Shown: piece after piece, positions 1 through 64,000 of the stretch | Layout of the letters: each line of letters starts with the position of its first letter | How positions within the stretch are numbered: position 1 is the stretch's first letter | Assembly (NCBI GenBank): GCA_964572155.1 | Contig: CAZNDZ010000003.1 | Span: 74,224-138,223 of the forward strand | From: an uncultured Planctomycetales bacterium | Lineage (GTDB): Bacteria; Omnitrophota; Gorgyraeia; Zapsychrales; Fredricksoniimonadaceae | Length of the DNA stretch: 64,000 nucleotides | Direction of reading: 5' to 3' | The notes under the pieces: model-generated | Database searches by the model: none | The model's input: only the letters and a program-made list of their open reading frames with translations | What the model was told of the DNA's origin: nothing | Made by a program: the position numbers and the translations under genes

Positions 1-81
1 CTTCGTAAATAAAGCACCGCGCTTGGCATCTTCCGCGCCTTTTTTATGTTTAATCTTGGCCCACTTTGAATGTCCTGACAT
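1..81 (-). CDS. YebC/PmpR family DNA-binding transcriptional regulator, N-terminal 27 codons only; the gene continues past the window start
   Basis: Reverse translation from the ATG at 79-81 gives [27 protein letters not shown]. This matches the highly conserved YebC N-terminus (MAGHSKWANIKHRK...). Confidence 0.8.
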
Positions 82-122
82 GTGACTAACCTCCGTTTGA
101 TTTACACTTTAAAAATGTTTAA

Positions 123-487
123 AAAGCAGATCAAATAAGCCGAGTTTTGTTCTTCCTGTAACGGAAGGATGGCCATTCGACTAACATTCTCTTCTAGAGA
201 ATATCTTGCAGCCTACCCGTGGATTGTAACGGGGTGGATTCCCCTCTCCACCTATTTGGCATTGCTCCATGCAGAGATTGCTCGTTTCACTTCAGGCTTC
301 GTTTCAAAACTTTCGTTTGGAAACTACGCCTGACATCGTCACTGTAGCTCTAATCCTCCCGGCGTAGTCAAACGCGAAAGCAATTTGACGAAGCCTGGGT
401 CCCGCGTTATCGGGATGCATTATCCTGTGGAGCTCGGACTTTCCTCCCCGACGCCTGCGGCATCAGGGTAGCCATCTTGACCTGCTT
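123..487 (-). ncRNA. rnpB: RNase P RNA, bacterial type A
   Basis: The minus strand carries the universal P4 motif AGGAAAGTCCGAGCTCC (plus-strand complement at about 429-445). Its 3' partner ACAAAACTCGGCTTAT covaries correctly (GAG/CTC). P1 pairs AGCAGGTCAA (5' end, about 478-487) with TTGATCTGCT (3' end, about 125-134). A P2-like GATGGC/GCCATC pairing is present. Length is about 365 nt. Confidence 0.85.
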
Positions 488-875
488 TTTTAATACCTAA
501 TCGTGATAAAGCATCTGCTTCTTTATTTAATTCTCGTCGCACATGCGTTAACGTAAACTTTTTAAATCCCGACTTTAATTTCTTTACTTGATCAAAGAGT
601 ACTTTAATATTTTCATGCTTCACCGCATATTTGCCATTGACCTGACGACACATGAGTTCACTATCAGAATGCACATGCACCACTTCCGCTTTCATCGCGA
701 GCGCTTCTTCTAACGCACAAATCAAGGCTGAATATTCAGCAATATTATTTGTTCCGTGGCCAATCGATTTAGAAACTTCTTTGATCGTGACGCCATCTTG
801 CTTAAAAACCACACCAACCCCAGCAGGTCCGGGATTTCCTGAACAAGCCCCGTCGGTGAAAATATCTAAGATCAT
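420..875 (-). CDS. rnhA: ribonuclease HI
   Basis: 151-aa ORF with DGACSGNPGPAG, NNIAEYSALI and HSDSEL motifs and C-terminal EADALSRLG (compare E. coli DELARAAA), the RNase H fold catalytic residues. The last ~22 codons overlap the 5' part of rnpB. Confidence 0.85.
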   Translation of the reverse strand: MILDIFTDGACSGNPGPAGVGVVFKQDGVTIKEVSKSIGHGTNNIAEYSALICALEEALAMKAEVVHVHSDSELMCRQVNGKYAVKHENIKVLFDQVKKLKSGFKKFTLTHVRRELNKEADALSRLGIKKAGQDGYPDAAGVGEESPSSTG

Positions 876-1602
876 AATTCGTCAGGTAGATACAAGATGC
901 GCGCGCAACTATCACAGCACACCAATTGGTCATACATGCGAATCTGATTTAATAATTGCTCGGTCACATGCATGTTACAACCTGTACAATTGCTGTTCTC
1001 TAATTTAACAATACCAACGCCTTCTTTGTTGCGCATGATGCGTTCATAGCGGCTTAAAATATCTGACTTAACATCAGGGGTTAATCGTTCACGTTGTGAG
1101 GTCTTAACCTTGATCTGATCGTCGGCGATTTTCATCGCAGCTTCGACTTCTGTCTTCTTTGCCAAAAAATCTTTTTCGTACTGCGCCACCTGAGTGCGTT
1201 CTGCTTCAACCGCTTTGCGGGCTGTTTCGATTTCATCAAAACCCATCAAAATCTTTTCTTCAACAATCGACTTATCTGCTTTCAAGTTTTCAATTTCTTG
1301 AAGGCGCGCGGTATATTCTTTATTGGTCTTAAGCAAACCCAACGATGCATCTGCTTTTGAAATGCCATCTTCTTTAGATTTTAAATCGTTATCTAAATCT
1401 TTTTGCTTAACCTGTATGGTCTTTAATTTATCTTCTAAACTCTTTAAGGTAACTTTTTTTGCTTCAAATTCTTGTCTTAAATTCTCAATCTCCGCCGGAC
1501 GTTCCTTTAATACAGTTTTCTGAATAAAAATCTGTTCATCTAAGACTTGGATCTCGATTAACTTGCGAAGCTGATCTTTCAAGGATACGGTAGCGGTCAT
1601 TA
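872..1602 (-). CDS. C4-type zinc-ribbon / coiled-coil protein (COG1579, DUF164 family)
   Basis: Long heptad-rich coiled coil followed by CTGCNMHV...CCDSC zinc-ribbon cysteines. The start is set at the internal ATG (MTATVSLKD), because the longer ORF would run into the tRNA. Stop and start overlap rnhA by 4 nt. Confidence 0.75.
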
Positions 1603-1618
1603 TCTCTTCTTTCTTAAA

Positions 1619-1695
1619 TGGTGGACTCAACAGGACTTGAACCTGTGGCCTTCGCCATGTGAGGGCGACGCTCTAACCAGCTGAGCTATGAGTCC
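1619..1695 (-). tRNA. tRNA-Val (anticodon CAC), CCA encoded
   Basis: Manual cloverleaf: acceptor GGACTCA/TGAGTCC, D-arm GCTC-AGCTGGTTA-GAGC, anticodon stem TCGCC/GGCGA with loop CTCACAT, T-arm ACAGG-TTCAAGT-CCTGT, discriminator A, CCA. 77 nt. Confidence 0.85.
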
Positions 1696-1698
1696 ATA

Positions 1699-1772
<74 letters not shown>

Positions 1773-1805
1773 TAAATAAAGCCTAGTACACTCAAATGAG
1801 GGTAA

Positions 1806-1840
1806 ATCTTAACATAATTTATATAATCTGGGTAGAAAAA
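1806..1840 (-). promoter_or_regulatory. candidate extended -10 promoter (TGTTAAGAT) for the tRNA / COG1579 / rnhA / rnpB array
   Basis: On the minus strand, TG-n-TAAGAT sits about 34 nt upstream of the tRNA 5' end. The -35 region is weak. Confidence 0.25.
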
Positions 1841-1876
1841 ACTTATAGGTGAACCAAATTATGCTAAAATAAATCT

Positions 1877-2257
1877 ATGATTGATGAATCAACCCTTTTA
1901 TGGTTTGGATATTTTTTTCTGCTAGCCTTGGCGTTTACAATAGTCACTTTTATCAGCGCCATCATTCCCATTTATATCCTAGCTAAGAAAACCAACACAC
2001 CTAAAGCATGGTTGGCGTTTATTCCCATTGCCCAATTATATTTATTTTGTAAAATTGGCGGAAAACCTGGATGGTGGATGTTGCTTATGTTTATCCCCAT
2101 CATTCAAATCTTTATCTTCACCTTCACCTGGATGGGTATTGCCCAAGTCAGAAACCGCCCACCTTGGCTTGGCCTCTTTATCTTGGTGCCTGTGGTCAAT
2201 CTTATTTTCCCTTGGTATTTGGCTTTGTCAGACGAGAAAAGTACGTTAACGCCTTAA
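1877..2257 (+). CDS. small polytopic membrane protein, DUF5684-like (KxGKPGWW ... IP motifs)
   Basis: 126-aa hydrophobic ORF with repeated KIGGKPGWWMLLMFIPI-type motifs. It is the only plus-strand gene in the window. A TAAAAT -10-like element lies immediately upstream. Confidence 0.6.
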   Translation: MIDESTLLWFGYFFLLALAFTIVTFISAIIPIYILAKKTNTPKAWLAFIPIAQLYLFCKIGGKPGWWMLLMFIPIIQIFIFTFTWMGIAQVRNRPPWLGLFILVPVVNLIFPWYLALSDEKSTLTP

Positions 2258-2876
2258 TGTCTAGTTGACCTGGCGCTGTAGAATTTTTGAGGAACGTATA
2301 AACCCAACGACTACCAACATCTGGCAAAAGCAAACGCGACAATGGCCCCCACGTGCCAACGCACATGGTCACAATCATTTCTCTTTTGTGTGCAAAAGTA
2401 AAATCAATCAAACGCCAAACATCGCCTTCATTGTTGGCATTAAAAGCAAATTTAATCCCATCCGCTTTAACTAATTTTGCTTTCTTATAAAGCGCTTCAA
2501 TATTTGGCGTTGCTTTAAAATCATGCGCCGAAACAATGACTTTCTTCTTTAATGTGCGGGCGAGTGCAATTGTCTTTGCACACAGTTTCGACGACAATTC
2601 AATATCCACCCAATCCGTCAGCGGCAGCAAACCTTCCAACAATGCCCATTTCTTAACATCACTCATTACTTTCTTAGCACCTTCTTTTTTATCATTACGC
2701 ACGGTGAGTAATAATGGAATATTTAATTTACGGCGAAGTTGAAACTGCTTAGTTGCAAACTTAAGCGATGGATCATCGTAAAGATCTACACGCATTTCTA
2801 AAAGACCAACGCCCAGCTTGGCTATCTGGGCGTTGGTGTCTTTAGGATTGATGACTAATACAATCGTTGCTTGCAT
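2202..2876 (-). CDS. aroD: type I 3-dehydroquinate dehydratase
   Basis: LEMRVDL (E-x-RVD), a catalytic-region Lys and MCVGTWGPLSRLL (matching the AroD ...G..G..SRi motif). 224 aa. Confidence 0.75.
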   Translation of the reverse strand: MQATIVLVINPKDTNAQIAKLGVGLLEMRVDLYDDPSLKFATKQFQLRRKLNIPLLLTVRNDKKEGAKKVMSDVKKWALLEGLLPLTDWVDIELSSKLCAKTIALARTLKKKVIVSAHDFKATPNIEALYKKAKLVKADGIKFAFNANNEGDVWRLIDFTFAHKREMIVTMCVGTWGPLSRLLLPDVGSRWVYTFLKNSTAPGQLDIKALTYFSRLTKPNTKGK

Positions 2877-4477
2877 TAGATAATGACTTCACCTTCTTTA
2901 GCAGCCATATCTAAGAAAGACTTGATGCGACGAGAACGTGTCGGGTGGCGCAGCTTCCTTAAGGCTTTTGATTCAATTTGTCGGACCCGTTCACGGGTGA
3001 CGTTGAATTCAGCGCCGACTTCTTCTAAGGTACGGCTGGTGCCATCGACGATACCGAAACGTAATTCTAAGATCTTGCGTTCGCGGTCATCCAATGTTTG
3101 TAACACAGAACCGATTTCATCTTTGAGCATGGAATGCAATGTCGCATTCGCAGGTGAAACGGCTTTTTTATCTTCGATGAAGTCCCCGAAGTGTGTGTCG
3201 CCTTCATCACCAATCGGTGTTTGTAAGGAGATCGGCACTTGAGAGATCTTTAAGATTTCTTTAACCTTGGTCACCGGCATGCGCATTTCTTTTGCAATTT
3301 CTTGAGCCGAAGGTTCACGGCCATACTCTTGCACAAAAACGCGAGATACACGGATGATTTTATTAATCGTTTCCGTCATATGCACAGGGATACGGATCGT
3401 TCTGGCTTGATCAGCGATGGAACGTGTGATCGCTTGTCGGATCCACCATGTGGCATAGGTTGAGAATTTGTAACCGCGCTTATATTCGAACTTTTCAACG
3501 GCACGGATCAAACCCATATTCCCTTCTTGGATCAAATCCAAGAATGACAAACCACGATTGATGTATTTCTTTGCAATCGAAACAACCAAGCGCAAGTTAG
3601 CTTCGACAAGCAACTTCTTTGCTTTGTTGAAACGAGATTGACGGGTTTTGATTTCTCTTAATTGATTGCGAACACTGGTGTCAGATTCACCAAGCTCTTT
3701 ATGCAAACCGTCTAATTTCTTTTTCAAATCAGCGGCGTTAGCTGGTTTTTTCTTTGCCTTTAATTGACGTTCAATGCGGTCAATTTGTTCGATGATCTCT
3801 TGGATCTTAACCACGATTTCTTCGTTAACCGTCGAGGTCAACTTGAATTCGGCAATGGATTTTGCAGAGATGTCTGAACCAACGCGGGTGTGACGGACAT
3901 GCTCTAAGATCTTAGCTAAGTCTTTAAGCAAACGGCCACGGCGTTCGAGTTCGTCTTTGATAACATCTTCAGCGTTGATATCATCACTTAAAACTTGATT
4001 GATGATTGAAATTGCTTCTTTACGGGCAAAGTATGTCTTAAATAAACTTTCCGCGAATTTGATTTCAGCTTCTTCGATACGTTTTGCTAAACTGATTTCT
4101 TCTTCACGGGTAAGCAGCGGAATAGAACCCATTTGCTTTAAGTACATCTTAACGGGATCGTCTAAAGGAATGAACTTGTCAGAATAGACATCGTCTTCCT
4201 TGCTTTCTTCCCGCATGCGGCGCACTTGCTGCTCACGGCTTTCTTCATTGTTGTTGGATTCTTCCATCATCGAAGACGCATCTTCTTCGGAATCAACAAC
4301 CTTGATTTCCTTACCATCTAAAATATCAAAGACTTGGTCGATATCCTCGGAAGAGTCAATGGCATCAGAAAGTGTTTCGTTGACTTCTTCATACGTCAAG
4401 AAACCCTTCTTCTTACCTAAGGTTACCAACTTATCCAAATCTTCTTGGAATTCTTTTTCTTTTACTGGTTCTTTCAT
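2876..4477 (-). CDS. rpoD: RNA polymerase primary sigma factor
   Basis: Acidic N-terminal region and region 2 [41 protein letters not shown]. Regions 3 and 4 are present. Confidence 0.95.
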
Positions 4478-4485
4478 GTTTTAAC

Positions 4486-6222
4486 CTACCCTTTGATAAG
4501 CTTGATTAATTGATTGGTTAGATCCAAATCATCACCTAGCTTTACTTGTTGCAATTTCTTTTCTAAACGCCTCTTGCGTAACTTTGTTACACAATCTTTA
4601 AACACTTGAGAACGATCGCCCAACCATGCCGCGTCTTTACTTAAAAGACGCGTGATAAGGTCGATCATGGCTTGGTCTTTTATACGAACGAGCAAGTCAT
4701 TGACGCCCCACTCAGGTTGAGTGTTTGCGATTTCCCAAATTGTTGTGATAAGGCCCTGCATCAAAGGATGGTCAAAATCGGACAACACAAGTTCTTCTTG
4801 TGACTTTTTTGCCCATTGTGGTTCGGACAATAAAATCCCCAGAAAGATTTCATCTTGCATTGTCAACTTTGCGGCTACGACGGGTAAAGCTTCATCCTTA
4901 GACGGTGCTTGCACTTTCACCGTCAGCATTTGCTTGGCTACAGCTTGTTCGTCGAGATTAAGTTCTTGGCTCAATTTTTTCATGAGCTCTGATTTCACGA
5001 CTTCATTGCTGTAGTGTGCAATGGTGGCCAACATGGATTGGCAGATTTCAGCTTTACCTTCGATGGTTGAGGCGTTGTGACGCGATTTAAGCCACGATAA
5101 TTTGAAATCAAACAGTGTAACTGCCTGATTTAGTTTCTCGCCAAAATCTGGCGCTCCGTATAATCGTATGTATGAATCCGGATCTTGGTTTTCCCCAAGC
5201 GTGGCGACACGTACATTCATCCCCTCATCAATGAGTAAATCTAAACTGCGAATCATTGCATTTTGGCCTGCAGGGTCTGTATCAAAGAGCATTGTTACAT
5301 TCGGAGTATAGCGACGGATTAAGCGAATTTGCTGTGGCGTTAAAGCCGTTCCGAGTGATGCCGCTATATTTTCAACTCCGTGGATAAAGGGCATGATCAT
5401 ATCCATGTACCCCTCAACCACTATCACACTATCTAACTTTCCAGCCGCGGTCTTTGTCAGGTTTAAACCGAACATGTGTCGGCCCTTTGTGTAGACCGGC
5501 GTCTCCGGAGAGTTAATATATTTAGCCCCTTCCTCATCTTTTAGTGCACGCGCACCAAAAGCAATCGGTCGAGACGTAATATCAAAAATTGGAAAGATCA
5601 CCCGGTTTCGAAACCGGTCATAAAAACCATCTTTTTTCTCTCGGGCGATGATCAAGCCCGCTTGACTCATGAGCGATTCACTGATGTTTTCGCTCTTTAA
5701 ATATTTGATTAACCCATCCCACGCGTCTGGTGCAAACCCCAACTGAAATTGTTTGACGGTTGTCAGACCAACACCGCGCTTCTTTAAATATTCTCGCGCG
5801 ATGTTCGCGGATGGATCTTTCGACGTCAAAAGCTGGTCATGAAAAAATGCAACAGCTAAACCATTGACGCGATAAATATCTTCACGCAACTGCTTGGATG
5901 GTTCGCTCGCCCCTGTTGTGTCGCTATCCTCGGGGATGGTGATCCCACACTGGTCAGCCAACATGCGCACGGCTTGTGGAAACTCAAGGTGTTCTTGGCG
6001 CATGATAAAACCTACGCTGTTGCCACCTGCACCACATCCAAAACAATGAAAAATCTGTTTATCGGGATTAACGACAAACGATGGTGATTTTTCATGATGA
6101 AACGGACAAAGAGCTTTAAAATTACGTCCTGCTTTTTTTAGCTGGACGTATTTACCGATCGTCGTGACGATATCACTGCGTTCTAAAACTGCACTAATAA
6201 TTTCATTTGGGATTAACCCCAT
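4486..6222 (-). CDS. dnaG: DNA primase
   Basis: Zinc-binding CPFHHEKSPSF...FHCFGCGAGGN, a TOPRIM region (EGYMD) and a C-terminal helicase-interaction domain. It lies immediately upstream of rpoD, the macromolecular-synthesis operon order. Confidence 0.95.
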   Translation of the reverse strand: MGLIPNEIISAVLERSDIVTTIGKYVQLKKAGRNFKALCPFHHEKSPSFVVNPDKQIFHCFGCGAGGNSVGFIMRQEHLEFPQAVRMLADQCGITIPEDSDTTGASEPSKQLREDIYRVNGLAVAFFHDQLLTSKDPSANIAREYLKKRGVGLTTVKQFQLGFAPDAWDGLIKYLKSENISESLMSQAGLIIAREKKDGFYDRFRNRVIFPIFDITSRPIAFGARALKDEEGAKYINSPETPVYTKGRHMFGLNLTKTAAGKLDSVIVVEGYMDMIMPFIHGVENIAASLGTALTPQQIRLIRRYTPNVTMLFDTDPAGQNAMIRSLDLLIDEGMNVRVATLGENQDPDSYIRLYGAPDFGEKLNQAVTLFDFKLSWLKSRHNASTIEGKAEICQSMLATIAHYSNEVVKSELMKKLSQELNLDEQAVAKQMLTVKVQAPSKDEALPVVAAKLTMQDEIFLGILLSEPQWAKKSQEELVLSDFDHPLMQGLITTIWEIANTQPEWGVNDLLVRIKDQAMIDLITRLLSKDAAWLGDRSQVFKDCVTKLRKRRLEKKLQQVKLGDDLDLTNQLIKLIKG

Positions 6223-6784
6223 GACGACTTATCACCGCAAAAACATCTTCATTAAACTGTTGGCCTTCAAAAATTTTACTGATCACACCTTTAAATGTAA
6301 ACGCATACGTGTTGGGTGCTGCCTTCGCCGTGAATCGATACCCATTCGATTGAAATGTTTGATGCAAGATATATGGGTTATGCAGCAACAACAAGGCAAA
6401 AACCGTCAAGCTAGTTAAGAAAATACCTCGTGTTGCCCCCATAAATCCAGCGGCATATTTATCAACGACTTGGTGATTCGCTTCTATTTTAAAGAGCAGT
6501 AAAACACCTTTATACATCAACATAAACGCTATCGTTACAAGCAGCCATAAAACAACAAAGGTCACAAACTCTAAATTCGCTGGCACAATTTTAAATATTT
6601 TACCCAACCACACAGCAATTGGGCTATAAAAGTGCAGGCTTAAAAAGAGCGAAAACAATGTGCCAAAAAACTTGAAACCCTCTGAAACGAAACCACTTTG
6701 GACGCTAACAAAAACTGTTCTGATAAAAAAAAGCACTAATCCAACATCCACCCAATTAATGCTCTTAAAAAATTGTGTCAACAT
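6203..6784 (-). CDS. CvpA family membrane protein (colicin V production protein-like)
   Basis: 193 aa with four TM segments and a composition typical of CvpA. Confidence 0.55.
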   Translation of the reverse strand: MLTQFFKSINWVDVGLVLFFIRTVFVSVQSGFVSEGFKFFGTLFSLFLSLHFYSPIAVWLGKIFKIVPANLEFVTFVVLWLLVTIAFMLMYKGVLLLFKIEANHQVVDKYAAGFMGATRGIFLTSLTVFALLLLHNPYILHQTFQSNGYRFTAKAAPNTYAFTFKGVISKIFEGQQFNEDVFAVISRHGVNPK

Positions 6785-6808
6785 ATTGATTTTATTCGAC
6801 TTAGACCC

Positions 6809-6837
6809 AAGTATAACATGAGGTTATGGGAGTGTCA
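6809..6837 (-). promoter_or_regulatory. near-consensus sigma70 promoter TTGACA-N17-TATACT upstream of the CvpA-like gene
   Basis: The minus strand reads ttgaca ctcccataacctcatgt tatact. The -35 is at 6832-6837 and the -10 at 6809-6814, about 25 nt before the ATG at 6784. Confidence 0.45.
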
Positions 6838-6888
6838 AGGAACCGCTCCCCCGAGAAACAGAAATATAACTTATTAATACTACATAAG

Positions 6889-6912
6889 TTACAACAAAAG
6901 CGCTGCTTGCGC
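6889..6912 (-). terminator. possible weak intrinsic terminator after smc (GCGC-aagca-GCGC followed by TTTTGTTGT)
   Basis: Short GC hairpin plus a U-run on the minus strand within 45 nt of the smc stop. The stem is only 4 bp, so this is weak. Confidence 0.2.
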
Positions 6913-6935
6913 AAGAAATATTTTTTAAGGGCGTA

Positions 6936-9900
6936 TTATATGGTTTCTACTTCAACGGCTGCGGGCTTAACTTCTAAAACCACCGGCGTTGGGGCTGGGG
7001 TTTTTCTGGTAAAATTGACGGAAACAATGCGGGAAATACCACGTTCTGGCATGGTCACACCGTACATGATGTCAGCATTTTCCATGGTTTTCTTATTGTG
7101 AGAAATAACGATGAATTGAGCAATCTTGGCAAACTCTTTGAGTAAATTGGCAAAGCGGCTGACGTTGCTTTCATCGAGCGCAGCATCAATTTCGTCGAGC
7201 ACGCAAAATGGGCTTGGGTTGACTTTAAATACGCCGAAGATAAGCGCGATTGCCGTCATGGTCTTTTCCCCACCAGATAATAGGGAAATGTGCTGAGGCT
7301 TTTTGCCTGGAGGACGTGCCACAATATCAATCCCCGACTCTAAGGCATTTTCTGGGTCGAGCAAGATCAATTGTGCTTCACCACCATTAAACAACATACG
7401 GAAATGGATTTGAAATTCTTCATTCACGCGGGTAAACGTATCAGTAAACATCTGACGGGTGGTGCGATTGATTTTTTGGATCGTTTGCATCAACGATTCA
7501 CGCGCCGTCAATAAATCGCTTTGTTGTTTGGTTAAAAATTCAAAACGGCCTTTTAGTTCATCAAACTCTTCGATGGCAACCAAATTAACCGCGCCATATG
7601 CTTCACAACGCTTCTTTAATGCATCGATCTGAATACCTAATTCTTCGTAATTAACTTCCGGCTGCGACTCTGCCTCGACGGTATTTTCAGGAATGGTCAA
7701 ATCAAATGCCGACGCTTGGCCTTCAATAACTTCGGCAACAGGTGAAGTTTCAGGTGCTGGTAAATTGTCTAAATCAATGCGATAGGCTTGCAATAAACGT
7801 TCTTTGAGAGAACGTTGATGGAATTGAATTTCTTGTGCGCGCATGTCTTGGGAATGACGGCTCGTCTTGGATTGAATGATTTCTTCTTCATAACCTCTGG
7901 CTTGCTGACGCAAAGCACCCATACGAGAAACCATTTCTTGCTTGCGATCGCCTTCTTCATTTAAGGAAACAATCAATTGATCATGCGTGACTTTCAATGT
8001 TTGAATCAATGTATTTAATCGTTCAATATCTTCTAATATTTGCTGTTTCTTCGCCGCTGATTCTTGAATAGAGGCATCAAAACGGCTGATGTCGGCTAGA
8101 TCACGATCTAACCCTTGAACATAGACAGATAAATTTTCTTCTAAACTTTTTTGCTGTTGCACTGCAGCTTGCGCTTCTGATTCTAATTGCACGACCGCCA
8201 TATTTAAGGCTTCACGATCTTTATTTTTTTGAGCAATGGCATCTTGCTTAGTTCTCACATCTTCTTGGCAACGCTTGACTTGACCAGCCACGCCATGCAA
8301 GATTTCATTAAGCTTAGTTTCTTCGACCATAACTGTTGCTAAATCAGATTCAACTTGAGCATGTTCCGTCGATATCAAGTCTAATTCGCCAATGATCTTG
8401 CCTGTTTCAAATTCAATGTCACTTTTTTGTGACTCTAAAACTGATAATTTCTTTTCTAAGTCTTGGATGGTCTTGAGTGTCGCATCAACGGTTTGTTGTT
8501 GTTGAAATAACTGTTGATCCAAGGTTTCTTTATGGGCTATGGCTTGTACGATTTTCTCGCCAACTTGGGTGATGCGCTCGTCCATATGACCTAAATCTAA
8601 ATCGACATATTTTGTTTCGTAAACAATCTCAAATGTGAGCGTTCCTGTTTCATTGGCAGGGATTTCGCGAATTTCTTTGATCTTACCAATGATACCTGTT
8701 TCATTTTCTTTAGGACGCACGGTGCTAATAAAACGACCCTCGACGATTGGATCAGGGCTGTCTTGGTATTGCACTTGCATCTTGGCAATAAATTCTTTTT
8801 GGGAAACTAAAAAGACATTGGTTTTTTCTAAATCATCAATGGCATTATCTGCCGCAGCTTGAGCTAAACGCAAATCTTCCAACAATTGGCGTTGGATGGT
8901 TGAAGTTGCCCAATTTTCTTGGACTTGCAAATCAACGCTTACGATCGCACTGCTGATGGCTTCAAATTTTTGTTGAACTTGGGTTTTCTCGCCAGCAACC
9001 TTGGTATTATCTTGCTGCAAACGGGTGCGTCGGGACAACAGATCCATGTTCTTTTTTAACAAATCCGTCAATTGATTCTTCACCCTGACTTCTTGGGCAT
9101 TTAAACTATATTGTTCTTGAGTATAGGTTTGTATACTTTGATTCGCTTCTTCAATCGCATGCACCAAAACGCCCAATTCATCTTTTTTCTGTTGTAATCG
9201 CATCTTTGCTTCTTCAAGCGTTTGATTAAACGTGCTTAAGACTGTGCGAATCTCTTCGATCTTGCCTTGGCTTTGTTTACAACGTTCCATGGCTGCAACT
9301 TTATCTGCTTCTAATTGCTCACAGGTTGCATCGATGCTGGTCAATCGCTCTTCGTTAAAGGCGATTTGACGGGTATTCATATCAATGTCATTGTCCGTGC
9401 GCATTTGTTTGGCACGCAACACATTGATTTGCTCGTCGATTTCTTCAATTAAAGCCGATTCATGTTCTAGCTGAGCGTTAAGTGCTTGCAATGCTTGCGT
9501 TAACTGCTCATCCTTTGATTCTAATTCTTTGGTGCGTTGCTCAATTAATTCGAGTTCTTTCGCATAGGTGCTCACATGGTATTGCGCCATGATAAGTTCT
9601 AAGCCTTTTAATTGCTCAAACTCTTCTTTATAACGCTGAGCCTTCTTTGCTTGACGCTCAATCGAACCAATCTGACGTTTGACTTCAACAACAATATCAT
9701 TGATGCGCAGTAAATTCTCTTCGGTTTCTTTTAATTTACTCAACGCTTCTTTTTTCTTGGCTTTATATTTGGTGATCCCTGCCGCTTCATCAAAGATTTC
9801 CCGACGATCTTCTGGTTTGGCCGACACAATTAAGTCAACCTTACCTTGCTGGATCATGGAATAGGCTTCGGCGCCAACACCTGTACCTAAAAAAAGTTCA

Positions 9901-10274
9901 ATGATGTCTTTAAGACGGCAAACGTTCTTATTTAAGAGATATTCGCTCTCTCCGGAACGAAATAAACGACGGGTGACCGTCACTTCTTCATGTTCGATCG
10001 GTAAGACTTTGCTTTGATTATCAAAGGAGACGCTAACTTCCGCAAAACCTAAGGCTGGACGTGTGTCGGTGCCGTTAAAGATAACGTCAGTCATCGACGA
10101 ACCACGCAAATCTTTTGCGCTTTGTTCGCCTAATACCCAACGGATCGCATCAAACACATTACTTTTCCCACAACCATTCGGACCGACGATAACAGATGTG
10201 CCGGGTTGGAATTCAAGGACAGTTTTTTCTGCGAAGGATTTAAAGCCGAAAATTTCGAGCCGCTTAAAATACAT
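6936..10274 (-). CDS. smc: chromosome segregation protein SMC
   Basis: Walker A in the N-terminal MYFKRLEIFGFKSF...GPNGCGKSN, long coiled coils, a hinge, C-terminal LSGGEKTMTAIALIF and Walker B DEIDAALD. 1112 aa. Confidence 0.95.
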   Translation of the reverse strand: MYFKRLEIFGFKSFAEKTVLEFQPGTSVIVGPNGCGKSNVFDAIRWVLGEQSAKDLRGSSMTDVIFNGTDTRPALGFAEVSVSFDNQSKVLPIEHEEVTVTRRLFRSGESEYLLNKNVCRLKDIIELFLGTGVGAEAYSMIQQGKVDLIVSAKPEDRREIFDEAAGITKYKAKKKEALSKLKETEENLLRINDIVVEVKRQIGSIERQAKKAQRYKEEFEQLKGLELIMAQYHVSTYAKELELIEQRTKELESKDEQLTQALQALNAQLEHESALIEEIDEQINVLRAKQMRTDNDIDMNTRQIAFNEERLTSIDATCEQLEADKVAAMERCKQSQGKIEEIRTVLSTFNQTLEEAKMRLQQKKDELGVLVHAIEEANQSIQTYTQEQYSLNAQEVRVKNQLTDLLKKNMDLLSRRTRLQQDNTKVAGEKTQVQQKFEAISSAIVSVDLQVQENWATSTIQRQLLEDLRLAQAAADNAIDDLEKTNVFLVSQKEFIAKMQVQYQDSPDPIVEGRFISTVRPKENETGIIGKIKEIREIPANETGTLTFEIVYETKYVDLDLGHMDERITQVGEKIVQAIAHKETLDQQLFQQQQTVDATLKTIQDLEKKLSVLESQKSDIEFETGKIIGELDLISTEHAQVESDLATVMVEETKLNEILHGVAGQVKRCQEDVRTKQDAIAQKNKDREALNMAVVQLESEAQAAVQQQKSLEENLSVYVQGLDRDLADISRFDASIQESAAKKQQILEDIERLNTLIQTLKVTHDQLIVSLNEEGDRKQEMVSRMGALRQQARGYEEEIIQSKTSRHSQDMRAQEIQFHQRSLKERLLQAYRIDLDNLPAPETSPVAEVIEGQASAFDLTIPENTVEAESQPEVNYEELGIQIDALKKRCEAYGAVNLVAIEEFDELKGRFEFLTKQQSDLLTARESLMQTIQKINRTTRQMFTDTFTRVNEEFQIHFRMLFNGGEAQLILLDPENALESGIDIVARPPGKKPQHISLLSGGEKTMTAIALIFGVFKVNPSPFCVLDEIDAALDESNVSRFANLLKEFAKIAQFIVISHNKKTMENADIMYGVTMPERGISRIVSVNFTRKTPAPTPVVLEVKPAAVEVETI

Positions 10275-10330
10275 GCCAATAAGATATCTATAATCAATTC
10301 GCTCGTCAATAAATAAGTTAAAATATTTTC

Positions 10331-12871
10331 TTAAGCGCCTAAGATGTTACGTAGATTAGAGATAGGAGTAATGCGTTGGATGTAAAAATCAATGCCCGCA
10401 AAATCAGATGCTTTGATCTGATCAATCACGCGTTGATCAAACTGCATCACAACACCTTGACCTTGCTTCAAAATATTCAGTGAACCTGTATTAAAATCAA
10501 TACCGCCTGTTGTTTCGGGCGTATTCATGGCATAATTCACTGATTCACGTTGATAATACTCTTGAGCCTCAAAGTACGCACTATTCCCTTCAAATCTCTT
10601 TATCACATGCTTTCGTTGATCATAGAGATAAACATTCTGTTGATCAGCTCTAACAATCATATAACTGGCATGCAACCCAACAAGAAAATTTTTGACACTA
10701 TGCAACACCAAGAATGATGATATATCACTGACGATAAAAACAACCATTAAATCTTCATGATTAACCTTCGCAGGCACCTTGCTCTTAAGATCCGCGAAAC
10801 TGGTAGCAAGAACTGGCTCAACCCCATTGATCTTAAACTTCTCAAGATCCAAAACCCCTGCCCCATTTATCACAAAATTGATCACCCGCGAGATCTTTTG
10901 TTTAACGACTTGTGCAGCATCAACTGGCATAAATTGTTTTGCGGCTCTTAGAAAGCTGACATCAACTTCAAACGGAAATAGATTTGGATGAATCCCGTTT
11001 AATTCAGGATCATTGACGGGCCATCTATACAGCACAGGGATTTGTGGATATTTTGCGGCTAAATCTTTCAAAATTTTATGCCCACTACCTTCATGCTTAG
11101 GTTCATTGGGTAAAGTATTAATGACCAACGGCTCGTCAGTGAGAATAGCGTCAAATCTCATGTTGCGCAACTTGTTGTCGATGGTGCGATCATCAGAATA
11201 AATGACATCATATCCCTCTTTAATCAATATATCCATTTGTACCCTTGTATAAATACTCCCTTGTGAAACCAACAAAATGCGAGGCCTTAATAATGCTCGA
11301 ATATCTTTCTTTATTTCGGCTTTATTATATTCAAACCTGTCTCTATGAATAACCCGATCAAACCCTTCGTTCTCATCCCCTCCGAATAAGCCGCTAAAAT
11401 CCTCATCGTCTTTATCATGTATCAGCACAATATCACTATGTTCCCACCGTTGCCTTGCAAAAGCAGCTACCGCCTTACCATCGTCACCATCTTGACCCGT
11501 TATAACCATATCCACTAAAACTTTCTCCATCACCAATGTCTTTTTCATCGTTTCTGTCAACTCTGGGACAGCAATTGCCTTATATCCCCACTCTTGAATT
11601 TCTTTTTCAATGATGTTCAACAATCTTAAATCTGGCTCCACGATTAAAACCGTTCGCGCAACTTTTATTTTGGGTGATTGTTTATCGCGAAGATCTAAAT
11701 TCTCCTCTAAGCTCTTTACAAACGGTGATACCCCTGACAACTTTGAAAATACCGTCGCCATGGCAAAATTACCTGTTGGTTTTACATTATTTGAAGTTGT
11801 CTTATACGTCTGAATGACACCAGCCGCATTGATATTTAACCCGCCTGAGAAGTATTTTCTTGGGACCGGCTGATAAGTTTTAGGGTCGATGTCTTCTTTA
11901 ATAAAATTAAATACCCCCTTCTTATAGGCTTGTATGTAGCGCTTAAAAATGGCTTCTTTGTCTTTGGGATTATTCGCATTGATCGTCGCTGATACTTTAG
12001 ACTGGTTGCCATAGACTTGACTTATCAACGCATCTTTTAGACGCATCTTGTACCATGAGGCTAAGATCATGCTGTGATACATTTGGCGCAGCTGGGCGAA
12101 ATTCTTGCCCTCGTTGACTTCTTTTTCAATGGCAGGTAAAACAATTTGTTTGAGCGTTTGGGTGATCTCACTATTGACGAGTTTTGTTGTTAAGTTCTTC
12201 TTAGTTGCCAAATAATCTTGCTCTAACATCACCTTTAAATGTGCATTGGTGACAAACGCAGTGTCTTTTCCCTCGTATACATCCGCACGATCAGCCACAA
12301 TCCACACCTTATTAAAAGCATCCATGGTGATGGGCGACGCAGCACTTTGGGCGTTTACTTGATCATAAACCTTATCCCAAAATTCTTTCCCCAACCCTTT
12401 TTCAGGATAAATCATCGATGCTGTTAATTGTTTGAGTAGATAATCCTGCGCCAACATATCTTGGCCCATTTGGGTCTGCCCTAAATTTTTGGCTATCATC
12501 CGATCTTTTTCATATGGGCTTAAGTTAACCCATAAATCTTTTTCAGGGACAGTTAACGCGGATAGGAAATATTTAATGAGCTTATTGCTTTCATCTTTAA
12601 AAGCCGCACCATCAATGCTCAAGGTGCTATTGCCACTATCGATGATGAAATCAAACAAGAACGGATTATCAGGATGGACTTTTAAACCTTTGATCAAGAC
12701 AGGTTCAAATGCAGGACTTAAATTAACCATGACCCCTGGGACAGGCAATAAATCAACGCTTTGGGCATACACACGCACAGGCATCACGCATGAAGCCAAA
12801 AAGGCCATACTTATAAGGGAATTTAGTAGGCGATTCATGATCTTTGGTATGCGGTAAGAATACCACATCAA
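10331..12871 (-). CDS. large exported protein of unknown function: Sec signal peptide, ~400-aa novel N-domain, tandem CheY-like pseudo-receiver folds
   Basis: N-terminal n/h/c regions with a VYA-QS cleavage site. Two internal segments follow the receiver pattern (LIVEPD...GYKAIAV...VDMVITG and RILLVSQGS...GYDVIYSDD...FDAILTDEP), but their acidic pocket and phospho-acceptor residues are degenerate. Confidence 0.6.
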   Translation of the reverse strand: MMWYSYRIPKIMNRLLNSLISMAFLASCVMPVRVYAQSVDLLPVPGVMVNLSPAFEPVLIKGLKVHPDNPFLFDFIIDSGNSTLSIDGAAFKDESNKLIKYFLSALTVPEKDLWVNLSPYEKDRMIAKNLGQTQMGQDMLAQDYLLKQLTASMIYPEKGLGKEFWDKVYDQVNAQSAASPITMDAFNKVWIVADRADVYEGKDTAFVTNAHLKVMLEQDYLATKKNLTTKLVNSEITQTLKQIVLPAIEKEVNEGKNFAQLRQMYHSMILASWYKMRLKDALISQVYGNQSKVSATINANNPKDKEAIFKRYIQAYKKGVFNFIKEDIDPKTYQPVPRKYFSGGLNINAAGVIQTYKTTSNNVKPTGNFAMATVFSKLSGVSPFVKSLEENLDLRDKQSPKIKVARTVLIVEPDLRLLNIIEKEIQEWGYKAIAVPELTETMKKTLVMEKVLVDMVITGQDGDDGKAVAAFARQRWEHSDIVLIHDKDDEDFSGLFGGDENEGFDRVIHRDRFEYNKAEIKKDIRALLRPRILLVSQGSIYTRVQMDILIKEGYDVIYSDDRTIDNKLRNMRFDAILTDEPLVINTLPNEPKHEGSGHKILKDLAAKYPQIPVLYRWPVNDPELNGIHPNLFPFEVDVSFLRAAKQFMPVDAAQVVKQKISRVINFVINGAGVLDLEKFKINGVEPVLATSFADLKSKVPAKVNHEDLMVVFIVSDISSFLVLHSVKNFLVGLHASYMIVRADQQNVYLYDQRKHVIKRFEGNSAYFEAQEYYQRESVNYAMNTPETTGGIDFNTGSLNILKQGQGVVMQFDQRVIDQIKASDFAGIDFYIQRITPISNLRNILGA

Positions 12872-12886
12872 AGGGAAAAATCAAGC

Positions 12887-14083
12887 TTAGGAAGCAAGCG
12901 GGATAATGACCTCAACGTCAGCTTCATAATTAACGTCTTTGAGGTTAAAACCGAATAAACGTAGGAAATCATCGTTGTAGCCTGCAACATCACCAACGGC
13001 ATTGAGATTTTCATTGGCAACAATGTTCCACAACTTTGTCACTTCTTCTTGCACATCGTGACGCATTTCCCAGTCGTCGATACGGACGCGACCCTCAGGG
13101 TCTGTGGGGATTTGAGCAAATGGGCGGTTATTATATAAACGATCATGGAATAGTCGGAAAATTTGCTGGATGCAATTCTCGTGACAATCTTTAGCCTTCA
13201 TGACCTTCATAAGCAAGACAAAATATAACGGGATAAATGGGATCGCGGAACTTGATTGGGTCACAAGCGCTTTATTGACAGAAACCAAAGCCCTTCCGCC
13301 AACTTTCTTCATGCGTTCATCAAGCTTATGCGCGGTGGCCTCTAAATGATCTTTGGCTGCACCAATGGTGCCGTTGCGGTAAACCGGCGTAGTTACATCT
13401 GGCCCAATATAAGAATAAGCTACAGTAACTGCATTTGGAGCTAATAAATTTTGTGAAACAAGCGCATCAATCCACAATTCCCAATCTTCCCCACCCATAA
13501 CCTTGATCGTATGTGCAACTTCTTCTGCAGTCGCTGAATCAAGCGTTACGCTAGTCACTTGGTTCTTTTCAAAATCAATGCTCTTGTTGGTGTAGGGTAG
13601 ACCTTTAGGCTTTAAAACAGATTTAAATAATTCACCCGTTTTGGGATCTACACGACGTGGAGATGCTAAAGAATATATAACGCAGTCTACTTGTCCTAAA
13701 TCTTTTTTAATAAGGTCACAGACTTGCTGACGGATTTCATTGGAGAATGCATCGCCATTGATGCTCTTGGTGTACAGACCAGCTTTTTTAGCAGCTGTGT
13801 CAAATGCGGTGGAATTATACCAACCTGCCGTGGCTGTGCGTTTGCCATCGGATTCTTTTTCAAAGAAAACACCGATGGTGGCCGCCCCTGAACCAAATGC
13901 GGCGGTGATGCGCGAAGCTAAGCCATAACCGTTGGATGAACCAATAACCAAGACTTTCTTAGGGCCTCCTGCAATGGGTCCTTTAGACTTGATATAATCG
14001 ATTTGATCTTGCACATTTTTAGCGCATCCAATAGGATGCGCAGTTGTACAGATAAATCCACGTATTTTTGGTTGAACAATCAT
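12887..14083 (-). CDS. fabV: trans-2-enoyl-CoA / enoyl-ACP reductase FabV
   Basis: MIVQPKIRGFICTTAHPIGC...VLVIGSSNGYGLASRI...YSLASPRR is near-identical in pattern to characterised FabV/TER proteins. 398 aa. Confidence 0.85.
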   Translation of the reverse strand: MIVQPKIRGFICTTAHPIGCAKNVQDQIDYIKSKGPIAGGPKKVLVIGSSNGYGLASRITAAFGSGAATIGVFFEKESDGKRTATAGWYNSTAFDTAAKKAGLYTKSINGDAFSNEIRQQVCDLIKKDLGQVDCVIYSLASPRRVDPKTGELFKSVLKPKGLPYTNKSIDFEKNQVTSVTLDSATAEEVAHTIKVMGGEDWELWIDALVSQNLLAPNAVTVAYSYIGPDVTTPVYRNGTIGAAKDHLEATAHKLDERMKKVGGRALVSVNKALVTQSSSAIPFIPLYFVLLMKVMKAKDCHENCIQQIFRLFHDRLYNNRPFAQIPTDPEGRVRIDDWEMRHDVQEEVTKLWNIVANENLNAVGDVAGYNDDFLRLFGFNLKDVNYEADVEVIIPLAS

Positions 14084-14097
14084 AAGTGACTAAAATA

Positions 14098-15303
14098 TCA
14101 TAAAGAAGTTTTTTTGGCAACTATAACTATGCCTGATGCAGTTAACGCAAAACGTTTCATATCTGCTTCTCGGTCATACCCAATGCTTGTCCCATCAGGG
14201 ATTTCAACGCCTTTATCAATGATGGCATTCTGTATTTGTGCCCGTTTGCCAATTTGCACACTGTCCATGATCACAGAACTCTTTACCGACGCGCCATCTT
14301 TGACAACCACATTATTTGACACAACAGAGTTTTCAACTTGCGCACTTTCAATGACACAGCCGCTAGCTATCAAAGAATTGACAACTGTCCCAGGATATTT
14401 TCCCGTCGTGTAAGCACGAAGTGGTGGATAATGATGCTGGTGACTACGTAGTGGCCACGATTTATCATAAACATTAAATTTAGGATTAGCGCCCAACAGA
14501 TCCATGTTGGCTTGATAATAAGAATCGCGCGTCCCAATGTCGCGCCAATACCCACCCGACGGGTTTTGCTTTGCAAAATCATAAGCAAAGACTTTTAATT
14601 TCTTGGCAATCATTTGCGGAATGATGTTTTTACCAAAATCATGGTCGGAATCTTTTTTATCAGCATCTTTCTTTAGTTCCTTGGCTAACACATCAGCGTT
14701 AAAAATATAAATGCCCATGGAGGAATAAATTGAATTAGGATCCGACGGGATAACCTTAGGCACTTCTGGTTTCTCAGCAAAACCAAAAACTTTATTATCA
14801 TCATCCACCTCAACTACACCAAAATTAACCGATTCTGCTTTTGGCAAAGCTAAGCAGGCGACCGTCATATCCGCGCCTTTTTCAAGATGATAATCGATGA
14901 GTTTACGATAATCCATCTTATAAACGTGATCCCCTGCTAAGATCAAGACCAGCTTAGGGTTATAGTCCAAAATAATATTTAAGTTCTGAAAGATTGCATC
15001 CGCGGTGCCACGGTACCAGTCATTGGAGATGCGTTGTTGTGCAGGCACAACATCAATGAATTCACCCAACTGATTGGAGTAAATGTTCCAACCTTCGAGG
15101 ATGTGTTTTTGCAAAGAAAACGATTTGTATTGAGTTAATAAGAAAATCCGACGCAATCCAGAATTAACACAATTTGATAAGGCAAAATCAACGATGCGAA
15201 AAATGCCGCCAAAGGGCACAGCCGGTTTGGCCCTATCTCGCGTTAATGGATCCAAGCGTTCGCCTTTGCCGCCAGCTAAAATAAATGTTAACGTATCACG
15301 CAT
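14098..15303 (-). CDS. glgC: glucose-1-phosphate adenylyltransferase
   Basis: ILAGGKGERLDPLTRDRAKPAVPFGG N-terminal motif and a C-terminal left-handed beta-helix region. 401 aa. Confidence 0.9.
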   Translation of the reverse strand: MRDTLTFILAGGKGERLDPLTRDRAKPAVPFGGIFRIVDFALSNCVNSGLRRIFLLTQYKSFSLQKHILEGWNIYSNQLGEFIDVVPAQQRISNDWYRGTADAIFQNLNIILDYNPKLVLILAGDHVYKMDYRKLIDYHLEKGADMTVACLALPKAESVNFGVVEVDDDNKVFGFAEKPEVPKVIPSDPNSIYSSMGIYIFNADVLAKELKKDADKKDSDHDFGKNIIPQMIAKKLKVFAYDFAKQNPSGGYWRDIGTRDSYYQANMDLLGANPKFNVYDKSWPLRSHQHHYPPLRAYTTGKYPGTVVNSLIASGCVIESAQVENSVVSNNVVVKDGASVKSSVIMDSVQIGKRAQIQNAIIDKGVEIPDGTSIGYDREADMKRFALTASGIVIVAKKTSL

Positions 15304-15304
15304 G

Positions 15305-17323
15305 TCATTTCTTTTCTTTAGGTTTCAGTTTTTTTAGTCGAGCCATGATCTTTTTATCATTGGGGTTCTTCTTCAACAAGGCATCATAAATTTTTCGCGA
15401 CTCGTCTGGTTTACCAATCTTATCTAAGCTCCACGCTAAACCCATCATATTATGATAACTGGATGAGTACGATGCCGCAAGGCGGAAATTTTCATAGGCT
15501 AATTTGTATTTTTTTTGATGACCGTAAATATTGCCCAATAATCCATAAATTTCAACCGCTTCAGGCGCGATCTTTAAGGCTATTTTTAATTCTTTCAATG
15601 CCGGCCCATCTAATTTTACGGCCATCAAATATTTTGCCCTTGCTAAATATGTTAACGGCAAAATACGGCGCGTGCCCAAACGTACCAAGTCCATCGACGG
15701 TGGATTCCATTTCGTTAAATCAATCGCAAACCGATCAATGATGGGTTGATTTTGCGGCGTCTTCTTTAAGAACACCATGCCATCTTCATCAAAATAAACC
15801 AATTTCCAATCTTTTAAACCATAAAAAAGCTTGATGACTTTGGGATTAATGGTCTGTTTGGCCCCATTGAGTAAAGCTGCCGTTAAATTATAACGTTTGA
15901 TGGCATCATCTAGCGTGCGTCGATCACCATCCAACCAAATCTTGCGATAATATTCAAAGAAATTAGCACCATAAACTTCAGTACGTCCATCGATAAAAAC
16001 CTTCACCTGTGGGTGCATGCGACCAACCAGATATGCCCCGCTATTAAAATCATTAAAAACATTACCGCGAATCCCTTGAGCCAACATGAAATCAACAGCC
16101 CTGGTTGGATATGCGCGGGTGCTAACACCGCCGATTTCCGACTTGAATGTAAATGATGCATAATCAAAATAGCCACGATTAGAGAAGTCCGTTGCGGTGT
16201 TTAGAATCCAACAAATCAAGGCGATCTTCACTAAAATTGAAGTAATATATTCAAATTTCTTAGCTGTAAAATACAACGGCACGATGTCTTTTACAACGAT
16301 GGACATGCTATTGACCATGATGACCAAATATGCGGCACATGCAAAAAAGACCATATTGCGTATGGCAATCAATGAGAACACTAGAAATAAAACCCAAACA
16401 AAGAACACGCTAATATCTATCTTGCGACGATTAAAAAAGAATGTGAACGCAGACATCAAGATCAACAATTTATAATGAACATTTTCAAGAAGCTCTCCCA
16501 TAAAATCTTTGGTGAAGGGTGGTTGCAGCTCAGAGATATATTTAAAGAATATTTTTGTATCTGATGCCGAGTGAAATAAGACCTGCACAGGATATAGCGC
16601 TCCTTGTACCCCATACGGATTGATAAAACATACCCCTGTGACCACCAGGAACAATATGCCTAAATTTCTATATTCGTTGTCGCTTAATCTACCCACCTGA
16701 TTCCATTGATATGGTAGCGGGCAATGGCGTTTGATGGTTTCAGCGATCAATGCAATTAAAATCAAGACAGGTCCTATAAAGAAATAGCCATGCATATTCG
16801 CCCACAATGTCTGAATGACTGCTAAAACAATAATGCTCCGCTTTTTATCCAGATGAAACGCCAAGATCCCCATATAAATCACAAAGAACAACAAGCTAAA
16901 TAAATCTGGTCTTAAGGTAAAACGACTTTGATAAACCAACATAACCAACAGCAATGTATAGACACCCAAAAGTATCCTATCCCGTCGATATGTCATCAAA
17001 AACAATAATAGCATTGTGCCGCAAACTAGGATGGACTGCGTGGTGAGCAAACCTTCAAAACCTGTGAAACGATGTATGTAATGGAAAATAAGCTGAAAAA
17101 GCCACTCGTGATTATTCCACGGTTTCCCAGCAAGAGTACAGGAAAGGACATCGGTGTGCGGTACGGTTTGATGCTCAGCGATATATTGGCCGCTTTTTAA
17201 GTGCAACCAAATATCTAAATCACGGATCTCTAATTTCGTGGCAAAGGCCGCCAAGCCCATCAAAACAGCCAACGCCATTAAGCCGGTGATATGACTTAAT
17301 TTACTCCAAAATGAATCACTCAT
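15305..17323 (-). CDS. polytopic membrane protein with C-terminal TPR repeats (GT-C-like / TMTC-PMT-like architecture; function unknown)
   Basis: About 11 predicted TM helices in the first ~430 aa. An early loop carries an RDLDIW acidic motif. The C-terminal ~200 aa has TPR-like repeats (AKYLMAVKLDG..., YENFRLAASY...). Confidence 0.55.
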   Translation of the reverse strand: MSDSFWSKLSHITGLMALAVLMGLAAFATKLEIRDLDIWLHLKSGQYIAEHQTVPHTDVLSCTLAGKPWNNHEWLFQLIFHYIHRFTGFEGLLTTQSILVCGTMLLLFLMTYRRDRILLGVYTLLLVMLVYQSRFTLRPDLFSLLFFVIYMGILAFHLDKKRSIIVLAVIQTLWANMHGYFFIGPVLILIALIAETIKRHCPLPYQWNQVGRLSDNEYRNLGILFLVVTGVCFINPYGVQGALYPVQVLFHSASDTKIFFKYISELQPPFTKDFMGELLENVHYKLLILMSAFTFFFNRRKIDISVFFVWVLFLVFSLIAIRNMVFFACAAYLVIMVNSMSIVVKDIVPLYFTAKKFEYITSILVKIALICWILNTATDFSNRGYFDYASFTFKSEIGGVSTRAYPTRAVDFMLAQGIRGNVFNDFNSGAYLVGRMHPQVKVFIDGRTEVYGANFFEYYRKIWLDGDRRTLDDAIKRYNLTAALLNGAKQTINPKVIKLFYGLKDWKLVYFDEDGMVFLKKTPQNQPIIDRFAIDLTKWNPPSMDLVRLGTRRILPLTYLARAKYLMAVKLDGPALKELKIALKIAPEAVEIYGLLGNIYGHQKKYKLAYENFRLAASYSSSYHNMMGLAWSLDKIGKPDESRKIYDALLKKNPNDKKIMARLKKLKPKEKK

Positions 17324-17327
17324 GCCA

Positions 17328-18035
17328 TTAACACCTATAGGTTAATGCTGCACTAACCAATGATTGTGTGTATTCTTGCTTAGGTTGTTTTAACACGTGC
17401 GACGCAAGACCTTGCTCAACAATTTGACCTTGGCGCATCACCGCTATTGTATCAGCAAAGGTGGCAACCACACGCAGATTGTGAGAAATAAAAACATATG
17501 ACAACCCAAATTGATGCTTAATGGTTCTTAACACGTCTAGGATTTGTTGCTGCACCAAAACATCTAGGCTCGCCGTGATTTCATCTAATATCAATACTTT
17601 TGGTTTTGCTAATAGGGCTCTGGCGATGGCTATGCGTTGACGTTGTCCGCCGCTAAACTCATGCGGGAAACGCAACAGCATGCTTGGCTCCAAGCCCACG
17701 GCTTGTAGGATTTCTTCGATGCGTTTTTGACGCTCTACTTTTGAAACATCTTTCTGCAAATAAAAAGCTTCGCCTAAGATGCGCTGCAGTGTAAACAATG
17801 GATCCAAACTACTATTGGGATCTTGAAAAACCATTTGAATCGGTGCATGTGCAATGACGCGGCCTTGATCGGCTTTTAACAATCCTGCCAAAATTTTCGC
17901 CACTGTTGTTTTTCCACAACCCGACTCGCCAACAATGGCTAGCGTCTCACCTTGGGTTAAAGCGAAACTAATATCATCGACCGCTTTTAACGTGCCATAT
18001 GATTTCAATAGATTTTTTACGTCGACAATGATCAT
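17328..18035 (-). CDS. ABC transporter ATP-binding protein (OppF/DppF-like)
   Basis: Walker A GESGCGKTT, signature LSGGQRQRIAIARAL and Walker B ILDE. Confidence 0.85.
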   Translation of the reverse strand: MIIVDVKNLLKSYGTLKAVDDISFALTQGETLAIVGESGCGKTTVAKILAGLLKADQGRVIAHAPIQMVFQDPNSSLDPLFTLQRILGEAFYLQKDVSKVERQKRIEEILQAVGLEPSMLLRFPHEFSGGQRQRIAIARALLAKPKVLILDEITASLDVLVQQQILDVLRTIKHQFGLSYVFISHNLRVVATFADTIAVMRQGQIVEQGLASHVLKQPKQEYTQSLVSAALTYRC

Positions 18036-18769
18036 TAGTAAGCCTTTAATAGTGCTTGTGTATACGCATCTTTGGGATGATTTAATAAATCTGCGGCCGG
18101 TGCTAATTCAACAATCTTGCCCCTGTTCATAACGGCCGCTGTATCTGCTAAATATCCAATCAACCCTAGATCATGGGTGATAAATAACATCGTCATGCCA
18201 TGCTCTTTGTTTAATTTCTTCAACAATGCAATGACCTTAGCCTGAATGGTCACATCCAAGCTGCTGGTTGGTTCGTCTGCAATCACCAATTGCGGCCCGC
18301 AAATGATGGCTTGGGCGATCATGGCGCGCTGACGCAAACCCCCACTTAGCTCATGTGGATAACTGCGCATGATGCGCTTGGGATCATCCATCTCAACATC
18401 CGATAACACCGATAATATTTTATCCCGTCGTTGAGCAGCATTAAGTGACGTGTGACACCCAAGTGTTTCATCTAATTGCGCGCCAATAGTAAACAGTGGA
18501 TCAAAGGCCGAAAGCGGTTCTTGAAAAATCATGCCAATGTCTTGCCCACGTTTTAATGTTTTGCCGTACGTATCAATCTTTCCCGACGTGATTTTCATAG
18601 CGGTTGGCAATAAATCAAGGATAGCTAACCCTAAGGTTGTCTTACCACTCCCTGAGCCGCCCACCACCCCTAAAATTTTTCCTTGAGGAATATCTAACGA
18701 CACATCATCTAAAATAACTGTCGACCCAACATGTATCGATAAATCTTTAATGGATATGATATTAGGCAT
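18035..18769 (-). CDS. ABC transporter ATP-binding protein (OppD/DppD-like)
   Basis: GGSGSGKTT, LSGGLRQRAMIAQA, IADEPTSSLD. Confidence 0.85.
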   Translation of the reverse strand: MPNIISIKDLSIHVGSTVILDDVSLDIPQGKILGVVGGSGSGKTTLGLAILDLLPTAMKITSGKIDTYGKTLKRGQDIGMIFQEPLSAFDPLFTIGAQLDETLGCHTSLNAAQRRDKILSVLSDVEMDDPKRIMRSYPHELSGGLRQRAMIAQAIICGPQLVIADEPTSSLDVTIQAKVIALLKKLNKEHGMTMLFITHDLGLIGYLADTAAVMNRGKIVELAPAADLLNHPKDAYTQALLKAY

Positions 18770-18773
18770 AGGT

Positions 18774-19814
18774 TTATTTAACCTCCTTGATCATCATCGG
18801 ATCAAGCGCATCACGCAAGGCATCCCCCACTACATTAAAACAAACAATGGTGATAAAAATGATCAAGCCTGGGATTAATATCCAAGGGGCAAAGGCTATG
18901 GGTACAATGGCCATGGCATCCGACAATAGATTTCCCCAACTTGGAATAGGATCCTGAATACCAAGGCCGATCAAGCTTAAACCAGATTCAGATAAAATAT
19001 AACTGGGGATGGCCAACATCATGGCAACCAGCGAATAGGAAATGGTGTGCGGTAAAATATGTCGAATGATGATCACGATGTCCGGCACACCTAAAAGTTT
19101 TGCGGCTGCCACATAGTCTCGGCCTTTTAAACTTAGCGCCATGCCTCGAATAACCCGCGCCAAGGATGCCCAGCCAAGCAATGCTAAAATAACGACAATC
19201 ATGATATACACTTGAAGGGAACTAAAATTCTCAGGAACCGCACTGCGCAATGCCAATAGCAAATAAAATCCAGGGATGAGCATGAACATTTCACAAACAC
19301 GCATGAGCATGGCATCCATCCACCCGCCAAAATATCCCGCAATGCCACCGATGATAAGCCCCAAACTAAACGATATAAAAACACCCAACAAACCAATCGA
19401 CAAAGAAATCCGCGCACCATAAATGATACGGGATAATAAGTCACGGCCGCGGCTATCTGCACCCAGAATATATAATCGACCTGGGCTCTCCACTGAAATT
19501 AACTTTCCGTTTTTAAAGAATTGTAGTGGATATTTTTGTGTGGGATCAACGACATAAATGCGTCGATGGTTTTCATCAAAAGTAAAATGTCGGCCATATA
19601 CAAACGGCATGACAATTGATTTTCCGTCGTGAACTTCAATGGGTGTTGGCGGACAATAGGACATCATGCGGTTCTCATCATCAAAACGATATGGCGCCAC
19701 CCATGGCGCAAGTATAGCCAAGGCATAAAAGCACAATAGGATGCGAAGGCACCAAACAGCTCCTTTGCGCTTTGAAAATGCATTGATAACCATGGCCCAT
19801 TGGCTATTGATCAT
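18774..19814 (-). CDS. ABC peptide/nickel transporter permease (OppC/DppC-like)
   Basis: Binding-protein-dependent transport EAA-like loop and 6 TM helices. Overlaps the upstream permease by 11 nt. Confidence 0.8.
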   Translation of the reverse strand: MINSQWAMVINAFSKRKGAVWCLRILLCFYALAILAPWVAPYRFDDENRMMSYCPPTPIEVHDGKSIVMPFVYGRHFTFDENHRRIYVVDPTQKYPLQFFKNGKLISVESPGRLYILGADSRGRDLLSRIIYGARISLSIGLLGVFISFSLGLIIGGIAGYFGGWMDAMLMRVCEMFMLIPGFYLLLALRSAVPENFSSLQVYIMIVVILALLGWASLARVIRGMALSLKGRDYVAAAKLLGVPDIVIIIRHILPHTISYSLVAMMLAIPSYILSESGLSLIGLGIQDPIPSWGNLLSDAMAIVPIAFAPWILIPGLIIFITIVCFNVVGDALRDALDPMMIKEVK

Positions 19815-20784
19815 GAATACCTTTTGACTTAATGCGTGGATCTAATTTTAATAATAAATAATCTGCTAATAAATTTCCGACCAACAATAAGACGCCGCCC
19901 ATGAGCATGCTCGCCATGACCACATAAACATCCTTGGAACGCACCGCGGTTAGCATGAGCGTGCCTAAGCCCGGCCATGAACATACAATCTCAACTAAGG
20001 CAGCGCCACTTAACAGCGACGCAAATTCATACCCTAATAATGTCACCATGGGGTTAAAGGCATTACGCAGGGCATGGACATAAATGATGCGACCTTCAGG
20101 CAAACCCTTAGCACGCAAAGCTAAAATATATTGCTGTTTTAATTGGGCGAGCATGCTGCCGCGCATGAAACGCTGTAAATATCCAATCGACGCCAACGAC
20201 AAGACAACGGTTGGTATCACCAAATGTTTGGCTAAATCAACCACCTTCATCCACCACGATAAATCATCATAATTGGCTGCATGCATGCCGCCGAGTGGTA
20301 AACCACCCCATTGGCTAAAGCCATAGAGCAAAAGCATGGCTAAGAAAAATGCAGGCACTGAAAAGGCAGCAAAAGCGAACATATTAAGCGCTTTATCAAC
20401 GACTTTCCCATGTCGCAACGCAGCCCATATGCCTAAAGGAATCGCCACCCCCCACGTTAATAAGAAACTGGCAAAAGCTAAGATAAACGTATTCCATAGA
20501 CGAGAACCAATGACATCCACAACAGGTACATTGTAATAAAACGAATATCCAAACTCACCGCGCAACACATTAAACAACCAATGTCCGTATTGCACAAACA
20601 CGGGATCTTTCAAATGGTACATGTCTTCGTAATGACGGATGGTCTCAGGCGAAATTTGAGGGTTTAATTTTAAACTGTCAAAAAAATTCCCTGGGGTTGC
20701 ATGCATAAGCCAGAAAGTGACAAAGCTCATGACGAGCAACAATAATAATGAAATCCCTGCACGTTTGATTAAATGGGTGTTCAT
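19804..20784 (-). CDS. ABC peptide/nickel transporter permease (OppB/DppB-like)
   Basis: Typical OppB N-terminus and polytopic topology. Confidence 0.8.
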   Translation of the reverse strand: MNTHLIKRAGISLLLLLVMSFVTFWLMHATPGNFFDSLKLNPQISPETIRHYEDMYHLKDPVFVQYGHWLFNVLRGEFGYSFYYNVPVVDVIGSRLWNTFILAFASFLLTWGVAIPLGIWAALRHGKVVDKALNMFAFAAFSVPAFFLAMLLLYGFSQWGGLPLGGMHAANYDDLSWWMKVVDLAKHLVIPTVVLSLASIGYLQRFMRGSMLAQLKQQYILALRAKGLPEGRIIYVHALRNAFNPMVTLLGYEFASLLSGAALVEIVCSWPGLGTLMLTAVRSKDVYVVMASMLMGGVLLLVGNLLADYLLLKLDPRIKSKGIHDQ

Positions 20785-22472
20785 GGTTGATCCAAGGCGT
20801 AAATTTCTTCGATATTATGCAAAATGCCACCATTAGGACTTGGGCGTAAGTTTCCAAAACGTTGACGCACGGCAAACATGTTGGCCCCAAGCACCGTATA
20901 AATCACGGGCAATTGTTCACTGGCGATCAGCTGAAACTCATCGTATAAAACCTTGCGTTTATTTTCATCCAATTCCTGAACACCTAGATTAAATATTTCA
21001 TCAATGCGTTTCTCCCACAGGGTTTCAGGCTTTTCCTGTTTAGGGTTCCATAAGTGCAATTGGCCCGTCGATACCCAAACGTTCTGACCAAAATGAGGTT
21101 CTATGCCCCCTGTTAAACTAAGCATCACCGCTTCCCAATCATAGGTAGACATCACCTTGCTAACCAAGGAATTAAACTCCAACAATTTAACATTCACTTT
21201 CATCCCAATCCGTTCTAAATCAGAACGGATAATCCCAGAAACCTGTTCACGATCGGATGTCCCTGACGTAGGAACCGACAAGGTAAATTCAACCGTGTGG
21301 CCTTGGGGATCTTCTAAGATGCCGTCCCCGTTATTATCTTTAAATCCTTCTTTAGCTAGCAATGCTTTGGATTGATTTAAATCAAATGGATAGATTGCAG
21401 TATTGGCATTATAAAGAAAACCTGAACTTGGGCTCATCGGGCCCCATTGAGAATACCCAAAGCCACTATTTACAATATCAATGATTTTTCCCTTATCAAT
21501 CGCATGTGCAATCGCTCGACGGAAATTAACATTTTGAAACCATGCTAACTTTATAGGATCAACATAGTACTTTGACGTCTTTGGGTTAGTACGGGAATTT
21601 AAATTTAACACCAAGAAGCTCGAGCCAAAATCAGCACCAGTATTATAAATTTTAAAGTTCTTTGATACCTCCATTGGCTTAAGCAAAGGATAATCTCTTC
21701 CACGAACGTCTATAATATCAATCTCCCCATCGATAAACTTAAGCAACGATGTGTCGGGGTCAGCAACGATTAACATGACAACTTTATCCAATCGGGGTAA
21801 CGCATGACCATCCTTATCTTTTTTCCAGTAATGAGGATTGCGTTTAAAGATGAGACGTTCGCCTGGGGCATATTGGTCTAAATAAAACGGACCCGTACCA
21901 ATGATCTGTTTTGGCGGTGTATTGATCCCCCATGTGAAAGGAAATTTCTTTTTCGCAACGGCATCTTGCAAACAGTGCTTTGGCAAGATGGCTTGTGACA
22001 TACTGCGCAAAAACGGCGCAAACTTGACGGGCAACGTAAAACGCACGGTTAAATCATCGATCTTCTCGACTTTAAACCGTTTACCTTCAATCGTAAACAC
22101 ATCTTTAGAAGATGATGGGATATCATCATTATAGATCAAATCATTAAAGGTAAAGACCACATCGTCGGCAGTAAAAGGTTTGCCATCAAAGAACTTAACA
22201 TTGGGCCTTAAATGAAAAACCCATTGCAATCCATCAGGTGAAACCTCCCAACGTTCTGCTAGATTTGGAATGACTTTGAGCGTAAATGGATCTGAGGTCG
22301 TTAAGCCCTCAAAGAGAAATGATGTAACAGCGGATGAGGATGTTTCGGTTGCAACAATGTCGTTAAATGTTTTTGGATCTGAGGATGTATCAATAACAAG
22401 GCTGCTGGCCTTGGCCTGACTGGCCAAGGCAGCAGCCATGAATAAACCGAGGAGAAATTTATTTAACCGCAT
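20781..22472 (-). CDS. ABC transporter substrate-binding protein, family 5 (peptide/nickel)
   Basis: Signal peptide and family-5 SBP-like size (563 aa) with matching motifs. It is first in the five-gene transporter operon. Confidence 0.8.
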   Translation of the reverse strand: MRLNKFLLGLFMAAALASQAKASSLVIDTSSDPKTFNDIVATETSSSAVTSFLFEGLTTSDPFTLKVIPNLAERWEVSPDGLQWVFHLRPNVKFFDGKPFTADDVVFTFNDLIYNDDIPSSSKDVFTIEGKRFKVEKIDDLTVRFTLPVKFAPFLRSMSQAILPKHCLQDAVAKKKFPFTWGINTPPKQIIGTGPFYLDQYAPGERLIFKRNPHYWKKDKDGHALPRLDKVVMLIVADPDTSLLKFIDGEIDIIDVRGRDYPLLKPMEVSKNFKIYNTGADFGSSFLVLNLNSRTNPKTSKYYVDPIKLAWFQNVNFRRAIAHAIDKGKIIDIVNSGFGYSQWGPMSPSSGFLYNANTAIYPFDLNQSKALLAKEGFKDNNGDGILEDPQGHTVEFTLSVPTSGTSDREQVSGIIRSDLERIGMKVNVKLLEFNSLVSKVMSTYDWEAVMLSLTGGIEPHFGQNVWVSTGQLHLWNPKQEKPETLWEKRIDEIFNLGVQELDENKRKVLYDEFQLIASEQLPVIYTVLGANMFAVRQRFGNLRPSPNGGILHNIEEIYALDQP

Positions 22473-22827
22473 TCACCACAGTGTTTACTTCTTCTTGCAT
22501 TGGTTTAGGTGCTTCCACCTTAACTGTTACAGGTGACTCTTCTGCCTTTGCAGGTGCTGCAGCAGCAACAGGCAACAAGGCTTTATTCTTTTGCATCAAA
22601 GATTTTTCACCCTTAGCCCCATAAAAAGCTAAAACCAAAGATGTGACTAAGAATATTGCCGCTAAAATGCTGCTTGTACGTACTAAGAATGTATTGGTTT
22701 GTGTACCAAACATGCTTTCGGCAGACGCAAAACTTTCAGCTAAACCACCGCCGCGCCCTGCTTGCATGAGGATGGTGATGACCAAAAAAATACAGGCTAA
22801 GATATGAACGACTAAAACAAAAGACAT
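22459..22827 (-). CDS. secG: preprotein translocase subunit SecG
   Basis: ILMQAGRGGGLAESFAS...MFGTQ is the canonical SecG motif. There are two TM helices and a Pro/Ala/Lys-rich C-terminal tail. Confidence 0.85.
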   Translation of the reverse strand: MSFVLVVHILACIFLVITILMQAGRGGGLAESFASAESMFGTQTNTFLVRTSSILAAIFLVTSLVLAFYGAKGEKSLMQKNKALLPVAAAAPAKAEESPVTVKVEAPKPMQEEVNTVVNAVK

Positions 22828-22845
22828 GATGATTTCTCCTTAAAA

Positions 22846-23613
22846 TTAAACAGCTGTTTTAACAGCTGCTTTTACAATCGCCGCAAATGACGGTGCTTTA
22901 AGCGAAGCCCCACCAACCAACGCTCCATCAATATCAGAGAGCGCAATTAACGACGCAATATTATCTGGCGTTACACTACCACCATACTGAATGCGCACCG
23001 ACGCTGCCACGTCCACATTGAATAATTTCCCGAGTAACTGACGGATATATTCATGCACTTCTTGGGCTTGCTGTGGTGTTGCTGTTTTTCCTGTACCGAT
23101 CGCCCAAACAGGCTCATAGGCCAAGACCAACTTTTTAACTTCTTCAGCGTTCAATCCTGCTAAAGAACCAGTGACATGATCCTTAATCACATCAAATGTT
23201 TTATTGCCTTCACGTTCTGCTAAATTCTCACCGACACAAACAATTGGCGTTAATTGATGATTCAGCGCCGCACGGATGCGCTTGGCAACGGTTTCATTGG
23301 TTTCACCAAAGAATTGACGGCGTTCACTATGACCAATGATCACGTATTTAACGCCCATGGATTTAAGCATTGGCGCAGAGACTTCGCCGGTAAAAGCACC
23401 ACTATCAGCCCAATACACATTTTGTGCTCCGACGGCAATATCATGATCGACCAATTCATCGATCACCGCATCCAACGCTAAAAAAGTTGGGCAAACTACA
23501 ATGTCAACACCTTGCACATCAACCAATTCACGTTTTAATTCAACAACCAATTGAATGGCTTCTTGTGGGGTCTTATTTAATTTCCAATTTCCTGCAATGA
23601 TGGGTTTACGCAT
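22846..23613 (-). CDS. tpiA: triosephosphate isomerase
   Basis: IIAGNWKLN, catalytic region IIGHSERR, AYEPVWAIGTGKTA, GGSV. Confidence 0.95.
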   Translation of the reverse strand: MRKPIIAGNWKLNKTPQEAIQLVVELKRELVDVQGVDIVVCPTFLALDAVIDELVDHDIAVGAQNVYWADSGAFTGEVSAPMLKSMGVKYVIIGHSERRQFFGETNETVAKRIRAALNHQLTPIVCVGENLAEREGNKTFDVIKDHVTGSLAGLNAEEVKKLVLAYEPVWAIGTGKTATPQQAQEVHEYIRQLLGKLFNVDVAASVRIQYGGSVTPDNIASLIALSDIDGALVGGASLKAPSFAAIVKAAVKTAV

Positions 23614-23615
23614 AG

Positions 23616-24806
23616 TTAAGCTTTCTTATCATTTAGAGCCGCGATGCCTGGCAATGTTTTGCCTTCGAGGAATTCTAATGAAGCACCACCGCCGGTTGAA
23701 ATGTGTGAAAATTTATCTTCTAAACCAAACTTCGCAACTGCTGCCGCTGAATCACCACCACCGATGATGGTTGTGATATCAGTGCCATGCAAACTTGCTA
23801 AATAATCTGCTATCGCACGTGTTCCCTTAGCATAGCGTTCACGTTCAAATACACCTAAAGGTCCGTTCCAGACAACTGTCTTTGCCTTCGCAAGGATCGC
23901 TTTATAATGTTCGCGCGTCTTTGGACCAATATCTAAACTTTCCCAACCATCAGGGATCACATCAGAAATTTTGCATTCATCACTGGTGAAATTTTCGGTG
24001 ATCACAAAGTCCGTCGTCAAGGCCATTTCAACGCCAGCCTTCTTAGCTGTTTCTAACAATTCTTTGGCTAAATCAATCTTATCCTTCTCTAATTTAGAAT
24101 TACCAATGGCAATGCCTTGTGCTTTAAGGAAGGTGTATGCCATCCCGCCACCGATGATGATGCTGTTCGCCTTAGGAATTAAATTCTTTATAAGTTCAAT
24201 CTTATCAGACACCTTTGCCCCGCCTAAAATAACCACGAGAGGACGTTTTGGATTATTGATGGCACTACCCAAATAGAGCAATTCTTTTTCAATCAAAAGA
24301 CCTGCAACGGAAGGCAAATATGACGTGATGCCTGCGGTTGATGCATGAGCACGGTGTGCCGTACCAAAAGCATCATTCACATAAATGTCAGCCAATGTTG
24401 ACAAAGACTTGGCAAATGCTGGATCATTCTTTTCTTCTTCTTTATGGAAACGTAAATTTTCTAATAAAATGACGCGTTCTTTTGATTTCGCAATGGCCGC
24501 AACCACATCAGAACCAACGCAATCTTTGAGGAATGCCACAGGTTGATTCAGCAAGGTTTGTAAATGATCAGCGACAGGTTTCAAACTGAAATCTGCTTCA
24601 AAACCAACGCCTTTAGGACGACCTAAATGGCTCATTAAGATAACTTTGGTAGCCCCATGGGATAAGGCGTATTGAATGGTTGGCAATGCCCCTACAATGC
24701 GACGGTCATCGGTGATCTTACCGAATTCAAGCGGCACGTTAAAATCAACACGGACAATGATCTTCTTACCTTCTAATTGCACATCTTTAATTGTTTGCTT
24801 ATTCAT
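23616..24806 (-). CDS. pgk: phosphoglycerate kinase
   Basis: [33 protein letters not shown]. Confidence 0.95.
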
Positions 24807-24854
24807 AAGCCATCCTTGCTTTAGTTAATTGCTGTGTAGAGCGTTATATTTTAA

Positions 24855-28140
<3,286 letters not shown>

Positions 28141-28143
28141 AAC

Positions 28144-29565
28144 CTAATACGCCCCTTTTCCTTTTAAGACGACTGGAATTGTTTGAGCCAATATATACAA
28201 ATCCAAGCCGAAAGACCAGTTATTAATGTACCAAATATCCCACTTGACCAAACGACCAAACGACACGTCGCTACGTCCTCGGACTTGCCATAAGCCCGTG
28301 ATCCCAGGACGTACCCCTAAACGTTTTAATTGTTGCAAATCTTCTTTCTCTATCTGAGCGATCGGTAAGGGTCTTGGGCCAACCAAACTCATATCCCCTT
28401 TGATCACATTAAAGATTTGTGGTAACTCATCTAAGCTATAGCGACGCAAGAATGCCCCAAAACGGGTAATACGAGGATCTTTGCGAATCTTAAAGATAGG
28501 ACCATCCACTTCATTCTTATCCTTCAAGCTCCCCAATAAATCATCAGCATTACTGACCATGCTACGAAATTTATACATATTAAAGATATTCCCCTTACAC
28601 CCATAGCGACGAGAACGATACACTATAGGACCTCGACTATCAAAAGCAATGCCTAAGGCAATCAAACATAAAAATGGCAATAAGATTAGCATGATCAAAG
28701 TAGCTAACCCTAAATCAAAGCATCGTTTGGCACGCATGTGATAGTTAACTTCTCTATCCCAATACGATAAGACAGGGATGATCCCAACATTGTATTTCAC
28801 AGGCTCTTGGCTCATCCATTCATAGCCTTGCGGGATAACACGGACCGTAATATCATGACTACGCGCTTTCTCAAGTACTTGGCCAAACACGTCGCTGTTA
28901 TGATAAATTGTGATAAAAATCTTGTCGATAAAAGACCGTTCAATCAAATGATCAAAATCTGCAATCTTACCAATCACAGGCCACTGGCTGCTGCCGATCG
29001 TGCCTGTTTTATAATCATCTAAGAATCCAATGATCTTAATCCCAAGCTCAGGACGTTTCTTGATCTCTTCAGCCAACAATGTGCCAACCTTACCTGCCCC
29101 AATGATGACAACATTAAAATTGTTATAGCCATGTTGCACCAAATAATAGACAACAAACTTCTTAAACACACGCCAAATGGAACAAAATGCCATGATGACA
29201 ATCGCATTTAGCAACATGACACTGCGTGGAAAATCATGAACCTTAAGCAAATAAACCAAAACAATGACCGTCAAGGTCGACATAAAAACAGACTTGGCAA
29301 CTTCCCAAATCTCAATACTCTCTAACTGTTCCCGACGGGTTTGGTACAACCCATGATTTTGATGAAAGAATAAGATTAATGGCGTCCAGATGAGAAATAA
29401 GATGCGAAATGGATTTGCGTCGGAGATTAAATTAGAAATATTAACGGTAAAAGGAAGTGTGGCAGGTCTAAAAAGTAAAACCAAATAAAACGCGCTTAAA
29501 ATGGCGATGATGTCGAAAATGACATAAGCGAAAATAATGGCGAATTGTTGTTGTTTTGTTCTCAT
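28144..29565 (-). CDS. undecaprenyl-phosphate hexose-1-phosphate transferase (WbaP/WcaJ 'bacterial sugar transferase' family), initiating enzyme
   Basis: N-terminal TM domain, a central Rossmann-like region and a C-terminal GPRPLP...RPGITGLWQVRGRSD motif. Confidence 0.85.
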   Translation of the reverse strand: MRTKQQQFAIIFAYVIFDIIAILSAFYLVLLFRPATLPFTVNISNLISDANPFRILFLIWTPLILFFHQNHGLYQTRREQLESIEIWEVAKSVFMSTLTVIVLVYLLKVHDFPRSVMLLNAIVIMAFCSIWRVFKKFVVYYLVQHGYNNFNVVIIGAGKVGTLLAEEIKKRPELGIKIIGFLDDYKTGTIGSSQWPVIGKIADFDHLIERSFIDKIFITIYHNSDVFGQVLEKARSHDITVRVIPQGYEWMSQEPVKYNVGIIPVLSYWDREVNYHMRAKRCFDLGLATLIMLILLPFLCLIALGIAFDSRGPIVYRSRRYGCKGNIFNMYKFRSMVSNADDLLGSLKDKNEVDGPIFKIRKDPRITRFGAFLRRYSLDELPQIFNVIKGDMSLVGPRPLPIAQIEKEDLQQLKRLGVRPGITGLWQVRGRSDVSFGRLVKWDIWYINNWSFGLDLYILAQTIPVVLKGKGAY

Positions 29566-30305
29566 GATCTTTTCGTTAAGATATCTTCGATTGCAAAATA
29601 AATGTACAAGGCATTACCAATCAAATATCTCTTCCAAAGACGCCCTGGCTCACAGGCAAATCGAAATAACCATTCTAAACCACTTCGCTGCATCCATGCT
29701 GGGGCTTGCGGTTTTGTGCCTGCTAGAAAATCAAACGCCGCACCAACACCGACGATAACAGACACATTTAATCGTGCCCGATGCATGGCCATCCAGAAGT
29801 CTTGTTTCGGTGAACCTAAACCAACCCATAAAATATCTGGCGCCGCATCATTGATGGACTTAATGGTTTTTTCATCCTCCATTTGCACATCTTTATGATA
29901 CGGAGGCGACACCATGCCAACAATTTTAATGAAAGGATGCTGATCCTTTAACTTCTGGCCTAAAACATCAATGACTTGCGTTGTCGATCCAAAAAAATAA
30001 TGCTTTATGCCCTCTGTGCCACATAACAACCGCATCAGATCAGGGCCATATGTCCTTGATACTTCTTTGCAACCTTTTAAATGCGCCAACCAAACAACCG
30101 GCATGCCATCTGGCGTCACCATGCTTGCTTGATTAATCACGGCTCGATACCGCTCATCCCGACGCGCATCCACCAAGGTCGATGCAGGTGCAACGCACAC
30201 ATAAACAGGCGTTTTTTCCTTAACCCATTGGCAAATCTGGTCTTTAGCCGCTAATAAATTAGTCCGACTGACCTTAACTCCTAGTAAATTAATCGTTTGG
30301 AGCAT
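29562..30305 (-). CDS. WecB/TagA/CpsF family glycosyltransferase (GT26)
   Basis: 247 aa with a family-typical N-terminus (LLGVKV...) and central DG.PVVW motif. Confidence 0.8.
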   Translation of the reverse strand: MLQTINLLGVKVSRTNLLAAKDQICQWVKEKTPVYVCVAPASTLVDARRDERYRAVINQASMVTPDGMPVVWLAHLKGCKEVSRTYGPDLMRLLCGTEGIKHYFFGSTTQVIDVLGQKLKDQHPFIKIVGMVSPPYHKDVQMEDEKTIKSINDAAPDILWVGLGSPKQDFWMAMHRARLNVSVIVGVGAAFDFLAGTKPQAPAWMQRSGLEWLFRFACEPGRLWKRYLIGNALYIYFAIEDILTKRS

Positions 30306-30370
30306 AAGAGATAGATATTATATATAAAATTTATCTAAAGAAAAGGAAATATATTCGCTGAAAAACCATG

Positions 30371-30916
30371 TCATTTATCTACTTTAAAACCTATTTTGGT
30401 TTTTTTATACGCATCATCGGGATAAGTCATCAATCTCTTGATTGCTTCAAACACCACCTTAAATTGATTGTCGTATTTTCTCTCCATTTCCTCAATCTTA
30501 ATCCTTAAGTCCTTATGTGTATCCATCATTTCCCTTAACTTTGAAAAAGTTCTCATGATTTCTATGTTAACTAAAACAGCCCTTTTACAGGTAAGTACAC
30601 TTGATAGCATAGCAACCCCCTGCTCAGTAAAGACAAAGGGCATATGCCCTCCTAGGGACTTTCTAGAAGCTATCACATTTTGTGATACCAACATTTCAAC
30701 TTCTGATTCCTGTAATTGAAACATAAAATCAGCAGGAAAACGATCCATGTTGCGCTTAACTTGTTGTCTTAATGCAATTGGTTTAACGCCATATAACAGC
30801 GCAATATCACGATCAATCATGACGCGTAATGACCTAATTTGATGGATCTTTTGAACAACATGATCAGGGCTTACTACAGATGATTTTGCTAAAATAGACA
30901 TAAAATCTGCTTTCAT
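30371..30916 (-). CDS. ORF6N domain protein (KilA-N-like DNA-binding, antirepressor-related family)
   Basis: IRSLRVMIDRDIALLYGV...LRQQVKRNMDRFPADFMFQL...PFVFTEQGVAMLSSVL...VNIEIMRTF matches the ORF6N consensus across the whole length. It is flanked by the two longest intergenic gaps of the locus. Confidence 0.75.
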   Translation of the reverse strand: MKADFMSILAKSSVVSPDHVVQKIHQIRSLRVMIDRDIALLYGVKPIALRQQVKRNMDRFPADFMFQLQESEVEMLVSQNVIASRKSLGGHMPFVFTEQGVAMLSSVLTCKRAVLVNIEIMRTFSKLREMMDTHKDLRIKIEEMERKYDNQFKVVFEAIKRLMTYPDDAYKKTKIGFKVDK

Positions 30917-30986
30917 TATGCGGGGGAGTTATTTGTGTAGGTTTTTCAACATAACAATCGGGGGAATTGTTATTTATTACGTTAAC

Positions 30987-31014
30987 ATATTATCAAAGCA
31001 AACTAATCTGTCAA
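30987..31014 (-). promoter_or_regulatory. near-consensus sigma70 promoter TTGACA-N16-TAATAT driving the ORF6N gene (and possibly downstream genes)
   Basis: The minus strand reads ttgaca gattagtttgctttga taatat. The 5' UTR that follows contains the hairpin AACAAT-tcccccg-ATTGTT (30953-30971) and a second CGGGGGA element at 30921-30928. Confidence 0.4.
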
Positions 31015-31035
31015 ACATGAAATCACACCAACTGC

Positions 31036-32946
31036 TCAACGACCTTTAATGCGGATGAGTTCATCGGGGTAGCTGTAATTGTAGAATAGGGTCTTTGGGA
31101 AGCGTTCGAATGTTTGGGCTCTTTTGGCGTATTGTTGGATTGATTCGACATTCAAGTGGCCATTTGAAACGCCCAAAACCCATGTGATGCCTGCAGCTTT
31201 GAGGTCTTGCTCAACAAGGTTCGCATCTGCATAGGAATCAAAACTCACGACCGATGTATGCCAAATGCCGATTTGAGGTAATGTTGGCGATAAAAAGGCA
31301 GATAACGATGTGACCCCGCCAATCCCCGCATCCCAAGCTGCGCCCGCGAGTTGTTCTTTTTGTGCTTCAAATTCTTTGACCACGGTTTCTTGATTAGGAT
31401 AATACGTCGGTAAAACGTCTTTGATATGTAAGCGATTGAGCAAAACATCAAGGTTTTGTGCAAATGTTGGATAATGTGGATCACCACCTTGGGTTTTAAC
31501 TATCCCCCAACCTTGGAGCGCAACGACAATGATAACTAAAGCACATATCGTCTGATGAAGATGAAAACACTGCTTTAAGATAAAATCTAAGGAAAAGATC
31601 GTCGCCACTGCCATGACAGCAATTCCATATCGAAACATGCGCGGATCTGGGAAGCTGGCCATGAGGGTGCCAACAAGGATGATGATACCAATGCTAAGCC
31701 AAAAACACACTTCACGGAATTGTTCAATATCAACGGTCTTTGATCGCGCCGCAAACATAAACGTGAATGGAAGCGCTACGATCAATAACCAAACCCATTT
31801 TAATGCATTAACACCGGGCCAAATAAACAAATAGCTAAGGTATTTAAGAATGAGATTAGGTTCCATCGGTGCTGGGAAATAATGCGTGAACGTGGTGGCC
31901 ATTGCTCGGCTCCAGTTAAGCGTTTTTAATTCACCAGCCAACGCAGGGAAAAATGGATTCCCCGTCGCTAAAAAGTTTTTAACCAGCCACAATGCACAAA
32001 TCATAACGGCCATCAAGAAAACATAAACCCAGCGACGTTGTTTAATGATGGTTTTAAGCATTGCTATAAGATTTGGCTGAATCAGCATGCCAATCGAACA
32101 TAAGAAAAAGGTCACATAAACCACTTGAAGTTTGTTCGCTAATAACTGGCTTGCAAAAATAAATGCCAACAGCAATCGAAAGGCATCGTTGCGACGCGCG
32201 CTCTCTATGAAATTATACGTTGTGGCAAATAAGAATGCGATCAAGGCAGAATTGATGATGACAGGTGAATTAGCGCCAGAATAAAACATGTGATCGTTAA
32301 ACAAGCATAACATCGCCCCTGCTAAACCATAAACTCGATTAAAACGATACGACAAAAAACCAAAGACAAGTAACACGACAACAACCGTCCACGACGCAAC
32401 CACCAATTGTGCAAATAATGTTTCTTGGCCAAAAAGGGTTATGCCTAAGGCATAAGGGACCGCATTAAAATGCGGCACCAGCACACGCATATCAAGCGCT
32501 GGGGATGCAAAGATGCTTGACCCATGCTCTAACCATAACTTCTGGGCGAATAAATAGGTTGAATGCGAATCAACATCGACAAGAAAGAAGCAATTACGGA
32601 ATAAGAAAAACGCCACTAGCCCTGCGAAAGCCAACAATGGCACATCCCAACGCAGCTTATGCTTTAAAAATATACTTAAGGTGAATTTGAAACCGTTGGA
32701 GAAAATAAAACCAAAATTCAACAACACCAGCGTCCATAAAATACAACCCTTATACAAACCAAGGATGGAACATCCCAGCATTTCGCCAACCACGACGATG
32801 CTGCCAAGCAAGAATATTTCTCCCAACAATAATGCACGGCTATGATTCTTTGAACTTGGTGCCAGCATGCCGTAAACAGCCATGCCCGAAACGATCACGG
32901 ATGCCGCATAGCCTAAGAATGCAATGATTTGTAAGCAGTTCATCAA
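31036..32946 (-). CDS. large polytopic membrane protein with ~150-aa C-terminal soluble domain; unknown function (candidate polymerase or GT-C-like glycosyltransferase)
   Basis: 636 aa with at least 12 hydrophobic segments and no recognisable catalytic motif. Confidence 0.5.
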   Translation of the reverse strand: MMNCLQIIAFLGYAASVIVSGMAVYGMLAPSSKNHSRALLLGEIFLLGSIVVVGEMLGCSILGLYKGCILWTLVLLNFGFIFSNGFKFTLSIFLKHKLRWDVPLLAFAGLVAFFLFRNCFFLVDVDSHSTYLFAQKLWLEHGSSIFASPALDMRVLVPHFNAVPYALGITLFGQETLFAQLVVASWTVVVVLLVFGFLSYRFNRVYGLAGAMLCLFNDHMFYSGANSPVIINSALIAFLFATTYNFIESARRNDAFRLLLAFIFASQLLANKLQVVYVTFFLCSIGMLIQPNLIAMLKTIIKQRRWVYVFLMAVMICALWLVKNFLATGNPFFPALAGELKTLNWSRAMATTFTHYFPAPMEPNLILKYLSYLFIWPGVNALKWVWLLIVALPFTFMFAARSKTVDIEQFREVCFWLSIGIIILVGTLMASFPDPRMFRYGIAVMAVATIFSLDFILKQCFHLHQTICALVIIVVALQGWGIVKTQGGDPHYPTFAQNLDVLLNRLHIKDVLPTYYPNQETVVKEFEAQKEQLAGAAWDAGIGGVTSLSAFLSPTLPQIGIWHTSVVSFDSYADANLVEQDLKAAGITWVLGVSNGHLNVESIQQYAKRAQTFERFPKTLFYNYSYPDELIRIKGR

Positions 32947-32952
32947 TAACCC

Positions 32953-34530
32953 TTATTTAGAATCATCCTGCGTTGGAAAAACAAAAATGGAATCTTTGGT
33001 GTTTACCTCTACCTTAAAATCTGCAAATGCCACATCTGGTTCTGTTAAAACAATATTACCTTCTTTATAACGTGCATTAAATAACAAATCTCGATCTTTG
33101 GGACGCAATACCTCAAGGGCTGATTTTCCCCAATCGGCACGATGTGCATTGCGTAACGAAAAAATTTCTAAGAGCATGCAGCCTATCACCAAAGCCATCA
33201 AAACACGGCTGACATTTTTAAGATAAATAAACACCACTACAATCATCAAACACATGGGTACAAGCAAGAACCTTGTTTGCTGTGAACCCATAAACCATAA
33301 TACCCACCATATGATGATAAAACAGGATAATAATGGAATGCGCTTATGTTTAAGCGCTTCTGCGACGGAAAGGATAAATGGTCCCAACATTAATAAATAG
33401 ATTAATCCGACCGGATAATCAAACACATTATTCACACCCTTTTGAGGAACCGCGATCAGCCAGAAATGTTGAATAAAATCCACGATGCTGCGGCCGTTGC
33501 CATAAGCGTCTTTCATCCCTAAACTATCTTGTGTGCGTTTGGCAATCCATTCCCACTGTGTTGGCGTATATTCAACACCCGCTAAATGCTTATTAAGCCC
33601 AAATGGGTACAACATCCCCCCGGTATAATGCATAGACTTGATCAAATGTGGCACAGCTATCACCAGCGTAGCTAGTACAAAAACCGTCAAAATCTTTTTC
33701 CATTCCCTAAACATTGGTTCATATAAAGGCTCAAAACTAAATCGACAACGATTCGCCACACTGCAGATGACGATTAATCCGATCATAATGGCTATCATCA
33801 TGGGCGGTATAAAAGATTTTGACCAAAAGAAAAAGGCCCATTCAATCGCTGCCAACGCATAGCGACGGGTAATTAGACTATGTATACTTGCTAAAACGAG
33901 GAACAACATCACCATGTCCATCATGGCTGTCCCTGCTTGTATGGCCACCATATGCAAAGCCATGACTGACACCGCAGCTAATGCTGCTTTATTAATACGG
34001 CTAGTTAATTCATAAACAATTTGGTAGACCAGGGTTATTACGCCTAGAAGAAAAATGAACTGCGGAAATTTATTGGGCAATACTGTCGACAACCAAAATG
34101 GACTTAATGCATAATCTAAGGGCAATAGAAATAAATCTGCGACAGACCAGGGGATATGAGCAAAATCATGCGTCAATAAATGTTGGCGCGGGATGGTTAA
34201 ATGATAATTGATCACATCAAATTCTTGAACCAAATGCGGCGGTAAAACTGCGGCCACAAAAGCTATCGATAAATATAAAAAAGCCAATGATCCAAGTATT
34301 AACAGCAACCATGAAGGCTTAAGAAGCAATCGAACTTTGGCTTGCGCTATGACGATACCACTTAAGATAATCCATAACCCCCAAGCAAACCATGATGTAT
34401 GCCCACCAGGCAAGCCAACAACAAACAATTCAAACCAAAACACCACAGTGCCGATGATAAGCATGCACGTCGGTAAATGGCTTAAGGGGATTAGATTTTG
34501 TTGAGGTGCACGACAGCACGCCATAGGCAA
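32953..34530 (-). CDS. polytopic membrane protein, unknown function
   Basis: 525 aa, highly hydrophobic throughout. It sits inside the glycan operon. Confidence 0.5.
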   Translation of the reverse strand: MPMACCRAPQQNLIPLSHLPTCMLIIGTVVFWFELFVVGLPGGHTSWFAWGLWIILSGIVIAQAKVRLLLKPSWLLLILGSLAFLYLSIAFVAAVLPPHLVQEFDVINYHLTIPRQHLLTHDFAHIPWSVADLFLLPLDYALSPFWLSTVLPNKFPQFIFLLGVITLVYQIVYELTSRINKAALAAVSVMALHMVAIQAGTAMMDMVMLFLVLASIHSLITRRYALAAIEWAFFFWSKSFIPPMMIAIMIGLIVICSVANRCRFSFEPLYEPMFREWKKILTVFVLATLVIAVPHLIKSMHYTGGMLYPFGLNKHLAGVEYTPTQWEWIAKRTQDSLGMKDAYGNGRSIVDFIQHFWLIAVPQKGVNNVFDYPVGLIYLLMLGPFILSVAEALKHKRIPLLSCFIIIWWVLWFMGSQQTRFLLVPMCLMIVVVFIYLKNVSRVLMALVIGCMLLEIFSLRNAHRADWGKSALEVLRPKDRDLLFNARYKEGNIVLTEPDVAFADFKVEVNTKDSIFVFPTQDDSK

Positions 34531-34560
34531 TACGCAATTGTGATGAGGATAAAATATAGG

Positions 34561-35673
34561 TTAAGCCAATTTTTTGAAGACATCAATCATGCGCTTTCCG
34601 TAGACTTCCGGTGCATAGTGAGATAAATACTTTTGGCGATTAGCTTGCCCCATGTGATAACGTTTTAAATCATCTTTGGATAATGATAAAATTTTCTGTG
34701 CTAGTTGATACTCATTGCCCTTCTCAAATAATGCCCCGTTTAACCCATCTGTAATGATTTCAGGGATGGTGCCTTCGATCGACGCCACAACCGGCTTGCT
34801 TTCAGCCATGGCATGCAATAGGACTAATCCAAAAACATCACGTAACGTCGGGAACATAAAGATATCACAGCTTCGAAAATAGGTGGTGCGTTTAAACACA
34901 TCTTCAACATAACCAACATATGAAAAATACGCTTCTAGTTGATGCTCTTTGACGTATTTATAAATTGCATCTTTAAGCGTTTCGGATTCCATGGGGCCAG
35001 CAAAGGTAAAAAACACATCAGGGTCTTGCGCAATGACTAGTGGCATGGCTTTGAGCGCCGTCCAGATCCCTTTGGTTGTACTTAAATAGGAGAAATATAA
35101 TATTTGTGTCTTACCCTCTTGTTTACTTTCACCTGTCGGTAAAAAGGCCGTATCTTCCACACATCCTGGAACAACCAGAATGCGACTTGGATCAAAGAAT
35201 GGGGCATACTCCGTCTTTACCTTCTCCCCCATGACAATGATGGCATATGTTTTTTCTAGCAAATGCGCAATCAAACGCTGCATCCAAGGAGGCGCACCGC
35301 TATTCAATTCTGGCAGATATTGCCCCATGTCATGCAACACGACGCGTGCACCTAAGAAACTCGCCGTTACACAAAAGAGATAATCTTTCAAGAACGGCAT
35401 CTTATCAAAACTCATATTAAAGAGCACATAGCGAGGACGCTTGACGATCATCAAGAACACCAAAGAAAACCAATACTTGATCATCTTAAAGATCTTGTCG
35501 AATGTCACCTTCTTATGCTTCGCATACGACCAAAATTTTAACTCTAAGAATGTGATATCAAAGGTGCTCACGAATTCACTTTCCATGAGCATCTTATACA
35601 TCATGCTGTGTCCGAAATTCGGTGGAGGTAAAATACCACACACTAAGATTTTTGTTTTACGTTGTTGCGTCAT
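34561..35673 (-). CDS. glycosyltransferase family 4 (GT-B, 'group 1')
   Basis: The C-terminal half has a GT4-like E-x7-E region (FPTLRDVFGLVLLHAMAESKPVVAS). Confidence 0.75.
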   Translation of the reverse strand: MTQQRKTKILVCGILPPPNFGHSMMYKMLMESEFVSTFDITFLELKFWSYAKHKKVTFDKIFKMIKYWFSLVFLMIVKRPRYVLFNMSFDKMPFLKDYLFCVTASFLGARVVLHDMGQYLPELNSGAPPWMQRLIAHLLEKTYAIIVMGEKVKTEYAPFFDPSRILVVPGCVEDTAFLPTGESKQEGKTQILYFSYLSTTKGIWTALKAMPLVIAQDPDVFFTFAGPMESETLKDAIYKYVKEHQLEAYFSYVGYVEDVFKRTTYFRSCDIFMFPTLRDVFGLVLLHAMAESKPVVASIEGTIPEIITDGLNGALFEKGNEYQLAQKILSLSKDDLKRYHMGQANRQKYLSHYAPEVYGKRMIDVFKKLA

Positions 35674-36452
35674 GATGAGCTTATGATGTTTTCTAATATC
35701 TGGTCAATGTTGTAGCGTGGCTTAAAATTAAAATTTTCCCAGGTCTTCTGACAATCAAGTTGCAACATAGACGTTGGGGCCGAAGGTACTGTTTGACTTA
35801 TTTTAGAAGAAGAATGGCAGGCTGCAACGACTTTTAATGCCAATTCATTGACAGTTACAAGCGATGGGAAAGCGGCAGGGTAAATCCCTTGCTTTGGACT
35901 TCTAACAACAGCGACCAACAAATCAACCATGTCACGTACATCAATATAAGCAATAGGTGTTTGTGGGTTAACCGTCAGCACTAAGGGTTTGTTGTTTTTG
36001 GCTAAATCAATAAACACGGGCAAAACCGCTTTGGGAGCTTGGCCTCGACCTAAGACATTGACACTGCGGATGATGGTCAATGTCTTGCCTTTAAATTGCT
36101 TTTGACATAACGTTTCTGCCGCCGCCTTGCTTTGAACATAACCACTTTGCTGCTGTTCATCTATTTTTGCTGTCGATAAAAGGATAAAATGATCACAAGA
36201 TATGCCATCTAAAACATGCGCTGTGCCTTGGACGTTGATCGATTGGTATGCCGCTTCATTCTTATCACCAACGGATGTGATGTTATACGCGGCTAAGTGA
36301 ATGACAGCATCAAAATGCCCATTGATGTTAAATGGCTTGGAAATATCTAACGCTTGGGATGTTGGTACAACAACGTCAATGCCATTGGTTTTTAATGCCG
36401 CACAGCAGTGTCGCCCGATGAAACCATGCCCACCCGTTACAAAGACCTTCAT
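35670..36452 (-). CDS. NAD(P)-dependent epimerase/dehydratase (short SDR); candidate 4-keto-6-deoxyhexose reductase
   Basis: MKVFVTGGHGFIGRH Rossmann motif and YVQSK catalytic Y-x3-K. It overlaps the adjacent nucleotidyltransferase by 4 nt. Confidence 0.65.
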   Translation of the reverse strand: MKVFVTGGHGFIGRHCCAALKTNGIDVVVPTSQALDISKPFNINGHFDAVIHLAAYNITSVGDKNEAAYQSINVQGTAHVLDGISCDHFILLSTAKIDEQQQSGYVQSKAAAETLCQKQFKGKTLTIIRSVNVLGRGQAPKAVLPVFIDLAKNNKPLVLTVNPQTPIAYIDVRDMVDLLVAVVRSPKQGIYPAAFPSLVTVNELALKVVAACHSSSKISQTVPSAPTSMLQLDCQKTWENFNFKPRYNIDQILENIISSS

Positions 36453-37192
36453 GAATCTTGTTCCAACTGGCGCATGAGCACGGTGGCTTTGTATAATGAA
36501 TCAAACGAACCTGCATCGGTCCATGCGGATTTGAGGATCGAATGGCTTAATTGTGACTTCTTTGCGTATAGGGATAAAACATCGGTGATTTCATATTCAC
36601 CACGTGGGCTTTTCTTTAATTGCTTCAAATGCGTAAATACTTCCGGCAAAAACATCCAAAGGCCTGTATTGACATAATTTGATTTTGGTTTTTTGGGTTT
36701 CTCGACGATATCAATGATCTGTTTGCCCTTAAATGAAACAACGCCATAGTTTTCTGGATCATCAACTTTAGCAATCAGGATCTTTGCTTTAAATTCATCC
36801 ACATGGCTTTTAAATTCATCGACAAATTCACGCACATTTTCGCTAACCACATTGTCGCCTAAGACAACCATGAATGGTTCATCGCGAACAAAATCTTCTG
36901 CTAACAATAATGCCGCACCTGTACCTCCATTACCCTCTTGGATCTCATAACTAAAATGCGCGCCCCAGCTTTTGCCAGAACCGAGCAATTGAAAGAAATC
37001 GCCGATGTGTTCACCACCAGTTACAATCAAAATATCTTTAATGCCAGCATCGATCAATGTTTGCAGAGGATAATAAATCATGGGCTTCTTATAAACCGGC
37101 AACAAATGTTTATTGGTCACATTGGTCAACGGTTTTAAACGTGTTCCTGTCCCACCGGCAAGTAAGACGCCTCTCATTTCTTTGCCCCCCAA
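36449..37192 (-). CDS. sugar-1-phosphate nucleotidyltransferase (RmlA-like, short form)
   Basis: VLLAGGTGTRLKPLT...NKHLLPVY N-terminal signature. Confidence 0.75.
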   Translation of the reverse strand: MGGKEMRGVLLAGGTGTRLKPLTNVTNKHLLPVYKKPMIYYPLQTLIDAGIKDILIVTGGEHIGDFFQLLGSGKSWGAHFSYEIQEGNGGTGAALLLAEDFVRDEPFMVVLGDNVVSENVREFVDEFKSHVDEFKAKILIAKVDDPENYGVVSFKGKQIIDIVEKPKKPKSNYVNTGLWMFLPEVFTHLKQLKKSPRGEYEITDVLSLYAKKSQLSHSILKSAWTDAGSFDSLYKATVLMRQLEQDS

Positions 37193-38181
37193 AATCCCGT
37201 GTAATAACGGCTATCCATTTTTTCTTTGGCTTTTGTGATCCATTCTGGATTAGCTTTATACCATGCGATCGTTCGCTCTAAGCCCTCATCAACATTATAC
37301 TGTTGCTTCCATCCCATCTTCTTTAACTTATTACAATCAATGCTATAGCGAAAATCATGGCCTGGCCTATCTTGCACATAGGTGATAAACGACTCATCAC
37401 GCCCCATGAGCTTTAACAACTTGCGTGTTAATTCCATATTGGTTAGTTCTTGCTCACCGCCAATGTTATAAACTTCACCATTCTTGCCCTGCTCAATCAA
37501 AGTATCAATACCACCACAATGATCGTCGACAAAAAGCCAGTCACGGACTTGTTGACCTTGACCATAAACAGGCACAGGTTTACCATCAAGCAAATTGGAA
37601 ATAAATAGCGGGATGACTTTTTCTAAGAAAGCGCGTGGTCCATAATTATTGGATGCGCGGGTCACAATCACAGGCAAATCATAGGTCACAAAAAAACTAT
37701 ACGCCAAACGATCCCCACCCAACTTTGATGCCGCATAAGGATTGCGTGGTCTTAATTCTGCTGTTTCACTAAAGCTTCCCTCTAAGATCTGGCCATAAAC
37801 CTCGTCGGTTGATATCTGGATAAAGCGTTGCAAATTTTTCTGCAAGCGCGCTTCTTGCAAGAGTGTAAATACGCCTAAGACATCGGTTTTCAAGAATGAA
37901 TCAGGATCTGAAATGGAACGGTCAACCGCGGATTCAGCGGCAAAGTTAACGACCACATTCGTATCTTTCATCACCGACTTTACAACCACTGGATCACAAA
38001 TATCCCCTTTGACAAAGGTGAAATGAGGGTATTGTTTTAGCTCTTCGATTGTCGAGGGATGACCAGCATAGGTCATCTTATCAAGGACTGTTACAGCAAT
38101 GTCCTTATGATGCTTGTAGAGATAATGCACAAAATTACTAGCAATAAAACCTGCTGCTCCTGTGATTAAATATTTTCTCAT
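37174..38181 (-). CDS. rfbB: dTDP-glucose 4,6-dehydratase
   Basis: MRKYLITGAAGFIASNFV, catalytic TDEVYG and YAASKLGGD. Confidence 0.85.
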   Translation of the reverse strand: MRKYLITGAAGFIASNFVHYLYKHHKDIAVTVLDKMTYAGHPSTIEELKQYPHFTFVKGDICDPVVVKSVMKDTNVVVNFAAESAVDRSISDPDSFLKTDVLGVFTLLQEARLQKNLQRFIQISTDEVYGQILEGSFSETAELRPRNPYAASKLGGDRLAYSFFVTYDLPVIVTRASNNYGPRAFLEKVIPLFISNLLDGKPVPVYGQGQQVRDWLFVDDHCGGIDTLIEQGKNGEVYNIGGEQELTNMELTRKLLKLMGRDESFITYVQDRPGHDFRYSIDCNKLKKMGWKQQYNVDEGLERTIAWYKANPEWITKAKEKMDSRYYTGFWGAKK

Positions 38182-39737
38182 ATTAGCTTCTCTTTACTTT
38201 TATTTGCATAGGCCATAATAAAACCGAACACACACCAATAAAAAACAGCATTATAAGGCAACTCAAGGGTTACTGAAAACATGGTTACCATAGACCAATA
38301 AACTAAAACACTTAAAAGGATTATGCCACAAAAATCTCTGGCTTTGATGAATTTTCCAACCAGGCGTATCATCAACATAAAATTCACAATAACAATCAAT
38401 AGGCCCAATATTCCTGCACGATAAATCATGTGAAAGAAAGAATTGTGTGGAGCAACCCAACCATCCCTCAACCACTCAATATCACCCCATTCTAAAATCT
38501 CGAGTGATTTCGAACGTTGTGGCTGTCCAAATCCTATCCCAAAGATAAAATTCTTCTTTGTTAATTCTACCCACATGTCTCGCCAGATAAATATTCGAAA
38601 GAGGATATTATTCGTTGCTACATCCAAATTTCTTTCTTCTACCTGGGGTGGCTTTTCCACCTGTATGACCATTGACTCTGTTGTCTTAATCAATGTGTTT
38701 TGAAGCACATCATCTTTTTCATTTCTTTTCTTTTTTACTTCTTTGGATATCTGATTACTTTTGACATTAGAAGATGTTGAATATGTTTGATTCTTTTGAT
38801 CAACAGCTTGCTCTATCATCTCAGGCTGCACAACAGAACCTGCAGGCACAAAAACTTCATTTGGCTTCAACGATGGCTTAGAATTTTCATGGTACAACTT
38901 GTATGGAACAACACCATCATAATACTTGCTTTGATTTTGCTCAACATAGGCATCGTACTTCTGAAATGATTTTAAGAGCCTGTCATAGCGGGTCATGGAC
39001 TTGACGGCATTTTGATCACTAAAAATAAAGCCGCTGATCGTCAATAAAATAACCAATCCAGATATTAAACCTAGCCGCTGCGCAAATGAACCTTTAATAA
39101 AAAAACTAATTCCTGTAAATAATAGAAAACAAACCGCTGAAAAGATTGCAACCATGTGGGCGCGGATTGAGACAAACATCACATCCAAGTGGGAAAAGAT
39201 GACAACAGGAATAACCAACCACCATTGCCTTGGAAAAGCTTTTAAGATAATAACAACCGTAAGCATCAATACTGAAAACCAAAAGAAACTACCAATGAAC
39301 CTAAAAAATAACATAACAATAAACAGTGCAAGTGCCCCAACAACAACCGCACGATGCGTCAAATAGCGTCGATGATAGAACTCATAAGCGAATAAAGCAA
39401 ACGCCGCGTAGTAAAATAATGCGGCATTGCGCAATGCCAACGCGCCCCATTGTTTATAGCCAACGAAAGCATAAATTAGAATAAAAACTAAGTATCCTGC
39501 CCAATAGTAATGATGTTTCTTAAGCCCTCCTGTTAGGAAAATTTTAGTAACGCACAATAAGAATAAAATAAACGCAACAATCTCTCCTAAGAAGATTGGG
39601 AAATCCAGACATGATGGTTGAATATGAATCTCTGCAAAATCTGAGGAAAATAAAGCAGAACCAAGGCAATAAAATGCAATGCCAAGTAATCCCGCCACAT
39701 CCACCAATGTTATGAGTTGTTGTTTAGCACGAACCAC
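38178..39737 (-). CDS. second Wzy_C-domain (O-antigen ligase/polymerase family) membrane protein with a ~130-aa low-complexity Q/E/K-rich insert
   Basis: APHNSFFHMIYRAGILGL matches the Wzy_C loop motif. At least 9 TM helices. Confidence 0.65.
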   Translation of the reverse strand: MVRAKQQLITLVDVAGLLGIAFYCLGSALFSSDFAEIHIQPSCLDFPIFLGEIVAFILFLLCVTKIFLTGGLKKHHYYWAGYLVFILIYAFVGYKQWGALALRNAALFYYAAFALFAYEFYHRRYLTHRAVVVGALALFIVMLFFRFIGSFFWFSVLMLTVVIILKAFPRQWWLVIPVVIFSHLDVMFVSIRAHMVAIFSAVCFLLFTGISFFIKGSFAQRLGLISGLVILLTISGFIFSDQNAVKSMTRYDRLLKSFQKYDAYVEQNQSKYYDGVVPYKLYHENSKPSLKPNEVFVPAGSVVQPEMIEQAVDQKNQTYSTSSNVKSNQISKEVKKKRNEKDDVLQNTLIKTTESMVIQVEKPPQVEERNLDVATNNILFRIFIWRDMWVELTKKNFIFGIGFGQPQRSKSLEILEWGDIEWLRDGWVAPHNSFFHMIYRAGILGLLIVIVNFMLMIRLVGKFIKARDFCGIILLSVLVYWSMVTMFSVTLELPYNAVFYWCVFGFIMAYANKSKEKLI

Positions 39738-39738
39738 C

Positions 39739-40815
39739 CTAAGCTGCCTTTCGATGTGCTAATAACCCTAAGCAATACCTATACCACGTCAATAACAACG
39801 ATAATGCTGCCCCACAAAATGACAAAGCCCAAATGAGCACAAAGACATTGCTGATTCCACGCACTTGCATATAGCTATTGGCCGTTGCCCGCACATTCTC
39901 AAAATCTTGTTTAAGAATAAAATTCCAAATACGTTTTAGAAAAATGGTCTCTTCTTGTTTTAGGTAATATGGGACGCACGGCAAATCAAGCGCTACAAAC
40001 ATGCTTCTAAAAAGCTTCATCGCCTCTTGAAAGTCATACAAAGGCAAAACATCTGGTGTATAAACTAGTCGCCATATCGCCATTAATTGAACAGGATCCC
40101 ATGCGCGTTTTGTCCAAAAAGCAATATTACTCTGATAAACTTCCACCATTTCTTTCATGACACGATTATCGGCTTCCATCACCGAAATCGAATTGGCATG
40201 CGTACGTACAGCTACAAGGATTTGCTTATGGTTGACAATGCGTATCCCCTCTGCCAACAACTTACACCATAACGCATAATCCGCGACGATCTTATAACGC
40301 TCGTCATACCCACCTGCATCGATGATAATCTCTTTCTTCATCAAAGAGCCAACGTGATTGATGGGCGAAGCAAACAAAGATTTGAGCATGATATCTTGCT
40401 CTTTAAGTGGTGTATTGAGTGTCTTGTGAACTTTGTCGTGAACATCGATTAAGGCTGCGCGCGGGCTTAACACAGCACAGGTGGGATATTGCATCATCAC
40501 GCGCATTTGCACCATTAACCAATCCGGATATGCCATGTCATCGGCATCCATACGGGCAATGTATTTGCCCCTTGCTTGATGCAACCCAACATTTAACGAA
40601 CATGTTTGACCAATATTCGCAGGGTTAGCAATGATCCGAACGCGTGGGTCGGTGTATGAACGTAGGATCTCTAAAGAATTATCTGTGCTCTTGTCATCGA
40701 CAATCAAAAATTCAAAATCCGCATGCGTTTGGGCTAACACAGAATCAATGGCTTTATGGAGGAACTTTGCGCCATTATAAACGGTCATTAATACCGTGAT
40801 AGGAACACTGCTCAT
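39739..40815 (-). CDS. glycosyltransferase family 2
   Basis: ITVLMTVYNGAKFL...DFEFLIVDDKSTDNS, a DAD motif and a C-terminal TM anchor. Confidence 0.8.
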   Translation of the reverse strand: MSSVPITVLMTVYNGAKFLHKAIDSVLAQTHADFEFLIVDDKSTDNSLEILRSYTDPRVRIIANPANIGQTCSLNVGLHQARGKYIARMDADDMAYPDWLMVQMRVMMQYPTCAVLSPRAALIDVHDKVHKTLNTPLKEQDIMLKSLFASPINHVGSLMKKEIIIDAGGYDERYKIVADYALWCKLLAEGIRIVNHKQILVAVRTHANSISVMEADNRVMKEMVEVYQSNIAFWTKRAWDPVQLMAIWRLVYTPDVLPLYDFQEAMKLFRSMFVALDLPCVPYYLKQEETIFLKRIWNFILKQDFENVRATANSYMQVRGISNVFVLIWALSFCGAALSLLLTWYRYCLGLLAHRKAA

Positions 40816-41579
40816 GAACTGGCTTTCATTAGATGTTGATTCGTCGCTGTGACATTAAAACTAAATGGTTTATTACAGCTTTCTGTTGCATATGCCCCAC
40901 CCGCACCTTTTAGGATGGCCAAACCACCGGCGATGTCCCACAACATGATATTGCGTTCGATGTAGGCATCACCTCGTCCGCATGCCACATAGGCCAAAGA
41001 TAATGCAGCAGAACCAATCAATCGCGCTTTACGATATGACTGCACCGACGTGACAAAAGCATTAAGATTAAGAGTGGTCATCTCCATGCCTGCAGGGAAT
41101 CCCGTATATAAAACACCTTTAGCTGTTGAGGCAACTTGGCTGACAGCGATGGGCTTATCATTGCACCACGCCCCTCCTTGCGCTAACCCACTAAACATTT
41201 CATCGCGATTAAAATCATAGATCACACCGAGGACGGGTTGATCATGTTGCCATAAGCCAATGGACACACAACACATCGGCATGCCGCGTTCGAAATTAAA
41301 TGTACCGTCAATGGGATCAACAACCCAGAAGGGCTGGTCGCTGGTCTCACCTTTTAATCCCGCTTCTTCAGATAAAATGGCAAGCGGGCTTGCCTTAGAT
41401 AAAATATCTAAGATGATCTTTTCAGATTGTTTATCCGCATGGATTTTAATGTCGTGGTCAAACTCATGCTCAATCCTGCGGTCCACCTGCGTGCTCGTTG
41501 ACAAAAAAACGCCTGCGGCTTTTGCTGCTTGTTTGGCAAGCGCTAATAATGAGAGGTCATTTTTTTCCATATGCACCAA
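40812..41579 (-). CDS. inositol monophosphatase family phosphatase (sugar-phosphate phosphatase candidate)
   Basis: The metal-binding motif WVVDPIDGTFNF and a downstream WD...G motif. Confidence 0.75.
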   Translation of the reverse strand: MVHMEKNDLSLLALAKQAAKAAGVFLSTSTQVDRRIEHEFDHDIKIHADKQSEKIILDILSKASPLAILSEEAGLKGETSDQPFWVVDPIDGTFNFERGMPMCCVSIGLWQHDQPVLGVIYDFNRDEMFSGLAQGGAWCNDKPIAVSQVASTAKGVLYTGFPAGMEMTTLNLNAFVTSVQSYRKARLIGSAALSLAYVACGRGDAYIERNIMLWDIAGGLAILKGAGGAYATESCNKPFSFNVTATNQHLMKASS

Positions 41580-42447
41580 ATGCCGCTATTAAATTTGTTG
41601 CAGCTTGCATTTCCATCAGGCGTCGACATTCTTCTGTATTAGACGCGATATGCGGCGTTAAGATAACTTGCGAAAACTTCAAAAGCGGTCCTTGATATGG
41701 TTCTTGATGAAACACATCACACCATGCCCCTGCAACTTTTCCAGATTCAAGGGCGGCAATAAACGCTGCTTCATTGATCACTTCCCCTCGAGCAGGATTT
41801 AAGATGAGCACGCCTTGCTTCATCAATGCAAATTCTTGAGTACCCAATAATTCTTCTTCACCATTTACATGAATTGTTACAATATCCGCCTTAGGCAAAG
41901 CCTCACTTAAGCGGTCATTGACATCGACGGGGATGATTTTAACTGAAAATGGTTCTAGCATCTTTGCAACCTTGCGGCCAATGCGACCAAACCCGACGAT
42001 CACAACTGTTTTACCCTCAAGTTGAAACCCTAATTTTTTTTGCCATTGCCCTGCATGCAAATCCTGATTCATGACCACCACCGAACGCAACAACATCAAC
42101 ATCGCCATGACCGTTAGTTCCGCCACAGCCACTGTTGGCGCGTTTGGCGTTGAACACACGGCAATATTTAATTTCTTAGCTGCATTAAAATCAACATTCG
42201 ATACCCCTGCGCCACAACGAGAAATGACTTTAAGCGTTGAGGCCATCAAGACTTCCTCATCCAATGTTTCCAAACCTGCAATCACACCGTCGTATTGAGG
42301 GTACAATTGCAAGGCTTCACTTTTGGTTAATTTTCGTTTGTAGGGATTAAGCGTGACATCAAAGCCTGCATCGGCCAATGCTTTTAGAGGAGCAGGGTCA
42401 TTTTGTGCAAAATTCGACGTGGAGATGAAAACTTTTAATTTGGCCAT
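41557..42447 (-). CDS. D-isomer-specific 2-hydroxyacid dehydrogenase family, NAD-binding
   Basis: GFGRIGRKVAKM (G-x-G-x2-G), a catalytic Arg/Glu/His triad region and HIASNT. Confidence 0.8.
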   Translation of the reverse strand: MAKLKVFISTSNFAQNDPAPLKALADAGFDVTLNPYKRKLTKSEALQLYPQYDGVIAGLETLDEEVLMASTLKVISRCGAGVSNVDFNAAKKLNIAVCSTPNAPTVAVAELTVMAMLMLLRSVVVMNQDLHAGQWQKKLGFQLEGKTVVIVGFGRIGRKVAKMLEPFSVKIIPVDVNDRLSEALPKADIVTIHVNGEEELLGTQEFALMKQGVLILNPARGEVINEAAFIAALESGKVAGAWCDVFHQEPYQGPLLKFSQVILTPHIASNTEECRRLMEMQAATNLIAAFGAYGKK

Positions 42448-42452
42448 GGGCC

Positions 42453-43070
42453 TTATGATGCGTTGCGGCGTTTAAGAGATATATACATCGTGATCATATG
42501 ATCTAAGACCATATGCACGTCTTCGACAGGACCATATTGGCCCTTTTCAGATTTAACCATCACAACAATATCACTGATCTTGGCTAGTTGGCCGCCATCA
42601 AAACCAACCAAGGCAACCGTCGTGGCTTCATGTTGTTTGGCCATTTCAACGGCTTTGACCACATTAGGGCTATTGCCGCTGGCCGAGATCACCACCAACA
42701 CATCACCTTTATTAATATGATTGGCCATTTGCAAGGTAAAGACTTGGCTGTAGTCATAATCATTGCTGATCGCCGTTAATGCCGCGGCGTGATCGTTTAA
42801 ACTAAATGTGCGAAAAGGTTTACCACCAACTTTACGGACTATCTCGCCGATATCTTGAGCGAAATGCGAAGCGGTTGCGGCACTGCCGCCATTGCCTGCA
42901 AAGAAAATGGTGCGGCCTTCTTGACTTGCTTTCTCAAAAACCTCAATGACCTTCATGATCGCTTGAGGATCAAGCCCGTCAATCAATTGACCAAGATACA
43001 CGCCATACTTCTTAAAGTAGTCTGCGTCGCTGGTCTTGGTTTTAAAAATATTTTCAACTGTTTGTGCCAT
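42453..43070 (-). CDS. SIS-domain sugar-phosphate isomerase (GmhA / sedoheptulose-7-phosphate isomerase-like, single SIS)
   Basis: FFAGNGGSAATASHFAQD and VISASGNSPN motifs. 205 aa. Confidence 0.75.
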   Translation of the reverse strand: MAQTVENIFKTKTSDADYFKKYGVYLGQLIDGLDPQAIMKVIEVFEKASQEGRTIFFAGNGGSAATASHFAQDIGEIVRKVGGKPFRTFSLNDHAAALTAISNDYDYSQVFTLQMANHINKGDVLVVISASGNSPNVVKAVEMAKQHEATTVALVGFDGGQLAKISDIVVMVKSEKGQYGPVEDVHMVLDHMITMYISLKRRNAS

Positions 43071-43071
43071 A

Positions 43072-43824
43072 TTATTTAATCGCTAAGAACCCTTCAAAAG
43101 AAACATATTTAAAAATGGACATGGTGTCAACAAAGCCTGCGCGTTTAAGCAAATCCAAATTGCCCTGTGTTGAAAAAGGCTCCAACACCCCTTTAAGGCT
43201 TTTAGCCTTATAGACAATCTCATCGGAAGAATAATTTTGTTCGAGTTTATAATCCACATAAAGTGTCTGCATCATATCTTGAAAACGCGCATCACAGGCA
43301 CGAACTTTTTCAAAAAACACAAAGCCACCGCCCCAATTTAAACTCTTATAAATCTTATTAAATACTTCCTGGCGCACATGTGGCGGAATAAATTGCATGG
43401 TGTAATATGAGACGATGAAATTAGATTTTTTATATGGATAGGTGATGATGTCCCCCACCTCAAGCTTGACGTTCTTAAGCTTACCCACTTCTTTCTTCGC
43501 TTGGGCAATCATGCTCTTTTCACAATCAATCCCAACAAATTGAGTATCCTTGCGATGCGCATGCTGACGCGCCATCTTGCCAATCAACGCTCCCGTCGAT
43601 ACACCCAATTCATAGTTCGTGCTATTATCACGCACAAAAAAATCACTGACTTTACAAATCAAGTCATGACCTGATTCATAATATGGCACAGAGCGCTTCA
43701 CATGGTCGGAAAAAGTCTTTGGCACTTCCCCGCTAAAAGACCATGATGCTTCTTTTGCGACGATATTCTCCCCAACCGAACCTTTTCTCTTGTTATTTGA
43801 CACTCGTATTTCCTTTATAACCAA
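43072..43824 (-). CDS. class I SAM-dependent methyltransferase
   Basis: Motif I-like VGIDCEKSM and post-I acidic residue pattern. 250 aa. Confidence 0.7.
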   Translation of the reverse strand: MVIKEIRVSNNKRKGSVGENIVAKEASWSFSGEVPKTFSDHVKRSVPYYESGHDLICKVSDFFVRDNSTNYELGVSTGALIGKMARQHAHRKDTQFVGIDCEKSMIAQAKKEVGKLKNVKLEVGDIITYPYKKSNFIVSYYTMQFIPPHVRQEVFNKIYKSLNWGGGFVFFEKVRACDARFQDMMQTLYVDYKLEQNYSSDEIVYKAKSLKGVLEPFSTQGNLDLLKRAGFVDTMSIFKYVSFEGFLAIK

Positions 43825-44869
43825 TGAATTGAAAAAACTGAGACGGATAATTAACGCGTTTGTACCAGAAGAACTTATCGGCCACGTAATAATGCTGAAT
43901 GAACGGGCACGTTCTCATAAAAATCTGCTCATACTCTTTGAGCGGGTAATCTAAAACCGTGACATCATTGGCATACGTTGGGTATGCATCATAACGGTTA
44001 ACTGTAAACAAAAATGGTGCACTTTCAAACACCGGCGAATGCACATAGGTCATAAACCAATGCCGACTCATTTCTGATAACGACACAAAATTGGTCACCA
44101 AATCAACCGCTTTAGGTGATAGCTTGCTATAAAGCGATGTTGGAACCAGAACGAAATCATACTGCTCAATCCACGCTTTGTCAATCACCTTAGCGTCTAT
44201 AACCTCTTTAAAGCCAGCGATTTTGGCTTGTGGAAAAAGTTTGGCCAGATAATAATGCGCCAAAATCAACTGACCAGATAAATCAACCAAAACATGATGC
44301 GTTTGCGGGTATTCTTGCTTGATCAAGCTTGAAAAAATCCCATAACTACTGCCAATGTCCATGCAAACGGAAGACTTAGGTACTTTAGATTCTAAGTGAC
44401 GATTAAACATGCCTAACAGGTAAATATGTCGAATATACCGATTAGTGAAATAATAGCCGTCATGCTCAATCTTTAAAGGTGACCCAATATCAGGCGTTGG
44501 GTATTTTTTTAAATAATGCAAAAAATCTTCCGCCACAATCACATCATACGCATCCAAGGCTTCACGAATACCGCCGCGTTGGGTGCCTAAAAAGGCATTA
44601 ACCATGCGCTTAAACTGATAATAAATTGGGCTTGGGTTATAGTAACCTTTAAGGGGCGCGCTGGGTCGATCAGCGACGAAGATTTGACGACCACGAAAAT
44701 GCTTTAGATGATCCGGACGGACATTAAAATCAGGGTCAATCAAACGGTCCATTTCCTTAAGGAAACGGCCTTCCCAATCGCCAAAGTCTTTGCGTTCTTG
44801 GGAACGTTCAAAAGCACATAATGCTTTGATGCTTTGATTGATAGTATTAAAGATCTGTGAATCGTTCAT
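43793..44869 (-). CDS. hypothetical protein, possible sugar O-methyltransferase (degenerate class I MTase-like core)
   Basis: CMDIGSSYGIFSSL...VLVDLSG resembles MTase motifs I and II. This is a weak call. Confidence 0.4.
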   Translation of the reverse strand: MNDSQIFNTINQSIKALCAFERSQERKDFGDWEGRFLKEMDRLIDPDFNVRPDHLKHFRGRQIFVADRPSAPLKGYYNPSPIYYQFKRMVNAFLGTQRGGIREALDAYDVIVAEDFLHYLKKYPTPDIGSPLKIEHDGYYFTNRYIRHIYLLGMFNRHLESKVPKSSVCMDIGSSYGIFSSLIKQEYPQTHHVLVDLSGQLILAHYYLAKLFPQAKIAGFKEVIDAKVIDKAWIEQYDFVLVPTSLYSKLSPKAVDLVTNFVSLSEMSRHWFMTYVHSPVFESAPFLFTVNRYDAYPTYANDVTVLDYPLKEYEQIFMRTCPFIQHYYVADKFFWYKRVNYPSQFFQFIGYKGNTSVK

Positions 44870-45699
44870 TATCTAGCCCAAATTTGATTGCGCGTATCCG
44901 GTCTTGACCATTTTAAAGCAAATCCCGCCGCTTGCAATGTTTGGCTGCAAAACTTGGATTTAGCGTCTTCCATGGGCATTTCCAACGTTAAACTGCGCAA
45001 AGCTTTATTCGCCAAAATCTTGGCAGCCCCACGCAATACCTTATCTTCATTACCATCAGTATCAATCTTTAAAGCATTGGGCATTACACCATAATGCGCC
45101 GCTAATGCATCTAAGGTAAAACAAGCGATACCTTCACGCCACACAACCTGATAACCCTCGTCGGTCATTTTAATGGCTTGTGGATTTTCCGTATGAGCTG
45201 CAGCTCCCGGCATGGTGTCTTGAATATTTAAGAAACTTAAACCCTGCGTATCGCTAACAGCCACGGATGTGATTTGAACTTGTCCCACCAAATTATTGGC
45301 AAGGACATTATCTTTGAGCAAACCTAAATTAGAATGCTCTGGTTCAAAGCTAAATACCTTAGACTGCTGGTAGCGTTTGGCGCAATACAACGTAAAAACA
45401 CCGACGTTGGCACCCACATCAAAGAAAACGTCACCGTCTTTAACATAGTCATTGATATATTGCCTGACCTCTGCTTCTTTGGTGGCATATAAAAACCAGC
45501 GAAAATGGGTGATCGAATTAATACAGCTTAAATTTAAAGTGACACCATCACAAGTGACGCTGCGACGAGGCACAAGCCATGAAGATATCATCCAACCCAA
45601 ACAAATAAATGGATAACGCCAATCGCCATGGGATTCACGCAATGTTTTTCCAAAAGGCGTCTTTAATAACGCTTGTACAATGGGATTCTTCTTTAACAC
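44869..45699 (-). CDS. FkbM-family methyltransferase
   Basis: FFDVGANVGVFTLY is the hallmark FkbM motif. Confidence 0.7.
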   Translation of the reverse strand: MLKKNPIVQALLKTPFGKTLRESHGDWRYPFICLGWMISSWLVPRRSVTCDGVTLNLSCINSITHFRWFLYATKEAEVRQYINDYVKDGDVFFDVGANVGVFTLYCAKRYQQSKVFSFEPEHSNLGLLKDNVLANNLVGQVQITSVAVSDTQGLSFLNIQDTMPGAAAHTENPQAIKMTDEGYQVVWREGIACFTLDALAAHYGVMPNALKIDTDGNEDKVLRGAAKILANKALRSLTLEMPMEDAKSKFCSQTLQAAGFALKWSRPDTRNQIWAR

Positions 45700-47345
45700 G
45701 CAATATCCTTACGTATCATTTCTTTGTTAGTAGGACTAAACACAGTGGCGACAAACTCGTATTCCCTGCGCGCTAACGCTGTTTTCGCCGCGACATCACT
45801 GTCACTAAGGGTTTTAAGCCTTTTTTCCAGTTCTTGCGCAGATGCACAACTTAACACAAAATCTGTCTGATTAAAACAAGGATTTATACGAAAAAGATCA
45901 TCCAAACATACATGAATGGCTAATTTACCTGCGTTGATCGCCATTAATCCAGCGCTTGTCGCATTAAACAAGGCCAAATCACAAGCATTTAAATCTTTTG
46001 TAAAATCCCCCGTGTCTTTAATAACCGCGCTAAATTCTTTGGTGATATCATCAAGCTGTTTTGCAAATAATGCGTCTGGTACACTCTTATATCCACGCAC
46101 CATATAGATTTTTTCTTTTAACAACATAGGTTCTGCCCGAAGCCACGACGAAAAAACGCGTAATTCATCCGGATGACTTAAGAATAACAACATTTTAAGC
46201 GGCGATCCAAAAGCCTTTTGATCTTGTGAATGGTTAGCTGATTTAGGACTGCCCCACACATGAACACTGCCTTGTGGTTTCTTTCCCCAGCTCTCAAAAA
46301 AATCCACGTAACGTCCACCACATACAGCATATTGACTAGGTTTAGGTGCCGCAGGTTTTACGTCATCTTTCATGGACAAGGCCAAATGATGCTGAGGGTG
46401 CGGCGTATACCCAATTGTCTTAACATTGCTTCCCTCACAAGCCATTAATAATGCGCGCTCATAACCTTTTTCTTCGTACGGATAGACAATGGTATCGATT
46501 TCTTGCGATGATAATAATTTCTTAACGGATTGATACACTGCCAACTCTTTAACAATTAAATTCTTTGTGTATTGTGTTAACAAAAACCGCGACCAAAAAG
46601 TCGGCGCATTGATGCCGCCAATGGTGCATGGCCGCTGCTTCCAAGAAGCAAAAAACATCATCATGTCCCATGACAATGATGCGTTGATGATAAAAAATTT
46701 ATCATCAACGGGCAATTGATCCAAAACAACAAAAGCCACCTTCGATGAATCCACATCATCAAACATATGGCCATAAAAATATTTGATCGTGTCTTCATTG
46801 GAATGTTTTGGGTCAAAACGTTCCGCAATGACACATGTTTTTTTGCCTTCAAGTGCTAACGTAAAAGACGAACGCTGACTTAACGCGAGTATCTGCTTTA
46901 GCCATTTGATTTTGAAGATGGTTTTTTCTTTGAGCCAAGAATATAAGACTGCAAAATTTATCGACGATGATCCTTGAAAATCAGCGAGGCAACCGATCAA
47001 ATCTTGCGGTGCATTGATGATATTAAGCTTTTGATTAGGATGCTGACGCTGCCATTCTAAAATAGCCCTCGCAAAAAATAAGGGTTTAAACTTTTCTTGA
47101 GCGCCCCAAGGCCTCACATCAAGGCGAGAAAATGGTGTTAACCACCACCAACGACTTTTAGCGCTTAAATCTTTGCTTAAAAGTGCGTGAGCTTGACTTA
47201 AATCTGAAAGCCATGCGTCGGCATTAGCTTGAACAATGGCGCGTATGTCAATATAACCCGCCTTATGGCCATCATCTTCTTGATAGCCATAATTTGCCCA
47301 CAAGGAACCATCTGTAGGTGCGCTTTTAACAAGATTTATGTTCAT
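45693..47345 (-). CDS. large soluble protein of unknown function; candidate CMP-sugar-dependent transferase (contains TPHPQHH motif)
   Basis: 550 aa with no TM segments. It lies immediately upstream of, and is translationally coupled to, the KdsB-like cytidylyltransferase. Confidence 0.4.
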   Translation of the reverse strand: MNINLVKSAPTDGSLWANYGYQEDDGHKAGYIDIRAIVQANADAWLSDLSQAHALLSKDLSAKSRWWWLTPFSRLDVRPWGAQEKFKPLFFARAILEWQRQHPNQKLNIINAPQDLIGCLADFQGSSSINFAVLYSWLKEKTIFKIKWLKQILALSQRSSFTLALEGKKTCVIAERFDPKHSNEDTIKYFYGHMFDDVDSSKVAFVVLDQLPVDDKFFIINASLSWDMMMFFASWKQRPCTIGGINAPTFWSRFLLTQYTKNLIVKELAVYQSVKKLLSSQEIDTIVYPYEEKGYERALLMACEGSNVKTIGYTPHPQHHLALSMKDDVKPAAPKPSQYAVCGGRYVDFFESWGKKPQGSVHVWGSPKSANHSQDQKAFGSPLKMLLFLSHPDELRVFSSWLRAEPMLLKEKIYMVRGYKSVPDALFAKQLDDITKEFSAVIKDTGDFTKDLNACDLALFNATSAGLMAINAGKLAIHVCLDDLFRINPCFNQTDFVLSCASAQELEKRLKTLSDSDVAAKTALARREYEFVATVFSPTNKEMIRKDIAC

Positions 47346-48103
47346 GAAGGGATTGCGCTTGTAAAAATCTTTTGAAAAAGTTTATCTTGCTTGATGATGC
47401 CTTCGGCAAAAGTCAAATCAGCAGGCGTATCAACGCTAATGCTATCCTTAGACAAGAAACCTTGAATGCTATAGCCATGTTCTAGGATGCGCATCATGTC
47501 CACACCTTCGATTTTCTCAAGCGGTGTCGGGGTCAAGGCAGCAAACTTTAATAAGAAATCTTTCTTAAATAAGTAGATGCCAATTTGTTTATAGGCATAG
47601 GCAAAATTTTCTTTGGATTGAATGGGGATGGGCAAACGAGAAAAATATAACACCCGTTGTTTCATATCCATGACGGTTTTAACCACGTCACGGGAAGCAA
47701 AAATATCCCAGTCTAAGATCGGCGCAACTAAATTAACACATGATAGCGACGGATACTTCTTCATCACCTCAATGGCTTGTTCTAAAGCCACTGGATCAAC
47801 CAACGGCTCATCCCCTTGCACATTGATGATGATATCAGCATCAACATTAGCAGCAGCCTCAGCAACACGATCAGTCCCGCGCACATGGTCAGGTGAGGTC
47901 ATGGCAACCTTTGCACCAAAATCTTGCGCAACCTTTTTAATGGCCTCATCGCAGGTGGCGATGATGACCTGATCAATATAGGTGCTTGTTTTTAATCGAC
48001 GGTAAACATGCTCGATCATGGGGTATCCGGCAATTTTTGCAATTGGCTTTCCTGGATAACGTGAAGACCCCATCCGTGCAGGAACAATACAGGCAACTTT
48101 CAT
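47342..48103 (-). CDS. KdsB-family cytidylyltransferase (CMP-Kdo synthetase-like)
   Basis: MKVACIVPARMGSSRYPGKPI...INVQGDEP. Confidence 0.8.
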   Translation of the reverse strand: MKVACIVPARMGSSRYPGKPIAKIAGYPMIEHVYRRLKTSTYIDQVIIATCDEAIKKVAQDFGAKVAMTSPDHVRGTDRVAEAAANVDADIIINVQGDEPLVDPVALEQAIEVMKKYPSLSCVNLVAPILDWDIFASRDVVKTVMDMKQRVLYFSRLPIPIQSKENFAYAYKQIGIYLFKKDFLLKFAALTPTPLEKIEGVDMMRILEHGYSIQGFLSKDSISVDTPADLTFAEGIIKQDKLFQKIFTSAIPS

Positions 48104-48118
48104 CTCTTTGACTCCTTG

Positions 48119-49060
48119 TTAAATATAATCAATTTGAAAATATTTCCACTGCTTTGGCTGTGCGCACAATAAGATTTCTTCTTTAAGTGATTTGCCAATG
48201 ATATTCGTCTGCCAGCGCTGTGTAAAACCAGAATCTTCTAACCAAGACTTGAGCGTATCACCCTCTGCTACCTGCACACGCACCTCTTGGGCATTGCTCT
48301 TATAGGCTAGATCGAAAGCCGCATCAAACAAATGCTGTTTGACCGCTTCATTCTTAATAAAAACCGATTCCAACATTTCTAGTCGACGAATGCCATCACG
48401 TAACGCCGTGATACCTGTAAAAGCATAGGCCACAATCTTGGCCTCTTCTTTAATCGTGATTAAGAAATATTGGTAGGCATGCTTGTAATAATGATGCATG
48501 CAAACATGGCTCCAAAAATTTGGCGTACGCTTAGGAAATCCACCCCATGAAATCATTTGCCGCTCAAAGAAGTCCAACATCTCAGGTTCCAAAGCTTTAA
48601 TGCCCTCGACAGATGAGTGAACGCTGTAATCCACTTCTATAGAAAATGGCGATACGGACTTTTTAAAAGATACCAGCGGACATAATGGTTTGTATCCATT
48701 TTTCATATACCACTGATAGGCACGCGTCCCTTCATCTTGACGATATGCTAAAACCGCCTCAGCTTCGGGGTAGAATTGGGCGATCTGACGATCCATCATC
48801 GCCCCAATGCCTTGTGAACGATATTCTGGTTGAACATGCGCACCTGTTACCCACACGACGGGTACATAGGCATCCATATTGATTTTAAATACGCGTGGTT
48901 CTAAGGGAATTAAACCAATCATGTCATTGCCTTCAAAGGCACAGACACCTTGGAGGTGGTTACCTTCCCAAGTTTCTTGTGTACGTGGGGTAGAATCAGA
49001 ACGGGATAATAGATCTAATGCTTGTGGGAGCAGTTCTTTGGTTAAGGCGCGGATTTGCAT
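48119..49060 (-). CDS. GNAT family N-acetyltransferase
   Basis: GNAT motif A VTGAHVQPEYRSQGIGAMM. 313 aa, possibly two acyl-CoA N-acyltransferase folds. Confidence 0.6.
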   Translation of the reverse strand: MQIRALTKELLPQALDLLSRSDSTPRTQETWEGNHLQGVCAFEGNDMIGLIPLEPRVFKINMDAYVPVVWVTGAHVQPEYRSQGIGAMMDRQIAQFYPEAEAVLAYRQDEGTRAYQWYMKNGYKPLCPLVSFKKSVSPFSIEVDYSVHSSVEGIKALEPEMLDFFERQMISWGGFPKRTPNFWSHVCMHHYYKHAYQYFLITIKEEAKIVAYAFTGITALRDGIRRLEMLESVFIKNEAVKQHLFDAAFDLAYKSNAQEVRVQVAEGDTLKSWLEDSGFTQRWQTNIIGKSLKEEILLCAQPKQWKYFQIDYI

Positions 49061-49069
49061 GTTTTATCT

Positions 49070-50149
49070 CTAAGAACGTTGGCGGTACCAAGGCTCAAAG
49101 GCATCGATAAATGCCTTCATGGCCGGTTGATGCCCAATGCTAATGCGAATGCATGATTCATATGGCGCTTCAAAGGAACCACGAATATAAATTTTCTTCT
49201 CGCGGAAAAATGCAACCGCATCTTTTGAATCTTGTGGTGTCTTTAAAAATACTAAAATGCCGTTGGTATAATCCCCACCATGGAAACGTAAACCCATGCG
49301 CTTAAATTGTTCTTGGATAAAACGCGCCCCCTCTTTGACTTCTTTGACATGGGCTTGCATGATGTCTGTATGATCCAACAAGTATTCCCCAACACCCATG
49401 GAAAACGTATTGGACTCAACGATCGAACGTGTTTTTGAGAAATACTCTATATTTTGTGGTTGGCTCACCATAAATCCTAAACGCAAACCTGCCCCACCAA
49501 ATGCTTTTGAAAATGTGCGCATGACAATCAAATTATCAAAACGATCAACCAGATCAAGCACTGTTTCAGCACCAAAATAATGATACGCCTCGTCTATGAT
49601 GACAATGATATTGCGCTGCTGGCAATATTCTAAAATCGGTAAGATTTCTGCCTTGGTCATGGCCGTTTCAATCGGCAAGTTTGGATTAGCAATCGCCACT
49701 ATGGCTGTTTTATCATCGATTAAACCATATAGACTTTGCACATCCACTTTTAAATCTTTGGTGACGCCTAAGGGCTTATATTTGAGTTGGAAAAATTCTG
49801 CATAAACCTTATACATCGGATACGTGGGATCAAGGACAATGATGTTCTCACCAGGATTTGTCATGGTTTCATAAATGAAACGCACGCCCTCGGTGATCCC
49901 GCAGGAAAGATAGATTTTCTTTACATCGATATTTAAATGTTTGGCAATCTTGCTATAAATCGTCGCTGCTTCGGGTGAAGCGCTGATCAAATATGGCGGG
50001 AATGACTTTAAAATGGCATCAAAAACAGCAGGCTCAAAATTGGAAACACGTTCATTGCGATCCAAACGCACGCCGTTGACCAAATCACGTCCGAGCGACG
50101 TTTGATAACGCACCATGTCTTGGATATGTTTCTTAAATCGCGCCTTCAT
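49070..50149 (-). CDS. PLP-dependent aminotransferase, class I/II (HisC/CobD-like subfamily)
   Basis: RTFSKAFGGAGLRLGF, with the PLP-binding Lys in the SK motif. Confidence 0.8.
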   Translation of the reverse strand: MKARFKKHIQDMVRYQTSLGRDLVNGVRLDRNERVSNFEPAVFDAILKSFPPYLISASPEAATIYSKIAKHLNIDVKKIYLSCGITEGVRFIYETMTNPGENIIVLDPTYPMYKVYAEFFQLKYKPLGVTKDLKVDVQSLYGLIDDKTAIVAIANPNLPIETAMTKAEILPILEYCQQRNIIVIIDEAYHYFGAETVLDLVDRFDNLIVMRTFSKAFGGAGLRLGFMVSQPQNIEYFSKTRSIVESNTFSMGVGEYLLDHTDIMQAHVKEVKEGARFIQEQFKRMGLRFHGGDYTNGILVFLKTPQDSKDAVAFFREKKIYIRGSFEAPYESCIRISIGHQPAMKAFIDAFEPWYRQRS

Positions 50150-50152
50150 TGT

Positions 50153-51127
50153 TTAAGCCCGTTCTTTTTTCTCGAAATGGGTCGCGTATTCTGGAAGCAA
50201 CGGCGTGACAGGTTCGTTTTGATTGTACATACAATTATTGCAAATGAGCCCCTTAAGGTCTTTGCATAAATGCTTGCGACGAAATTCCTTGTACGTATCA
50301 TTGCTCCAGATTTCTTTAAGTGAAGACTTATGCAAATCTCCGACGACCAAATCCTTGGAATAATCCAAAACACAAGCACTGACATAACCTTCCGGGGTGA
50401 TGGTAAAACCCTTGAAAGGTTGGAAACAAATCTCAACCTTACCACGTGCCCGTGGGCTGCCGGCTTCAATGTTGCCTAATTTGTTATTCTCATAAAGATT
50501 ACCACATTGATTATTAAGTGGATGTGGATCCCATTCATCAATGTAGGGTAAAACGATGTCGCGCAAAATATTCACCTCATCGATCGTGTGCTTGGTGTAA
50601 ACCATGGTCACGTAGATGCGATATTTTAAACCTGAGGTCTTGCGGTAATTAGAAATCCATTTTAAATTCTCAATGACCTTATCAAAATCATCCTTACCTT
50701 GAACAATCTTATATGTTTCGCGTTTACCCGCACTAATCGAGAATTTAATACTGTCTAAACCTGCATCTAAAACTTCTTTCGCACGCTCGGGTGTTGCTAG
50801 TGCACCGTTGGATGTCAAAAATAAATAGTTGAACCCAATCTTTTTAGCCAACGCCACATATTGACCTAAGTTTTTAACTAAGAATGATTCCCCTGTCGCA
50901 TATAAACCAATGTCACGTACGCCACAATCATAGGCTTCTTGCAAAACACGGGCGACCATTTCTGGTTCCATGGTTTTCTTATTCTTAATCAAAGGGTTGG
51001 AACAAAAGACACAAGCGTGATTGCAAAACGAGGTTAAATCTAAAAATATTTCCGTCGGAAATGGCGGCACCTCAACAAATGATGCCTGCATGCTTTTTTG
51101 CTTACGGTCTTTGATCGTTTCTACCAT
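50153..51127 (-). CDS. radical SAM enzyme with Cys-rich C-terminal (SPASM/twitch-like) region, paralog A
   Basis: CNHACVFC (C-x3-C-x2-C) after a PPFP motif. Additional cysteines at CFQPF, ACVLDY and CNNC. 324 aa. Confidence 0.85.
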   Translation of the reverse strand: MVETIKDRKQKSMQASFVEVPPFPTEIFLDLTSFCNHACVFCSNPLIKNKKTMEPEMVARVLQEAYDCGVRDIGLYATGESFLVKNLGQYVALAKKIGFNYLFLTSNGALATPERAKEVLDAGLDSIKFSISAGKRETYKIVQGKDDFDKVIENLKWISNYRKTSGLKYRIYVTMVYTKHTIDEVNILRDIVLPYIDEWDPHPLNNQCGNLYENNKLGNIEAGSPRARGKVEICFQPFKGFTITPEGYVSACVLDYSKDLVVGDLHKSSLKEIWSNDTYKEFRRKHLCKDLKGLICNNCMYNQNEPVTPLLPEYATHFEKKERA

Positions 51128-51148
51128 ATCTATCTCCCTAAAAAACTT

Positions 51149-52144
51149 TTATTTTTTACGCGCCACCACCCGCACATGCGAGCTTAAACGACTTTCTTGC
51201 AAAAACTGCTGCAAGGCATTGGATGTCCTGCCATGACGATGAAAGAACACGTACTTCCAAAATGGATCAACATTTGGCATGTCCTTCTTGGCCATAGCCC
51301 CTTTGACAATATCAACGTCCAAACGCCCTGGGGTACTTAATTCTAAAACTTCAAAACCAGCATTCTCTAATAAAGCCACAATAGCTTCCAATGATAGCAG
51401 ATTCATCCGATTTATGGGATTTAAATTTGGTGCATGTTCTTTTAAAACCTGATATTCAAAACCAGAACAAGACGCTGTTGTTAAGAAAAATAGTCCACCC
51501 TCTCTTAACTGATCATTTGCAACATGAACCAAAGCTTTTGGATCTGCGACGCGTTCTAAACCTTCAAAACACGTCACCATGTCAACTTGTGTTGATATGT
51601 TAGCACTTATAATCGCTATATTATCAGGTAATGCTTTGCTATTTTCATATAATTGCGGTTCTAACATGGCAATCTTGCCAAAAACATTCTGGGCCTGCAT
51701 GTGTTTAATCAAAAACGCATATTTGGTATGAACATCGACCCATAAAGGATTATTCGGTAAATATTCATCCGCCCATTCAATCATCCACGCAACCCGTGGG
51801 CCATAAATATAATATAAACGCTCGTCGGGTAAACTGGCCATTTCATGACGCCAGAATTGACACGCTTTAGATGCCTTATAAAAATGATCTAATGCATCTT
51901 GCGTTGGTCGAAAGGCCACGTACCATGATTCACAATCGCTACATTGATGATAAGCCATGCCTAAGCAATCTGTAAAGGCGCGGTTTTCTTTCTTTCCACA
52001 GCCTGTGCAAGGCACATTGACCAAAGGGGCTTTTAATAACATCTGTGTAATATCGACAGACAATAAGCGCACATATTGTTCGTACAAGGCATCATTGACA
52101 TTGCCTGGGACCACACCATCATTTGGGATAACAACTGTTTTCAT
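51149..52144 (-). CDS. class I SAM-dependent methyltransferase with N-terminal 4-Cys zinc-ribbon (architecture like TylCIII-type NDP-sugar C-methyltransferases)
   Basis: N-terminal CTGC...CSDC. MTase motifs FEGLERVADPKALV and LREGGLFFL are present, but motif I is degenerate. Confidence 0.5.
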   Translation of the reverse strand: MKTVVIPNDGVVPGNVNDALYEQYVRLLSVDITQMLLKAPLVNVPCTGCGKKENRAFTDCLGMAYHQCSDCESWYVAFRPTQDALDHFYKASKACQFWRHEMASLPDERLYYIYGPRVAWMIEWADEYLPNNPLWVDVHTKYAFLIKHMQAQNVFGKIAMLEPQLYENSKALPDNIAIISANISTQVDMVTCFEGLERVADPKALVHVANDQLREGGLFFLTTASCSGFEYQVLKEHAPNLNPINRMNLLSLEAIVALLENAGFEVLELSTPGRLDVDIVKGAMAKKDMPNVDPFWKYVFFHRHGRTSNALQQFLQESRLSSHVRVVARKK

Positions 52145-53175
52145 TACGCGTTCTTAGCCTCCGCCTTGCTTGTGTCTGCTGCGTAAATTTTCTCAATCAA
52201 CAGCATGGTCTGATAGGCATCTTCACTGGAGCCCACTTTGATCGGCGTATCATGCACGATGGCATCAATGAATTCTTTAAGCTCCATATCCCATGAATGA
52301 TCTTCATCGTAATAGTTGATGCTTTCTTCAGGATTAGGCAATGGATACCCTGCGGCATCATACAGGCAGCGTGCAATCTTTAAGGTCTCAACACCATAAT
52401 TTCTCGTCGATGACAATATACCTGAAATCGTGATATAACCTTTTTGCAAATACACTTCTAATGAGAACATGTACTTCCATTGAGTGGCAGATGAATGCAG
52501 CATCCCCACTTGGCCTTTTGAGTTACGCATCATCATAAAGGCATTATCTTCAACACCGGTTGGCCAATACTGCTCTGTGATAAATGATTTTACTTCATCA
52601 AACTCGCCACAAAAATATCGAAACAAATCAACCATGTGTATGCCTTGGTCAATTAAGATCCCGCCGCCGGAAACATCTTTTTGATTGCGCCAATTCTTAT
52701 CGTATTGACTGCCCCCGCCTTTGCCATAAACACCGCGCATCCATAAGACATTTCCTAAACGGCCTTTGGTCACAATAGCCTTGGCATCCAACACAGCTTG
52801 ATGATAGCGATGGTTAAAACCAAATTTTAGTTTTAGCTTGGGGTTTTTCTGCTCTGCAGCAATCATGGCTAGAACTTCTTCTTTGGTACGTCCAGGCGGC
52901 TTCTCTGAAAACACATGCACGCCTTGGTTTAAGAAGAAACACACAACCTCGGCCACAAATTTATTGGGAACACAAACAAAGACAATATCTGGCTTGTAGG
53001 TCATTAAATCTTTATAGTCTGTGACAACAGGCAAACCATCGACGGTATCTTTGTATTGCGGATCGAAGACCGCAACCAAACGCAATGATGGCTCATCCTT
53101 AACGCAAGCCGCTCGGATTTTCCCCATCTTGCCATAACCAACAACCGCTACTTTATAGATTTTGTCTAGGCTCAT
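52144..53175 (-). CDS. Gfo/Idh/MocA family NAD(P)-dependent sugar oxidoreductase
   Basis: N-terminal Rossmann KVAVVGYGKMG with a family-typical central EKP motif and C-terminal domain. Confidence 0.8.
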   Translation of the reverse strand: MSLDKIYKVAVVGYGKMGKIRAACVKDEPSLRLVAVFDPQYKDTVDGLPVVTDYKDLMTYKPDIVFVCVPNKFVAEVVCFFLNQGVHVFSEKPPGRTKEEVLAMIAAEQKNPKLKLKFGFNHRYHQAVLDAKAIVTKGRLGNVLWMRGVYGKGGGSQYDKNWRNQKDVSGGGILIDQGIHMVDLFRYFCGEFDEVKSFITEQYWPTGVEDNAFMMMRNSKGQVGMLHSSATQWKYMFSLEVYLQKGYITISGILSSTRNYGVETLKIARCLYDAAGYPLPNPEESINYYDEDHSWDMELKEFIDAIVHDTPIKVGSSEDAYQTMLLIEKIYAADTSKAEAKNA

Positions 53176-53942
53176 CTTTTCCCACGGGCAAACGCCAAAC
53201 CATTCGACGCGACTTCTTGGATAAATAGAAAATCAACGCCATAAGCAATGAAGGTATAACCTTCTTTGATGCGTTCTTTTAATAATTTCTCATCAGCACT
53301 GACAACATGAATGCCTGGAGGAATCCCTTTGGCAGCGGTTGTCTTTCTAACCTTGGCCATGGCTTCAACAACTTCTTTGTCTTTAAATTGCCCAGGCTTA
53401 TTAAGCGACCCCGATAAATCATAAGGCCCAATAATAATCGCATCAATGCCCTCGACGGCTAATATTTCATCGATATTGCGTACGGCTTCAATGTGTTCGA
53501 TTTGCACGACAATCACAGGGTTATTGGTTGCCCATGCGACATATTCCTTAAAATTTTTCCCATAGCCTTGAGCACGCGCCAAACCAACCCCACGTGTGCC
53601 TTTGGGTGGATAACGCACGGCCGCAACAGCATCACGGGCTTGGTTAGCGGTATTGATCATCGGCACAATCACCCCATGCGCGCCTGAGTCCATCGCGCGC
53701 TTGATGATCAAAGGATCATTAGCCCCCACACGCACCAAAACAGGCACGCCACACAAATCAATGGTTCGAATAAGTTCCCCACATTCGCTGACACTTAACG
53801 GCGAATGCTCCATATCTATAGCAAGCCAATCAAAACCTGACTTGGCCATTAATTCAGCGACGGTTGGGTGGCCTATCGTGATCCATGAACCGATGGCTAA
53901 TTGTTTTTTCTTTAATTTACTTTTAAGTGATGAATTCATTTT
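53172..53942 (-). CDS. HpcH/HpaI family class II (metal-dependent) pyruvate aldolase
   Basis: IDMEHSP...VRVG...D.GA.GV.VPM is the family-typical set of motifs. The start is set at the internal ATG (MNSSLKS), because the longer ORF overlaps the flippase gene. Confidence 0.7.
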   Translation of the reverse strand, partial: KMNSSLKSKLKKKQLAIGSWITIGHPTVAELMAKSGFDWLAIDMEHSPLSVSECGELIRTIDLCGVPVLVRVGANDPLIIKRAMDSGAHGVIVPMINTANQARDAVAAVRYPPKGTRGVGLARAQGYGKNFKEYVAWATNNPVIVVQIEHIEAVRNIDEILAVEGIDAIIIGPYDLSGSLNKPGQFKDKEVVEAMAKVRKTTAAKGIPPGIHVVSADEKLLKERIKEGYTFIAYGVDFLFIQEVASNGLAFARGKR

Positions 53943-55393
53943 TTTCCTCTTTGCAAGAACTCCAGATTTAAGAACGGCGCAATAAGGGATAATTTTAATC
54001 CCATTAGCCCATAAAGACAAATAAGAATTATTTTAATCAGTAAACTTATAAACAATGGAACGTTCATGACCGATACGTTCCACGCCACAATGCTTGCGAT
54101 AATAAATGCCATGAAAATGGCCGCGATCTTCAAATGCGGCCACAAAATACGATAAAAATGTTGGGCTACCAAACATGTTAAAGTGGTCATGATAATCCCT
54201 GTCACAAGTGTTGCGTAGGCCGCACCCAAGGATGCCCAATGCTTGATAAAGAAAATGCTCATGACAATATTAACGCCATACGTTACTAACAATAAACCCG
54301 AGGTGATATATGTTTTTTTCAAATAAATCAACTGCATGCTGCCAATCTTTGAAAAAAACAACACCACATAATAGGCGCTAAAAATCATGACCACATAATT
54401 AACCCCAGCGTAACTCTTTGGTAAAACAATTCCCATGATTTCCTGACAAAACAATACCAAGAGCAATGCCCCGCCGGTGGCTGCGTAAAAAAATGGTGCT
54501 AAGTATTCCCCTATTTCCTTCTGGGCTTTCTTTGGGTCATCAAACATCTGCTGATAGGCATGCGGTTGAAAGACGTTTTCTAGCGCATTCTCAAAGGCAA
54601 AAACCAAATACCCAATCTTTTGCCCGATGCTATAAATCCCTACCCCTCCAAGCGATCCCAAGATATTAATCAAATACCGGTCAATGCGCGTGCTAAATAC
54701 ACCTAAGAAAATGCGCGGGGTTAAGGGCAAGGAGATCGCCCATGCTTCTTTAAGCGCTACCCAACTAAAATGAAAAGGACATTCTCTATGAATTTGAATC
54801 AATAAAACAATGCTTAAAATAAACAGCGATACAAATTTAGACAATAAGATCCCCGTCACGGACCAATGAAATCCCAAAAGAAATAGAAGTGACAAACCTA
54901 AATATAAACCGCAATTCATAAGCGAGAACTTTAAATACACGCTTGGTCTTTTGCTATTACGATAAAATGCTAGGAATAAATCAAACACCGATGCAAAAAA
55001 AGTGCCGCATAAATCAAGGGTTAATACCTTTGTTTGCCCAGGGATTCGAAATAGAAACTGTGCAATGGCCTCTCCCCAGAAAATCGTACACATCAGCAAG
55101 ATGATGAAGTTAAAACACACAAAGGCCAGAATCGAATAAATCAATTGTGATAAACGCACTTGATCTTTGGCGTACGCAAAAAAGTTGCGGTCAAAGGCAA
55201 TGCTGCTGCCTAAGAAAGCTATGCCAGCCACGAAGACCGCATAAATTTCAGACAAAGCCAAGATACCAAAGTCTTCTTTTGTGAGAACCCGAGCGAAAAT
55301 GGGCAATGTCAACACAGGCACTGCCGTTGTAAATACCACGGCTAATGTGTAGGCCGATGAGCTTTTTAATTGCTGTGTAAATAACTTACCCAT
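53936..55393 (-). CDS. Wzx-type polysaccharide flippase (MOP superfamily)
   Basis: 485 aa with about 12-14 TM helices and the typical N-terminus of polysaccharide-biosynthesis exporters. Confidence 0.7.
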   Translation of the reverse strand: MGKLFTQQLKSSSAYTLAVVFTTAVPVLTLPIFARVLTKEDFGILALSEIYAVFVAGIAFLGSSIAFDRNFFAYAKDQVRLSQLIYSILAFVCFNFIILLMCTIFWGEAIAQFLFRIPGQTKVLTLDLCGTFFASVFDLFLAFYRNSKRPSVYLKFSLMNCGLYLGLSLLFLLGFHWSVTGILLSKFVSLFILSIVLLIQIHRECPFHFSWVALKEAWAISLPLTPRIFLGVFSTRIDRYLINILGSLGGVGIYSIGQKIGYLVFAFENALENVFQPHAYQQMFDDPKKAQKEIGEYLAPFFYAATGGALLLVLFCQEIMGIVLPKSYAGVNYVVMIFSAYYVVLFFSKIGSMQLIYLKKTYITSGLLLVTYGVNIVMSIFFIKHWASLGAAYATLVTGIIMTTLTCLVAQHFYRILWPHLKIAAIFMAFIIASIVAWNVSVMNVPLFISLLIKIILICLYGLMGLKLSLIAPFLNLEFLQRGKK

Positions 55394-57347
55394 GGGCTAA
55401 TTGCTCCTTAAAACGCAACATGGCCTGCCCGTCTAAGTAAGCATCAACCTTGCCTTTTATATATGTATCTAAATATTGATCAAAGGCTTGATCAGACATT
55501 GCTAGTAATGCATCAATCCTTCGCGTCAGATCGTCGTACCCATGCACCACAAGCCCTGGGATCTGATCATAATCAATGCCCTGATGCTTATGACCCGACT
55601 CATACCAAAAAGCTTTTTTGCGGGCGCTTAACGCTTCTGCCGTCGGAGATGACATGCAATGGGTGATGACCACATCGCTAGCTGCAATGATGCGGTTATT
55701 AAAAGAAAAATCAACAAAGCTTTTTGCGGTTAACTCTTGGCTAATGGGCCAATACACCCTGGGATTATCCTTGATCTTCTTCCACAAACTTAAAATGGCC
55801 TCTCCTTTTTCCGGGGCCGCCGCTGGGTGGTCTGGATGACAATAGAAAGTTGGACTCTTAGATGGTTTAAAAACAAAAATATGCTTAGGATATGCGTCTA
55901 TCAATCTCAACATATCTTGATAAAAGGCTAAACAGTCGTCGAAATTTGTCCAACACGCATCCGCATTGATAAATGTCGTATCAAAAATAACAATCAATTT
56001 GCGTTGATCCACATCTGAAATCTTAGGGAAGCATTCCTGTCGGATCACAAGCGCTTGCGACTTCTTATCCATGATCATTTGTCCATATAATGAACCAATG
56101 GCTTGATAATTGCTGACATTTTGATGATGCATCTTATAATACGCAATGACATCCTGATTAAATCCAACAAAATGATCATACGATAAGAATGACCAAATAA
56201 CATTGCGCACCGAACGAACATCGTTATCTTTGGCAATGAAATACGTACCCCCCAGAAAACATGAATAATTCCACGATGTCTTTTGCTGTGTTCTCAAAAA
56301 TAAACATATAGCAGAAACTTGAATATTTTCCTGATTAGTAAAAACCAAATTCTTAAAATTAATGCGCTGTAATATCAGTCTCCAGTCACAAAATTTCTGC
56401 ATGGCAATAAAATATACCCGCCACATGGATGATGGCTCTTGAAATGAAAAACATGTTTCTAAAAGACTCTTAAAAATTGCGCCAAAGAATGACATGTCCC
56501 ATTGAGCTTTTGCTAAAGAACCCACACCATGGTCTTTTTTAATTCGATAGAAGAAATACCCTTTACTAGATTCACGTTCAATTAGTTGGTCTGATAAACC
56601 GCTGTGATCTATGAAGGCCGTATTAGATGGATGAAAGCATTTCCCATCCATCAGAAAGTCATACCCTCTATCCCCACTGCGCTCAACTTCAAGACGGGAA
56701 CCAATAAAGACGGCATGATCGAATGACGTCTTTAAAACCTTAGGCTTAAACGTCACAGCACCCAGAAAACACCCTAAAAATCGTAAGCCTACAAAAGCCA
56801 AGGCAAAGTTCTTATAACCTTCTTTACGAATAAATTCTTTGAAACTAAGCCATGGATCGTCATGAACAACAATATTGTTAGGTAATGCAGCATCATGGGC
56901 AATCGTGTCATATAAGAACTTATGCCAATAGCTAAAACGATTACTGTAAAACACGATCTTGGATTGAGGATGAATCTTGGCGAGATGCGTTAAATGATCG
57001 ACAATATAACAGAATTTAAAGATGTCTTCCGCCAGACCTCGACGAAAAAGAAAGGAAACATCTGGTACGCCATACAATGCTGCTGTTGATTTATAAACCG
57101 CAGTGCCCTCAATGTAAGGCAGCAAGCGATTCGCCAAATCAATGGCCTGCCCTTGGGCCTTGCTTAAGCCATCAATAAAAATACGCTCTAATTGTCCACT
57201 ATCTACAAAACCACGCAGGTGTTTCTTAGTCTTAACTTGAAAGTCCCAATCAAAAACCGACGGAACAACACCCTGCTTTACATAATTTTTAAAGATGGCA
57301 AAATTACTCGACGATATGTCTTCAAAAATAACAAGGTCATGGCTCAT
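55386..57347 (-). CDS. large soluble protein of unknown function; candidate transferase for the activated sugar (HP-containing motif FYCHPDHP)
   Basis: 653 aa with no TM segments. Its C-terminal ~250 aa loosely resembles TagF/capsule-synthesis-type transferases. Confidence 0.4.
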   Translation of the reverse strand: MSHDLVIFEDISSSNFAIFKNYVKQGVVPSVFDWDFQVKTKKHLRGFVDSGQLERIFIDGLSKAQGQAIDLANRLLPYIEGTAVYKSTAALYGVPDVSFLFRRGLAEDIFKFCYIVDHLTHLAKIHPQSKIVFYSNRFSYWHKFLYDTIAHDAALPNNIVVHDDPWLSFKEFIRKEGYKNFALAFVGLRFLGCFLGAVTFKPKVLKTSFDHAVFIGSRLEVERSGDRGYDFLMDGKCFHPSNTAFIDHSGLSDQLIERESSKGYFFYRIKKDHGVGSLAKAQWDMSFFGAIFKSLLETCFSFQEPSSMWRVYFIAMQKFCDWRLILQRINFKNLVFTNQENIQVSAICLFLRTQQKTSWNYSCFLGGTYFIAKDNDVRSVRNVIWSFLSYDHFVGFNQDVIAYYKMHHQNVSNYQAIGSLYGQMIMDKKSQALVIRQECFPKISDVDQRKLIVIFDTTFINADACWTNFDDCLAFYQDMLRLIDAYPKHIFVFKPSKSPTFYCHPDHPAAAPEKGEAILSLWKKIKDNPRVYWPISQELTAKSFVDFSFNNRIIAASDVVITHCMSSPTAEALSARKKAFWYESGHKHQGIDYDQIPGLVVHGYDDLTRRIDALLAMSDQAFDQYLDTYIKGKVDAYLDGQAMLRFKEQLAHG

Positions 57348-58363
57348 ATTTTGCGGTGGAAACTATTTGGATCAAAAACTACAGCCAAATCCTTATTGAG
57401 TGGTTCAATGGCATCGTTCTTATTCTTCCAACAATTGCCACACAAAGTTCCTTCTAATTTTCCTGTTAAATGCATTTTACGTAACTGGGCAACGGCATGA
57501 GAATTCCACGCTTCTTTAAGGCCAGTGACATTTAAATCTGCAGTCGCTACATAATTCTGATAATCAACGCAACACGACGTCATATAGCCTTCGGCCGTGA
57601 CATAAAAACGGTTAAAGGGCAGATTACAAATACCCTCGTGATTTTTACCTTTGGTAGGGTTCAATGCTTTCATATAGGACGCTTGGTCGCCTTGCTCAAA
57701 GAAAACCACTTCATCAACCCAAGATTCAATCATTGCCTTGAAAGATTCTTTCTCATGACGATTAAGATCCGTCACCACATAGGTTACAAATAAATATAAT
57801 GGCCTACCTAAAGTTTTGCGCACTTCTGAAAGATGTTTTAAATTCTTAAGCACTAACTCGAAATCATCTTTGCGGTGTGTTGCTAAATATGTTTCACGGC
57901 TACCGGAATTGATCGAAAACTTAATTGAATCAATCCCAGCATCCAAGATTTCTTTGACTTTCTGTGGAGTTGCTAAGGCGCCATTGCTTGAAATATATAC
58001 ATACCGATACCCCATGGCCTTTGCCTCTTTGATCAATAGCCCTAGTTCTTTATACATCAACGACTCTCCCGTCGTATAAAGACCTAATTCATCGGTCCCA
58101 AGCGCCCTTGCTTCCTTCATAACTTTCAAGATAAATGACGGGTCAATCACGCGTTTCCGTCGTGTCATGTGCGGATTCGTACAAAAAACACAGGCGTGAT
58201 TACAAGCATTGGTTACCTCCACTTCCATGGTGCGTGGAAATGGTGGATGCTCCGTATAAAAATTATTCTTTTGATTATATTCATACTGCTCTTTAGCACG
58301 CTGGCTTAATTTACCCACGGTGGTTCTCCTTATCATCTTGAAGCGATTTGATATACCCTTCAT
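57344..58363 (-). CDS. radical SAM enzyme with Cys-rich C-terminal region, paralog B
   Basis: HPPFP...VEVTNACNHACVFCTNP parallels paralog A. C-terminal cysteines at CNLPF, SCCVDY and CGNC. It overlaps the upstream cytidylyltransferase gene by 26-53 nt. Confidence 0.85.
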   Translation of the reverse strand: MKGISNRFKMIRRTTVGKLSQRAKEQYEYNQKNNFYTEHPPFPRTMEVEVTNACNHACVFCTNPHMTRRKRVIDPSFILKVMKEARALGTDELGLYTTGESLMYKELGLLIKEAKAMGYRYVYISSNGALATPQKVKEILDAGIDSIKFSINSGSRETYLATHRKDDFELVLKNLKHLSEVRKTLGRPLYLFVTYVVTDLNRHEKESFKAMIESWVDEVVFFEQGDQASYMKALNPTKGKNHEGICNLPFNRFYVTAEGYMTSCCVDYQNYVATADLNVTGLKEAWNSHAVAQLRKMHLTGKLEGTLCGNCWKNKNDAIEPLNKDLAVVFDPNSFHRKI

Positions 58364-59078
58364 TGCGGCGAATATGTTGATTGATACGCCCTAACTGAGG
58401 CTGTTGTTCTAAGAATGCTAAGATGTCATTCATGCCAAAAAAATGGTTCTTGTTATATAGCGCCTTATATATCGCTTGTATCAGCGCATAGTCTTCGGCA
58501 TTATCTAATGTCCAACGATGCTGCCCATAATCAACAGCACTTGTCACACTGGTCAATTTAAAAATCTCAGGGTGCTGTTTCAAATATGGCGTCACGTGCT
58601 CCCTTTGAGAGGGAAGCGTTGCGCTCTGCCATGCTTTTTCTAACGCATCAAATGTCATCACTTCCACATCTTCCCCATCAGGATATGTTTCTTTTATAGT
58701 ATTTGATGTGTAGTCTGACTCTGTCTTTAAATGCACCTCAATCACATGATCAATGACCGATGCATCCATCAAAGGGCAATCTGCTGTGATTCTAACCACG
58801 TGTGTTGGTCGAAATTGCTTCGCGGTCTGATAATAACGGTCTAACACATCTGTTTGTGAGCCGCGCGTGCATACAATGCCTTTTGCTGTGCACAATTCAA
58901 GCACGACATCATCATCATCCTGCTGTGTTGTCGCCACAATCACACGGTTAACCTTCTGGCTTTGAGCAACGCGCTCAACCACACGCTCAAGTACCGTTGC
59001 ACCTTCTAAATCCAAGAGCACTTTACCCGGCAATCGTGTTGCGTTCATCCTAGCTTGAATGATGGCAATGATCATCAA
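58311..59078 (-). CDS. acylneuraminate cytidylyltransferase family protein (NeuA/PseF/SpsF-like CMP-sugar synthetase)
   Basis: IIQARMNATRLPGKVL and ITADCPL. Confidence 0.75.
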   Translation of the reverse strand: MMIIAIIQARMNATRLPGKVLLDLEGATVLERVVERVAQSQKVNRVIVATTQQDDDDVVLELCTAKGIVCTRGSQTDVLDRYYQTAKQFRPTHVVRITADCPLMDASVIDHVIEVHLKTESDYTSNTIKETYPDGEDVEVMTFDALEKAWQSATLPSQREHVTPYLKQHPEIFKLTSVTSAVDYGQHRWTLDNAEDYALIQAIYKALYNKNHFFGMNDILAFLEQQPQLGRINQHIRRNEGYIKSLQDDKENHRG

Positions 59079-61009
59079 TACCAGCCCGTCGCTGACAATG
59101 TAGCTAATGAATAAAGGTTTGTAAAATCTCGCCCTTTGGCTTCTTTACCAGCAAGATAATCATCTACCAAACGATCTAAATATTTTATATCAAAATGCGA
59201 CGGGGCTAAGATATTGCGGTAAGCCCGTTGGCTTAAAACTTCTTTAAAATGAACGCTAATTCCAGAGCGGTACGTAATCTCAGCTAAAATAGAAAATCCT
59301 TCAATCGTATCATACAAATACGAATGAGGCCCCTCTTGCAATAACTTATAAGGGAATTTGATTTTGTTTTCTGCGACCCATTTTAAAGGATATTTTACAT
59401 GATTAAAATCTAAGCCACGACCCCAGCTTTCAGGTGCTTGGGACAAGAAATCAACCAAACGTTGATCGTGGAATGGCGAACGCCATTGATGGCCATTAAA
59501 CTCCAAGCAATGCTTGATCAAATTTACCGTCGATCCTTGTGAATGCATCGAATGATATAAATGACAAAACCATGCATACATGGTCTTTTCATTAAATGAT
59601 TTGGATAAATTGGGATATAGGTCTCTTAATAAATACTGCGACAACTTTCCTTGAGTCGATGACGTAAAGACAGGATTGCCCAAGGTCTTCGCAAAAGGAA
59701 TCCGTGGGGAACCATAAAACAACGGCAGTAAATAACTTTCTAACCGTTCTTGGTCACTGCCCCATTTATCCTGAAAGGCAACGCCTTCTAACATCTTTAA
59801 AAAGATTTGATATACCTTATCTTTCCCCTCAACTCCACGTTTAACCTTTTCATAAAACGAAGGGCCATACAAATAACAATTCATCTTATCGCCATACTCG
59901 GTGAAAGATTTTTGCGAATGAAAGAACGTGCAAAACTGTGAAAATCCAAAATTATGAAATGAATCGGACGTCTCTCCATTAAAGACCAATTGACCTGGTG
60001 TTGATGCTTCGGTGATACCATCCGACAATCTAGAAAAGTTAAAACCTGTAAAGCTATACATATGTTTAGAGCGCAACTTAGGTGCAACGGCTTTCCAATA
60101 CGCAATGGAACCCTTGCTTTTTAAATTCCAATCCACAATGGTTGGCTTTAAGCCATAAAACTCCCCGATTTTCTTAACCTTATTAATTTCATACGCATTA
60201 ATTTTGCCTGTTTTCTCTGAATATAACATGCTCCCCGTCGACATTTCAATGCGCTTCGAACCATACATATCAACAAGTAAACCCAATATAATAGAAGAAT
60301 CCCAACCACTTGAACTTGAAATCCATATCTTTCCTTTCACATGCTGGCTTCGCGCATGGATAGATTCTTTCAAGATCTTGTAATAATCTTCCAAATTACT
60401 TTGGTCGTATTGCTTAATCTCTCTGGGCTTGAACTGCGCAACCTTGGATGTTAAACCTTTGCTTGATAGTGTTAAAATTTCGCCCACTTTGATTTGCAAA
60501 ACATTTTTATAAATTGTTGTCCCTTTGGGCGTATACCAACCATACACCGAAAAGAAATGGGACAACATCAATTGGTCATGCACAGGTTTGACATGCGAAA
60601 ATATAAAATCTAGATTTGTTGATAGGCAAAATAAATCCTCGCTATGTGCATAAAAAGAATCTACCCTCGAATATACGTCGGTAAAAATCTCAACGCTTTG
60701 TTTTGCCTGCTGCACCACAAACCCAATGTATTGTCCTTCTAAGACTTCAATAACTTCCTTCAATGGCGCTTTAGTAAAAATCTTTTTTAAAGCCTCTTGT
60801 GGATTAGCACTTAACAACAATGCTTTCTCACCTTGACGGATATAAAACACATCGCCATACAAATAAACAACACGACCATCGGATAATTTCAAGGTGTGTG
60901 TGGCTGCGCTTGTGTTTAAATAACAGGTCCCTGCGGCACCTAAATCAACGACGGGTGTTAAGCCTTTTGCCTTACTGTGGTCTGACGTCTTTAAAAACTC
61001 TAATTCCAT
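59075..61009 (-). CDS. asparagine synthetase B-like protein (PP-loop ATP pyrophosphatase domain, glutaminase-domain Cys absent); candidate sugar-acid amidotransferase
   Basis: PP-loop ISSSSGWDSS (SGGxDSS). 644 aa. The N-terminus is MELEF rather than MCG. Confidence 0.6.
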   Translation of the reverse strand: MELEFLKTSDHSKAKGLTPVVDLGAAGTCYLNTSAATHTLKLSDGRVVYLYGDVFYIRQGEKALLLSANPQEALKKIFTKAPLKEVIEVLEGQYIGFVVQQAKQSVEIFTDVYSRVDSFYAHSEDLFCLSTNLDFIFSHVKPVHDQLMLSHFFSVYGWYTPKGTTIYKNVLQIKVGEILTLSSKGLTSKVAQFKPREIKQYDQSNLEDYYKILKESIHARSQHVKGKIWISSSSGWDSSIILGLLVDMYGSKRIEMSTGSMLYSEKTGKINAYEINKVKKIGEFYGLKPTIVDWNLKSKGSIAYWKAVAPKLRSKHMYSFTGFNFSRLSDGITEASTPGQLVFNGETSDSFHNFGFSQFCTFFHSQKSFTEYGDKMNCYLYGPSFYEKVKRGVEGKDKVYQIFLKMLEGVAFQDKWGSDQERLESYLLPLFYGSPRIPFAKTLGNPVFTSSTQGKLSQYLLRDLYPNLSKSFNEKTMYAWFCHLYHSMHSQGSTVNLIKHCLEFNGHQWRSPFHDQRLVDFLSQAPESWGRGLDFNHVKYPLKWVAENKIKFPYKLLQEGPHSYLYDTIEGFSILAEITYRSGISVHFKEVLSQRAYRNILAPSHFDIKYLDRLVDDYLAGKEAKGRDFTNLYSLATLSATGWY

Positions 61010-61032
61010 AATGCCTCCTTACGTTGCCAAAA

Positions 61033-61926
61033 TTATTTTGGCCACAACGCAACATTCAACAAATCTTCTTTCAAGAATGCAAACTCCGCTTCAATGCGGT
61101 GAAAGATATTGATATTCGACGGGGCCTGTTGCCACAATGCAACATTCTCCATCACCTGATGTTTCGACTCAGCTCCAAAAATAATATAAGCCTCTGGCCA
61201 TTTCCATTGAACATACGCTAAACACAACGCTTTTCTAGAAAGTCCTGATTCATTGGCGTATTGCTCAAGCTTCGTAACAATTTCACGTGCCATGGGAATA
61301 CGCACGGGGATCTTTTCAATTTCCATGAGGAGTAAACCTTGTAAGAAAATACTGCGCACATACACCCGCTTATTCAAACGTTTCGCTAACGCAAACACAC
61401 CAACTGCTTCAAAGCGACGATCTAAAATATTAGACGGACATTGCACAAAATCGATGTCAGGATTATTTAAAGCCTCCATGGCTTTAGACGGTGCATAAAC
61501 AGAAACTCCCAATCTTTTTACCCTACCATCATTTACCAATCCTCTTAAAGCAGCCCCTAGGCCATCGTGCCATCTGCTTAATAGGTTTTCATCATGCAAC
61601 ATGAGCCCATCAATGCATGATATATTAAGATCCATCAAAGACCGATCGACCGACGCTGTGACATTAGATAGATCATTGATATCTAGTTTAGGATCAAGCT
61701 TTGTCATAACATCAACACGCTCACTCAACCCCAATCGCATCAATGCATCACCCAGAACCTGTTCGCTGTCACCATAACCTTGAGCAGTATCAAAATCTTT
61801 GATACCACTAACCCATGCAGCACGGATAATATCATCCACTGCATCTTGAGACGGTTTTCCTAAGACATTATTAATGCCATAAGCTAATCCTAATTGTGCC
61901 GTTCCAAGAACAAGATGATCAGTCAT
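61033..61926 (-). CDS. aldo/keto reductase
   Basis: The N-terminal GTAQLGLAYG signature. 297 aa. Confidence 0.8.
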   Translation of the reverse strand: MTDHLVLGTAQLGLAYGINNVLGKPSQDAVDDIIRAAWVSGIKDFDTAQGYGDSEQVLGDALMRLGLSERVDVMTKLDPKLDINDLSNVTASVDRSLMDLNISCIDGLMLHDENLLSRWHDGLGAALRGLVNDGRVKRLGVSVYAPSKAMEALNNPDIDFVQCPSNILDRRFEAVGVFALAKRLNKRVYVRSIFLQGLLLMEIEKIPVRIPMAREIVTKLEQYANESGLSRKALCLAYVQWKWPEAYIIFGAESKHQVMENVALWQQAPSNINIFHRIEAEFAFLKEDLLNVALWPK

Positions 61927-61930
61927 TATA

Positions 61931-63247
61931 TTATGTAACTCTTTTAAACCCAGCTGCCGAAGGCTTTCCTTTTAAGGCGCGTGATAATTGGCCTTTTTTT
62001 GCTAACAATGCCATGCGTGTAAAAATAATTTCCGTTGCTTTTAAATATGCCTTCACATGCTGCGGTGTATGTGCATACATCGGATAAAATATATTCGATG
62101 CTAAGAAACCTGCTTTTAGCATCTCTTGAACATAATATGCTTTCATGGTCAAATGCATTGATCCGTCAAAGGTGAAATGACTCAGTGGCTCGATACCACC
62201 GACATGAATAGATAACCCTGCTTTTTTAGCAGCCTGTTGCCAACCATCTTGCACCATGCGGCCCATACGTACCAAATGCGCACCGACATTTTTCTGACGA
62301 TGTTTCTTAATCGTTGCTAAGGCCGCCACAAACCCAACCCGTTCGGTCCACATCGTCGAGCTTATAAACGATTCTTCTGCTGCTTCCATGACATTGCCCT
62401 TGCCAATGATCGCTGCAATAGGAAAACCATTGCCCATGGCTTTAGAAAATACTGCCATATCCGGTGTGACCTTATAATGCATATGCATGCCACTAGTGTA
62501 ACAACGAAAACCACTTGAAACTTCATCAAAGATAAACACAGCGCCATGTGCCGCGGCCAACTTCTTGACCGCTGCTAAGAATCCTGGCAATGGGGCAATA
62601 TTACGGATTGGTTCCATAACAACCGCAGCTACTTGACCACGATTTTTGATTAAGATCTGCTTTAATTCATCTATTTTATTGTAACCAAATGGCAATGCGG
62701 TTCCTTGCAAGCCTTTAGGAACACCGACGGGACTTAGTCCGGGTAATAAATGTTCACCCAACGCATTAGCGGTACCTAAATTTGCCGCCAAGTACCAATC
62801 ATGCCATCCATGATAGCCGCATATGGCTACTTTATCTTTCTTGGTATAGGCACGGGCAATGCGTACAGCCACAGCCATAGCCTCTCCACCGCAACGCGTA
62901 AAACGCACTTTCTTCGCCCATGGATGGATATCACATAACATTTGGGCAAGATCTACTTCTTCGGCACAATTCAATGAAGAACTTGACCCGTTGTTAACAG
63001 CTGCTATGACCGCACGATTAACATCAGGATCAGCATACCCTAAAACATTTGCGCCAATTCCTGCGATGCTCATGTCGATATATTTATTACCATCTAAATC
63101 CCAAACATGAACACCTTCGGCTTTTTTATAATAGGCCGGCCAAACACCCAACGAAAACATATCGGGGCGTTTTGATAATAATTGGGACATCCCAGGTATT
63201 AATTGTGCTGCTTGTCTTTGATATTGGAGTGAACGTCTTGTGGACAT
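61931..63247 (-). CDS. class III PLP-dependent aminotransferase (GSA-aminomutase-like fold)
   Basis: FDEVSSGFR..G and an AVFSKAMGNGFPIAA region containing the PLP Lys. Confidence 0.85.
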   Translation of the reverse strand: MSTRRSLQYQRQAAQLIPGMSQLLSKRPDMFSLGVWPAYYKKAEGVHVWDLDGNKYIDMSIAGIGANVLGYADPDVNRAVIAAVNNGSSSSLNCAEEVDLAQMLCDIHPWAKKVRFTRCGGEAMAVAVRIARAYTKKDKVAICGYHGWHDWYLAANLGTANALGEHLLPGLSPVGVPKGLQGTALPFGYNKIDELKQILIKNRGQVAAVVMEPIRNIAPLPGFLAAVKKLAAAHGAVFIFDEVSSGFRCYTSGMHMHYKVTPDMAVFSKAMGNGFPIAAIIGKGNVMEAAEESFISSTMWTERVGFVAALATIKKHRQKNVGAHLVRMGRMVQDGWQQAAKKAGLSIHVGGIEPLSHFTFDGSMHLTMKAYYVQEMLKAGFLASNIFYPMYAHTPQHVKAYLKATEIIFTRMALLAKKGQLSRALKGKPSAAGFKRVT

Positions 63248-63255
63248 ATGGCCTC

Positions 63256-64000
63256 TTAAAACTGCCGGATTAATTTTGGTTTTTGACTTGGTAAATCACC
63301 TGACAATACATGTTTGACCATATCATCATTAAAAAGTTCATAATTCACCCGCAAATGATGAGGTTTAAAGTCACTGATCAAGAAATTCTTACCCGTCGAT
63401 GTTTGTGGGAAAGTCTGCCACGCCCCATCATTTTTCAAAATTTGCAACAATCGAATCAAATCTTGTGTCGCAGCCAGAACGGTCTTACAACCCACATCAT
63501 GAATGCCATCATCTATCAACAAATCCGGTACGGTTTGATGTATGACATCACCGGCATCAGGTTCTGATACGATGCGATGAAATGTTGCCCCTGCTGATAA
63601 TGGGTCCATATAATAGAATGGCCAAAATAATGTGGCTGCCCCTCGATACCGCGGTGATAAACCTAAATGCATATTGACGGTGTGTTTGGGCAAGACGGAA
63701 TACAACGGGTCTTTGACAAGGCCGCTGCCAAATATCAAAACGATGTCAGGTTGAATTTTATTTACAAAGTCAATGCTAGCTTGAGCGTTTAATGCTTCAG
63801 GAATAACCTTAATTGACGGACAATTAGGTGCCAACACTTCTCCAAAATACTTCTTCTCAGCAATGTCTCTTTTCTTAAAATGCAATTCAAAATTCTTAGC
63901 ATCACGTGGGGATGTATTTGCCGGCGGAACAGGGATAATATTTTCTCGCTGCACAATGATATGCCCTGCTAAAGGAAACACTTTATTAACTTCACTAAAA
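63256..64000 (-). CDS. formyltransferase (Fmt/ArnA N-domain-like); the 5' end lies beyond the window end
   Basis: PDIVLIFGSGLV...NMHLGLSPRYRGAATLFW matches the formyl_trans_N catalytic HxSLLPxxRG motif. There is no in-frame stop up to position 64000. Confidence 0.7.
   Translation of the reverse strand, partial: FSEVNKVFPLAGHIIVQRENIIPVPPANTSPRDAKNFELHFKKRDIAEKKYFGEVLAPNCPSIKVIPEALNAQASIDFVNKIQPDIVLIFGSGLVKDPLYSVLPKHTVNMHLGLSPRYRGAATLFWPFYYMDPLSAGATFHRIVSEPDAGDVIHQTVPDLLIDDGIHDVGCKTVLAATQDLIRLLQILKNDGAWQTFPQTSTGKNFLISDFKPHHLRVNYELFNDDMVKHVLSGDLPSQKPKLIRQF

What the first reader, a model, noticed from the sequence alone, without database searches (positions are those of the whole stretch)
40812..45699. 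SIS isomerase + 2-hydroxyacid dehydrogenase + IMPase-family phosphatase + three or four methyltransferases: a sugar-phosphate tailoring module lacking any kinase or nucleotidyltransferase partner
A single-SIS GmhA-like isomerase normally starts heptose synthesis from sedoheptulose-7-P. Here it is not followed by the HldE/HddA kinase, GmhB HAD phosphatase and nucleotidyltransferase set. Instead there is a phosphoglycerate-dehydrogenase-like 2-hydroxyacid dehydrogenase, an inositol-monophosphatase-fold phosphatase, and a class I, a degenerate and an FkbM methyltransferase. This looks like either an alternative phosphatase-first route to a free or O-methylated heptose, or a SerA/SerB-like route to a glyceric-acid-type non-sugar substituent. 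Neither has been described as such.
Basis: inference. Interest (0 to 1): 0.55.

Follow-up and report, generated by a model that had tools for sequence, protein, structure and literature searches.

The report
Sugar-acid module with overlooked CMP partner
The isomerase, dehydrogenase, phosphatase and methyltransferase genes are real, but they are one half of a widespread, unstudied gene set that most likely makes a CMP-activated, methylated acidic sugar for the cell surface, possibly by oxidising a seven-carbon sugar phosphate instead of using the usual synthase.

Summary
All six genes at 40812-45699 (minus strand) are real, tightly packed and intact. They encode an IMPase-family phosphatase, a short SerA-like D-2-hydroxyacid dehydrogenase (DH), a GmhA-like SIS isomerase, a CmoA-like class I methyltransferase, a NanM-type sugar O-methyltransferase and an FkbM methyltransferase.

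A KdsB-like cytidylyltransferase lies two genes upstream (47342-48103). In about 50 related loci from more than ten phyla, the DH almost always sits beside a CTP_transf_3 gene. It usually also has a GFO/IDH/MocA oxidoreductase, this SIS paralogue, and either a phosphatase or an SDR plus an AroB-related enzyme. An HpcH aldolase is frequent but can be missing.

None of these genes is housekeeping. The genome has separate gmhA, hldE, kdsA, kdsB and serA genes, and no heptose kinase lies in the window.

Best model (inferred): sedoheptulose-7-P is isomerised to heptose-7-P, oxidised at C1 to heptonate-7-P, oxidised at C2 to 2-keto-heptonate-7-P, dephosphorylated, CMP-activated, O-methylated and transferred. 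The main rival is the aldolase-based route.

This scan has already noted the same cassette on other DNA at least six times. I found no published description of it.

The parts
40812..41579 (-). IMPase-family phosphatase (255 aa). Proposed role: dephosphorylation of the sugar-acid omega-phosphate, the same role KdsC plays for Kdo.
   Evidence: PF00459 at 178 bits. The EE, DPIDGT and WD..GG metal motifs are visible in the alignment to 5zhh. It is the gene immediately downstream of the DH in 15 of 51 loci. It is replaced by a HAD hydrolase in L039 and by SDR plus an AroB-related enzyme in 8-11 loci.
41557..42447 (-). Short SerA-like D-2-hydroxyacid dehydrogenase (296 aa). Proposed role: aldonate-phosphate 2-dehydrogenase that creates the 2-keto acid.
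   Evidence: PF02826 and PF00389. PGDH TIGR01327 scores 194 bits against a cut-off of 454. The catalytic R220, E249 and H266 are invariant. The SerA 'VRS' and 'WER' positions are lost and an NPxKRKLT motif is gained. It has no ACT domain, and no fused forms were found.
42453..43070 (-). GmhA-like single-SIS isomerase paralogue (205 aa). Proposed role: sedoheptulose-7-P to D-glycero-D-manno-heptose-7-P.
   Evidence: SIS_2 at 74 bits. Its best PDB matches are phosphoheptose isomerases. It belongs to a clade separate from canonical gmhA (SH-aLRT 100), with HldE-linked members nested among cassette members. The canonical H/E/Q/H tetrad is H/D/E/H in this clade.
43072..43824 (-). CmoA-like class I SAM methyltransferase (250 aa); a variable accessory gene.
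   Evidence: TIGR00740 at 150 bits, below the 193 cut-off. It aligns end to end with CmoA structure 4gek, but CmoA Arg199 aligns to Ala207. It is present in L004 and absent in the near relative L115.
43793..44869 (-). NanM-type sugar O-methyltransferase (358 aa).
   Evidence: TIGR04371 at 102 bits against a cut-off of 44. The nearest Atlas clusters are named 'sugar O-methyltransferase', scores 0.97-0.98. Homologues are present in L004, L013, L093 and L115.
44869..45699 (-). FkbM-family methyltransferase (276 aa).
   Evidence: TIGR01444 at 90 bits against a cut-off of 38. It has a DVGANVG motif. Homologues lie in the cassettes of L004, L013, L014, L038, L093, L094 and L115.
45693..47345 (-). 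550-aa GT-B-fold protein; candidate transferase for the activated sugar acid.
   Evidence: AlphaFold model with pLDDT 94.5. Residues 166-550 match GT-B glycosyltransferases at Z 10-14.5. The Atlas lead points to Glyphos_transf, Capsule_synth and LIC12162 families. It follows the KdsB-like gene in L004, L013, L038, L093 and L115.
47342..48103 (-). KdsB/KpsU-like cytidylyltransferase; the overlooked nucleotidyltransferase partner.
   Evidence: NF009905 at 286 bits (cut-off 255) and TIGR00466 at 171.5 bits (cut-off 155). Its best PDB match is KpsU 1gq9. The housekeeping kdsB is elsewhere, at C1:826983.
52144..53175 (-). GFO/IDH/MocA oxidoreductase. Proposed role: C1 oxidation of the aldose phosphate to the aldonate.
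   Evidence: Pfam match. Present in 22 of 30 DH loci with good flanks, typically in the order GFO-SIS-DH. The family includes both aldose 1-dehydrogenases and ring-hydroxyl dehydrogenases.
53172..54020 (-). HpcH/HpaI class II pyruvate aldolase. It is frequent in the cassette but not obligatory, and its role is unresolved.
   Evidence: PF03328 at 143 bits. The HpaI catalytic H, R, E and D positions are conserved in the alignment to 2v5j. Present in 11 of 30 loci. Not found anywhere in the genomes that hold L044, L050 and L059.

Best explanation
The six genes are the distal half of one operon-borne cassette that builds and decorates a CMP-activated 2-ulosonic (alpha-keto) sugar acid for a Wzx/Wzy surface polysaccharide of an Omnitrophota bacterium.

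Proposed order of steps; all steps are inferred and none is shown:
1. The GmhA-type SIS paralogue converts sedoheptulose-7-P to D-glycero-D-manno-heptose-7-P.
2. The GFO/IDH/MocA enzyme (52144-53175) oxidises C1 to give heptonate-7-P.
3. The SerA-like dehydrogenase oxidises the C2 hydroxyl to give 2-keto-heptonate-7-P. This compound resembles DAHP but carries a 3-hydroxyl.
4. The IMPase-family enzyme removes the 7-phosphate.
5. The KdsB-like enzyme (47342-48103) makes the CMP-sugar.
6. The three methyltransferases, plus a fourth at 51149-52144, O-methylate the sugar, and the GT-B protein (45693-47345) transfers it.

In this window a HisC-like aminotransferase, a GNAT and a radical SAM enzyme (48119-51127) probably add an N-acyl-amino group as well. 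The role of the HpcH aldolase is open. It might edit C3/C4 stereochemistry by retro-aldol/aldol, or it might make a 3-deoxy congener.
For: - Cassette membership. L004 repeats the whole gene order from GFO to IMPase, and L115, from the same family, runs from Wzx to IMPase.
- Partners of the DH. In 30 DH loci with good flanks, GFO is present in 22, a KdsB-like gene in 17, SIS in 17, IMPase in 12 and HpcH in 11. At least 7 further loci carry a short PseF-like CTP_transf_3 beside the DH.
- Immediate neighbours of the DH in 51 loci: SIS upstream in 18, IMPase downstream in 15, SDR downstream in 11.
- Sets without an aldolase. L044 reads MT-GT4-rSAM-GT4-MT-GFO-CTP3-DH-IMPase-GT2, and neither L044 nor L059 shows an aldolase, NeuB or KdsA among the neighbouring ORFs scanned. 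No HpcH was found in those whole genomes. Five relatives at least 85% complete carry the DH paralogue but no HpcH. In such loci only GFO plus DH could supply the carboxylate and the 2-keto group that a CTP_transf_3 enzyme needs.
- Seven carbons. HldE-linked SIS genes are nested among cassette SIS genes. The alternative to IMPase passes TIGR04425, 'AroB-related sugar phosphate phospholyase', at 441 bits and also scores 264 bits to aroB, whose substrate is the C7 keto-acid phosphate DAHP.
- The DH is not a 3-phosphoglycerate dehydrogenase. The two Arg positions that, from my own knowledge of PHGDH, bind phosphate are lost, while the catalytic triad is kept.
- Chemical precedents. KguD interconverts 6-phosphogluconate and 2-keto-6-phosphogluconate (PMC11678583). 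That KguD belongs to the 2-Hacid_dh family, and that Epd plus PdxB oxidise erythrose-4-P at C1 and then at C2, are from my own knowledge.
- Non-3-deoxy ulosonic acids exist in capsules. E. coli K3 carries a hexulosonic acid side branch (bioRxiv 10.1101/2025.01.29.635457).
Against: - No enzyme of this cassette has been assayed.
- The GFO family holds ring-hydroxyl dehydrogenases as well as C1 dehydrogenases, so C1 oxidation is a guess.
- The model leaves the intact HpcH aldolase in this window without a job.
- The DH was the anchor of the locus search, so its own frequency cannot be judged.
- The genomes that lack HpcH are metagenome bins of unknown completeness.
- The SIS fails the gmhA cut-off and its catalytic tetrad is altered, so another ketose phosphate cannot be excluded as substrate.
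- My searches found no report of a hept-2-ulosonic acid in a bacterial glycan.
Confidence: 0.4

Rival explanations
1. Aldolase-based route, the reading given in earlier notes of this scan. The HpcH aldolase is the synthase: it condenses pyruvate with an aldose or aldose phosphate. The acceptor could be supplied by the SIS, or it could be erythrose-4-P, which would give a DAHP-like acid. IMPase then plays the KdsC role and the KdsB-like enzyme activates the 3-deoxy-2-ulosonic acid. GFO and the DH only tailor the product.
For: HpcH is intact. It is adjacent to the KdsB-like gene, or separated from it only by a methyltransferase gene, in many loci. The KdsB-like enzyme passes the kdsB cut-offs. 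The AroB-related swap fits a DAHP-like product equally well.
Against: HpcH is absent from about 40% of cassettes and from whole genomes that still hold GFO, DH, IMPase and CTP_transf_3. The model gives no role to a 2-hydroxyacid dehydrogenase, which is the most constant partner of the cytidylyltransferase. A heptose plus pyruvate would give a C10 acid, and an AroB-type enzyme could not process that.
Confidence: 0.25
2. Kdo booster plus tailoring. The SIS and the KdsB-like enzyme act like the capsule-locus duplicates KpsF and KpsU. They raise CMP-Kdo supply from the housekeeping KdsA/KdsC enzymes, and the other enzymes modify Kdo, as in the Kdo8N pathway.
For: The best solved relative of the cytidylyltransferase is KpsU. 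The genome has kdsA and a second kdsB. A HisC-like aminotransferase is present.
Against: The SIS is GmhA-type, not KpsF-type. The KdsB 'LEQLR' stretch and the His in the 'HVGIY' stretch are changed. The cassette occurs in a Woesearchaeota archaeon (L059), and archaea are not expected to have a Kdo pathway (own knowledge, not checked in that genome). The DH and IMPase are left unexplained.
Confidence: 0.08
3. The DH, with the HisC-like aminotransferase and the IMPase, runs a SerA/SerC/SerB-like route to a glycerate-, hydroxypyruvate- or serine-type non-sugar substituent, which is then O-methylated, for example to a di-O-methylglyceroyl group on an amino sugar.
For: The DH is closest to SerA, at 35-44% identity. 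The aminotransferase is HisC-like and the IMPase also matches HisN, the histidinol-phosphatase model. A GNAT and several methyltransferases are present.
Against: The SerA Arg-Ser and Arg135-equivalent positions, taken from my own knowledge as the phosphate binders, are lost. Most cassettes lack the aminotransferase and the GNAT but keep the DH, the phosphatase and a CTP_transf_3 gene. The model does not explain the SIS or GFO.
Confidence: 0.08
4. A phosphatase-first route gives a free or O-methylated heptose with no nucleotide activation.
For: A GmhA-like isomerase lies next to a phosphatase, and no heptose kinase is in the window.
Against: A free sugar cannot be used by glycosyltransferases. 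A cytidylyltransferase and two oxidoreductases are conserved partners.
Confidence: 0.04

Closest known systems
Kdo pathway (KdsD, KdsA, KdsC, KdsB) and the capsule duplicates KpsF/KpsU
   Same: The overall logic is shared: a SIS isomerase acts on a ketose phosphate, a sugar-acid phosphate is formed, a phosphatase removes the phosphate, and a KdsB-type enzyme makes the CMP-sugar. The cytidylyltransferase here passes the kdsB cut-offs.
   Different: There is no KdsA-type PEP-dependent synthase. The isomerase is GmhA-type, without CBS domains. The phosphatase is IMPase-fold, not HAD. Two extra oxidoreductases (GFO and a 2-hydroxyacid dehydrogenase) are core parts. The true kdsA and kdsB lie elsewhere in the genome.
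[quoted passage not shown]
   Same: The proposed chemistry is shared: an aldose phosphate is oxidised at C1, and a 2-Hacid_dh family enzyme then acts at C2 of the aldonate phosphate. The KguD reaction is cited from PMC11678583. The family assignments are from my own knowledge.
   Different: The substrate length differs (C4 and C6 against a proposed C7). Here the direction is biosynthetic, towards a glycan. No orthology holds: PdxB models score only 55-72 bits.
ADP/GDP-heptose pathway (GmhA, HldE or HddA, GmhB, HddC)
   Same: A GmhA-like isomerase is the first step. Close relatives of this SIS sit beside HldE in other loci.
   Different: No kinase, GmhB or heptose nucleotidyltransferase lies in the window. 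The canonical gmhA and hldE are on other contigs.
SerA, D-3-phosphoglycerate dehydrogenase
   Same: It is the closest sequence family. The catalytic Arg/Glu/His are kept.
   Different: The DH is short, with no ASB or ACT domains. The 'VRS' and 'WER' positions are deleted or replaced. It scores 194 bits against a cut-off of 454. The true serA is at C1:834383.
Kdo8N pathway of Shewanella (KdnB, KdnA, KdsB)
   Same: An oxidoreductase, an aminotransferase and a KdsB-type enzyme act on an ulosonic acid. This fits the aminotransferase/GNAT extension seen in this window.
   Different: Most cassettes lack the aminotransferase.

Membership tests
GmhA (sedoheptulose-7-P isomerase, TIGR00441) | Score over the curated equivalog cut-off | tested here: not met
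   110 bits against a cut-off of 209. The genome's other copy, at C2:320748, scores 215 bits.
GmhA (sedoheptulose-7-P isomerase, TIGR00441) | Catalytic/metal tetrad (His, Glu, Gln, His) and the SxSGNS phosphate loop | tested here: inconclusive
   The phosphate loop SASGNS and the ND.Y motif are kept. The tetrad reads His, Asp, Glu, His throughout the paralogue clade.
GmhA (sedoheptulose-7-P isomerase, TIGR00441) | Genomic link to a heptose-7-P kinase | tested here: inconclusive
   There is no such link in this window. Nested members of the same clade do sit beside HldE in L006, L008 and L111.
Nucleotide-heptose pathway | HldE/HddA kinase, GmhB and HddC or the HldE adenylyltransferase in the locus | tested here: not met
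   No kinase was found among the window ORFs scanned. hldE is on contig C1. The RmlA-like gene scores 224 bits to rmlA and 53 bits to HddC. GmhB was not searched for as a family.
SerA / 3-phosphoglycerate dehydrogenase (TIGR01327) | Score over the cut-off and full domain set | tested here: not met
   194 bits against a cut-off of 454. Only positions 25-298 of the 525 in the profile are matched. The true serA scores 643 bits at C1:834383.
SerA / 3-phosphoglycerate dehydrogenase (TIGR01327) | Arg-Ser of the 'VRS' motif and the Arg of 'WER' (that these bind the substrate anion is own knowledge) | tested here: not met
   'VRS' is replaced by 'AGLE' with a 2-residue deletion, and 'WER.K' by 'W.--K'. 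Both changes hold in all nine cassette DHs and in none of the three SerAs in the alignment.
D-2-hydroxyacid dehydrogenase superfamily | Rossmann GxGxxG motif and the catalytic Arg/Glu/His | tested here: met
   G152, G154, G157, R220, E249 and H266 are invariant in 58 sequences.
Inositol monophosphatase family (PF00459) | Pfam cut-off and metal-binding motifs | tested here: met
   178 bits against a cut-off of 27. The EE, DPIDGT and WD..GG motifs are visible in the alignment. No equivalog model (SuhB, HisN, CysQ) is passed.
KdsB (CMP-Kdo synthetase) | Curated cut-offs | tested here: met
   NF009905 at 286 bits (cut-off 255) and TIGR00466 at 171.5 bits (cut-off 155). It is a second copy beside the housekeeping kdsB, which scores 225 bits. 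Substrate identity was not tested.
CmoA (carboxy-SAM synthase) | Cut-off, and Arg199, which binds the Cx-SAM carboxylate (own knowledge) | tested here: not met
   150 bits against a cut-off of 193. Arg199 aligns to Ala207.
TIGR04371 sugar O-methyltransferase and TIGR01444 FkbM | Curated cut-offs | tested here: met
   102 bits against a cut-off of 44, and 90 bits against a cut-off of 38.

The most novel reading that the evidence does not exclude
Bacteria and some archaea have a third way of making activated alpha-keto sugar acids, besides the PEP-dependent synthases (KdsA, NeuB) and pyruvate aldolases. In this route a ketose phosphate is isomerised and then oxidised at C1 and at C2, by a GFO enzyme and a SerA-derived dehydrogenase. 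The product is a non-3-deoxy hept-2-ulosonic acid that is dephosphorylated, CMP-activated, O-methylated and built into surface glycans. In a sister variant of the cassette, an AroB-like enzyme instead turns the same intermediate into a carbocyclic acid.
Probability: 0.3. Interest if true: 0.75.

Novelty: new variant of a known kind. Interest (0 to 1): 0.6.

Why it matters
CMP-activated keto sugar acids such as Kdo, sialic, legionaminic and pseudaminic acids shape how microbes are recognised by hosts and phages. Every known route starts from a PEP-dependent synthase.

This cassette is found in Omnitrophota, Planctomycetota, Thermodesulfobacteriota, Acidobacteriota, Chloroflexota, Verrucomicrobiota, candidate-phyla-radiation bacteria and a Woesearchaeota archaeon. 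It has no such synthase, and in a good share of loci it has no aldolase either.

If the oxidative route is right, three things would follow:
- a new class of surface sugar;
- a new function for a SerA paralogue that annotation pipelines currently name 'phosphoglycerate dehydrogenase';
- a set of enzymes useful for making rare ulosonic acids.

It also shows that the 'orphan' isomerase, dehydrogenase and phosphatase genes often seen in glycan loci should be read together with the nearby cytidylyltransferase.

Tried and rejected
- Literature. Four full-text searches found no paper describing this gene set. They covered HpcH with cytidylyltransferase, ulosonic acid with aldolase and 2-hydroxyacid dehydrogenase, hept-/hex-2-ulosonic acids, and PGDH with IMPase and cytidylyltransferase.
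- Fusion proteins that might tie the DH to a partner. Only full-length SerA turned up.
- Hydroxypyruvate-donor idea (the DH and IMPase make hydroxypyruvate for the aldolase). Set aside because the DH often occurs without HpcH.
- C10 acid from heptose plus pyruvate. Set aside for the same reason, and because an AroB-type enzyme replaces the phosphatase.
- Carboxy-SAM idea for the CmoA-like gene. Set aside because Arg199 is not conserved.
- HddC idea for the RmlA-like gene. Rejected.
- NanM-type methyltransferase against PDB sequences: no match.
- The 550-aa protein. A first model from 6 sequences was poor, with pLDDT 61. The good model matched only generic GT-B enzymes in Foldseek and VIA-align, so the fold does not tell a CMP-sugar donor from a CDP-linked one.
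- My greedy ORF maps sometimes dropped real genes, for example GFO in L115, which I recovered by tblastn. The tallies are therefore lower bounds.

Full report
**Observation**

The window carries one long minus-strand array of polysaccharide genes running from about 24.8 kb to its end. At 40812-45699 there are six abutting or overlapping ORFs:
- an IMPase-family protein (PF00459, 178 bits);
- a D-2-hydroxyacid dehydrogenase, here called the DH (PF02826 147 bits, PF00389 80 bits);
- a single-SIS protein (SIS_2, 74 bits);
- a class I methyltransferase;
- a 358-aa protein with only weak Pfam methyltransferase hits;
- an FkbM methyltransferase.

NCBIfam sharpens three of these. The SIS is gmhA-like but below the cut-off (110 against 209 bits). 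The DH is PGDH-like but far below the cut-off (194 against 454 bits). Its sequence shows a normal DIGSSYG motif.

**The missed partner**

Two genes upstream, at 47342-48103, lies a cytidylyltransferase that passes both a KdsB subfamily model and the kdsB equivalog model. Its best solved relative is the capsule enzyme KpsU. Further upstream lie a GNAT, a HisC-like aminotransferase, a radical SAM/SPASM enzyme, a fourth methyltransferase, a GFO/IDH/MocA oxidoreductase, an HpcH/HpaI aldolase and Wzx. The statement 'lacking any nucleotidyltransferase partner' does not hold.

**Not housekeeping, and not a nucleotide-heptose pathway**

The 2.19-Mb genome has all of these elsewhere:
- a canonical gmhA (215 bits);
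- an hldE-type kinase, kdsB and kdsA side by side on contig C1;
- a full-length serA (643 bits);
- a second IMPase.

No PfkB or GHMP kinase was found among the window ORFs scanned. The RmlA-like gene at 36449-37192 is rmlA-type, not HddC.

**Comparative genomics**

Homologues of the SIS and the DH are abundant in metagenomes at 55-73% identity. One contig, L004, repeats the window's order from GFO to IMPase, including all three methyltransferases.

I scanned one genome per species using a DH alignment. This gave about 48 loci with a DH at 44% identity or more, from Omnitrophota, Planctomycetota, Nitrospirales, Acidobacteriota, Thermodesulfobacteriota, Chloroflexota, Verrucomicrobiota, Parcubacteria, Actinomycetota and a Woesearchaeota archaeon.

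Among the 30 loci with good flanks, the counts are:

| Gene | Loci (of 30) |
|---|---|
| GFO | 22 |
| KdsB-like | 17 |
| SIS | 17 |
| IMPase | 12 |
| HpcH | 11 |
| SDR plus dehydroquinate-synthase-like pair | 8-10 |

In at least seven loci scored as lacking a KdsB-like gene, the ORF beside the DH is a short PseF-like CTP_transf_3. The DH is therefore almost always paired with a CMP-forming enzyme.

The immediate neighbours of the DH in 51 loci are SIS upstream in 18, IMPase downstream in 15 and SDR downstream in 11. In L039 a HAD hydrolase takes the place of IMPase. The dehydroquinate-synthase-like alternative passes TIGR04425, 'AroB-related putative sugar phosphate phospholyase (cyclizing)', at 441 bits and scores 264 bits to aroB itself.

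**Is the aldolase the synthase?**

Earlier notes of this scan read the cassette as aldolase-based. The aldolase in this window is intact. However, several results show it is not always present:
- L044 and L059 were mapped by Pfam across the neighbouring ORFs I scanned. They hold GFO, a CTP_transf_3 gene, the DH and IMPase, but no aldolase, NeuB or KdsA.
- No HpcH was found anywhere in the genomes that hold L044, L050 and L059.
- In L037 the HpcH gene is split into two frames.
- Among 40 relatives of the window's genome, about 19 carry a short DH paralogue and 12 carry an HpcH homologue. Five genomes at least 85% complete have the DH but no HpcH.

In such loci, the only enzymes that could give a sugar both the carboxylate and the 2-keto group needed by a KdsB/NeuA-type enzyme are GFO and the DH.

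**The three core proteins**

SIS. In a tree, the glycan-locus SIS genes form a clade well separated from canonical gmhA (SH-aLRT 100). SIS genes that sit beside HldE and two SDR epimerase/dehydratase-family genes (L006, L008/L110, L111) are nested among the cassette SIS genes. This argues that both groups make heptose-7-P. Across the clade the phosphate loop is kept. The canonical His/Glu/Gln/His tetrad reads His/Asp/Glu/His. The sub-clade linked to the AroB-related variant has even lost the first His.

DH. The catalytic Arg/Glu/His and the Rossmann motif are invariant. Compared with three bona fide SerA proteins, all nine cassette DHs replace 'VRS' by 'AGLE', delete the Arg of 'WER', and gain an NPxKRKLT motif (human PHGDH alignment). 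It is therefore a SerA-derived enzyme whose active site has been remodelled for a different substrate.

IMPase. It keeps its metal-binding motifs.

**Model**

The most economical reading assigns five of the six core enzymes: ketose phosphate, to aldose phosphate (SIS), to aldonate phosphate (GFO), to 2-keto-aldonate phosphate (DH), to free ulosonic acid (IMPase), to the CMP-sugar.

There are chemical precedents. KguD interconverts 6-phosphogluconate and 2-keto-6-phosphogluconate (PMC11678583). From my own knowledge, Epd and PdxB oxidise erythrose-4-P at C1 and then at C2.

If the substrate is sedoheptulose-7-P, the intermediate resembles DAHP with an added 3-hydroxyl. That would explain why an AroB-like enzyme can take the phosphatase's place. 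Non-3-deoxy ulosonic acids do occur in capsules: E. coli K3 carries a hexulosonic acid.

The model leaves the aldolase without a role. It also rests on an unproven C1 specificity for GFO.

**Tailoring and transfer**

The FkbM and NanM-type methyltransferases recur in the more elaborate cassettes (L004, L013, L014, L038, L093, L094, L115). The CmoA-like gene is a rare accessory. It lacks CmoA's Arg199, so it is probably an ordinary methyltransferase.

The 550-aa protein between FkbM and the cytidylyltransferase folds with high confidence (pLDDT 94.5). It has a helical N-terminal part followed by a GT-B domain, so it is a plausible transferase. The fold does not reveal its donor substrate.

**Locus dynamics**

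A same-family relative, G012 (L115), has the same gene order at 54-88% identity, but without the CmoA-like and GT2 genes. A same-genus relative, G002 (L116), has a rearranged cassette at only 33-45% identity between flanks that are 76-83% identical. This pattern is expected for a serotype-like variable locus.

The SIS of G011, a genome of the same family as the window's, is identical to that of an Omnitrophota bin. This places the window's organism in Omnitrophota.

**Verdict**

The module belongs to a widespread, uncharacterised CMP-sugar-acid cassette that this scan has already met on other DNA at least six times.

This follow-up adds four points:
- the aldolase is dispensable;
- the SerA-like dehydrogenase is the constant partner of the cytidylyltransferase;
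- the dehydrogenase's active site is no longer that of a phosphoglycerate dehydrogenase;
- an oxidative route from a seven-carbon sugar phosphate fits the comparative data best.

All enzymatic steps remain inferred.

Noticed in passing
L092:10905-12720 (also L022, L030, L032-L036, L042): In a sister variant of the cassette, the IMPase is replaced by an SDR plus an enzyme that passes TIGR04425 (AroB-related cyclizing phospholyase; 441 bits). The SIS genes of that sub-clade have lost the first catalytic His. This hints at a carbocyclic acid product.
   Followed up: partly
L006:10001-20388 and L008:10001-20550: Close relatives of the window's SIS head a different conserved block: SIS, an SDR epimerase/dehydratase-family gene (annotated only at Pfam level), HldE, a second such SDR-family gene, two DegT aminotransferases, a 207-aa unknown, an APH-like kinase, a split transketolase and a methyltransferase. 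This may be an undescribed ADP-heptose-derived amino sugar pathway.
   Followed up: no
window 43072-43824: A full-length CmoA look-alike sits in a glycan operon but has Ala where CmoA has Arg199. It shows a tRNA-modification fold recruited to sugar tailoring.
   Followed up: partly
L116 (G002:C3:147000-166999) against window 34561-54020: A same-genus genome carries a rearranged cassette at only 33-45% identity between flanks that are 76-83% identical (RmlB-like, GT4, u525). The cassette appears to be swapped as a unit, like O-antigen genes.
   Followed up: partly
L037 about 5116-6300 (CP064976.1: 796467-797131): The HpcH aldolase of this complete deltaproteobacterial genome is split into two frames, while the rest of the cassette is intact.
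   Followed up: no
window 35670-38181: The RmlB-like and RmlA-like genes are much better conserved across loci (61-77% identity in L014, L021, L022) than the neighbouring cassette genes (45-58%). The RmlB-like gene passes the dTDP-glucose 4,6-dehydratase equivalog. The short 260-aa epimerase/reductase next to them is 34-37% identical across those loci and matches no curated model.
   Followed up: partly
G000:C1:825976-835960: The housekeeping hldE kinase, kdsB, kdsA, a KpsF-like SIS gene and serA lie within 10 kb of each other on another contig.
   Followed up: no
L046:10881-11639 and L050:5582-6463: MptE-like (DUF115) proteins, a domain known from Maf-type nonulosonic-acid transferases (own knowledge), sit in cassettes that have the short PseF-like cytidylyltransferase.
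   Followed up: no

Follow-up and report, generated by a model that had tools for sequence, protein, structure and literature searches.

The distal part of a 64,000-nucleotide stretch of DNA from an uncultured Candidatus Omnitrophota bacterium (the window, hereafter) probably encodes two separate CMP-activated sugar-acid routes within a single operon, and this region would form the upstream part of a surface-polysaccharide operon of about 45 kb. We call the two routes modules A and B. On balance, we favor the reading that module A encodes a non-canonical, PEP-dependent nonulosonic-acid pathway of the NeuB type and that module B is a portable cassette whose pathway would be analogous, but not orthologous, to that of Kdo. 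The module B cassette is widespread and undescribed (we found no published description of an aldolase paired with a CMP-Kdo-synthetase-like enzyme in this way), and it may represent a new way of making an activated sugar acid.

One minus-strand operon carries two gene modules

All of the genes listed below lie in one tightly packed minus-strand operon, with intergenic gaps of -32 to +23 nt across the 22 genes from 40812 to 64000. Module A occupies window positions 55386 to 64000 and extends past the window end, while module B runs from 53939 down to 40812, and each module carries its own cytidylyltransferase. The genes are given here in module order, from the window end downward.

Module A (within the window)
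63256 to 64000 and beyond, minus strand: formyltransferase, cut by the window end (264 aa in full in contig L084)
61931 to 63247, minus strand: class III (GSA-aminomutase-like) aminotransferase (profile matches)
61033 to 61926, minus strand: aldo/keto reductase (profile matches)
59075 to 61009, minus strand: 644-aa PP-loop-like protein (SSGWDSS motif; weak AsnB match)
58311 to 59075, minus strand: second cytidylyltransferase, divergent (CTP_transf_3 domain, 127 bits)
57344 to 58318, minus strand: radical SAM/SPASM enzyme 2, a paralogue of enzyme 1 (324-aa gene call from L084)
55386 to 57347, minus strand: PFTS-motif polysaccharide biosynthesis protein, 653 aa (TIGR04417, E 8e-17; PF27878 in L084)

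Between the modules
53936 to 55393, minus strand: Wzx-type flippase (Pfam), overlapping the aldolase start by 4 nt

Module B
53172 to 53939, minus strand: class II HpcH/HpaI pyruvate aldolase, 255 aa (PF03328), of a distinct subfamily with a GLARAQGYG loop
52144 to 53175, minus strand: Gfo/Idh/MocA (GFO) NAD(P) sugar oxidoreductase (Pfam; closest solved relatives are inositol/sugar dehydrogenases)
51149 to 52144, minus strand: methyltransferase (Methyltransf_23, Pfam) with an N-terminal CxxC...CxxC zinc-ribbon-like motif
50153 to 51127, minus strand: radical SAM/SPASM enzyme 1, motif CNHACVFC (profiles)
49070 to 50149, minus strand: HisC-like class I/II aminotransferase (kept in L001, L003-L005, and L090-L092)
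48119 to 49060, minus strand: GNAT-like acyltransferase, 313 aa (weak GNAT match)
47342 to 48103, minus strand: KdsB-family cytidylyltransferase, a predicted CMP-ulosonic acid synthetase (TIGR00466, PRK13368)
45693 to 47345, minus strand: predicted GT-B fold glycosyltransferase, 550 aa (AlphaFold2 and Foldseek)
44869 to 45699, minus strand: FkbM-family methyltransferase (profiles)
43793 to 44869, minus strand: NanM-type putative sugar O-methyltransferase (TIGR04371, 101.8 bits versus a cutoff of 44)
43072 to 43824, minus strand: CmoA-like SAM-dependent methyltransferase (149.9 bits, below the cutoff of 193)
42453 to 43070, minus strand: GmhA-like SIS sugar-phosphate isomerase, 205 aa, with no CBS domain (gmhA 110 bits versus kpsF 19 bits)
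41557 to 42447, minus strand: D-2-hydroxyacid dehydrogenase, phosphoglycerate-dehydrogenase-like (profiles)
40812 to 41579, minus strand: inositol-monophosphatase-family (IMPase) phosphatase (profiles)

Profile searches recovered every gene class that a preliminary description of this DNA had listed at 47342 to 64000, all on the minus strand. That span nevertheless has to be redrawn, since its lower limit cuts the module B cassette (53939 to 40812) in half, and the aldolase, which had been given a start at 54020, starts at 53939. The flippase and the PFTS-motif protein were absent from the earlier gene list.

The module B aldolase subfamily occurs in many phyla and is linked to a cytidylyltransferase

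The aldolase matches PF03328 at 143 bits (cutoff, 25) over profile positions 3 to 214 of 221, and its 255-aa form is 100% identical to P0001. Residues D42, E44, H45, R70, E148, and D174 are invariant in 22 members of the subfamily and align one for one with D42, E44, H45, R70, E149, and D175 of HpaI (4b5s); judged by this alignment, the catalytic residues are intact. The closest solved relatives are YfaU, GarL, and HpaI, which cleave 2-keto-3-deoxy sugar acids. These enzymes interconvert pyruvate and an aldehyde with 2-keto-3-deoxy sugar acids, and they are catabolic and encoded in degradation operons. The module B aldolase has the fold of these enzymes and their catalytic residues (H45, R70, E149, and D175 of HpaI), although it differs from HpaI, GarL, and YfaU (RhmA) in its GLARAQGYG loop, in its sub-cutoff scores, and in its location beside a cytidylyltransferase in glycan biosynthesis loci. 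We rejected its assignment as an HpaI, GarL, or RhmA equivalog (201.5 versus a cutoff of 368.8, 174.3 versus 406.75, and 162.5 versus 441 bits, respectively). Against a biosynthetic aldolase, class II aldol additions of pyruvate run in both directions and normally serve catabolism.

Relatives of the aldolase are encoded in 568 stretches of species-representative genomes from many phyla. The taxa include the monoderm or archaeal Dehalococcoidia, Clostridia, Actinobacteria, Patescibacteria, Hadarchaeia, and Methanoperedens, an occurrence that argues against lipid-A Kdo as the product. We counted linkage in the 53 loci where the aldolase gene is flanked by 5 kb or more on each side and found a CTP_transf_3 gene within 5 kb in 50 of them, usually as the immediate neighbor. 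A 2-hydroxyacid dehydrogenase lay within 8 kb in 43 loci, as did a phosphatase or DHQS-like protein in 40; GFO and SIS genes co-occurred with the aldolase in 25 and 17 loci, respectively, and only 9 loci had NeuB within 10 kb. The aldolase and the cytidylyltransferase are thus genetically linked, and a member of the CMP-sugar-synthetase family beside this aldolase subfamily in nearly all loci is what the hypothesis of an aldolase-built sugar predicts.

The wider cassette is conserved as well. Genes for the HpcH aldolase, GFO oxidoreductase, methyltransferase, radical SAM enzyme, aminotransferase, GNAT, KdsB-like enzyme, glycosyltransferase, and FkbM methyltransferase, and farther along for the SIS isomerase, 2-hydroxyacid dehydrogenase, and IMPase, stand in this order in L001, L003, L004, L005, L090, and L092. 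L091 holds the same gene families in shuffled order, with no Methyltransf_23 gene called. The GNAT always comes after the aminotransferase, and the FkbM methyltransferase is kept after the glycosyltransferase in L001, L003, L004, and L090-L092. Radical SAM/SPASM enzyme 1 is restricted to the amino-sugar version of the cassette (88 to 90% identical in L001 and L003). Of 83 loci, 34 have a Methyltransf_23 homologue after their KdsB-like gene. Elsewhere, a HAD phosphatase takes the place of the IMPase, or an adh_short protein and a DHQS-like protein together do; our proposed pathway (below) leaves the latter replacement unexplained.

The cassette also carries the genes predicted to activate and transfer the sugar acid. 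The KdsB-like enzyme exceeds the cutoffs of TIGR00466 (171.5 versus 155.2 bits) and PRK13368 (285.7 versus 255), which speaks to sequence membership only; in all, it passes the kdsB equivalog cutoff and those of three KdsB subfamilies. Among solved structures, its best match is KpsU, the capsule CMP-Kdo synthetase (1gq9; E 3e-46). Housekeeping kdsA, kdsC, and kdsD genes elsewhere in the genome could feed Kdo to this enzyme. The 550-aa protein that follows it has no Pfam or NCBIfam match, and only 26 homologues were found. Its AlphaFold2 model (pLDDT, 90.7; pTM, 0.89) matches GT-B glycosyltransferases in Foldseek, so that the protein is predicted to have a GT-B fold, and hhalign gives a 99.5% probability of relationship to a 613-aa family encoded in 19 other aldolase loci. 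The protein is likely the transferase for the CMP-sugar.

A proposed route for module B and its alternatives

In the route that we propose, the GmhA-like SIS isomerase, the 2-hydroxyacid dehydrogenase, and the IMPase-type phosphatase would convert phosphorylated central metabolites to small precursors. The class II HpcH aldolase would then join pyruvate (or hydroxypyruvate) to an aldehyde or aldose, and the resulting 4-hydroxy-2-oxo acid would be a 2-ulosonic acid. With the set of enzymes in this version of the cassette, the product would undergo oxidation (by the GFO enzyme, the radical SAM/SPASM enzyme, or both), transamination by the HisC-like enzyme, and N-acylation by the GNAT, after which the sugar acid would be methylated several times, activated with CTP by the KdsB-family enzyme, and transferred by the 550-aa GT-B enzyme. 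The aldolase may form the sugar backbone, a role read from its gene neighborhood only, and the steps may follow the order given here, with the GFO enzyme, the 2-hydroxyacid dehydrogenase, and the SIS isomerase possibly acting as described.

Such a route would resemble the Kdo pathway (KdsD, KdsA, KdsC, and KdsB; KpsF/KpsU) in its sugar-phosphate isomerase, its C-C bond-forming step leading to a 2-keto acid sugar, its phosphatase, and its KdsB-family CMP-transferase. However, module B has a class II HpcH pyruvate aldolase where the Kdo pathway has KdsA (DAHP_synth_1), its isomerase is GmhA-like and without a CBS domain, and its phosphatase is of the IMPase type rather than the HAD protein KdsC, no HAD protein having been found in the window locus. 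It also adds a dehydrogenase, an aminotransferase, a GNAT, a radical SAM enzyme, and methyltransferases, and the cassette occurs in lineages without LPS. The near-universal 2-hydroxyacid dehydrogenase and the frequent GFO enzyme fit poorly in a simple Kdo-like scheme. The proposed aldolase step is also akin to N-acetylneuraminate lyase (NanA) run in the synthetic direction, where pyruvate and a free aldose undergo aldol condensation to an ulosonic acid, although NanA is a class I (Schiff-base) enzyme of the DHDPS family and the module B aldolase belongs to class II. We know of no case in which NanA serves as a biosynthetic route in a bacterial glycan operon.

Alternatively, the aldolase may not be the backbone builder, a reading that we consider unlikely. 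It would instead make a small 4-hydroxy-2-oxo acid, which the HisC-like enzyme and the GNAT would convert to an amino-acid-like side chain, or it would supply only a precursor. The KdsB-like enzyme would then activate an ulosonic acid derived from housekeeping KdsA or from an oxidative route, in which an aldose phosphate is oxidized to an aldonate (GFO/SDR) and then to a 2-keto-aldonate (2-hydroxyacid dehydrogenase) before dephosphorylation. HisC-type aminotransferases do normally use alpha-keto acids or ketones beside a phosphate ester. The set of GFO/SDR, 2-hydroxyacid dehydrogenase, and phosphatase, to which some loci add a hydrolase of the Pgl or cyclase family, is also consistent with oxidizing a sugar phosphate to a 2-keto acid in an Epd/PdxB-like manner. 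Yet most aldolase loci lack the aminotransferase and GNAT, whereas their aldolase and cytidylyltransferase usually adjoin each other, and the minimal loci (L020, L024, and L030) consist of an aldolase, a cytidylyltransferase, and SDRs only.

It is also possible, though quite improbable in our judgment, that module B makes authentic or lightly modified CMP-Kdo for a capsule or O-antigen, with the aldolase (acting on pyruvate and arabinose 5-phosphate), the SIS isomerase, and the IMPase replacing KdsA, KdsD, and KdsC, respectively. The cassette does contain an isomerase, a C-C bond-forming enzyme, a phosphatase, and a cytidylyltransferase, and the last of these passes the kdsB equivalog and KdsB subfamily cutoffs and has KpsU as its best solved relative. 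On the other hand, the SIS protein is GmhA-like rather than KpsF/KdsD-like by a wide difference in score (110 versus 19 bits); the 2-hydroxyacid dehydrogenase, GFO enzyme, aminotransferase, GNAT, radical SAM enzyme, and four or five methyltransferases would be superfluous for Kdo; and the cassette is found in archaea and monoderm bacteria too.

Module A extends to a NeuB-family synthase in a near-identical strain

Within the window, as the preliminary description had stated, there is no NeuB/KdsA-type synthase: no NeuB or DAHP_synth_1 domain was found in minus-strand ORFs of at least 120 aa, and a tblastn search of the window with five NeuB-family proteins gave no match at an E value of 1 or below. 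Two contigs cover the sequence past position 64000. L085 matches window positions 64000 to 56874 with 100% identity and extends no more than 2 kb past the window end; L084 matches positions 64000 to 52712 with 99.03% identity, and the two are collinear at 99.7%. In L084, which comes from a 99%-identical strain and is not the window's own sequence, a NeuB-family synthase and a PseB equivalog (the latter at L084 2639 to 3667; 491.9 bits versus a cutoff of 407.75) lie past the window end by about 2.4 to 3.5 kb and 5.6 to 6.6 kb, respectively, both upstream of the formyltransferase. The full order leading into the window is a MarR-type regulator, PseB, an RmlD-like reductase, a methyltransferase, the NeuB-family synthase, two GNATs, and a DUF4910 protein.

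These genes just past the window end place the formyl, amino, and amide tailoring genes of module A, together with the second cytidylyltransferase and radical SAM enzyme 2, in a NeuB-dependent pathway. The single pathway originally envisaged for 47342 to 64000, in which one aldolase-built ulosonic acid is formylated, amidated, reduced, methylated, and then activated, drew on the tight packing of the operon and the lack of NeuB or KdsA in the window, but it is now very improbable and largely refuted by L084, since NeuB and PseB some 2.4 to 6.6 kb past the window end, in strains 99 to 100% identical to it, account for the module A genes, most aldolase-cassette loci lack any module A gene, the cassette reaches 40812, outside the span claimed, and each module has its own cytidylyltransferase. 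Searching past 64 kb for canonical genes accounted for module A only and left module B as a cassette without NeuB or KdsA. Aldolase chemistry, proposed for the whole region, gives way to the nearby NeuB in module A; for module B it is supported by association, through the conserved cassette and the CTP_transf_3 gene in 50 of 53 loci.

Module A shares a PseB equivalog, a NeuB-family synthase, PseH-like GNATs, and a CTP_transf_3 cytidylyltransferase with the pseudaminic, legionaminic, and neuraminic acid pathways, and both modules would share their endpoint, a CMP-activated keto acid sugar, although module B is without any NeuB-type enzyme. Module A departs from these pathways in other respects. 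The L084 NeuB plus SAF protein scores below the NeuB cutoff (266 versus 399.65 bits) and the PseI cutoff (244 versus 340.25). Neither the window nor L084 over the 9.2 kb upstream of it yielded a DegT_DnrJ_EryC1 domain (PseC), and no PseG family match was seen in the approximately 18 kb of module A, where the folds of the 644-aa and 653-aa proteins are unassigned; an RmlD-like reductase and a class III aminotransferase are present instead.

Two of the earlier module A assignments need qualification. Of the two CMP-sugar synthetases described, the KdsB-like enzyme passes its cutoffs, while the second, taken for NeuA/PseF-like, matches no NeuA or PseF model, its closest solved relative being the uncharacterized 6oew (E 3.9e-40). 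AsnB-type amidotransferases combine a glutaminase domain with an N-terminal Cys nucleophile and a synthetase domain with an SGGxDS PP-loop. The 644-aa protein described as AsnB-like has a PP-loop-like motif (SSGWDSS, residues 231 to 237), but its match to AsnB is partial, at 21 bits, it starts without the N-terminal Cys of the glutaminase domain, and a PDB sequence search with it gave no match.

The second cytidylyltransferase and its adjoining gene resemble a split spiro-SPASM protein (TIGR04321), with two separate, overlapping genes matching profile positions 20 to 227 and 221 to 379. We rejected membership in that family, as the two genes score 43 and 40 bits, well short of the cutoff of 250, and do not encode one fused polypeptide. 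A 52%-identical homologue of the class III aminotransferase adjoins a CTP_transf_3-NeuB fusion in L001.

Two modules in one surface-polysaccharide locus

The entire window is a single long series of minus-strand genes, running from housekeeping functions into a surface-polysaccharide locus, and the 22 genes of 40812-64000 are separated by intergenic gaps of -32 to +23 nt. A Leptospira origin, to which the spiro-SPASM and LIC_10190 matches and the one-strand layout had pointed, is rejected: every named relative of RpoD, at 74-87% identity, belongs to Candidatus Omnitrophota. The preliminary description had read 47342-64000 as one pathway to a CMP-activated sugar acid built by an HpcH/HpaI aldolase, with no canonical synthase in the window, and all of the enzyme classes that it named there were borne out by Pfam and NCBIfam scans. 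Behind its "AsnB-like" label stand only an SSGWDSS motif and a partial match of 21 bits, and the second cytidylyltransferase, described as NeuA/PseF-like, matched neither the NeuA nor the PseF model, its best solved relative being the uncharacterised 6oew. The Wzx flippase and the PFTS-motif protein were absent from that description. We divide the region into two modules, which are probably co-transcribed, yet evolutionarily separable.

Main features of the window (coordinates; strand; content)
1-24806; minus; housekeeping genes rpoD, dnaG, smc, fabV, opp transporter, secG, tpiA and pgk
24855 to beyond 64000; minus; surface-polysaccharide locus
53939 down to 40812; minus; module B, a conserved gene set
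53936-55393; minus; Wzx flippase
55386-57347; minus; PFTS-motif protein
55386 to beyond 64000; minus; module A

Domain scans found no NeuB or KdsA in any minus-strand ORF of at least 120 aa within the window, as had been claimed, and tblastn of five NeuB-family proteins against the window gave no match at E<=1. A search for proteins identical to the class III aminotransferase led to two contigs, L084 and L085, which are collinear with each other (99.7%). L085 shows 100% identity to 64000-56874 and reaches 2.0 kb past the window end, while L084 shows 99.03% identity to 64000-52712 and reaches 9.2 kb past it. The formyltransferase is truncated by the window end, and upstream of it L084 carries the following genes.

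Genes upstream of the formyltransferase in L084, in order
1; DUF4910/DUF2172 protein
2; two GNATs with weak PseH matches
3; NeuB + SAF synthase (266 bits to NeuB and 244 bits to PseI, each below the equivalog cutoff)
4; methyltransferase
5; RmlD-like reductase
6; PseB equivalog (491.9 bits against a cutoff of 407.75)
7; MarR-type EPS regulator

Projected from L084 onto window coordinates, NeuB would lie at ~66.4-67.5 kb and PseB at ~69.6-70.6 kb, just past the window end and in the very arrangement that the preliminary description had set against its own reading. Given these two upstream genes, we assign 55386-64000 to a NeuB-dependent nonulosonic-acid pathway (module A), and the "missing NeuB" is an edge effect of the window. 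Module A is a non-canonical variant of known NeuB-type pathways, with the RmlD-like reductase and class III aminotransferase in place of a DegT/PseC aminotransferase, of which there is none in the module. The notion of an aldolase cassette without NeuB thus survives for 53939-40812 and fails for 55386-64000, and the lower limit of 47342 splits module B, which reaches 40812.

Several features of module A proteins were also recorded. Two overlapping genes at 57344-59075, one cytidylyltransferase-like and the other for a radical SAM/SPASM protein, together match TIGR04321 in its N-terminal and C-terminal portions; from these matches, the pair looks like a split form of this uncharacterised spiro-SPASM protein. 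The radical SAM enzymes of module A (57344-58318) and module B (50153-51127) are paralogues with a common CNHACVFC motif. A PDB sequence search of the 644-aa and 653-aa proteins returned no useful match.

A conserved aldolase cassette

Among the closest homologues of the aldolase, the surrounding genes form a recurrent set, beginning with HpcH, a Gfo/Idh/MocA oxidoreductase, Methyltransf_23, radical SAM/SPASM, a HisC-like aminotransferase and a 313-aa GNAT, and continuing with a KdsB-like enzyme, a ~550-600-aa glycosyltransferase, FkbM, a NanM-type O-methyltransferase (at times with another methyltransferase), an SIS isomerase, a 2-hydroxyacid dehydrogenase and an IMPase. Gene order is common to loci L001, L003, L004, L005, L090 and L092 of other genomes. 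In L091, where no Methyltransf_23 was called, membership is near-identical and the order is shuffled, which is good evidence that the cassette is a functional unit. In L001, a single 602-aa protein (4900-6708) joins CTP_transf_3, NeuB and SAF domains, and its gene lies directly upstream of the cassette copy there.

The window carries the rarer, amino-sugar version of the cassette, whose extras are the radical SAM/SPASM protein, the HisC-like aminotransferase, the GNAT and additional methyltransferases. Among 5.8 billion proteins, the 550-aa protein that is peculiar to this version has only 26 homologues. The same cassette, with a 550-aa glycosyltransferase identical to the window's, occurs on a 229-kb contig (L088; GCA_013558375.1, JACCDG011832379.1) of an assembly whose contig numbering exceeds 11 million. 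Its source may be a symbiont or a contaminant within a very large assembly.

A profile of the aldolase subfamily, whose signature loop GLARAQGYG differs from that of HpaI, recovered at least 568 relatives in species-representative genomes. The best 80 of these loci fall in Planctomycetota, Desulfobacterota, Bdellovibrionota, Chloroflexota, Nitrospirota, Omnitrophota, Patescibacteria, Actinobacteria, Clostridia, Ignavibacteria, Elusimicrobia, Acidobacteria, Nitrosomonas and Campylobacterota, and, among archaea, in Hadarchaeia and Methanoperedens.

Genes near the aldolase in the 53 loci having at least 5 kb on either side of it (gene; distance; loci)
Any CTP_transf_3 cytidylyltransferase; within 5 kb; 50/53
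KdsB-like type; within 5 kb; 40/53
Only the other CTP_transf_3 type; within 5 kb; 10/53
PGDH-like 2-hydroxyacid dehydrogenase; within 8 kb; 43/53
HAD or IMPase phosphatase; within 8 kb; 28/53
DHQS-like protein; within 8 kb; 12/53
Phosphatase or DHQS-like protein; within 8 kb; 40/53
Gfo/Idh/MocA oxidoreductase; within 8 kb; 25/53
SIS isomerase; within 8 kb; 17/53
613-aa or 550-aa glycosyltransferase family; within 10 kb; 19/53
NeuB; within 10 kb; 9/53

Two layouts recur: HpcH, KdsB, (methyltransferase), 2-hydroxyacid dehydrogenase, (cyclase), HAD, SDR and glycosyltransferase; and HpcH, KdsB, methyltransferase, Gfo/Idh/MocA oxidoreductase, SIS and 2-hydroxyacid dehydrogenase, followed by either IMPase or adh_short with a DHQS-like protein. 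In L010, L014, L018, L023, L032, L037, L047, L057, L060, L065 and L069, a short-chain dehydrogenase and a 3-dehydroquinate-synthase-like protein take the phosphatase's place, a hint that a DAHP-like intermediate may lose phosphate or be closed into a carbocycle.

A possible route to CMP-activated sugar acids

The aldolase (255 aa, starting at 53939) keeps residues D42, E44, H45, R70, E148 and D174, whose counterparts in an alignment with HpaI are catalytic and metal residues. Against the equivalog models of HpaI, GarL and RhmA it scores far under the cutoffs. All of its nearest solved relatives act on 2-keto-3-deoxy sugar acids or diacids. In L072, L073 and L075 (Nitrosomonas), L043, L044, L057 and L080, a 6-phosphogluconolactonase/NagB-family protein sits beside a block of 2-hydroxyacid dehydrogenase, SDR and HAD, company that fits an oxidative branch from sugar phosphate to 2-keto acid. 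We consider it unlikely, taking the two together, that the aldolase yields a side chain only or that the cassette is an oxidative route to a 2-keto-aldonate.

The module B cytidylyltransferase scores above the cutoff of the kdsB equivalog, and the enzyme nearest to it is the capsule CMP-Kdo synthetase. That the cassette makes authentic Kdo by replacement enzymes strikes us as unlikely. The 550-aa protein has no family match, and its AlphaFold2 model (pLDDT 90.7, pTM 0.89) identifies it as a predicted GT-B glycosyltransferase, which hhalign links (99.5% probability) with the 613-aa family of other aldolase loci. PDB sequence searches of the Gfo/Idh/MocA oxidoreductase, HisC-like enzyme and 2-hydroxyacid dehydrogenase returned generic family members only. 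The methyltransferase at 43072-43824 scores 149.9 bits to the carboxy-SAM synthase CmoA (cutoff 193), and it is conceivable from this similarity that its role involves a carboxymethyl donor instead of a methyl one.

The best-supported reading of these sequences is that module B is probably an analogue of the Kdo pathway built from non-orthologous enzymes. What has been observed is how the genes associate and to which families and folds their products belong, and from this we infer the chemistry. The SIS isomerase, PGDH-like dehydrogenase and phosphatase would supply precursors from phosphorylated metabolites, and the class II aldolase would build a 4-hydroxy-2-oxo acid skeleton from a pyruvate or hydroxypyruvate donor, the latter possibly derived from 3-phosphoglycerate via the PGDH-like enzyme and phosphatase. 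In the window version, the sugar would then be oxidised, transaminated, N-acylated and methylated, before the KdsB-family enzyme forms the CMP derivative and the GT-B enzyme transfers the activated sugar. We considered hydroxypyruvate as donor and tartronate semialdehyde or heptose-phosphates as acceptors, among which sequence does not discriminate.

More broadly, we put forward, as a proposal that is plausible if short of probable, that the pairing of HpcH aldolase with KdsB-like enzyme, supplemented by genes for a dehydrogenase, an isomerase and a phosphatase, constitutes an unrecognised and very widespread PEP- and NeuB/KdsA-independent route to CMP-activated ulosonic acids, in >15 bacterial phyla and some archaea. 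Its products would be sugar acids not described before, perhaps dicarboxylic (ulosaric) or 3-hydroxy ones, and that of the Omnitrophota an N-acylated, multiply methylated amino derivative.

To our knowledge, the established routes to CMP-activated keto-acid sugars (Kdo, sialic, legionaminic and pseudaminic acids, and Kdn) all proceed via the PEP-dependent synthases KdsA or NeuB. Module B would function similarly to the Kdo and sialic-acid pathways, but without their defining synthase. Genome mining for such sugars depends on KdsA/NeuB markers, and, if our proposal is true, annotation at present misses an entire class of surface sugars. The searchable literature yielded no description of the aldolase-cytidylyltransferase cassette, and the case for its novelty is one from comparative genomics. 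A 2026 preprint (bioRxiv 10.64898/2026.04.20.719630) reports unexplained CMP-linked alpha-keto acids, seen by mass spectrometry, from environmental microbes, indicating that such chemistry remains open. Were the proposal true, the cassette would offer candidates for these compounds, as well as a natural aldolase/cytidylyltransferase pair for the biocatalytic making of activated sugar acids.

Other features of the window

Amid the housekeeping genes, an 846-aa ORF at 10331-12871 has no Pfam match. Within the polysaccharide locus, Wzy_C-type proteins (O-antigen polymerase or ligase-like) occur twice, at 24855-26210 and, as a weak match, at 38178-39737. Tandem large membrane proteins of 636 and 525 aa (31036-32946 and 32953-34530) have no Pfam match and weak matches to the Leptospira LIC_10190 family, by which they may be polymerase- or ligase-like paralogues. 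The locus also contains an ORF6N-domain protein (a phage/antirepressor-type domain) at 30371-30916, and the gaps around its gene (~65 and 119 nt) are among the widest in the locus.

Follow-up and report, generated by a model that had tools for sequence, protein, structure and literature searches.

Two twitch-type radical-SAM proteins in a surface-glycan locus and their possible role in tailoring CMP-linked building blocks

What would radical-SAM proteins do in a locus filled with polysaccharide genes, and do two of them in the same locus serve the same product? The question is raised by a window of 64,000 nucleotides (contig CAZNDZ010000003.1), the whole stretch of DNA analysed here, which encodes two such proteins, rSAM_A and rSAM_B, among the following genes (clade A and clade B are the groups of homologues described below).

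40812..41579, minus: inositol-monophosphatase-family phosphatase (Pfam Inositol_P, E 3e-52; in 6 clade-A loci)
41557..42447, minus: PGDH-like D-2-hydroxyacid dehydrogenase (Pfam 2-Hacid_dh_C; TIGR01327 below cut-off)
42453..43070, minus: GmhA-like SIS sugar-phosphate isomerase (Pfam SIS_2; TIGR00441 gmhA below cut-off; in some clade-A loci)
43793..44869, minus: NanM-like putative sugar O-methyltransferase (TIGR04371, 101.8 bits, exceeding the cut-off of 44)
44869..45699, minus: FkbM-family methyltransferase (Pfam Methyltransf_21; conserved in clade-A loci)
45693..47345, minus: conserved 550-aa protein (homologues after CTPt_A in 9 clade-A loci)
47342..48103, minus: CTPt_A, KdsB-type CMP-ulosonate cytidylyltransferase (NCBIfam; conserved in clade-A loci)
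48119..49060, minus: GNAT-like acyltransferase, 313 aa (weak Pfam Acetyltransf_1 match)
49070..50149, minus: HisC-like class I/II aminotransferase (Pfam Aminotran_1_2; conserved downstream of the rSAM_A homologues in clade A)
50153..51127, minus: rSAM_A, twitch-type radical SAM protein of clade A, 324 aa
51149..52144, minus: methyltransferase whose N-terminus carries a zinc-ribbon-like CxxC...CxxC segment (Pfam Methyltransf_23)
52144..53175, minus: GFO/IDH/MocA NAD(P) oxidoreductase (Pfam; in most, not all, clade-A loci)
53172..53939, minus: HpcH/HpaI-family class II pyruvate aldolase (Pfam HpcH_HpaI, E 1e-41; TIGR02311 201 bits, below cut-off; 255 aa in the public call)
53936..55393, minus: Wzx-like polysaccharide flippase (Pfam Polysacc_synt_3)
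55386..57347, minus: PFTS-motif polysaccharide biosynthesis protein, 653 aa (PF27878 PFTS_polysacc in precomputed annotation)
57344..58363, minus: rSAM_B, twitch-type radical SAM protein of clade B, 339 aa (Pfam Radical_SAM and SPASM)
58311..59078, minus: CTPt_B, SpsF-type CTP_transf_3 cytidylyltransferase (Pfam CTP_transf_3, E 9e-37)
59075..61009, minus: 644-aa protein with weak asparagine-synthase-like similarity (TIGR01536 and TIGR03104, E ~1e-4 only)
61033-61926, minus: aldo/keto reductase (Pfam Aldo_ket_red)
61931-63247, minus: class III aminotransferase (Aminotran_3 from precomputed annotation)

The two radical-SAM reading frames reported by an initial annotation of this DNA are indeed there, and they are homologous, with 38% identity over ~305 aligned residues (E 1e-80). 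[quoted passage not shown] The true start of rSAM_B is probably the GTG at 58318, which would give 324 aa, as AAGGAG lies 7 nt upstream of it and the same length is given in the public gene call (P0121). The N-terminal signature described earlier for the two proteins exists, except that its T-x-C spacing was one residue short; the common motif is PPFP-x7-T-x2-CNHACVFC-[ST]-NP. Family-wide, only P24, C35, N36, H37, C39, F41 and C42 are conserved in this region.

We analysed the C-terminal cysteine clusters, which are present in both proteins, as had been noticed before: C234, C252, C296 and C299 in rSAM_A (plus the non-conserved C208 and C288), and C246, C264/C265, C308 and C311 in rSAM_B. A SPASM domain has seven cysteines (CX9-15GX4C ... 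CX2CX5CX3C ... C) and two auxiliary [4Fe-4S] clusters; the twitch domain is a truncated SPASM with CX9-15GX4C and a later CX2C, giving four ligands and one auxiliary cluster. Both proteins have the sequence pattern of the BtrN-like twitch subgroup (C234-x12-G-x4-C252 and then C296-x2-C299 in rSAM_A; C246...C264 and then C308-x2-C311 in rSAM_B), and the CX2CX5CX3C motif is absent from both. Since only four C-terminal cysteines, which in both proteins stand in the pattern CX12GX4C...CX2C, are invariant across 24 family members, a full SPASM tail was rejected; the match to the Pfam SPASM model is explained by its coverage of the twitch half as well. Thus, of the earlier 'SPASM/twitch-like' description the twitch part holds, the four cysteines aligning with those of BtrN, and the full SPASM part does not. 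The four cysteines fit a BtrN-like twitch domain with one predicted auxiliary cluster, and each protein would therefore hold two clusters, the SAM-binding one and an auxiliary [4Fe-4S] cluster with four Cys ligands. Neither protein belongs to the N-terminal-twitch radical SAM family NF033640 (58.1 and 37.6 bits against a cut-off of 170), positions 3-74 of which are aligned only by the C-terminal twitch segment of rSAM_A and rSAM_B.

The best PDB sequence match for both proteins is BtrN, the 2-deoxy-scyllo-inosamine dehydrogenase of butirosin biosynthesis (PDB 4M7T/4M7S; E 5e-13 and, for rSAM_B, 1e-9; ~21% identity). BtrN, itself of the twitch type, has a Cys4-ligated auxiliary cluster and converts an alcohol into a ketone (PMC10337720). 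The alignment with it covers the radical-SAM core as well as the twitch segment, all four auxiliary-cluster cysteines being conserved, and in both systems a small enzyme stands next to an aminotransferase step, with a polyhydroxylated substrate (proposed here). However, BtrN has ~250 aa against 324 aa here, and belongs to an aminoglycoside cluster rather than to a surface-glycan locus with CMP-transferases. Given the ~21% identity, the polysaccharide/CMP-sugar gene context and the lack of an aminocyclitol (btr-type) context, we rejected orthology with BtrN.

Radical-SAM proteins with auxiliary clusters could instead be peptide or cofactor maturases (of the RiPP, anSME, PqqE or tungsten-cofactor type) that lie within a glycan locus incidentally. 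Such a family assignment together with a precursor peptide is what the initial annotation had named as the case against its view, yet the NCBIfam maturase models all score far below their cut-offs (85.7 bits against 380, for example) and no precursor was found. The tight coupling of both genes to their neighbours, claimed before, is borne out by spacings of +21 nt (methyltransferase to rSAM_A), +3 nt (rSAM_A to aminotransferase), -8 nt (CTPt_B to rSAM_B, an overlap) and -4 nt (rSAM_B to the PFTS protein, an overlap). With intergenic gaps of at most 23 nt a precursor gene has no space, and the small-ORF scan of 49.0-59.5 kb, in which all ORFs of at least 20 aa lie within or overlap a long gene, revealed no free-standing small gene, in agreement with the earlier statement that no peptide substrate is encoded nearby. 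Neither protein has a leader-recognition (RRE) domain or any further Pfam domain, and only 34-53 residues stand ahead of CX3CX2C. Together with the presence of only four auxiliary cysteines, and with a glycan or phosphonate context at every locus examined, this makes a maturase role barely credible. Pfam likewise detected no B12-binding domain in either protein, which sets them apart from class B methylases (GenK, Fom3).

A comparison of gene neighbourhoods in 80 genomes placed all homologues amid polysaccharide, nonulosonic-acid, flagellin or phosphonate genes; this supports the proposed association with sugar enzymes rather than peptides. Our literature searches found no publication on this radical-SAM family and no studied member, and rSAM_A and rSAM_B accordingly represent a family of uncharacterised twitch-type enzymes.

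The initial annotation had viewed the two genes as a local duplicate pair that takes a single unusual sugar through two radical steps. They do lie 6 kb apart in one tightly packed same-strand array and have the N-terminal signature in common. However, at only 38% identity they fall into different clades of a neighbour-joining tree, and the conserved partners differ between these clades. In the closest relative locus, where rSAM_A is 90% identical, module A is present and module B is absent. Both clades occur within 10 kb of each other in 0 of 80 fetched genome loci, the only loci with both (L004 and L006) being other assemblies of the same sequence. Moreover, each gene has its own cytidylyltransferase beside it, and CTPt_A and CTPt_B, one of the KdsB and the other of the SpsF subtype, share only 26% identity. 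A pair duplicated for one sugar is, therefore, very doubtful: rSAM_A and rSAM_B belong to separate old clades with different partners, and not the outcome of a recent duplication.

What the clades have in common is linkage to cytidylyltransferases, gene fusions included, which the initial annotation had missed and which is the strongest clue to function. Loci of clade A usually carry a KdsB-type enzyme; CTPt_A is predicted to be one from its scores against NF009905 (285.7 bits, cut-off 255) and TIGR00466 kdsB (171.5 bits, cut-off 155.2). Nonulosonic-acid loci that encode SpsF-type CMP-transferases are the setting of clade B; homologues of CTPt_B carry the name SpsF in their sources. This link is looser, as the two genes share a locus but are direct neighbours nowhere except in this window, and SpsF-type genes (>7,900 matches) far outnumber these radical-SAM genes. 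A sister clade accompanies PEP mutase and phosphonopyruvate decarboxylase, and in 35 of 39 PEP-mutase loci a PF01467 cytidylyltransferase is either fused to the radical-SAM protein (22 loci) or encoded directly downstream (13).

Known systems show a similar coupling. The radical-SAM enzyme Fom3 acts on 2-HEP-CMP, a CMP-conjugate made by the cytidylyltransferase domain of Fom1 (PMC8158854; PMC6697681), and the sister clade resembles Fom1/Fom3 in its PEP mutase/phosphonopyruvate decarboxylase clusters and in its fusion to the same PF01467 domain type. Fom3, however, is a cobalamin-dependent class B methylase, whereas rSAM_A and rSAM_B have a twitch and no B12 domain; and, unlike the sister-clade clusters, the window encodes no PEP mutase. 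The 'spiro-SPASM protein' family TIGR04321 is a fusion of CTP_transf_3 and radical SAM/SPASM in a single polypeptide, itself uncharacterised, for which the literature search found no paper. CTPt_B, rSAM_B and rSAM_A align with consecutive parts of this model (positions 20-227, 221-379 and 441-502, respectively), so that adjacent genes of the window resemble a split fusion. Membership in TIGR04321 was rejected, as the genes are separate and score 43.1, 40.1 and 46.1 bits (CTPt_B, rSAM_B and rSAM_A) against a cut-off of 250.

The family-wide tie to CMP-attaching enzymes points to surface CMP-activated building blocks, not peptides, as the probable substrates. We tentatively propose that this twitch family tailors cytidylyl-activated (CMP-linked) surface building blocks, rSAM_A by BtrN-like chemistry and rSAM_B in a comparable way.

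For rSAM_A the gene partners suggest a specific reaction. The HisC-like aminotransferase gene is directly downstream, on the same strand and within 185 nt, in 17 of the 18 clade-A loci, which span Omnitrophota, Planctomycetota, Bdellovibrionota, Alphaproteobacteria, Campylobacterales and Flavobacteriaceae. Besides the KdsB-type enzyme, these loci usually carry the HpcH aldolase and the PGDH-like dehydrogenase; a minimal cassette (L023-L025 and L029; for the dehydrogenase, L022-L025 and L029) has genes for HpcH, KdsB-like enzyme, 2-hydroxyacid dehydrogenase, radical-SAM protein and aminotransferase. Often added are the GFO oxidoreductase, GNAT, methyltransferases (the zinc-ribbon-like one directly upstream of the rSAM_A homologue in L001, L010, L011 and L013-L015) and the 550-aa protein. 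The latter has no Pfam, NCBIfam or PDB match, and its position suggests that it might be the enzyme that transfers the CMP-activated product. The product of the cassette is most likely an amino-/methyl-decorated 3-deoxy-2-ulosonic acid of the Kdo type.

Most likely, rSAM_A converts an alcohol into the ketone used by its neighbouring aminotransferase. In a BtrN-like reaction, the 5'-deoxyadenosyl radical would take the hydrogen from the carbinol carbon, with the second electron passing to the auxiliary cluster, leaving a ketone or aldehyde; the aminotransferase encoded 3 nt downstream would convert this to an amine, which GNAT would N-acylate. In the butirosin pathway, too, the ketone formed by BtrN is subsequently transaminated, although by a DegT-type aminotransferase, from which the HisC-like (class I/II) partner here differs. 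The same pathway logic is seen in the KdnB/KdnA route to 8-amino-Kdo (Kdo8N) in Shewanella, where a hydroxyl of a Kdo-type sugar is oxidised and transaminated before activation by a KdsB-type enzyme; the oxidation there is by an enzyme of the metal-dependent alcohol dehydrogenase family, not by a radical-SAM protein.

Another kind of radical chemistry on the sugar acid is possible, albeit unlikely: decarboxylation as by BlsE, a reaction at a C-C bond, or epimerisation at an unactivated carbon, which would give an unusual ulosonic/nonulosonic stereoisomer. The aminotransferase would then use a keto group from the GFO or the 2-hydroxyacid dehydrogenase. However, the radical-SAM and aminotransferase genes of clade A are adjacent almost without exception, which would be surprising if no intermediate were exchanged, and the pair is retained in L021-L025 and L029, where there is no GFO gene within 10 kb. 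Less probable still is the order of DesI/DesII, in which the aminotransferase first installs an amine beside a hydroxyl and rSAM_A removes it by radical deamination/redox-neutral elimination, making the pair a deoxygenation rather than an amination module. In 12 clade-A loci the gene next after that of the aminotransferase encodes a GNAT-like protein, which suggests that the amine is retained, as expected if it is N-acylated. DesII, moreover, is not known to use an auxiliary cluster, and the four-Cys auxiliary cluster is a hallmark of oxidising twitch enzymes such as BtrN. Other sugar-acting radical-SAM enzymes, BlsE (cytosylglucuronate decarboxylase), DesII and SpeY, showed no specific sequence relationship to the two proteins (E 1e-3 or weaker, or no match), and their gene contexts are unlike that of the window.

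Alcohol oxidation feeding a transamination is not the reaction of the whole family, as the sister clade usually has no aminotransferase. The clade-A aminotransferase of the window scores 213.8 bits against TIGR01141 hisC, under the cut-off of 276, and its best PDB matches are histidinol-phosphate aminotransferases. HisC-type aminotransferases normally act beside a phosphate ester, and this partner may point to a phospho-substrate instead of a sugar acid. The GFO/IDH/MocA oxidoreductase found in most clade-A loci could also provide the keto group for the aminotransferase, freeing the radical-SAM protein for another job.

rSAM_B, translationally coupled to the SpsF-type CMP-transferase, would probably perform a comparable radical tailoring of a second CMP-activated nonulosonic acid. 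The PFTS protein encoded after it scores 61 bits against TIGR04417, under the cut-off of 100; in L068 a PFTS protein directly after a clade-B radical-SAM protein scores 119 bits. Upstream of CTPt_B, the 644-aa protein has no Pfam match. The aldo/keto reductase and the class III aminotransferase co-occur with SpsF-type genes, and their homologues are found near clade-B radical-SAM genes in L067 and L078.

Housekeeping genes, including rpoD, dnaG and one for an SMC protein, occupy about 1–22 kb of the window, and from about 23 kb onwards the rest of the window is taken up by a surface-glycan locus. Besides glycosyltransferases and numerous enzymes of sugar modification, this locus encodes an initiating transferase (Bac_transf) and proteins resembling Wzy and Wzx. 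The gene content of positions 1–22500, on the strand of the glycan locus, comprises sigma-70, DNA primase, SMC, an enoyl reductase, a GlgC-like nucleotidyltransferase and an SBP_bac_5 binding protein. Since this housekeeping third of the window shares its strand with the glycan locus, the latter is taken to be chromosomal. The two radical-SAM genes lie in a long, densely packed minus-strand array:

50153–51127, minus strand: rSAM_A, 324 amino acids, with Pfam matches to Radical_SAM and SPASM
57344–58363, minus strand: rSAM_B, 339 amino acids as first called, with Pfam matches to Radical_SAM and SPASM

Both open reading frames had been called by the initial annotation, and both are present. The proteins are 38% identical over about 305 aligned residues (E 1e-80). 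They share the N-terminal signature recognized earlier, which had been written one residue short and correctly reads PPFP-x7-T-x2-CNHACVFC-[ST]-NP. Translation of rSAM_B probably starts at the GTG at 58318 (minus strand) rather than at the long ATG at 58363, as judged from the sequence: AAGGAG stands 7 nt upstream of the GTG, the N-termini of homologues line up with it, and the length of the public gene call for rSAM_B (P0121), 324 amino acids, agrees with this start. Neighbouring genes overlap or stand at most 23 nt apart, and every small ORF is embedded in a long gene. There is thus no room for a stand-alone precursor peptide gene, and the observation that no peptide-substrate gene adjoins the pair holds. 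A promoter and terminator scan found no intergenic terminator, which fits one long operon and is otherwise uninformative.

We analysed the cysteine pattern in an alignment of the two window proteins with 22 homologues drawn from both homologue searches. C35, C39 and C42 (rSAM_A numbering), the predicted ligands of the SAM cluster, are invariant in all 24 proteins. Only four further cysteines are invariant (C234, C252, C296 and C299), spelling CX12GX4C and CX2C. The tails had been described as SPASM/twitch-like; they have the features of a twitch domain but, with four cysteines only, fail the defining features of SPASM. By sequence, the best relative of solved structure is BtrN (E 5e-13 for rSAM_A and 1e-9 for rSAM_B). 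The alignment covers the core and the C-terminal segment and pairs all four auxiliary cysteines with cysteines of BtrN, a twitch enzyme with a single auxiliary cluster of Cys4 ligation that oxidizes an alcohol to a ketone (PMC10337720). The window proteins are closest to BtrN in architecture, but are not members of its family. Assignment to SPASM, RiPP maturases, class B methylases, TIGR04321 or NF033640 was rejected, as the defining features of each are lacking. No curated NCBIfam model was reached (best score 85.7 bits versus a cut-off of 380), and Pfam searches found neither a B12 domain nor a leader-binding domain in either protein. Consistent with the initial assignment to sugars, profile searches placed neither in a curated peptide-modifying or cofactor-maturation family, and it is very unlikely that they mature a peptide or a cofactor.

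At E ≤1e-10, rSAM_A and rSAM_B retrieved 978 and 629 proteins, respectively, nearly all metagenomic and bearing generic names only. Of 185,579 species-level genomes covered by a pattern scan, at least 365 carry a relative; they include many uncultured lineages and anaerobes of gut and rumen, as well as Clostridium beijerinckii and MAGs of Bacteroides fragilis and of a Campylobacter sp. From the 365 relatives, 80 loci were fetched for neighbour analysis, and a neighbour-joining tree of their radical-SAM proteins, together with neighbour clustering, gave four groups. Clade A includes rSAM_A; clade B unites rSAM_B with Thalassospira, Magnetospirillum and Rhodospirillales sequences; the large clade C contains gut and rumen anaerobes plus Campylobacter; and clade D contains C. 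beijerinckii, the B. fragilis MAG and Acetobacterium wieringae. The placement of rSAM_A and rSAM_B in separate clades indicates that they are old paralogues and not, as had been proposed, a local duplication. In the closest relative locus, whose rSAM_A is 90% identical, the A module (rSAM_A with its partner genes) is complete and a B module is absent. Among the 80 loci, clades A and B occur together only in L004 and L006, which are other assemblies of the window sequence. Upstream, this locus (L001:1-619) encodes a radical-SAM protein that binds B12, accompanied by a pterin-binding DUF4346 protein, and a three-domain CTP_transf_3–NeuB–SAF fusion. Second radical SAM/SPASM genes that are far more distant (22–28% identity) recur in nonulosonic-acid loci (L007:12742-13746, L078:11885-12877, L067:12129-12968, L027:19530-20651 and L021:5352-6449). 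The presence of several radical-SAM genes in one glycan locus is thus a repeated theme; the combination of A and B seen in the window is not.

A gene for a HisC-like class I/II aminotransferase comes immediately after the radical-SAM gene, on the same strand, in 17 of the 18 non-redundant loci of clade A. These loci belong to Omnitrophota, Planctomycetota, Bdellovibrionota, Alphaproteobacteria, Campylobacterales and Flavobacteriaceae. The minimal recurring set consists of the radical-SAM and aminotransferase genes with those for an HpcH aldolase, a KdsB-like cytidylyltransferase and a PGDH-like 2-hydroxyacid dehydrogenase. Extended sets, including that of the window, add a GFO/IDH/MocA oxidoreductase, zinc-ribbon and FkbM methyltransferases, a GNAT-like protein immediately after the aminotransferase, a GmhA-like isomerase with an IMPase-family phosphatase, and a conserved 550–590-amino-acid protein without a known family. 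The cytidylyltransferase of the window's A module (47342–48103) scores above the curated KdsB cut-offs. We infer that isomerase, phosphatase, pyruvate aldolase and KdsB-type enzyme form a kit for the synthesis, by a non-canonical route, and activation of a 3-deoxy-2-ulosonic acid. The protein without a known family has 550 amino acids in the window (45693–47345). Clade-A loci conserve its gene behind the KdsB-like one; the protein carries the invariant motifs YEEKGxE, SHPxE and TSAG, and has no match in Pfam, NCBIfam or PDB. It may represent a new family of transferases that use a CMP-activated sugar; its single-sequence structure model (pLDDT 38) is too poor for use. The module also holds four methyltransferase genes (43072–45699 and 51149–52144; class I, NanM-like, FkbM-like and zinc-ribbon type), from which a heavily methylated sugar is predicted.

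The reaction that we prefer for rSAM_A is a two-electron oxidation of the BtrN type, directed at a hydroxyl of the ulosonic acid, which may be present as its CMP conjugate. The enzyme would convert the hydroxyl to a carbonyl, the HisC-like aminotransferase would aminate this carbonyl, and the GNAT would acylate the resulting amine. The twitch Cys4 pattern, the strict pairing of radical-SAM and aminotransferase genes and the position of the GNAT after the aminotransferase point to this reaction. It is weakened by the NAD(P) oxidoreductases of most loci, which could themselves supply the aminotransferase, and by the lack of such pairing in clades B, C and D. Nor does the fold distinguish reaction types; DesI/DesII-like deamination, radical epimerization and BlsE-like decarboxylation are the alternatives to BtrN-type oxidation.

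The rSAM_B gene overlaps the end of the gene for an SpsF-type cytidylyltransferase (CTP_transf_3, 58311–59078) and the start of a gene for a PFTS-motif protein; in L068 a PFTS protein likewise immediately follows the clade-B enzyme. Clade-B loci contain CTP_transf_3 genes, either SpsF-like or of other kinds, along with genes for DegT aminotransferases and for fused WbuX/WbuZ amidotransferases, and paired aldo/keto reductase and class III aminotransferase genes. Clade-D loci contain NeuB, NeuC, CTP_transf_3 and often flagellin, and the capsule locus of the B. fragilis MAG has a CTP_transf_3 gene near the radical-SAM gene. In general terms, rSAM_B would carry out radical tailoring of a second, SpsF-activated sugar of nonulosonic-acid type; nothing more specific is justified. 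The best 120 of more than 7,900 homologue matches include no fusion of an SpsF-type cytidylyltransferase to a radical-SAM domain. Just upstream of the SpsF-type gene, a 644-amino-acid protein (59075–61009) belongs to no Pfam family, shows faint asparagine-synthase-like similarity (E about 1e-4) and has a homologue (29% identity) in the Kiloniella locus L020. A relationship between the 550- and 653-amino-acid proteins that adjoin the two cytidylyltransferases was ruled out (BLASTP E >7, hhalign probability 1%), and PDB profile searches with both gave no match.

For clade C, a sister clade to those of the window proteins, we counted 39 non-redundant loci with a cytidylyltransferase–PEP mutase fusion, most of which also encode phosphonopyruvate decarboxylase. 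The C-terminus of the radical-SAM protein is fused to a PF01467 cytidylyltransferase domain in 22 of them, and in a further 13 this domain is a separate gene directly downstream. Fused and separate cases together comprise L042:9881-11380, L028:9564-11144, L055:9608-11359, L080:9950-11451 and 31 further loci. These loci, from gut, rumen and Campylobacter genomes, mostly lack AEP transaminase. The pair looks like an undescribed step of cell-surface phosphonate biosynthesis. A phosphonate inventory, among its unclassified clusters, lists only 'radical SAM' beside ppm-ppd in Campylobacter and does not describe the fusions (PMC8942020), which are also absent from an account of nucleotidyl activation (PMC6697681). 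The NCBIfam model TIGR04321 describes a fusion of CTP_transf_3 with a radical-SAM domain; the SpsF-type enzyme, rSAM_B and rSAM_A align to consecutive parts of it, far below its cut-off. The two independent fusions, together with the adjacency in the window, argue that radical reaction and cytidylyl activation are coupled. Fosfomycin biosynthesis offers a precedent: 2-HEP-CMP, the product of the cytidylyltransferase domain of Fom1, is the CMP conjugate on which the radical-SAM enzyme Fom3 works (PMC6697681, PMC8158854). The likeness is one of pathway logic; the window proteins are not members of that pair. It is conceivable, if somewhat doubtful, that these proteins constitute a new functional class of twitch radical-SAM enzymes which recognize their substrates by the CMP handle and tailor cytidylyl-activated surface building blocks independently of O2. 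The substrates would be Kdo-type ulosonic acids in clade A (with a dedicated aminotransferase), nonulosonic acids in B and D, and phosphonates in C (with the cytidylyltransferase fusion), and rSAM_A with the HisC-like aminotransferase would form an anaerobic route to amino-ulosonic acids.

Carbohydrate-acting radical-SAM enzymes are few, almost all from antibiotic pathways, and none is known for Kdo-type or sialic-acid-like sugars or their CMP-activated forms. If recognition by the CMP handle is correct, no radical-SAM enzymes before these would have been shown to use CMP-sugars as substrates, and their substrates would be predictable from the partner cytidylyltransferase. It would also explain how anaerobes install amino groups and other modifications on surface acidic sugars without O2, and would assign a function to the fusion protein of unclassified phosphonate gene clusters. 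The products are biologically interesting, since ulosonic acids and phosphonates at the cell surface influence how immune systems recognize bacteria and how phages attach to them. A literature search found no publication on the family of rSAM_A and rSAM_B; the only mentions were the radical-SAM genes flanking ppm-ppd in Campylobacter (PMC8942020) and one beside rhamnose genes on a Brachyspira plasmid (PMC4267127). In themselves, generic 'radical SAM/SPASM' genes are no surprise in a glycan locus. What we rate as new is the setting in which a putative sugar-tailoring radical-SAM enzyme of the twitch type occurs, together with a rule of substrate recognition that can be tested. In several Firmicutes, flagellin genes lie beside clusters that combine a radical-SAM gene with phosphonate or nonulosonic-acid genes (L080:14570-15676, L083, L089, L027 and L064), which suggests that flagellin glycans carry the products of these clusters.
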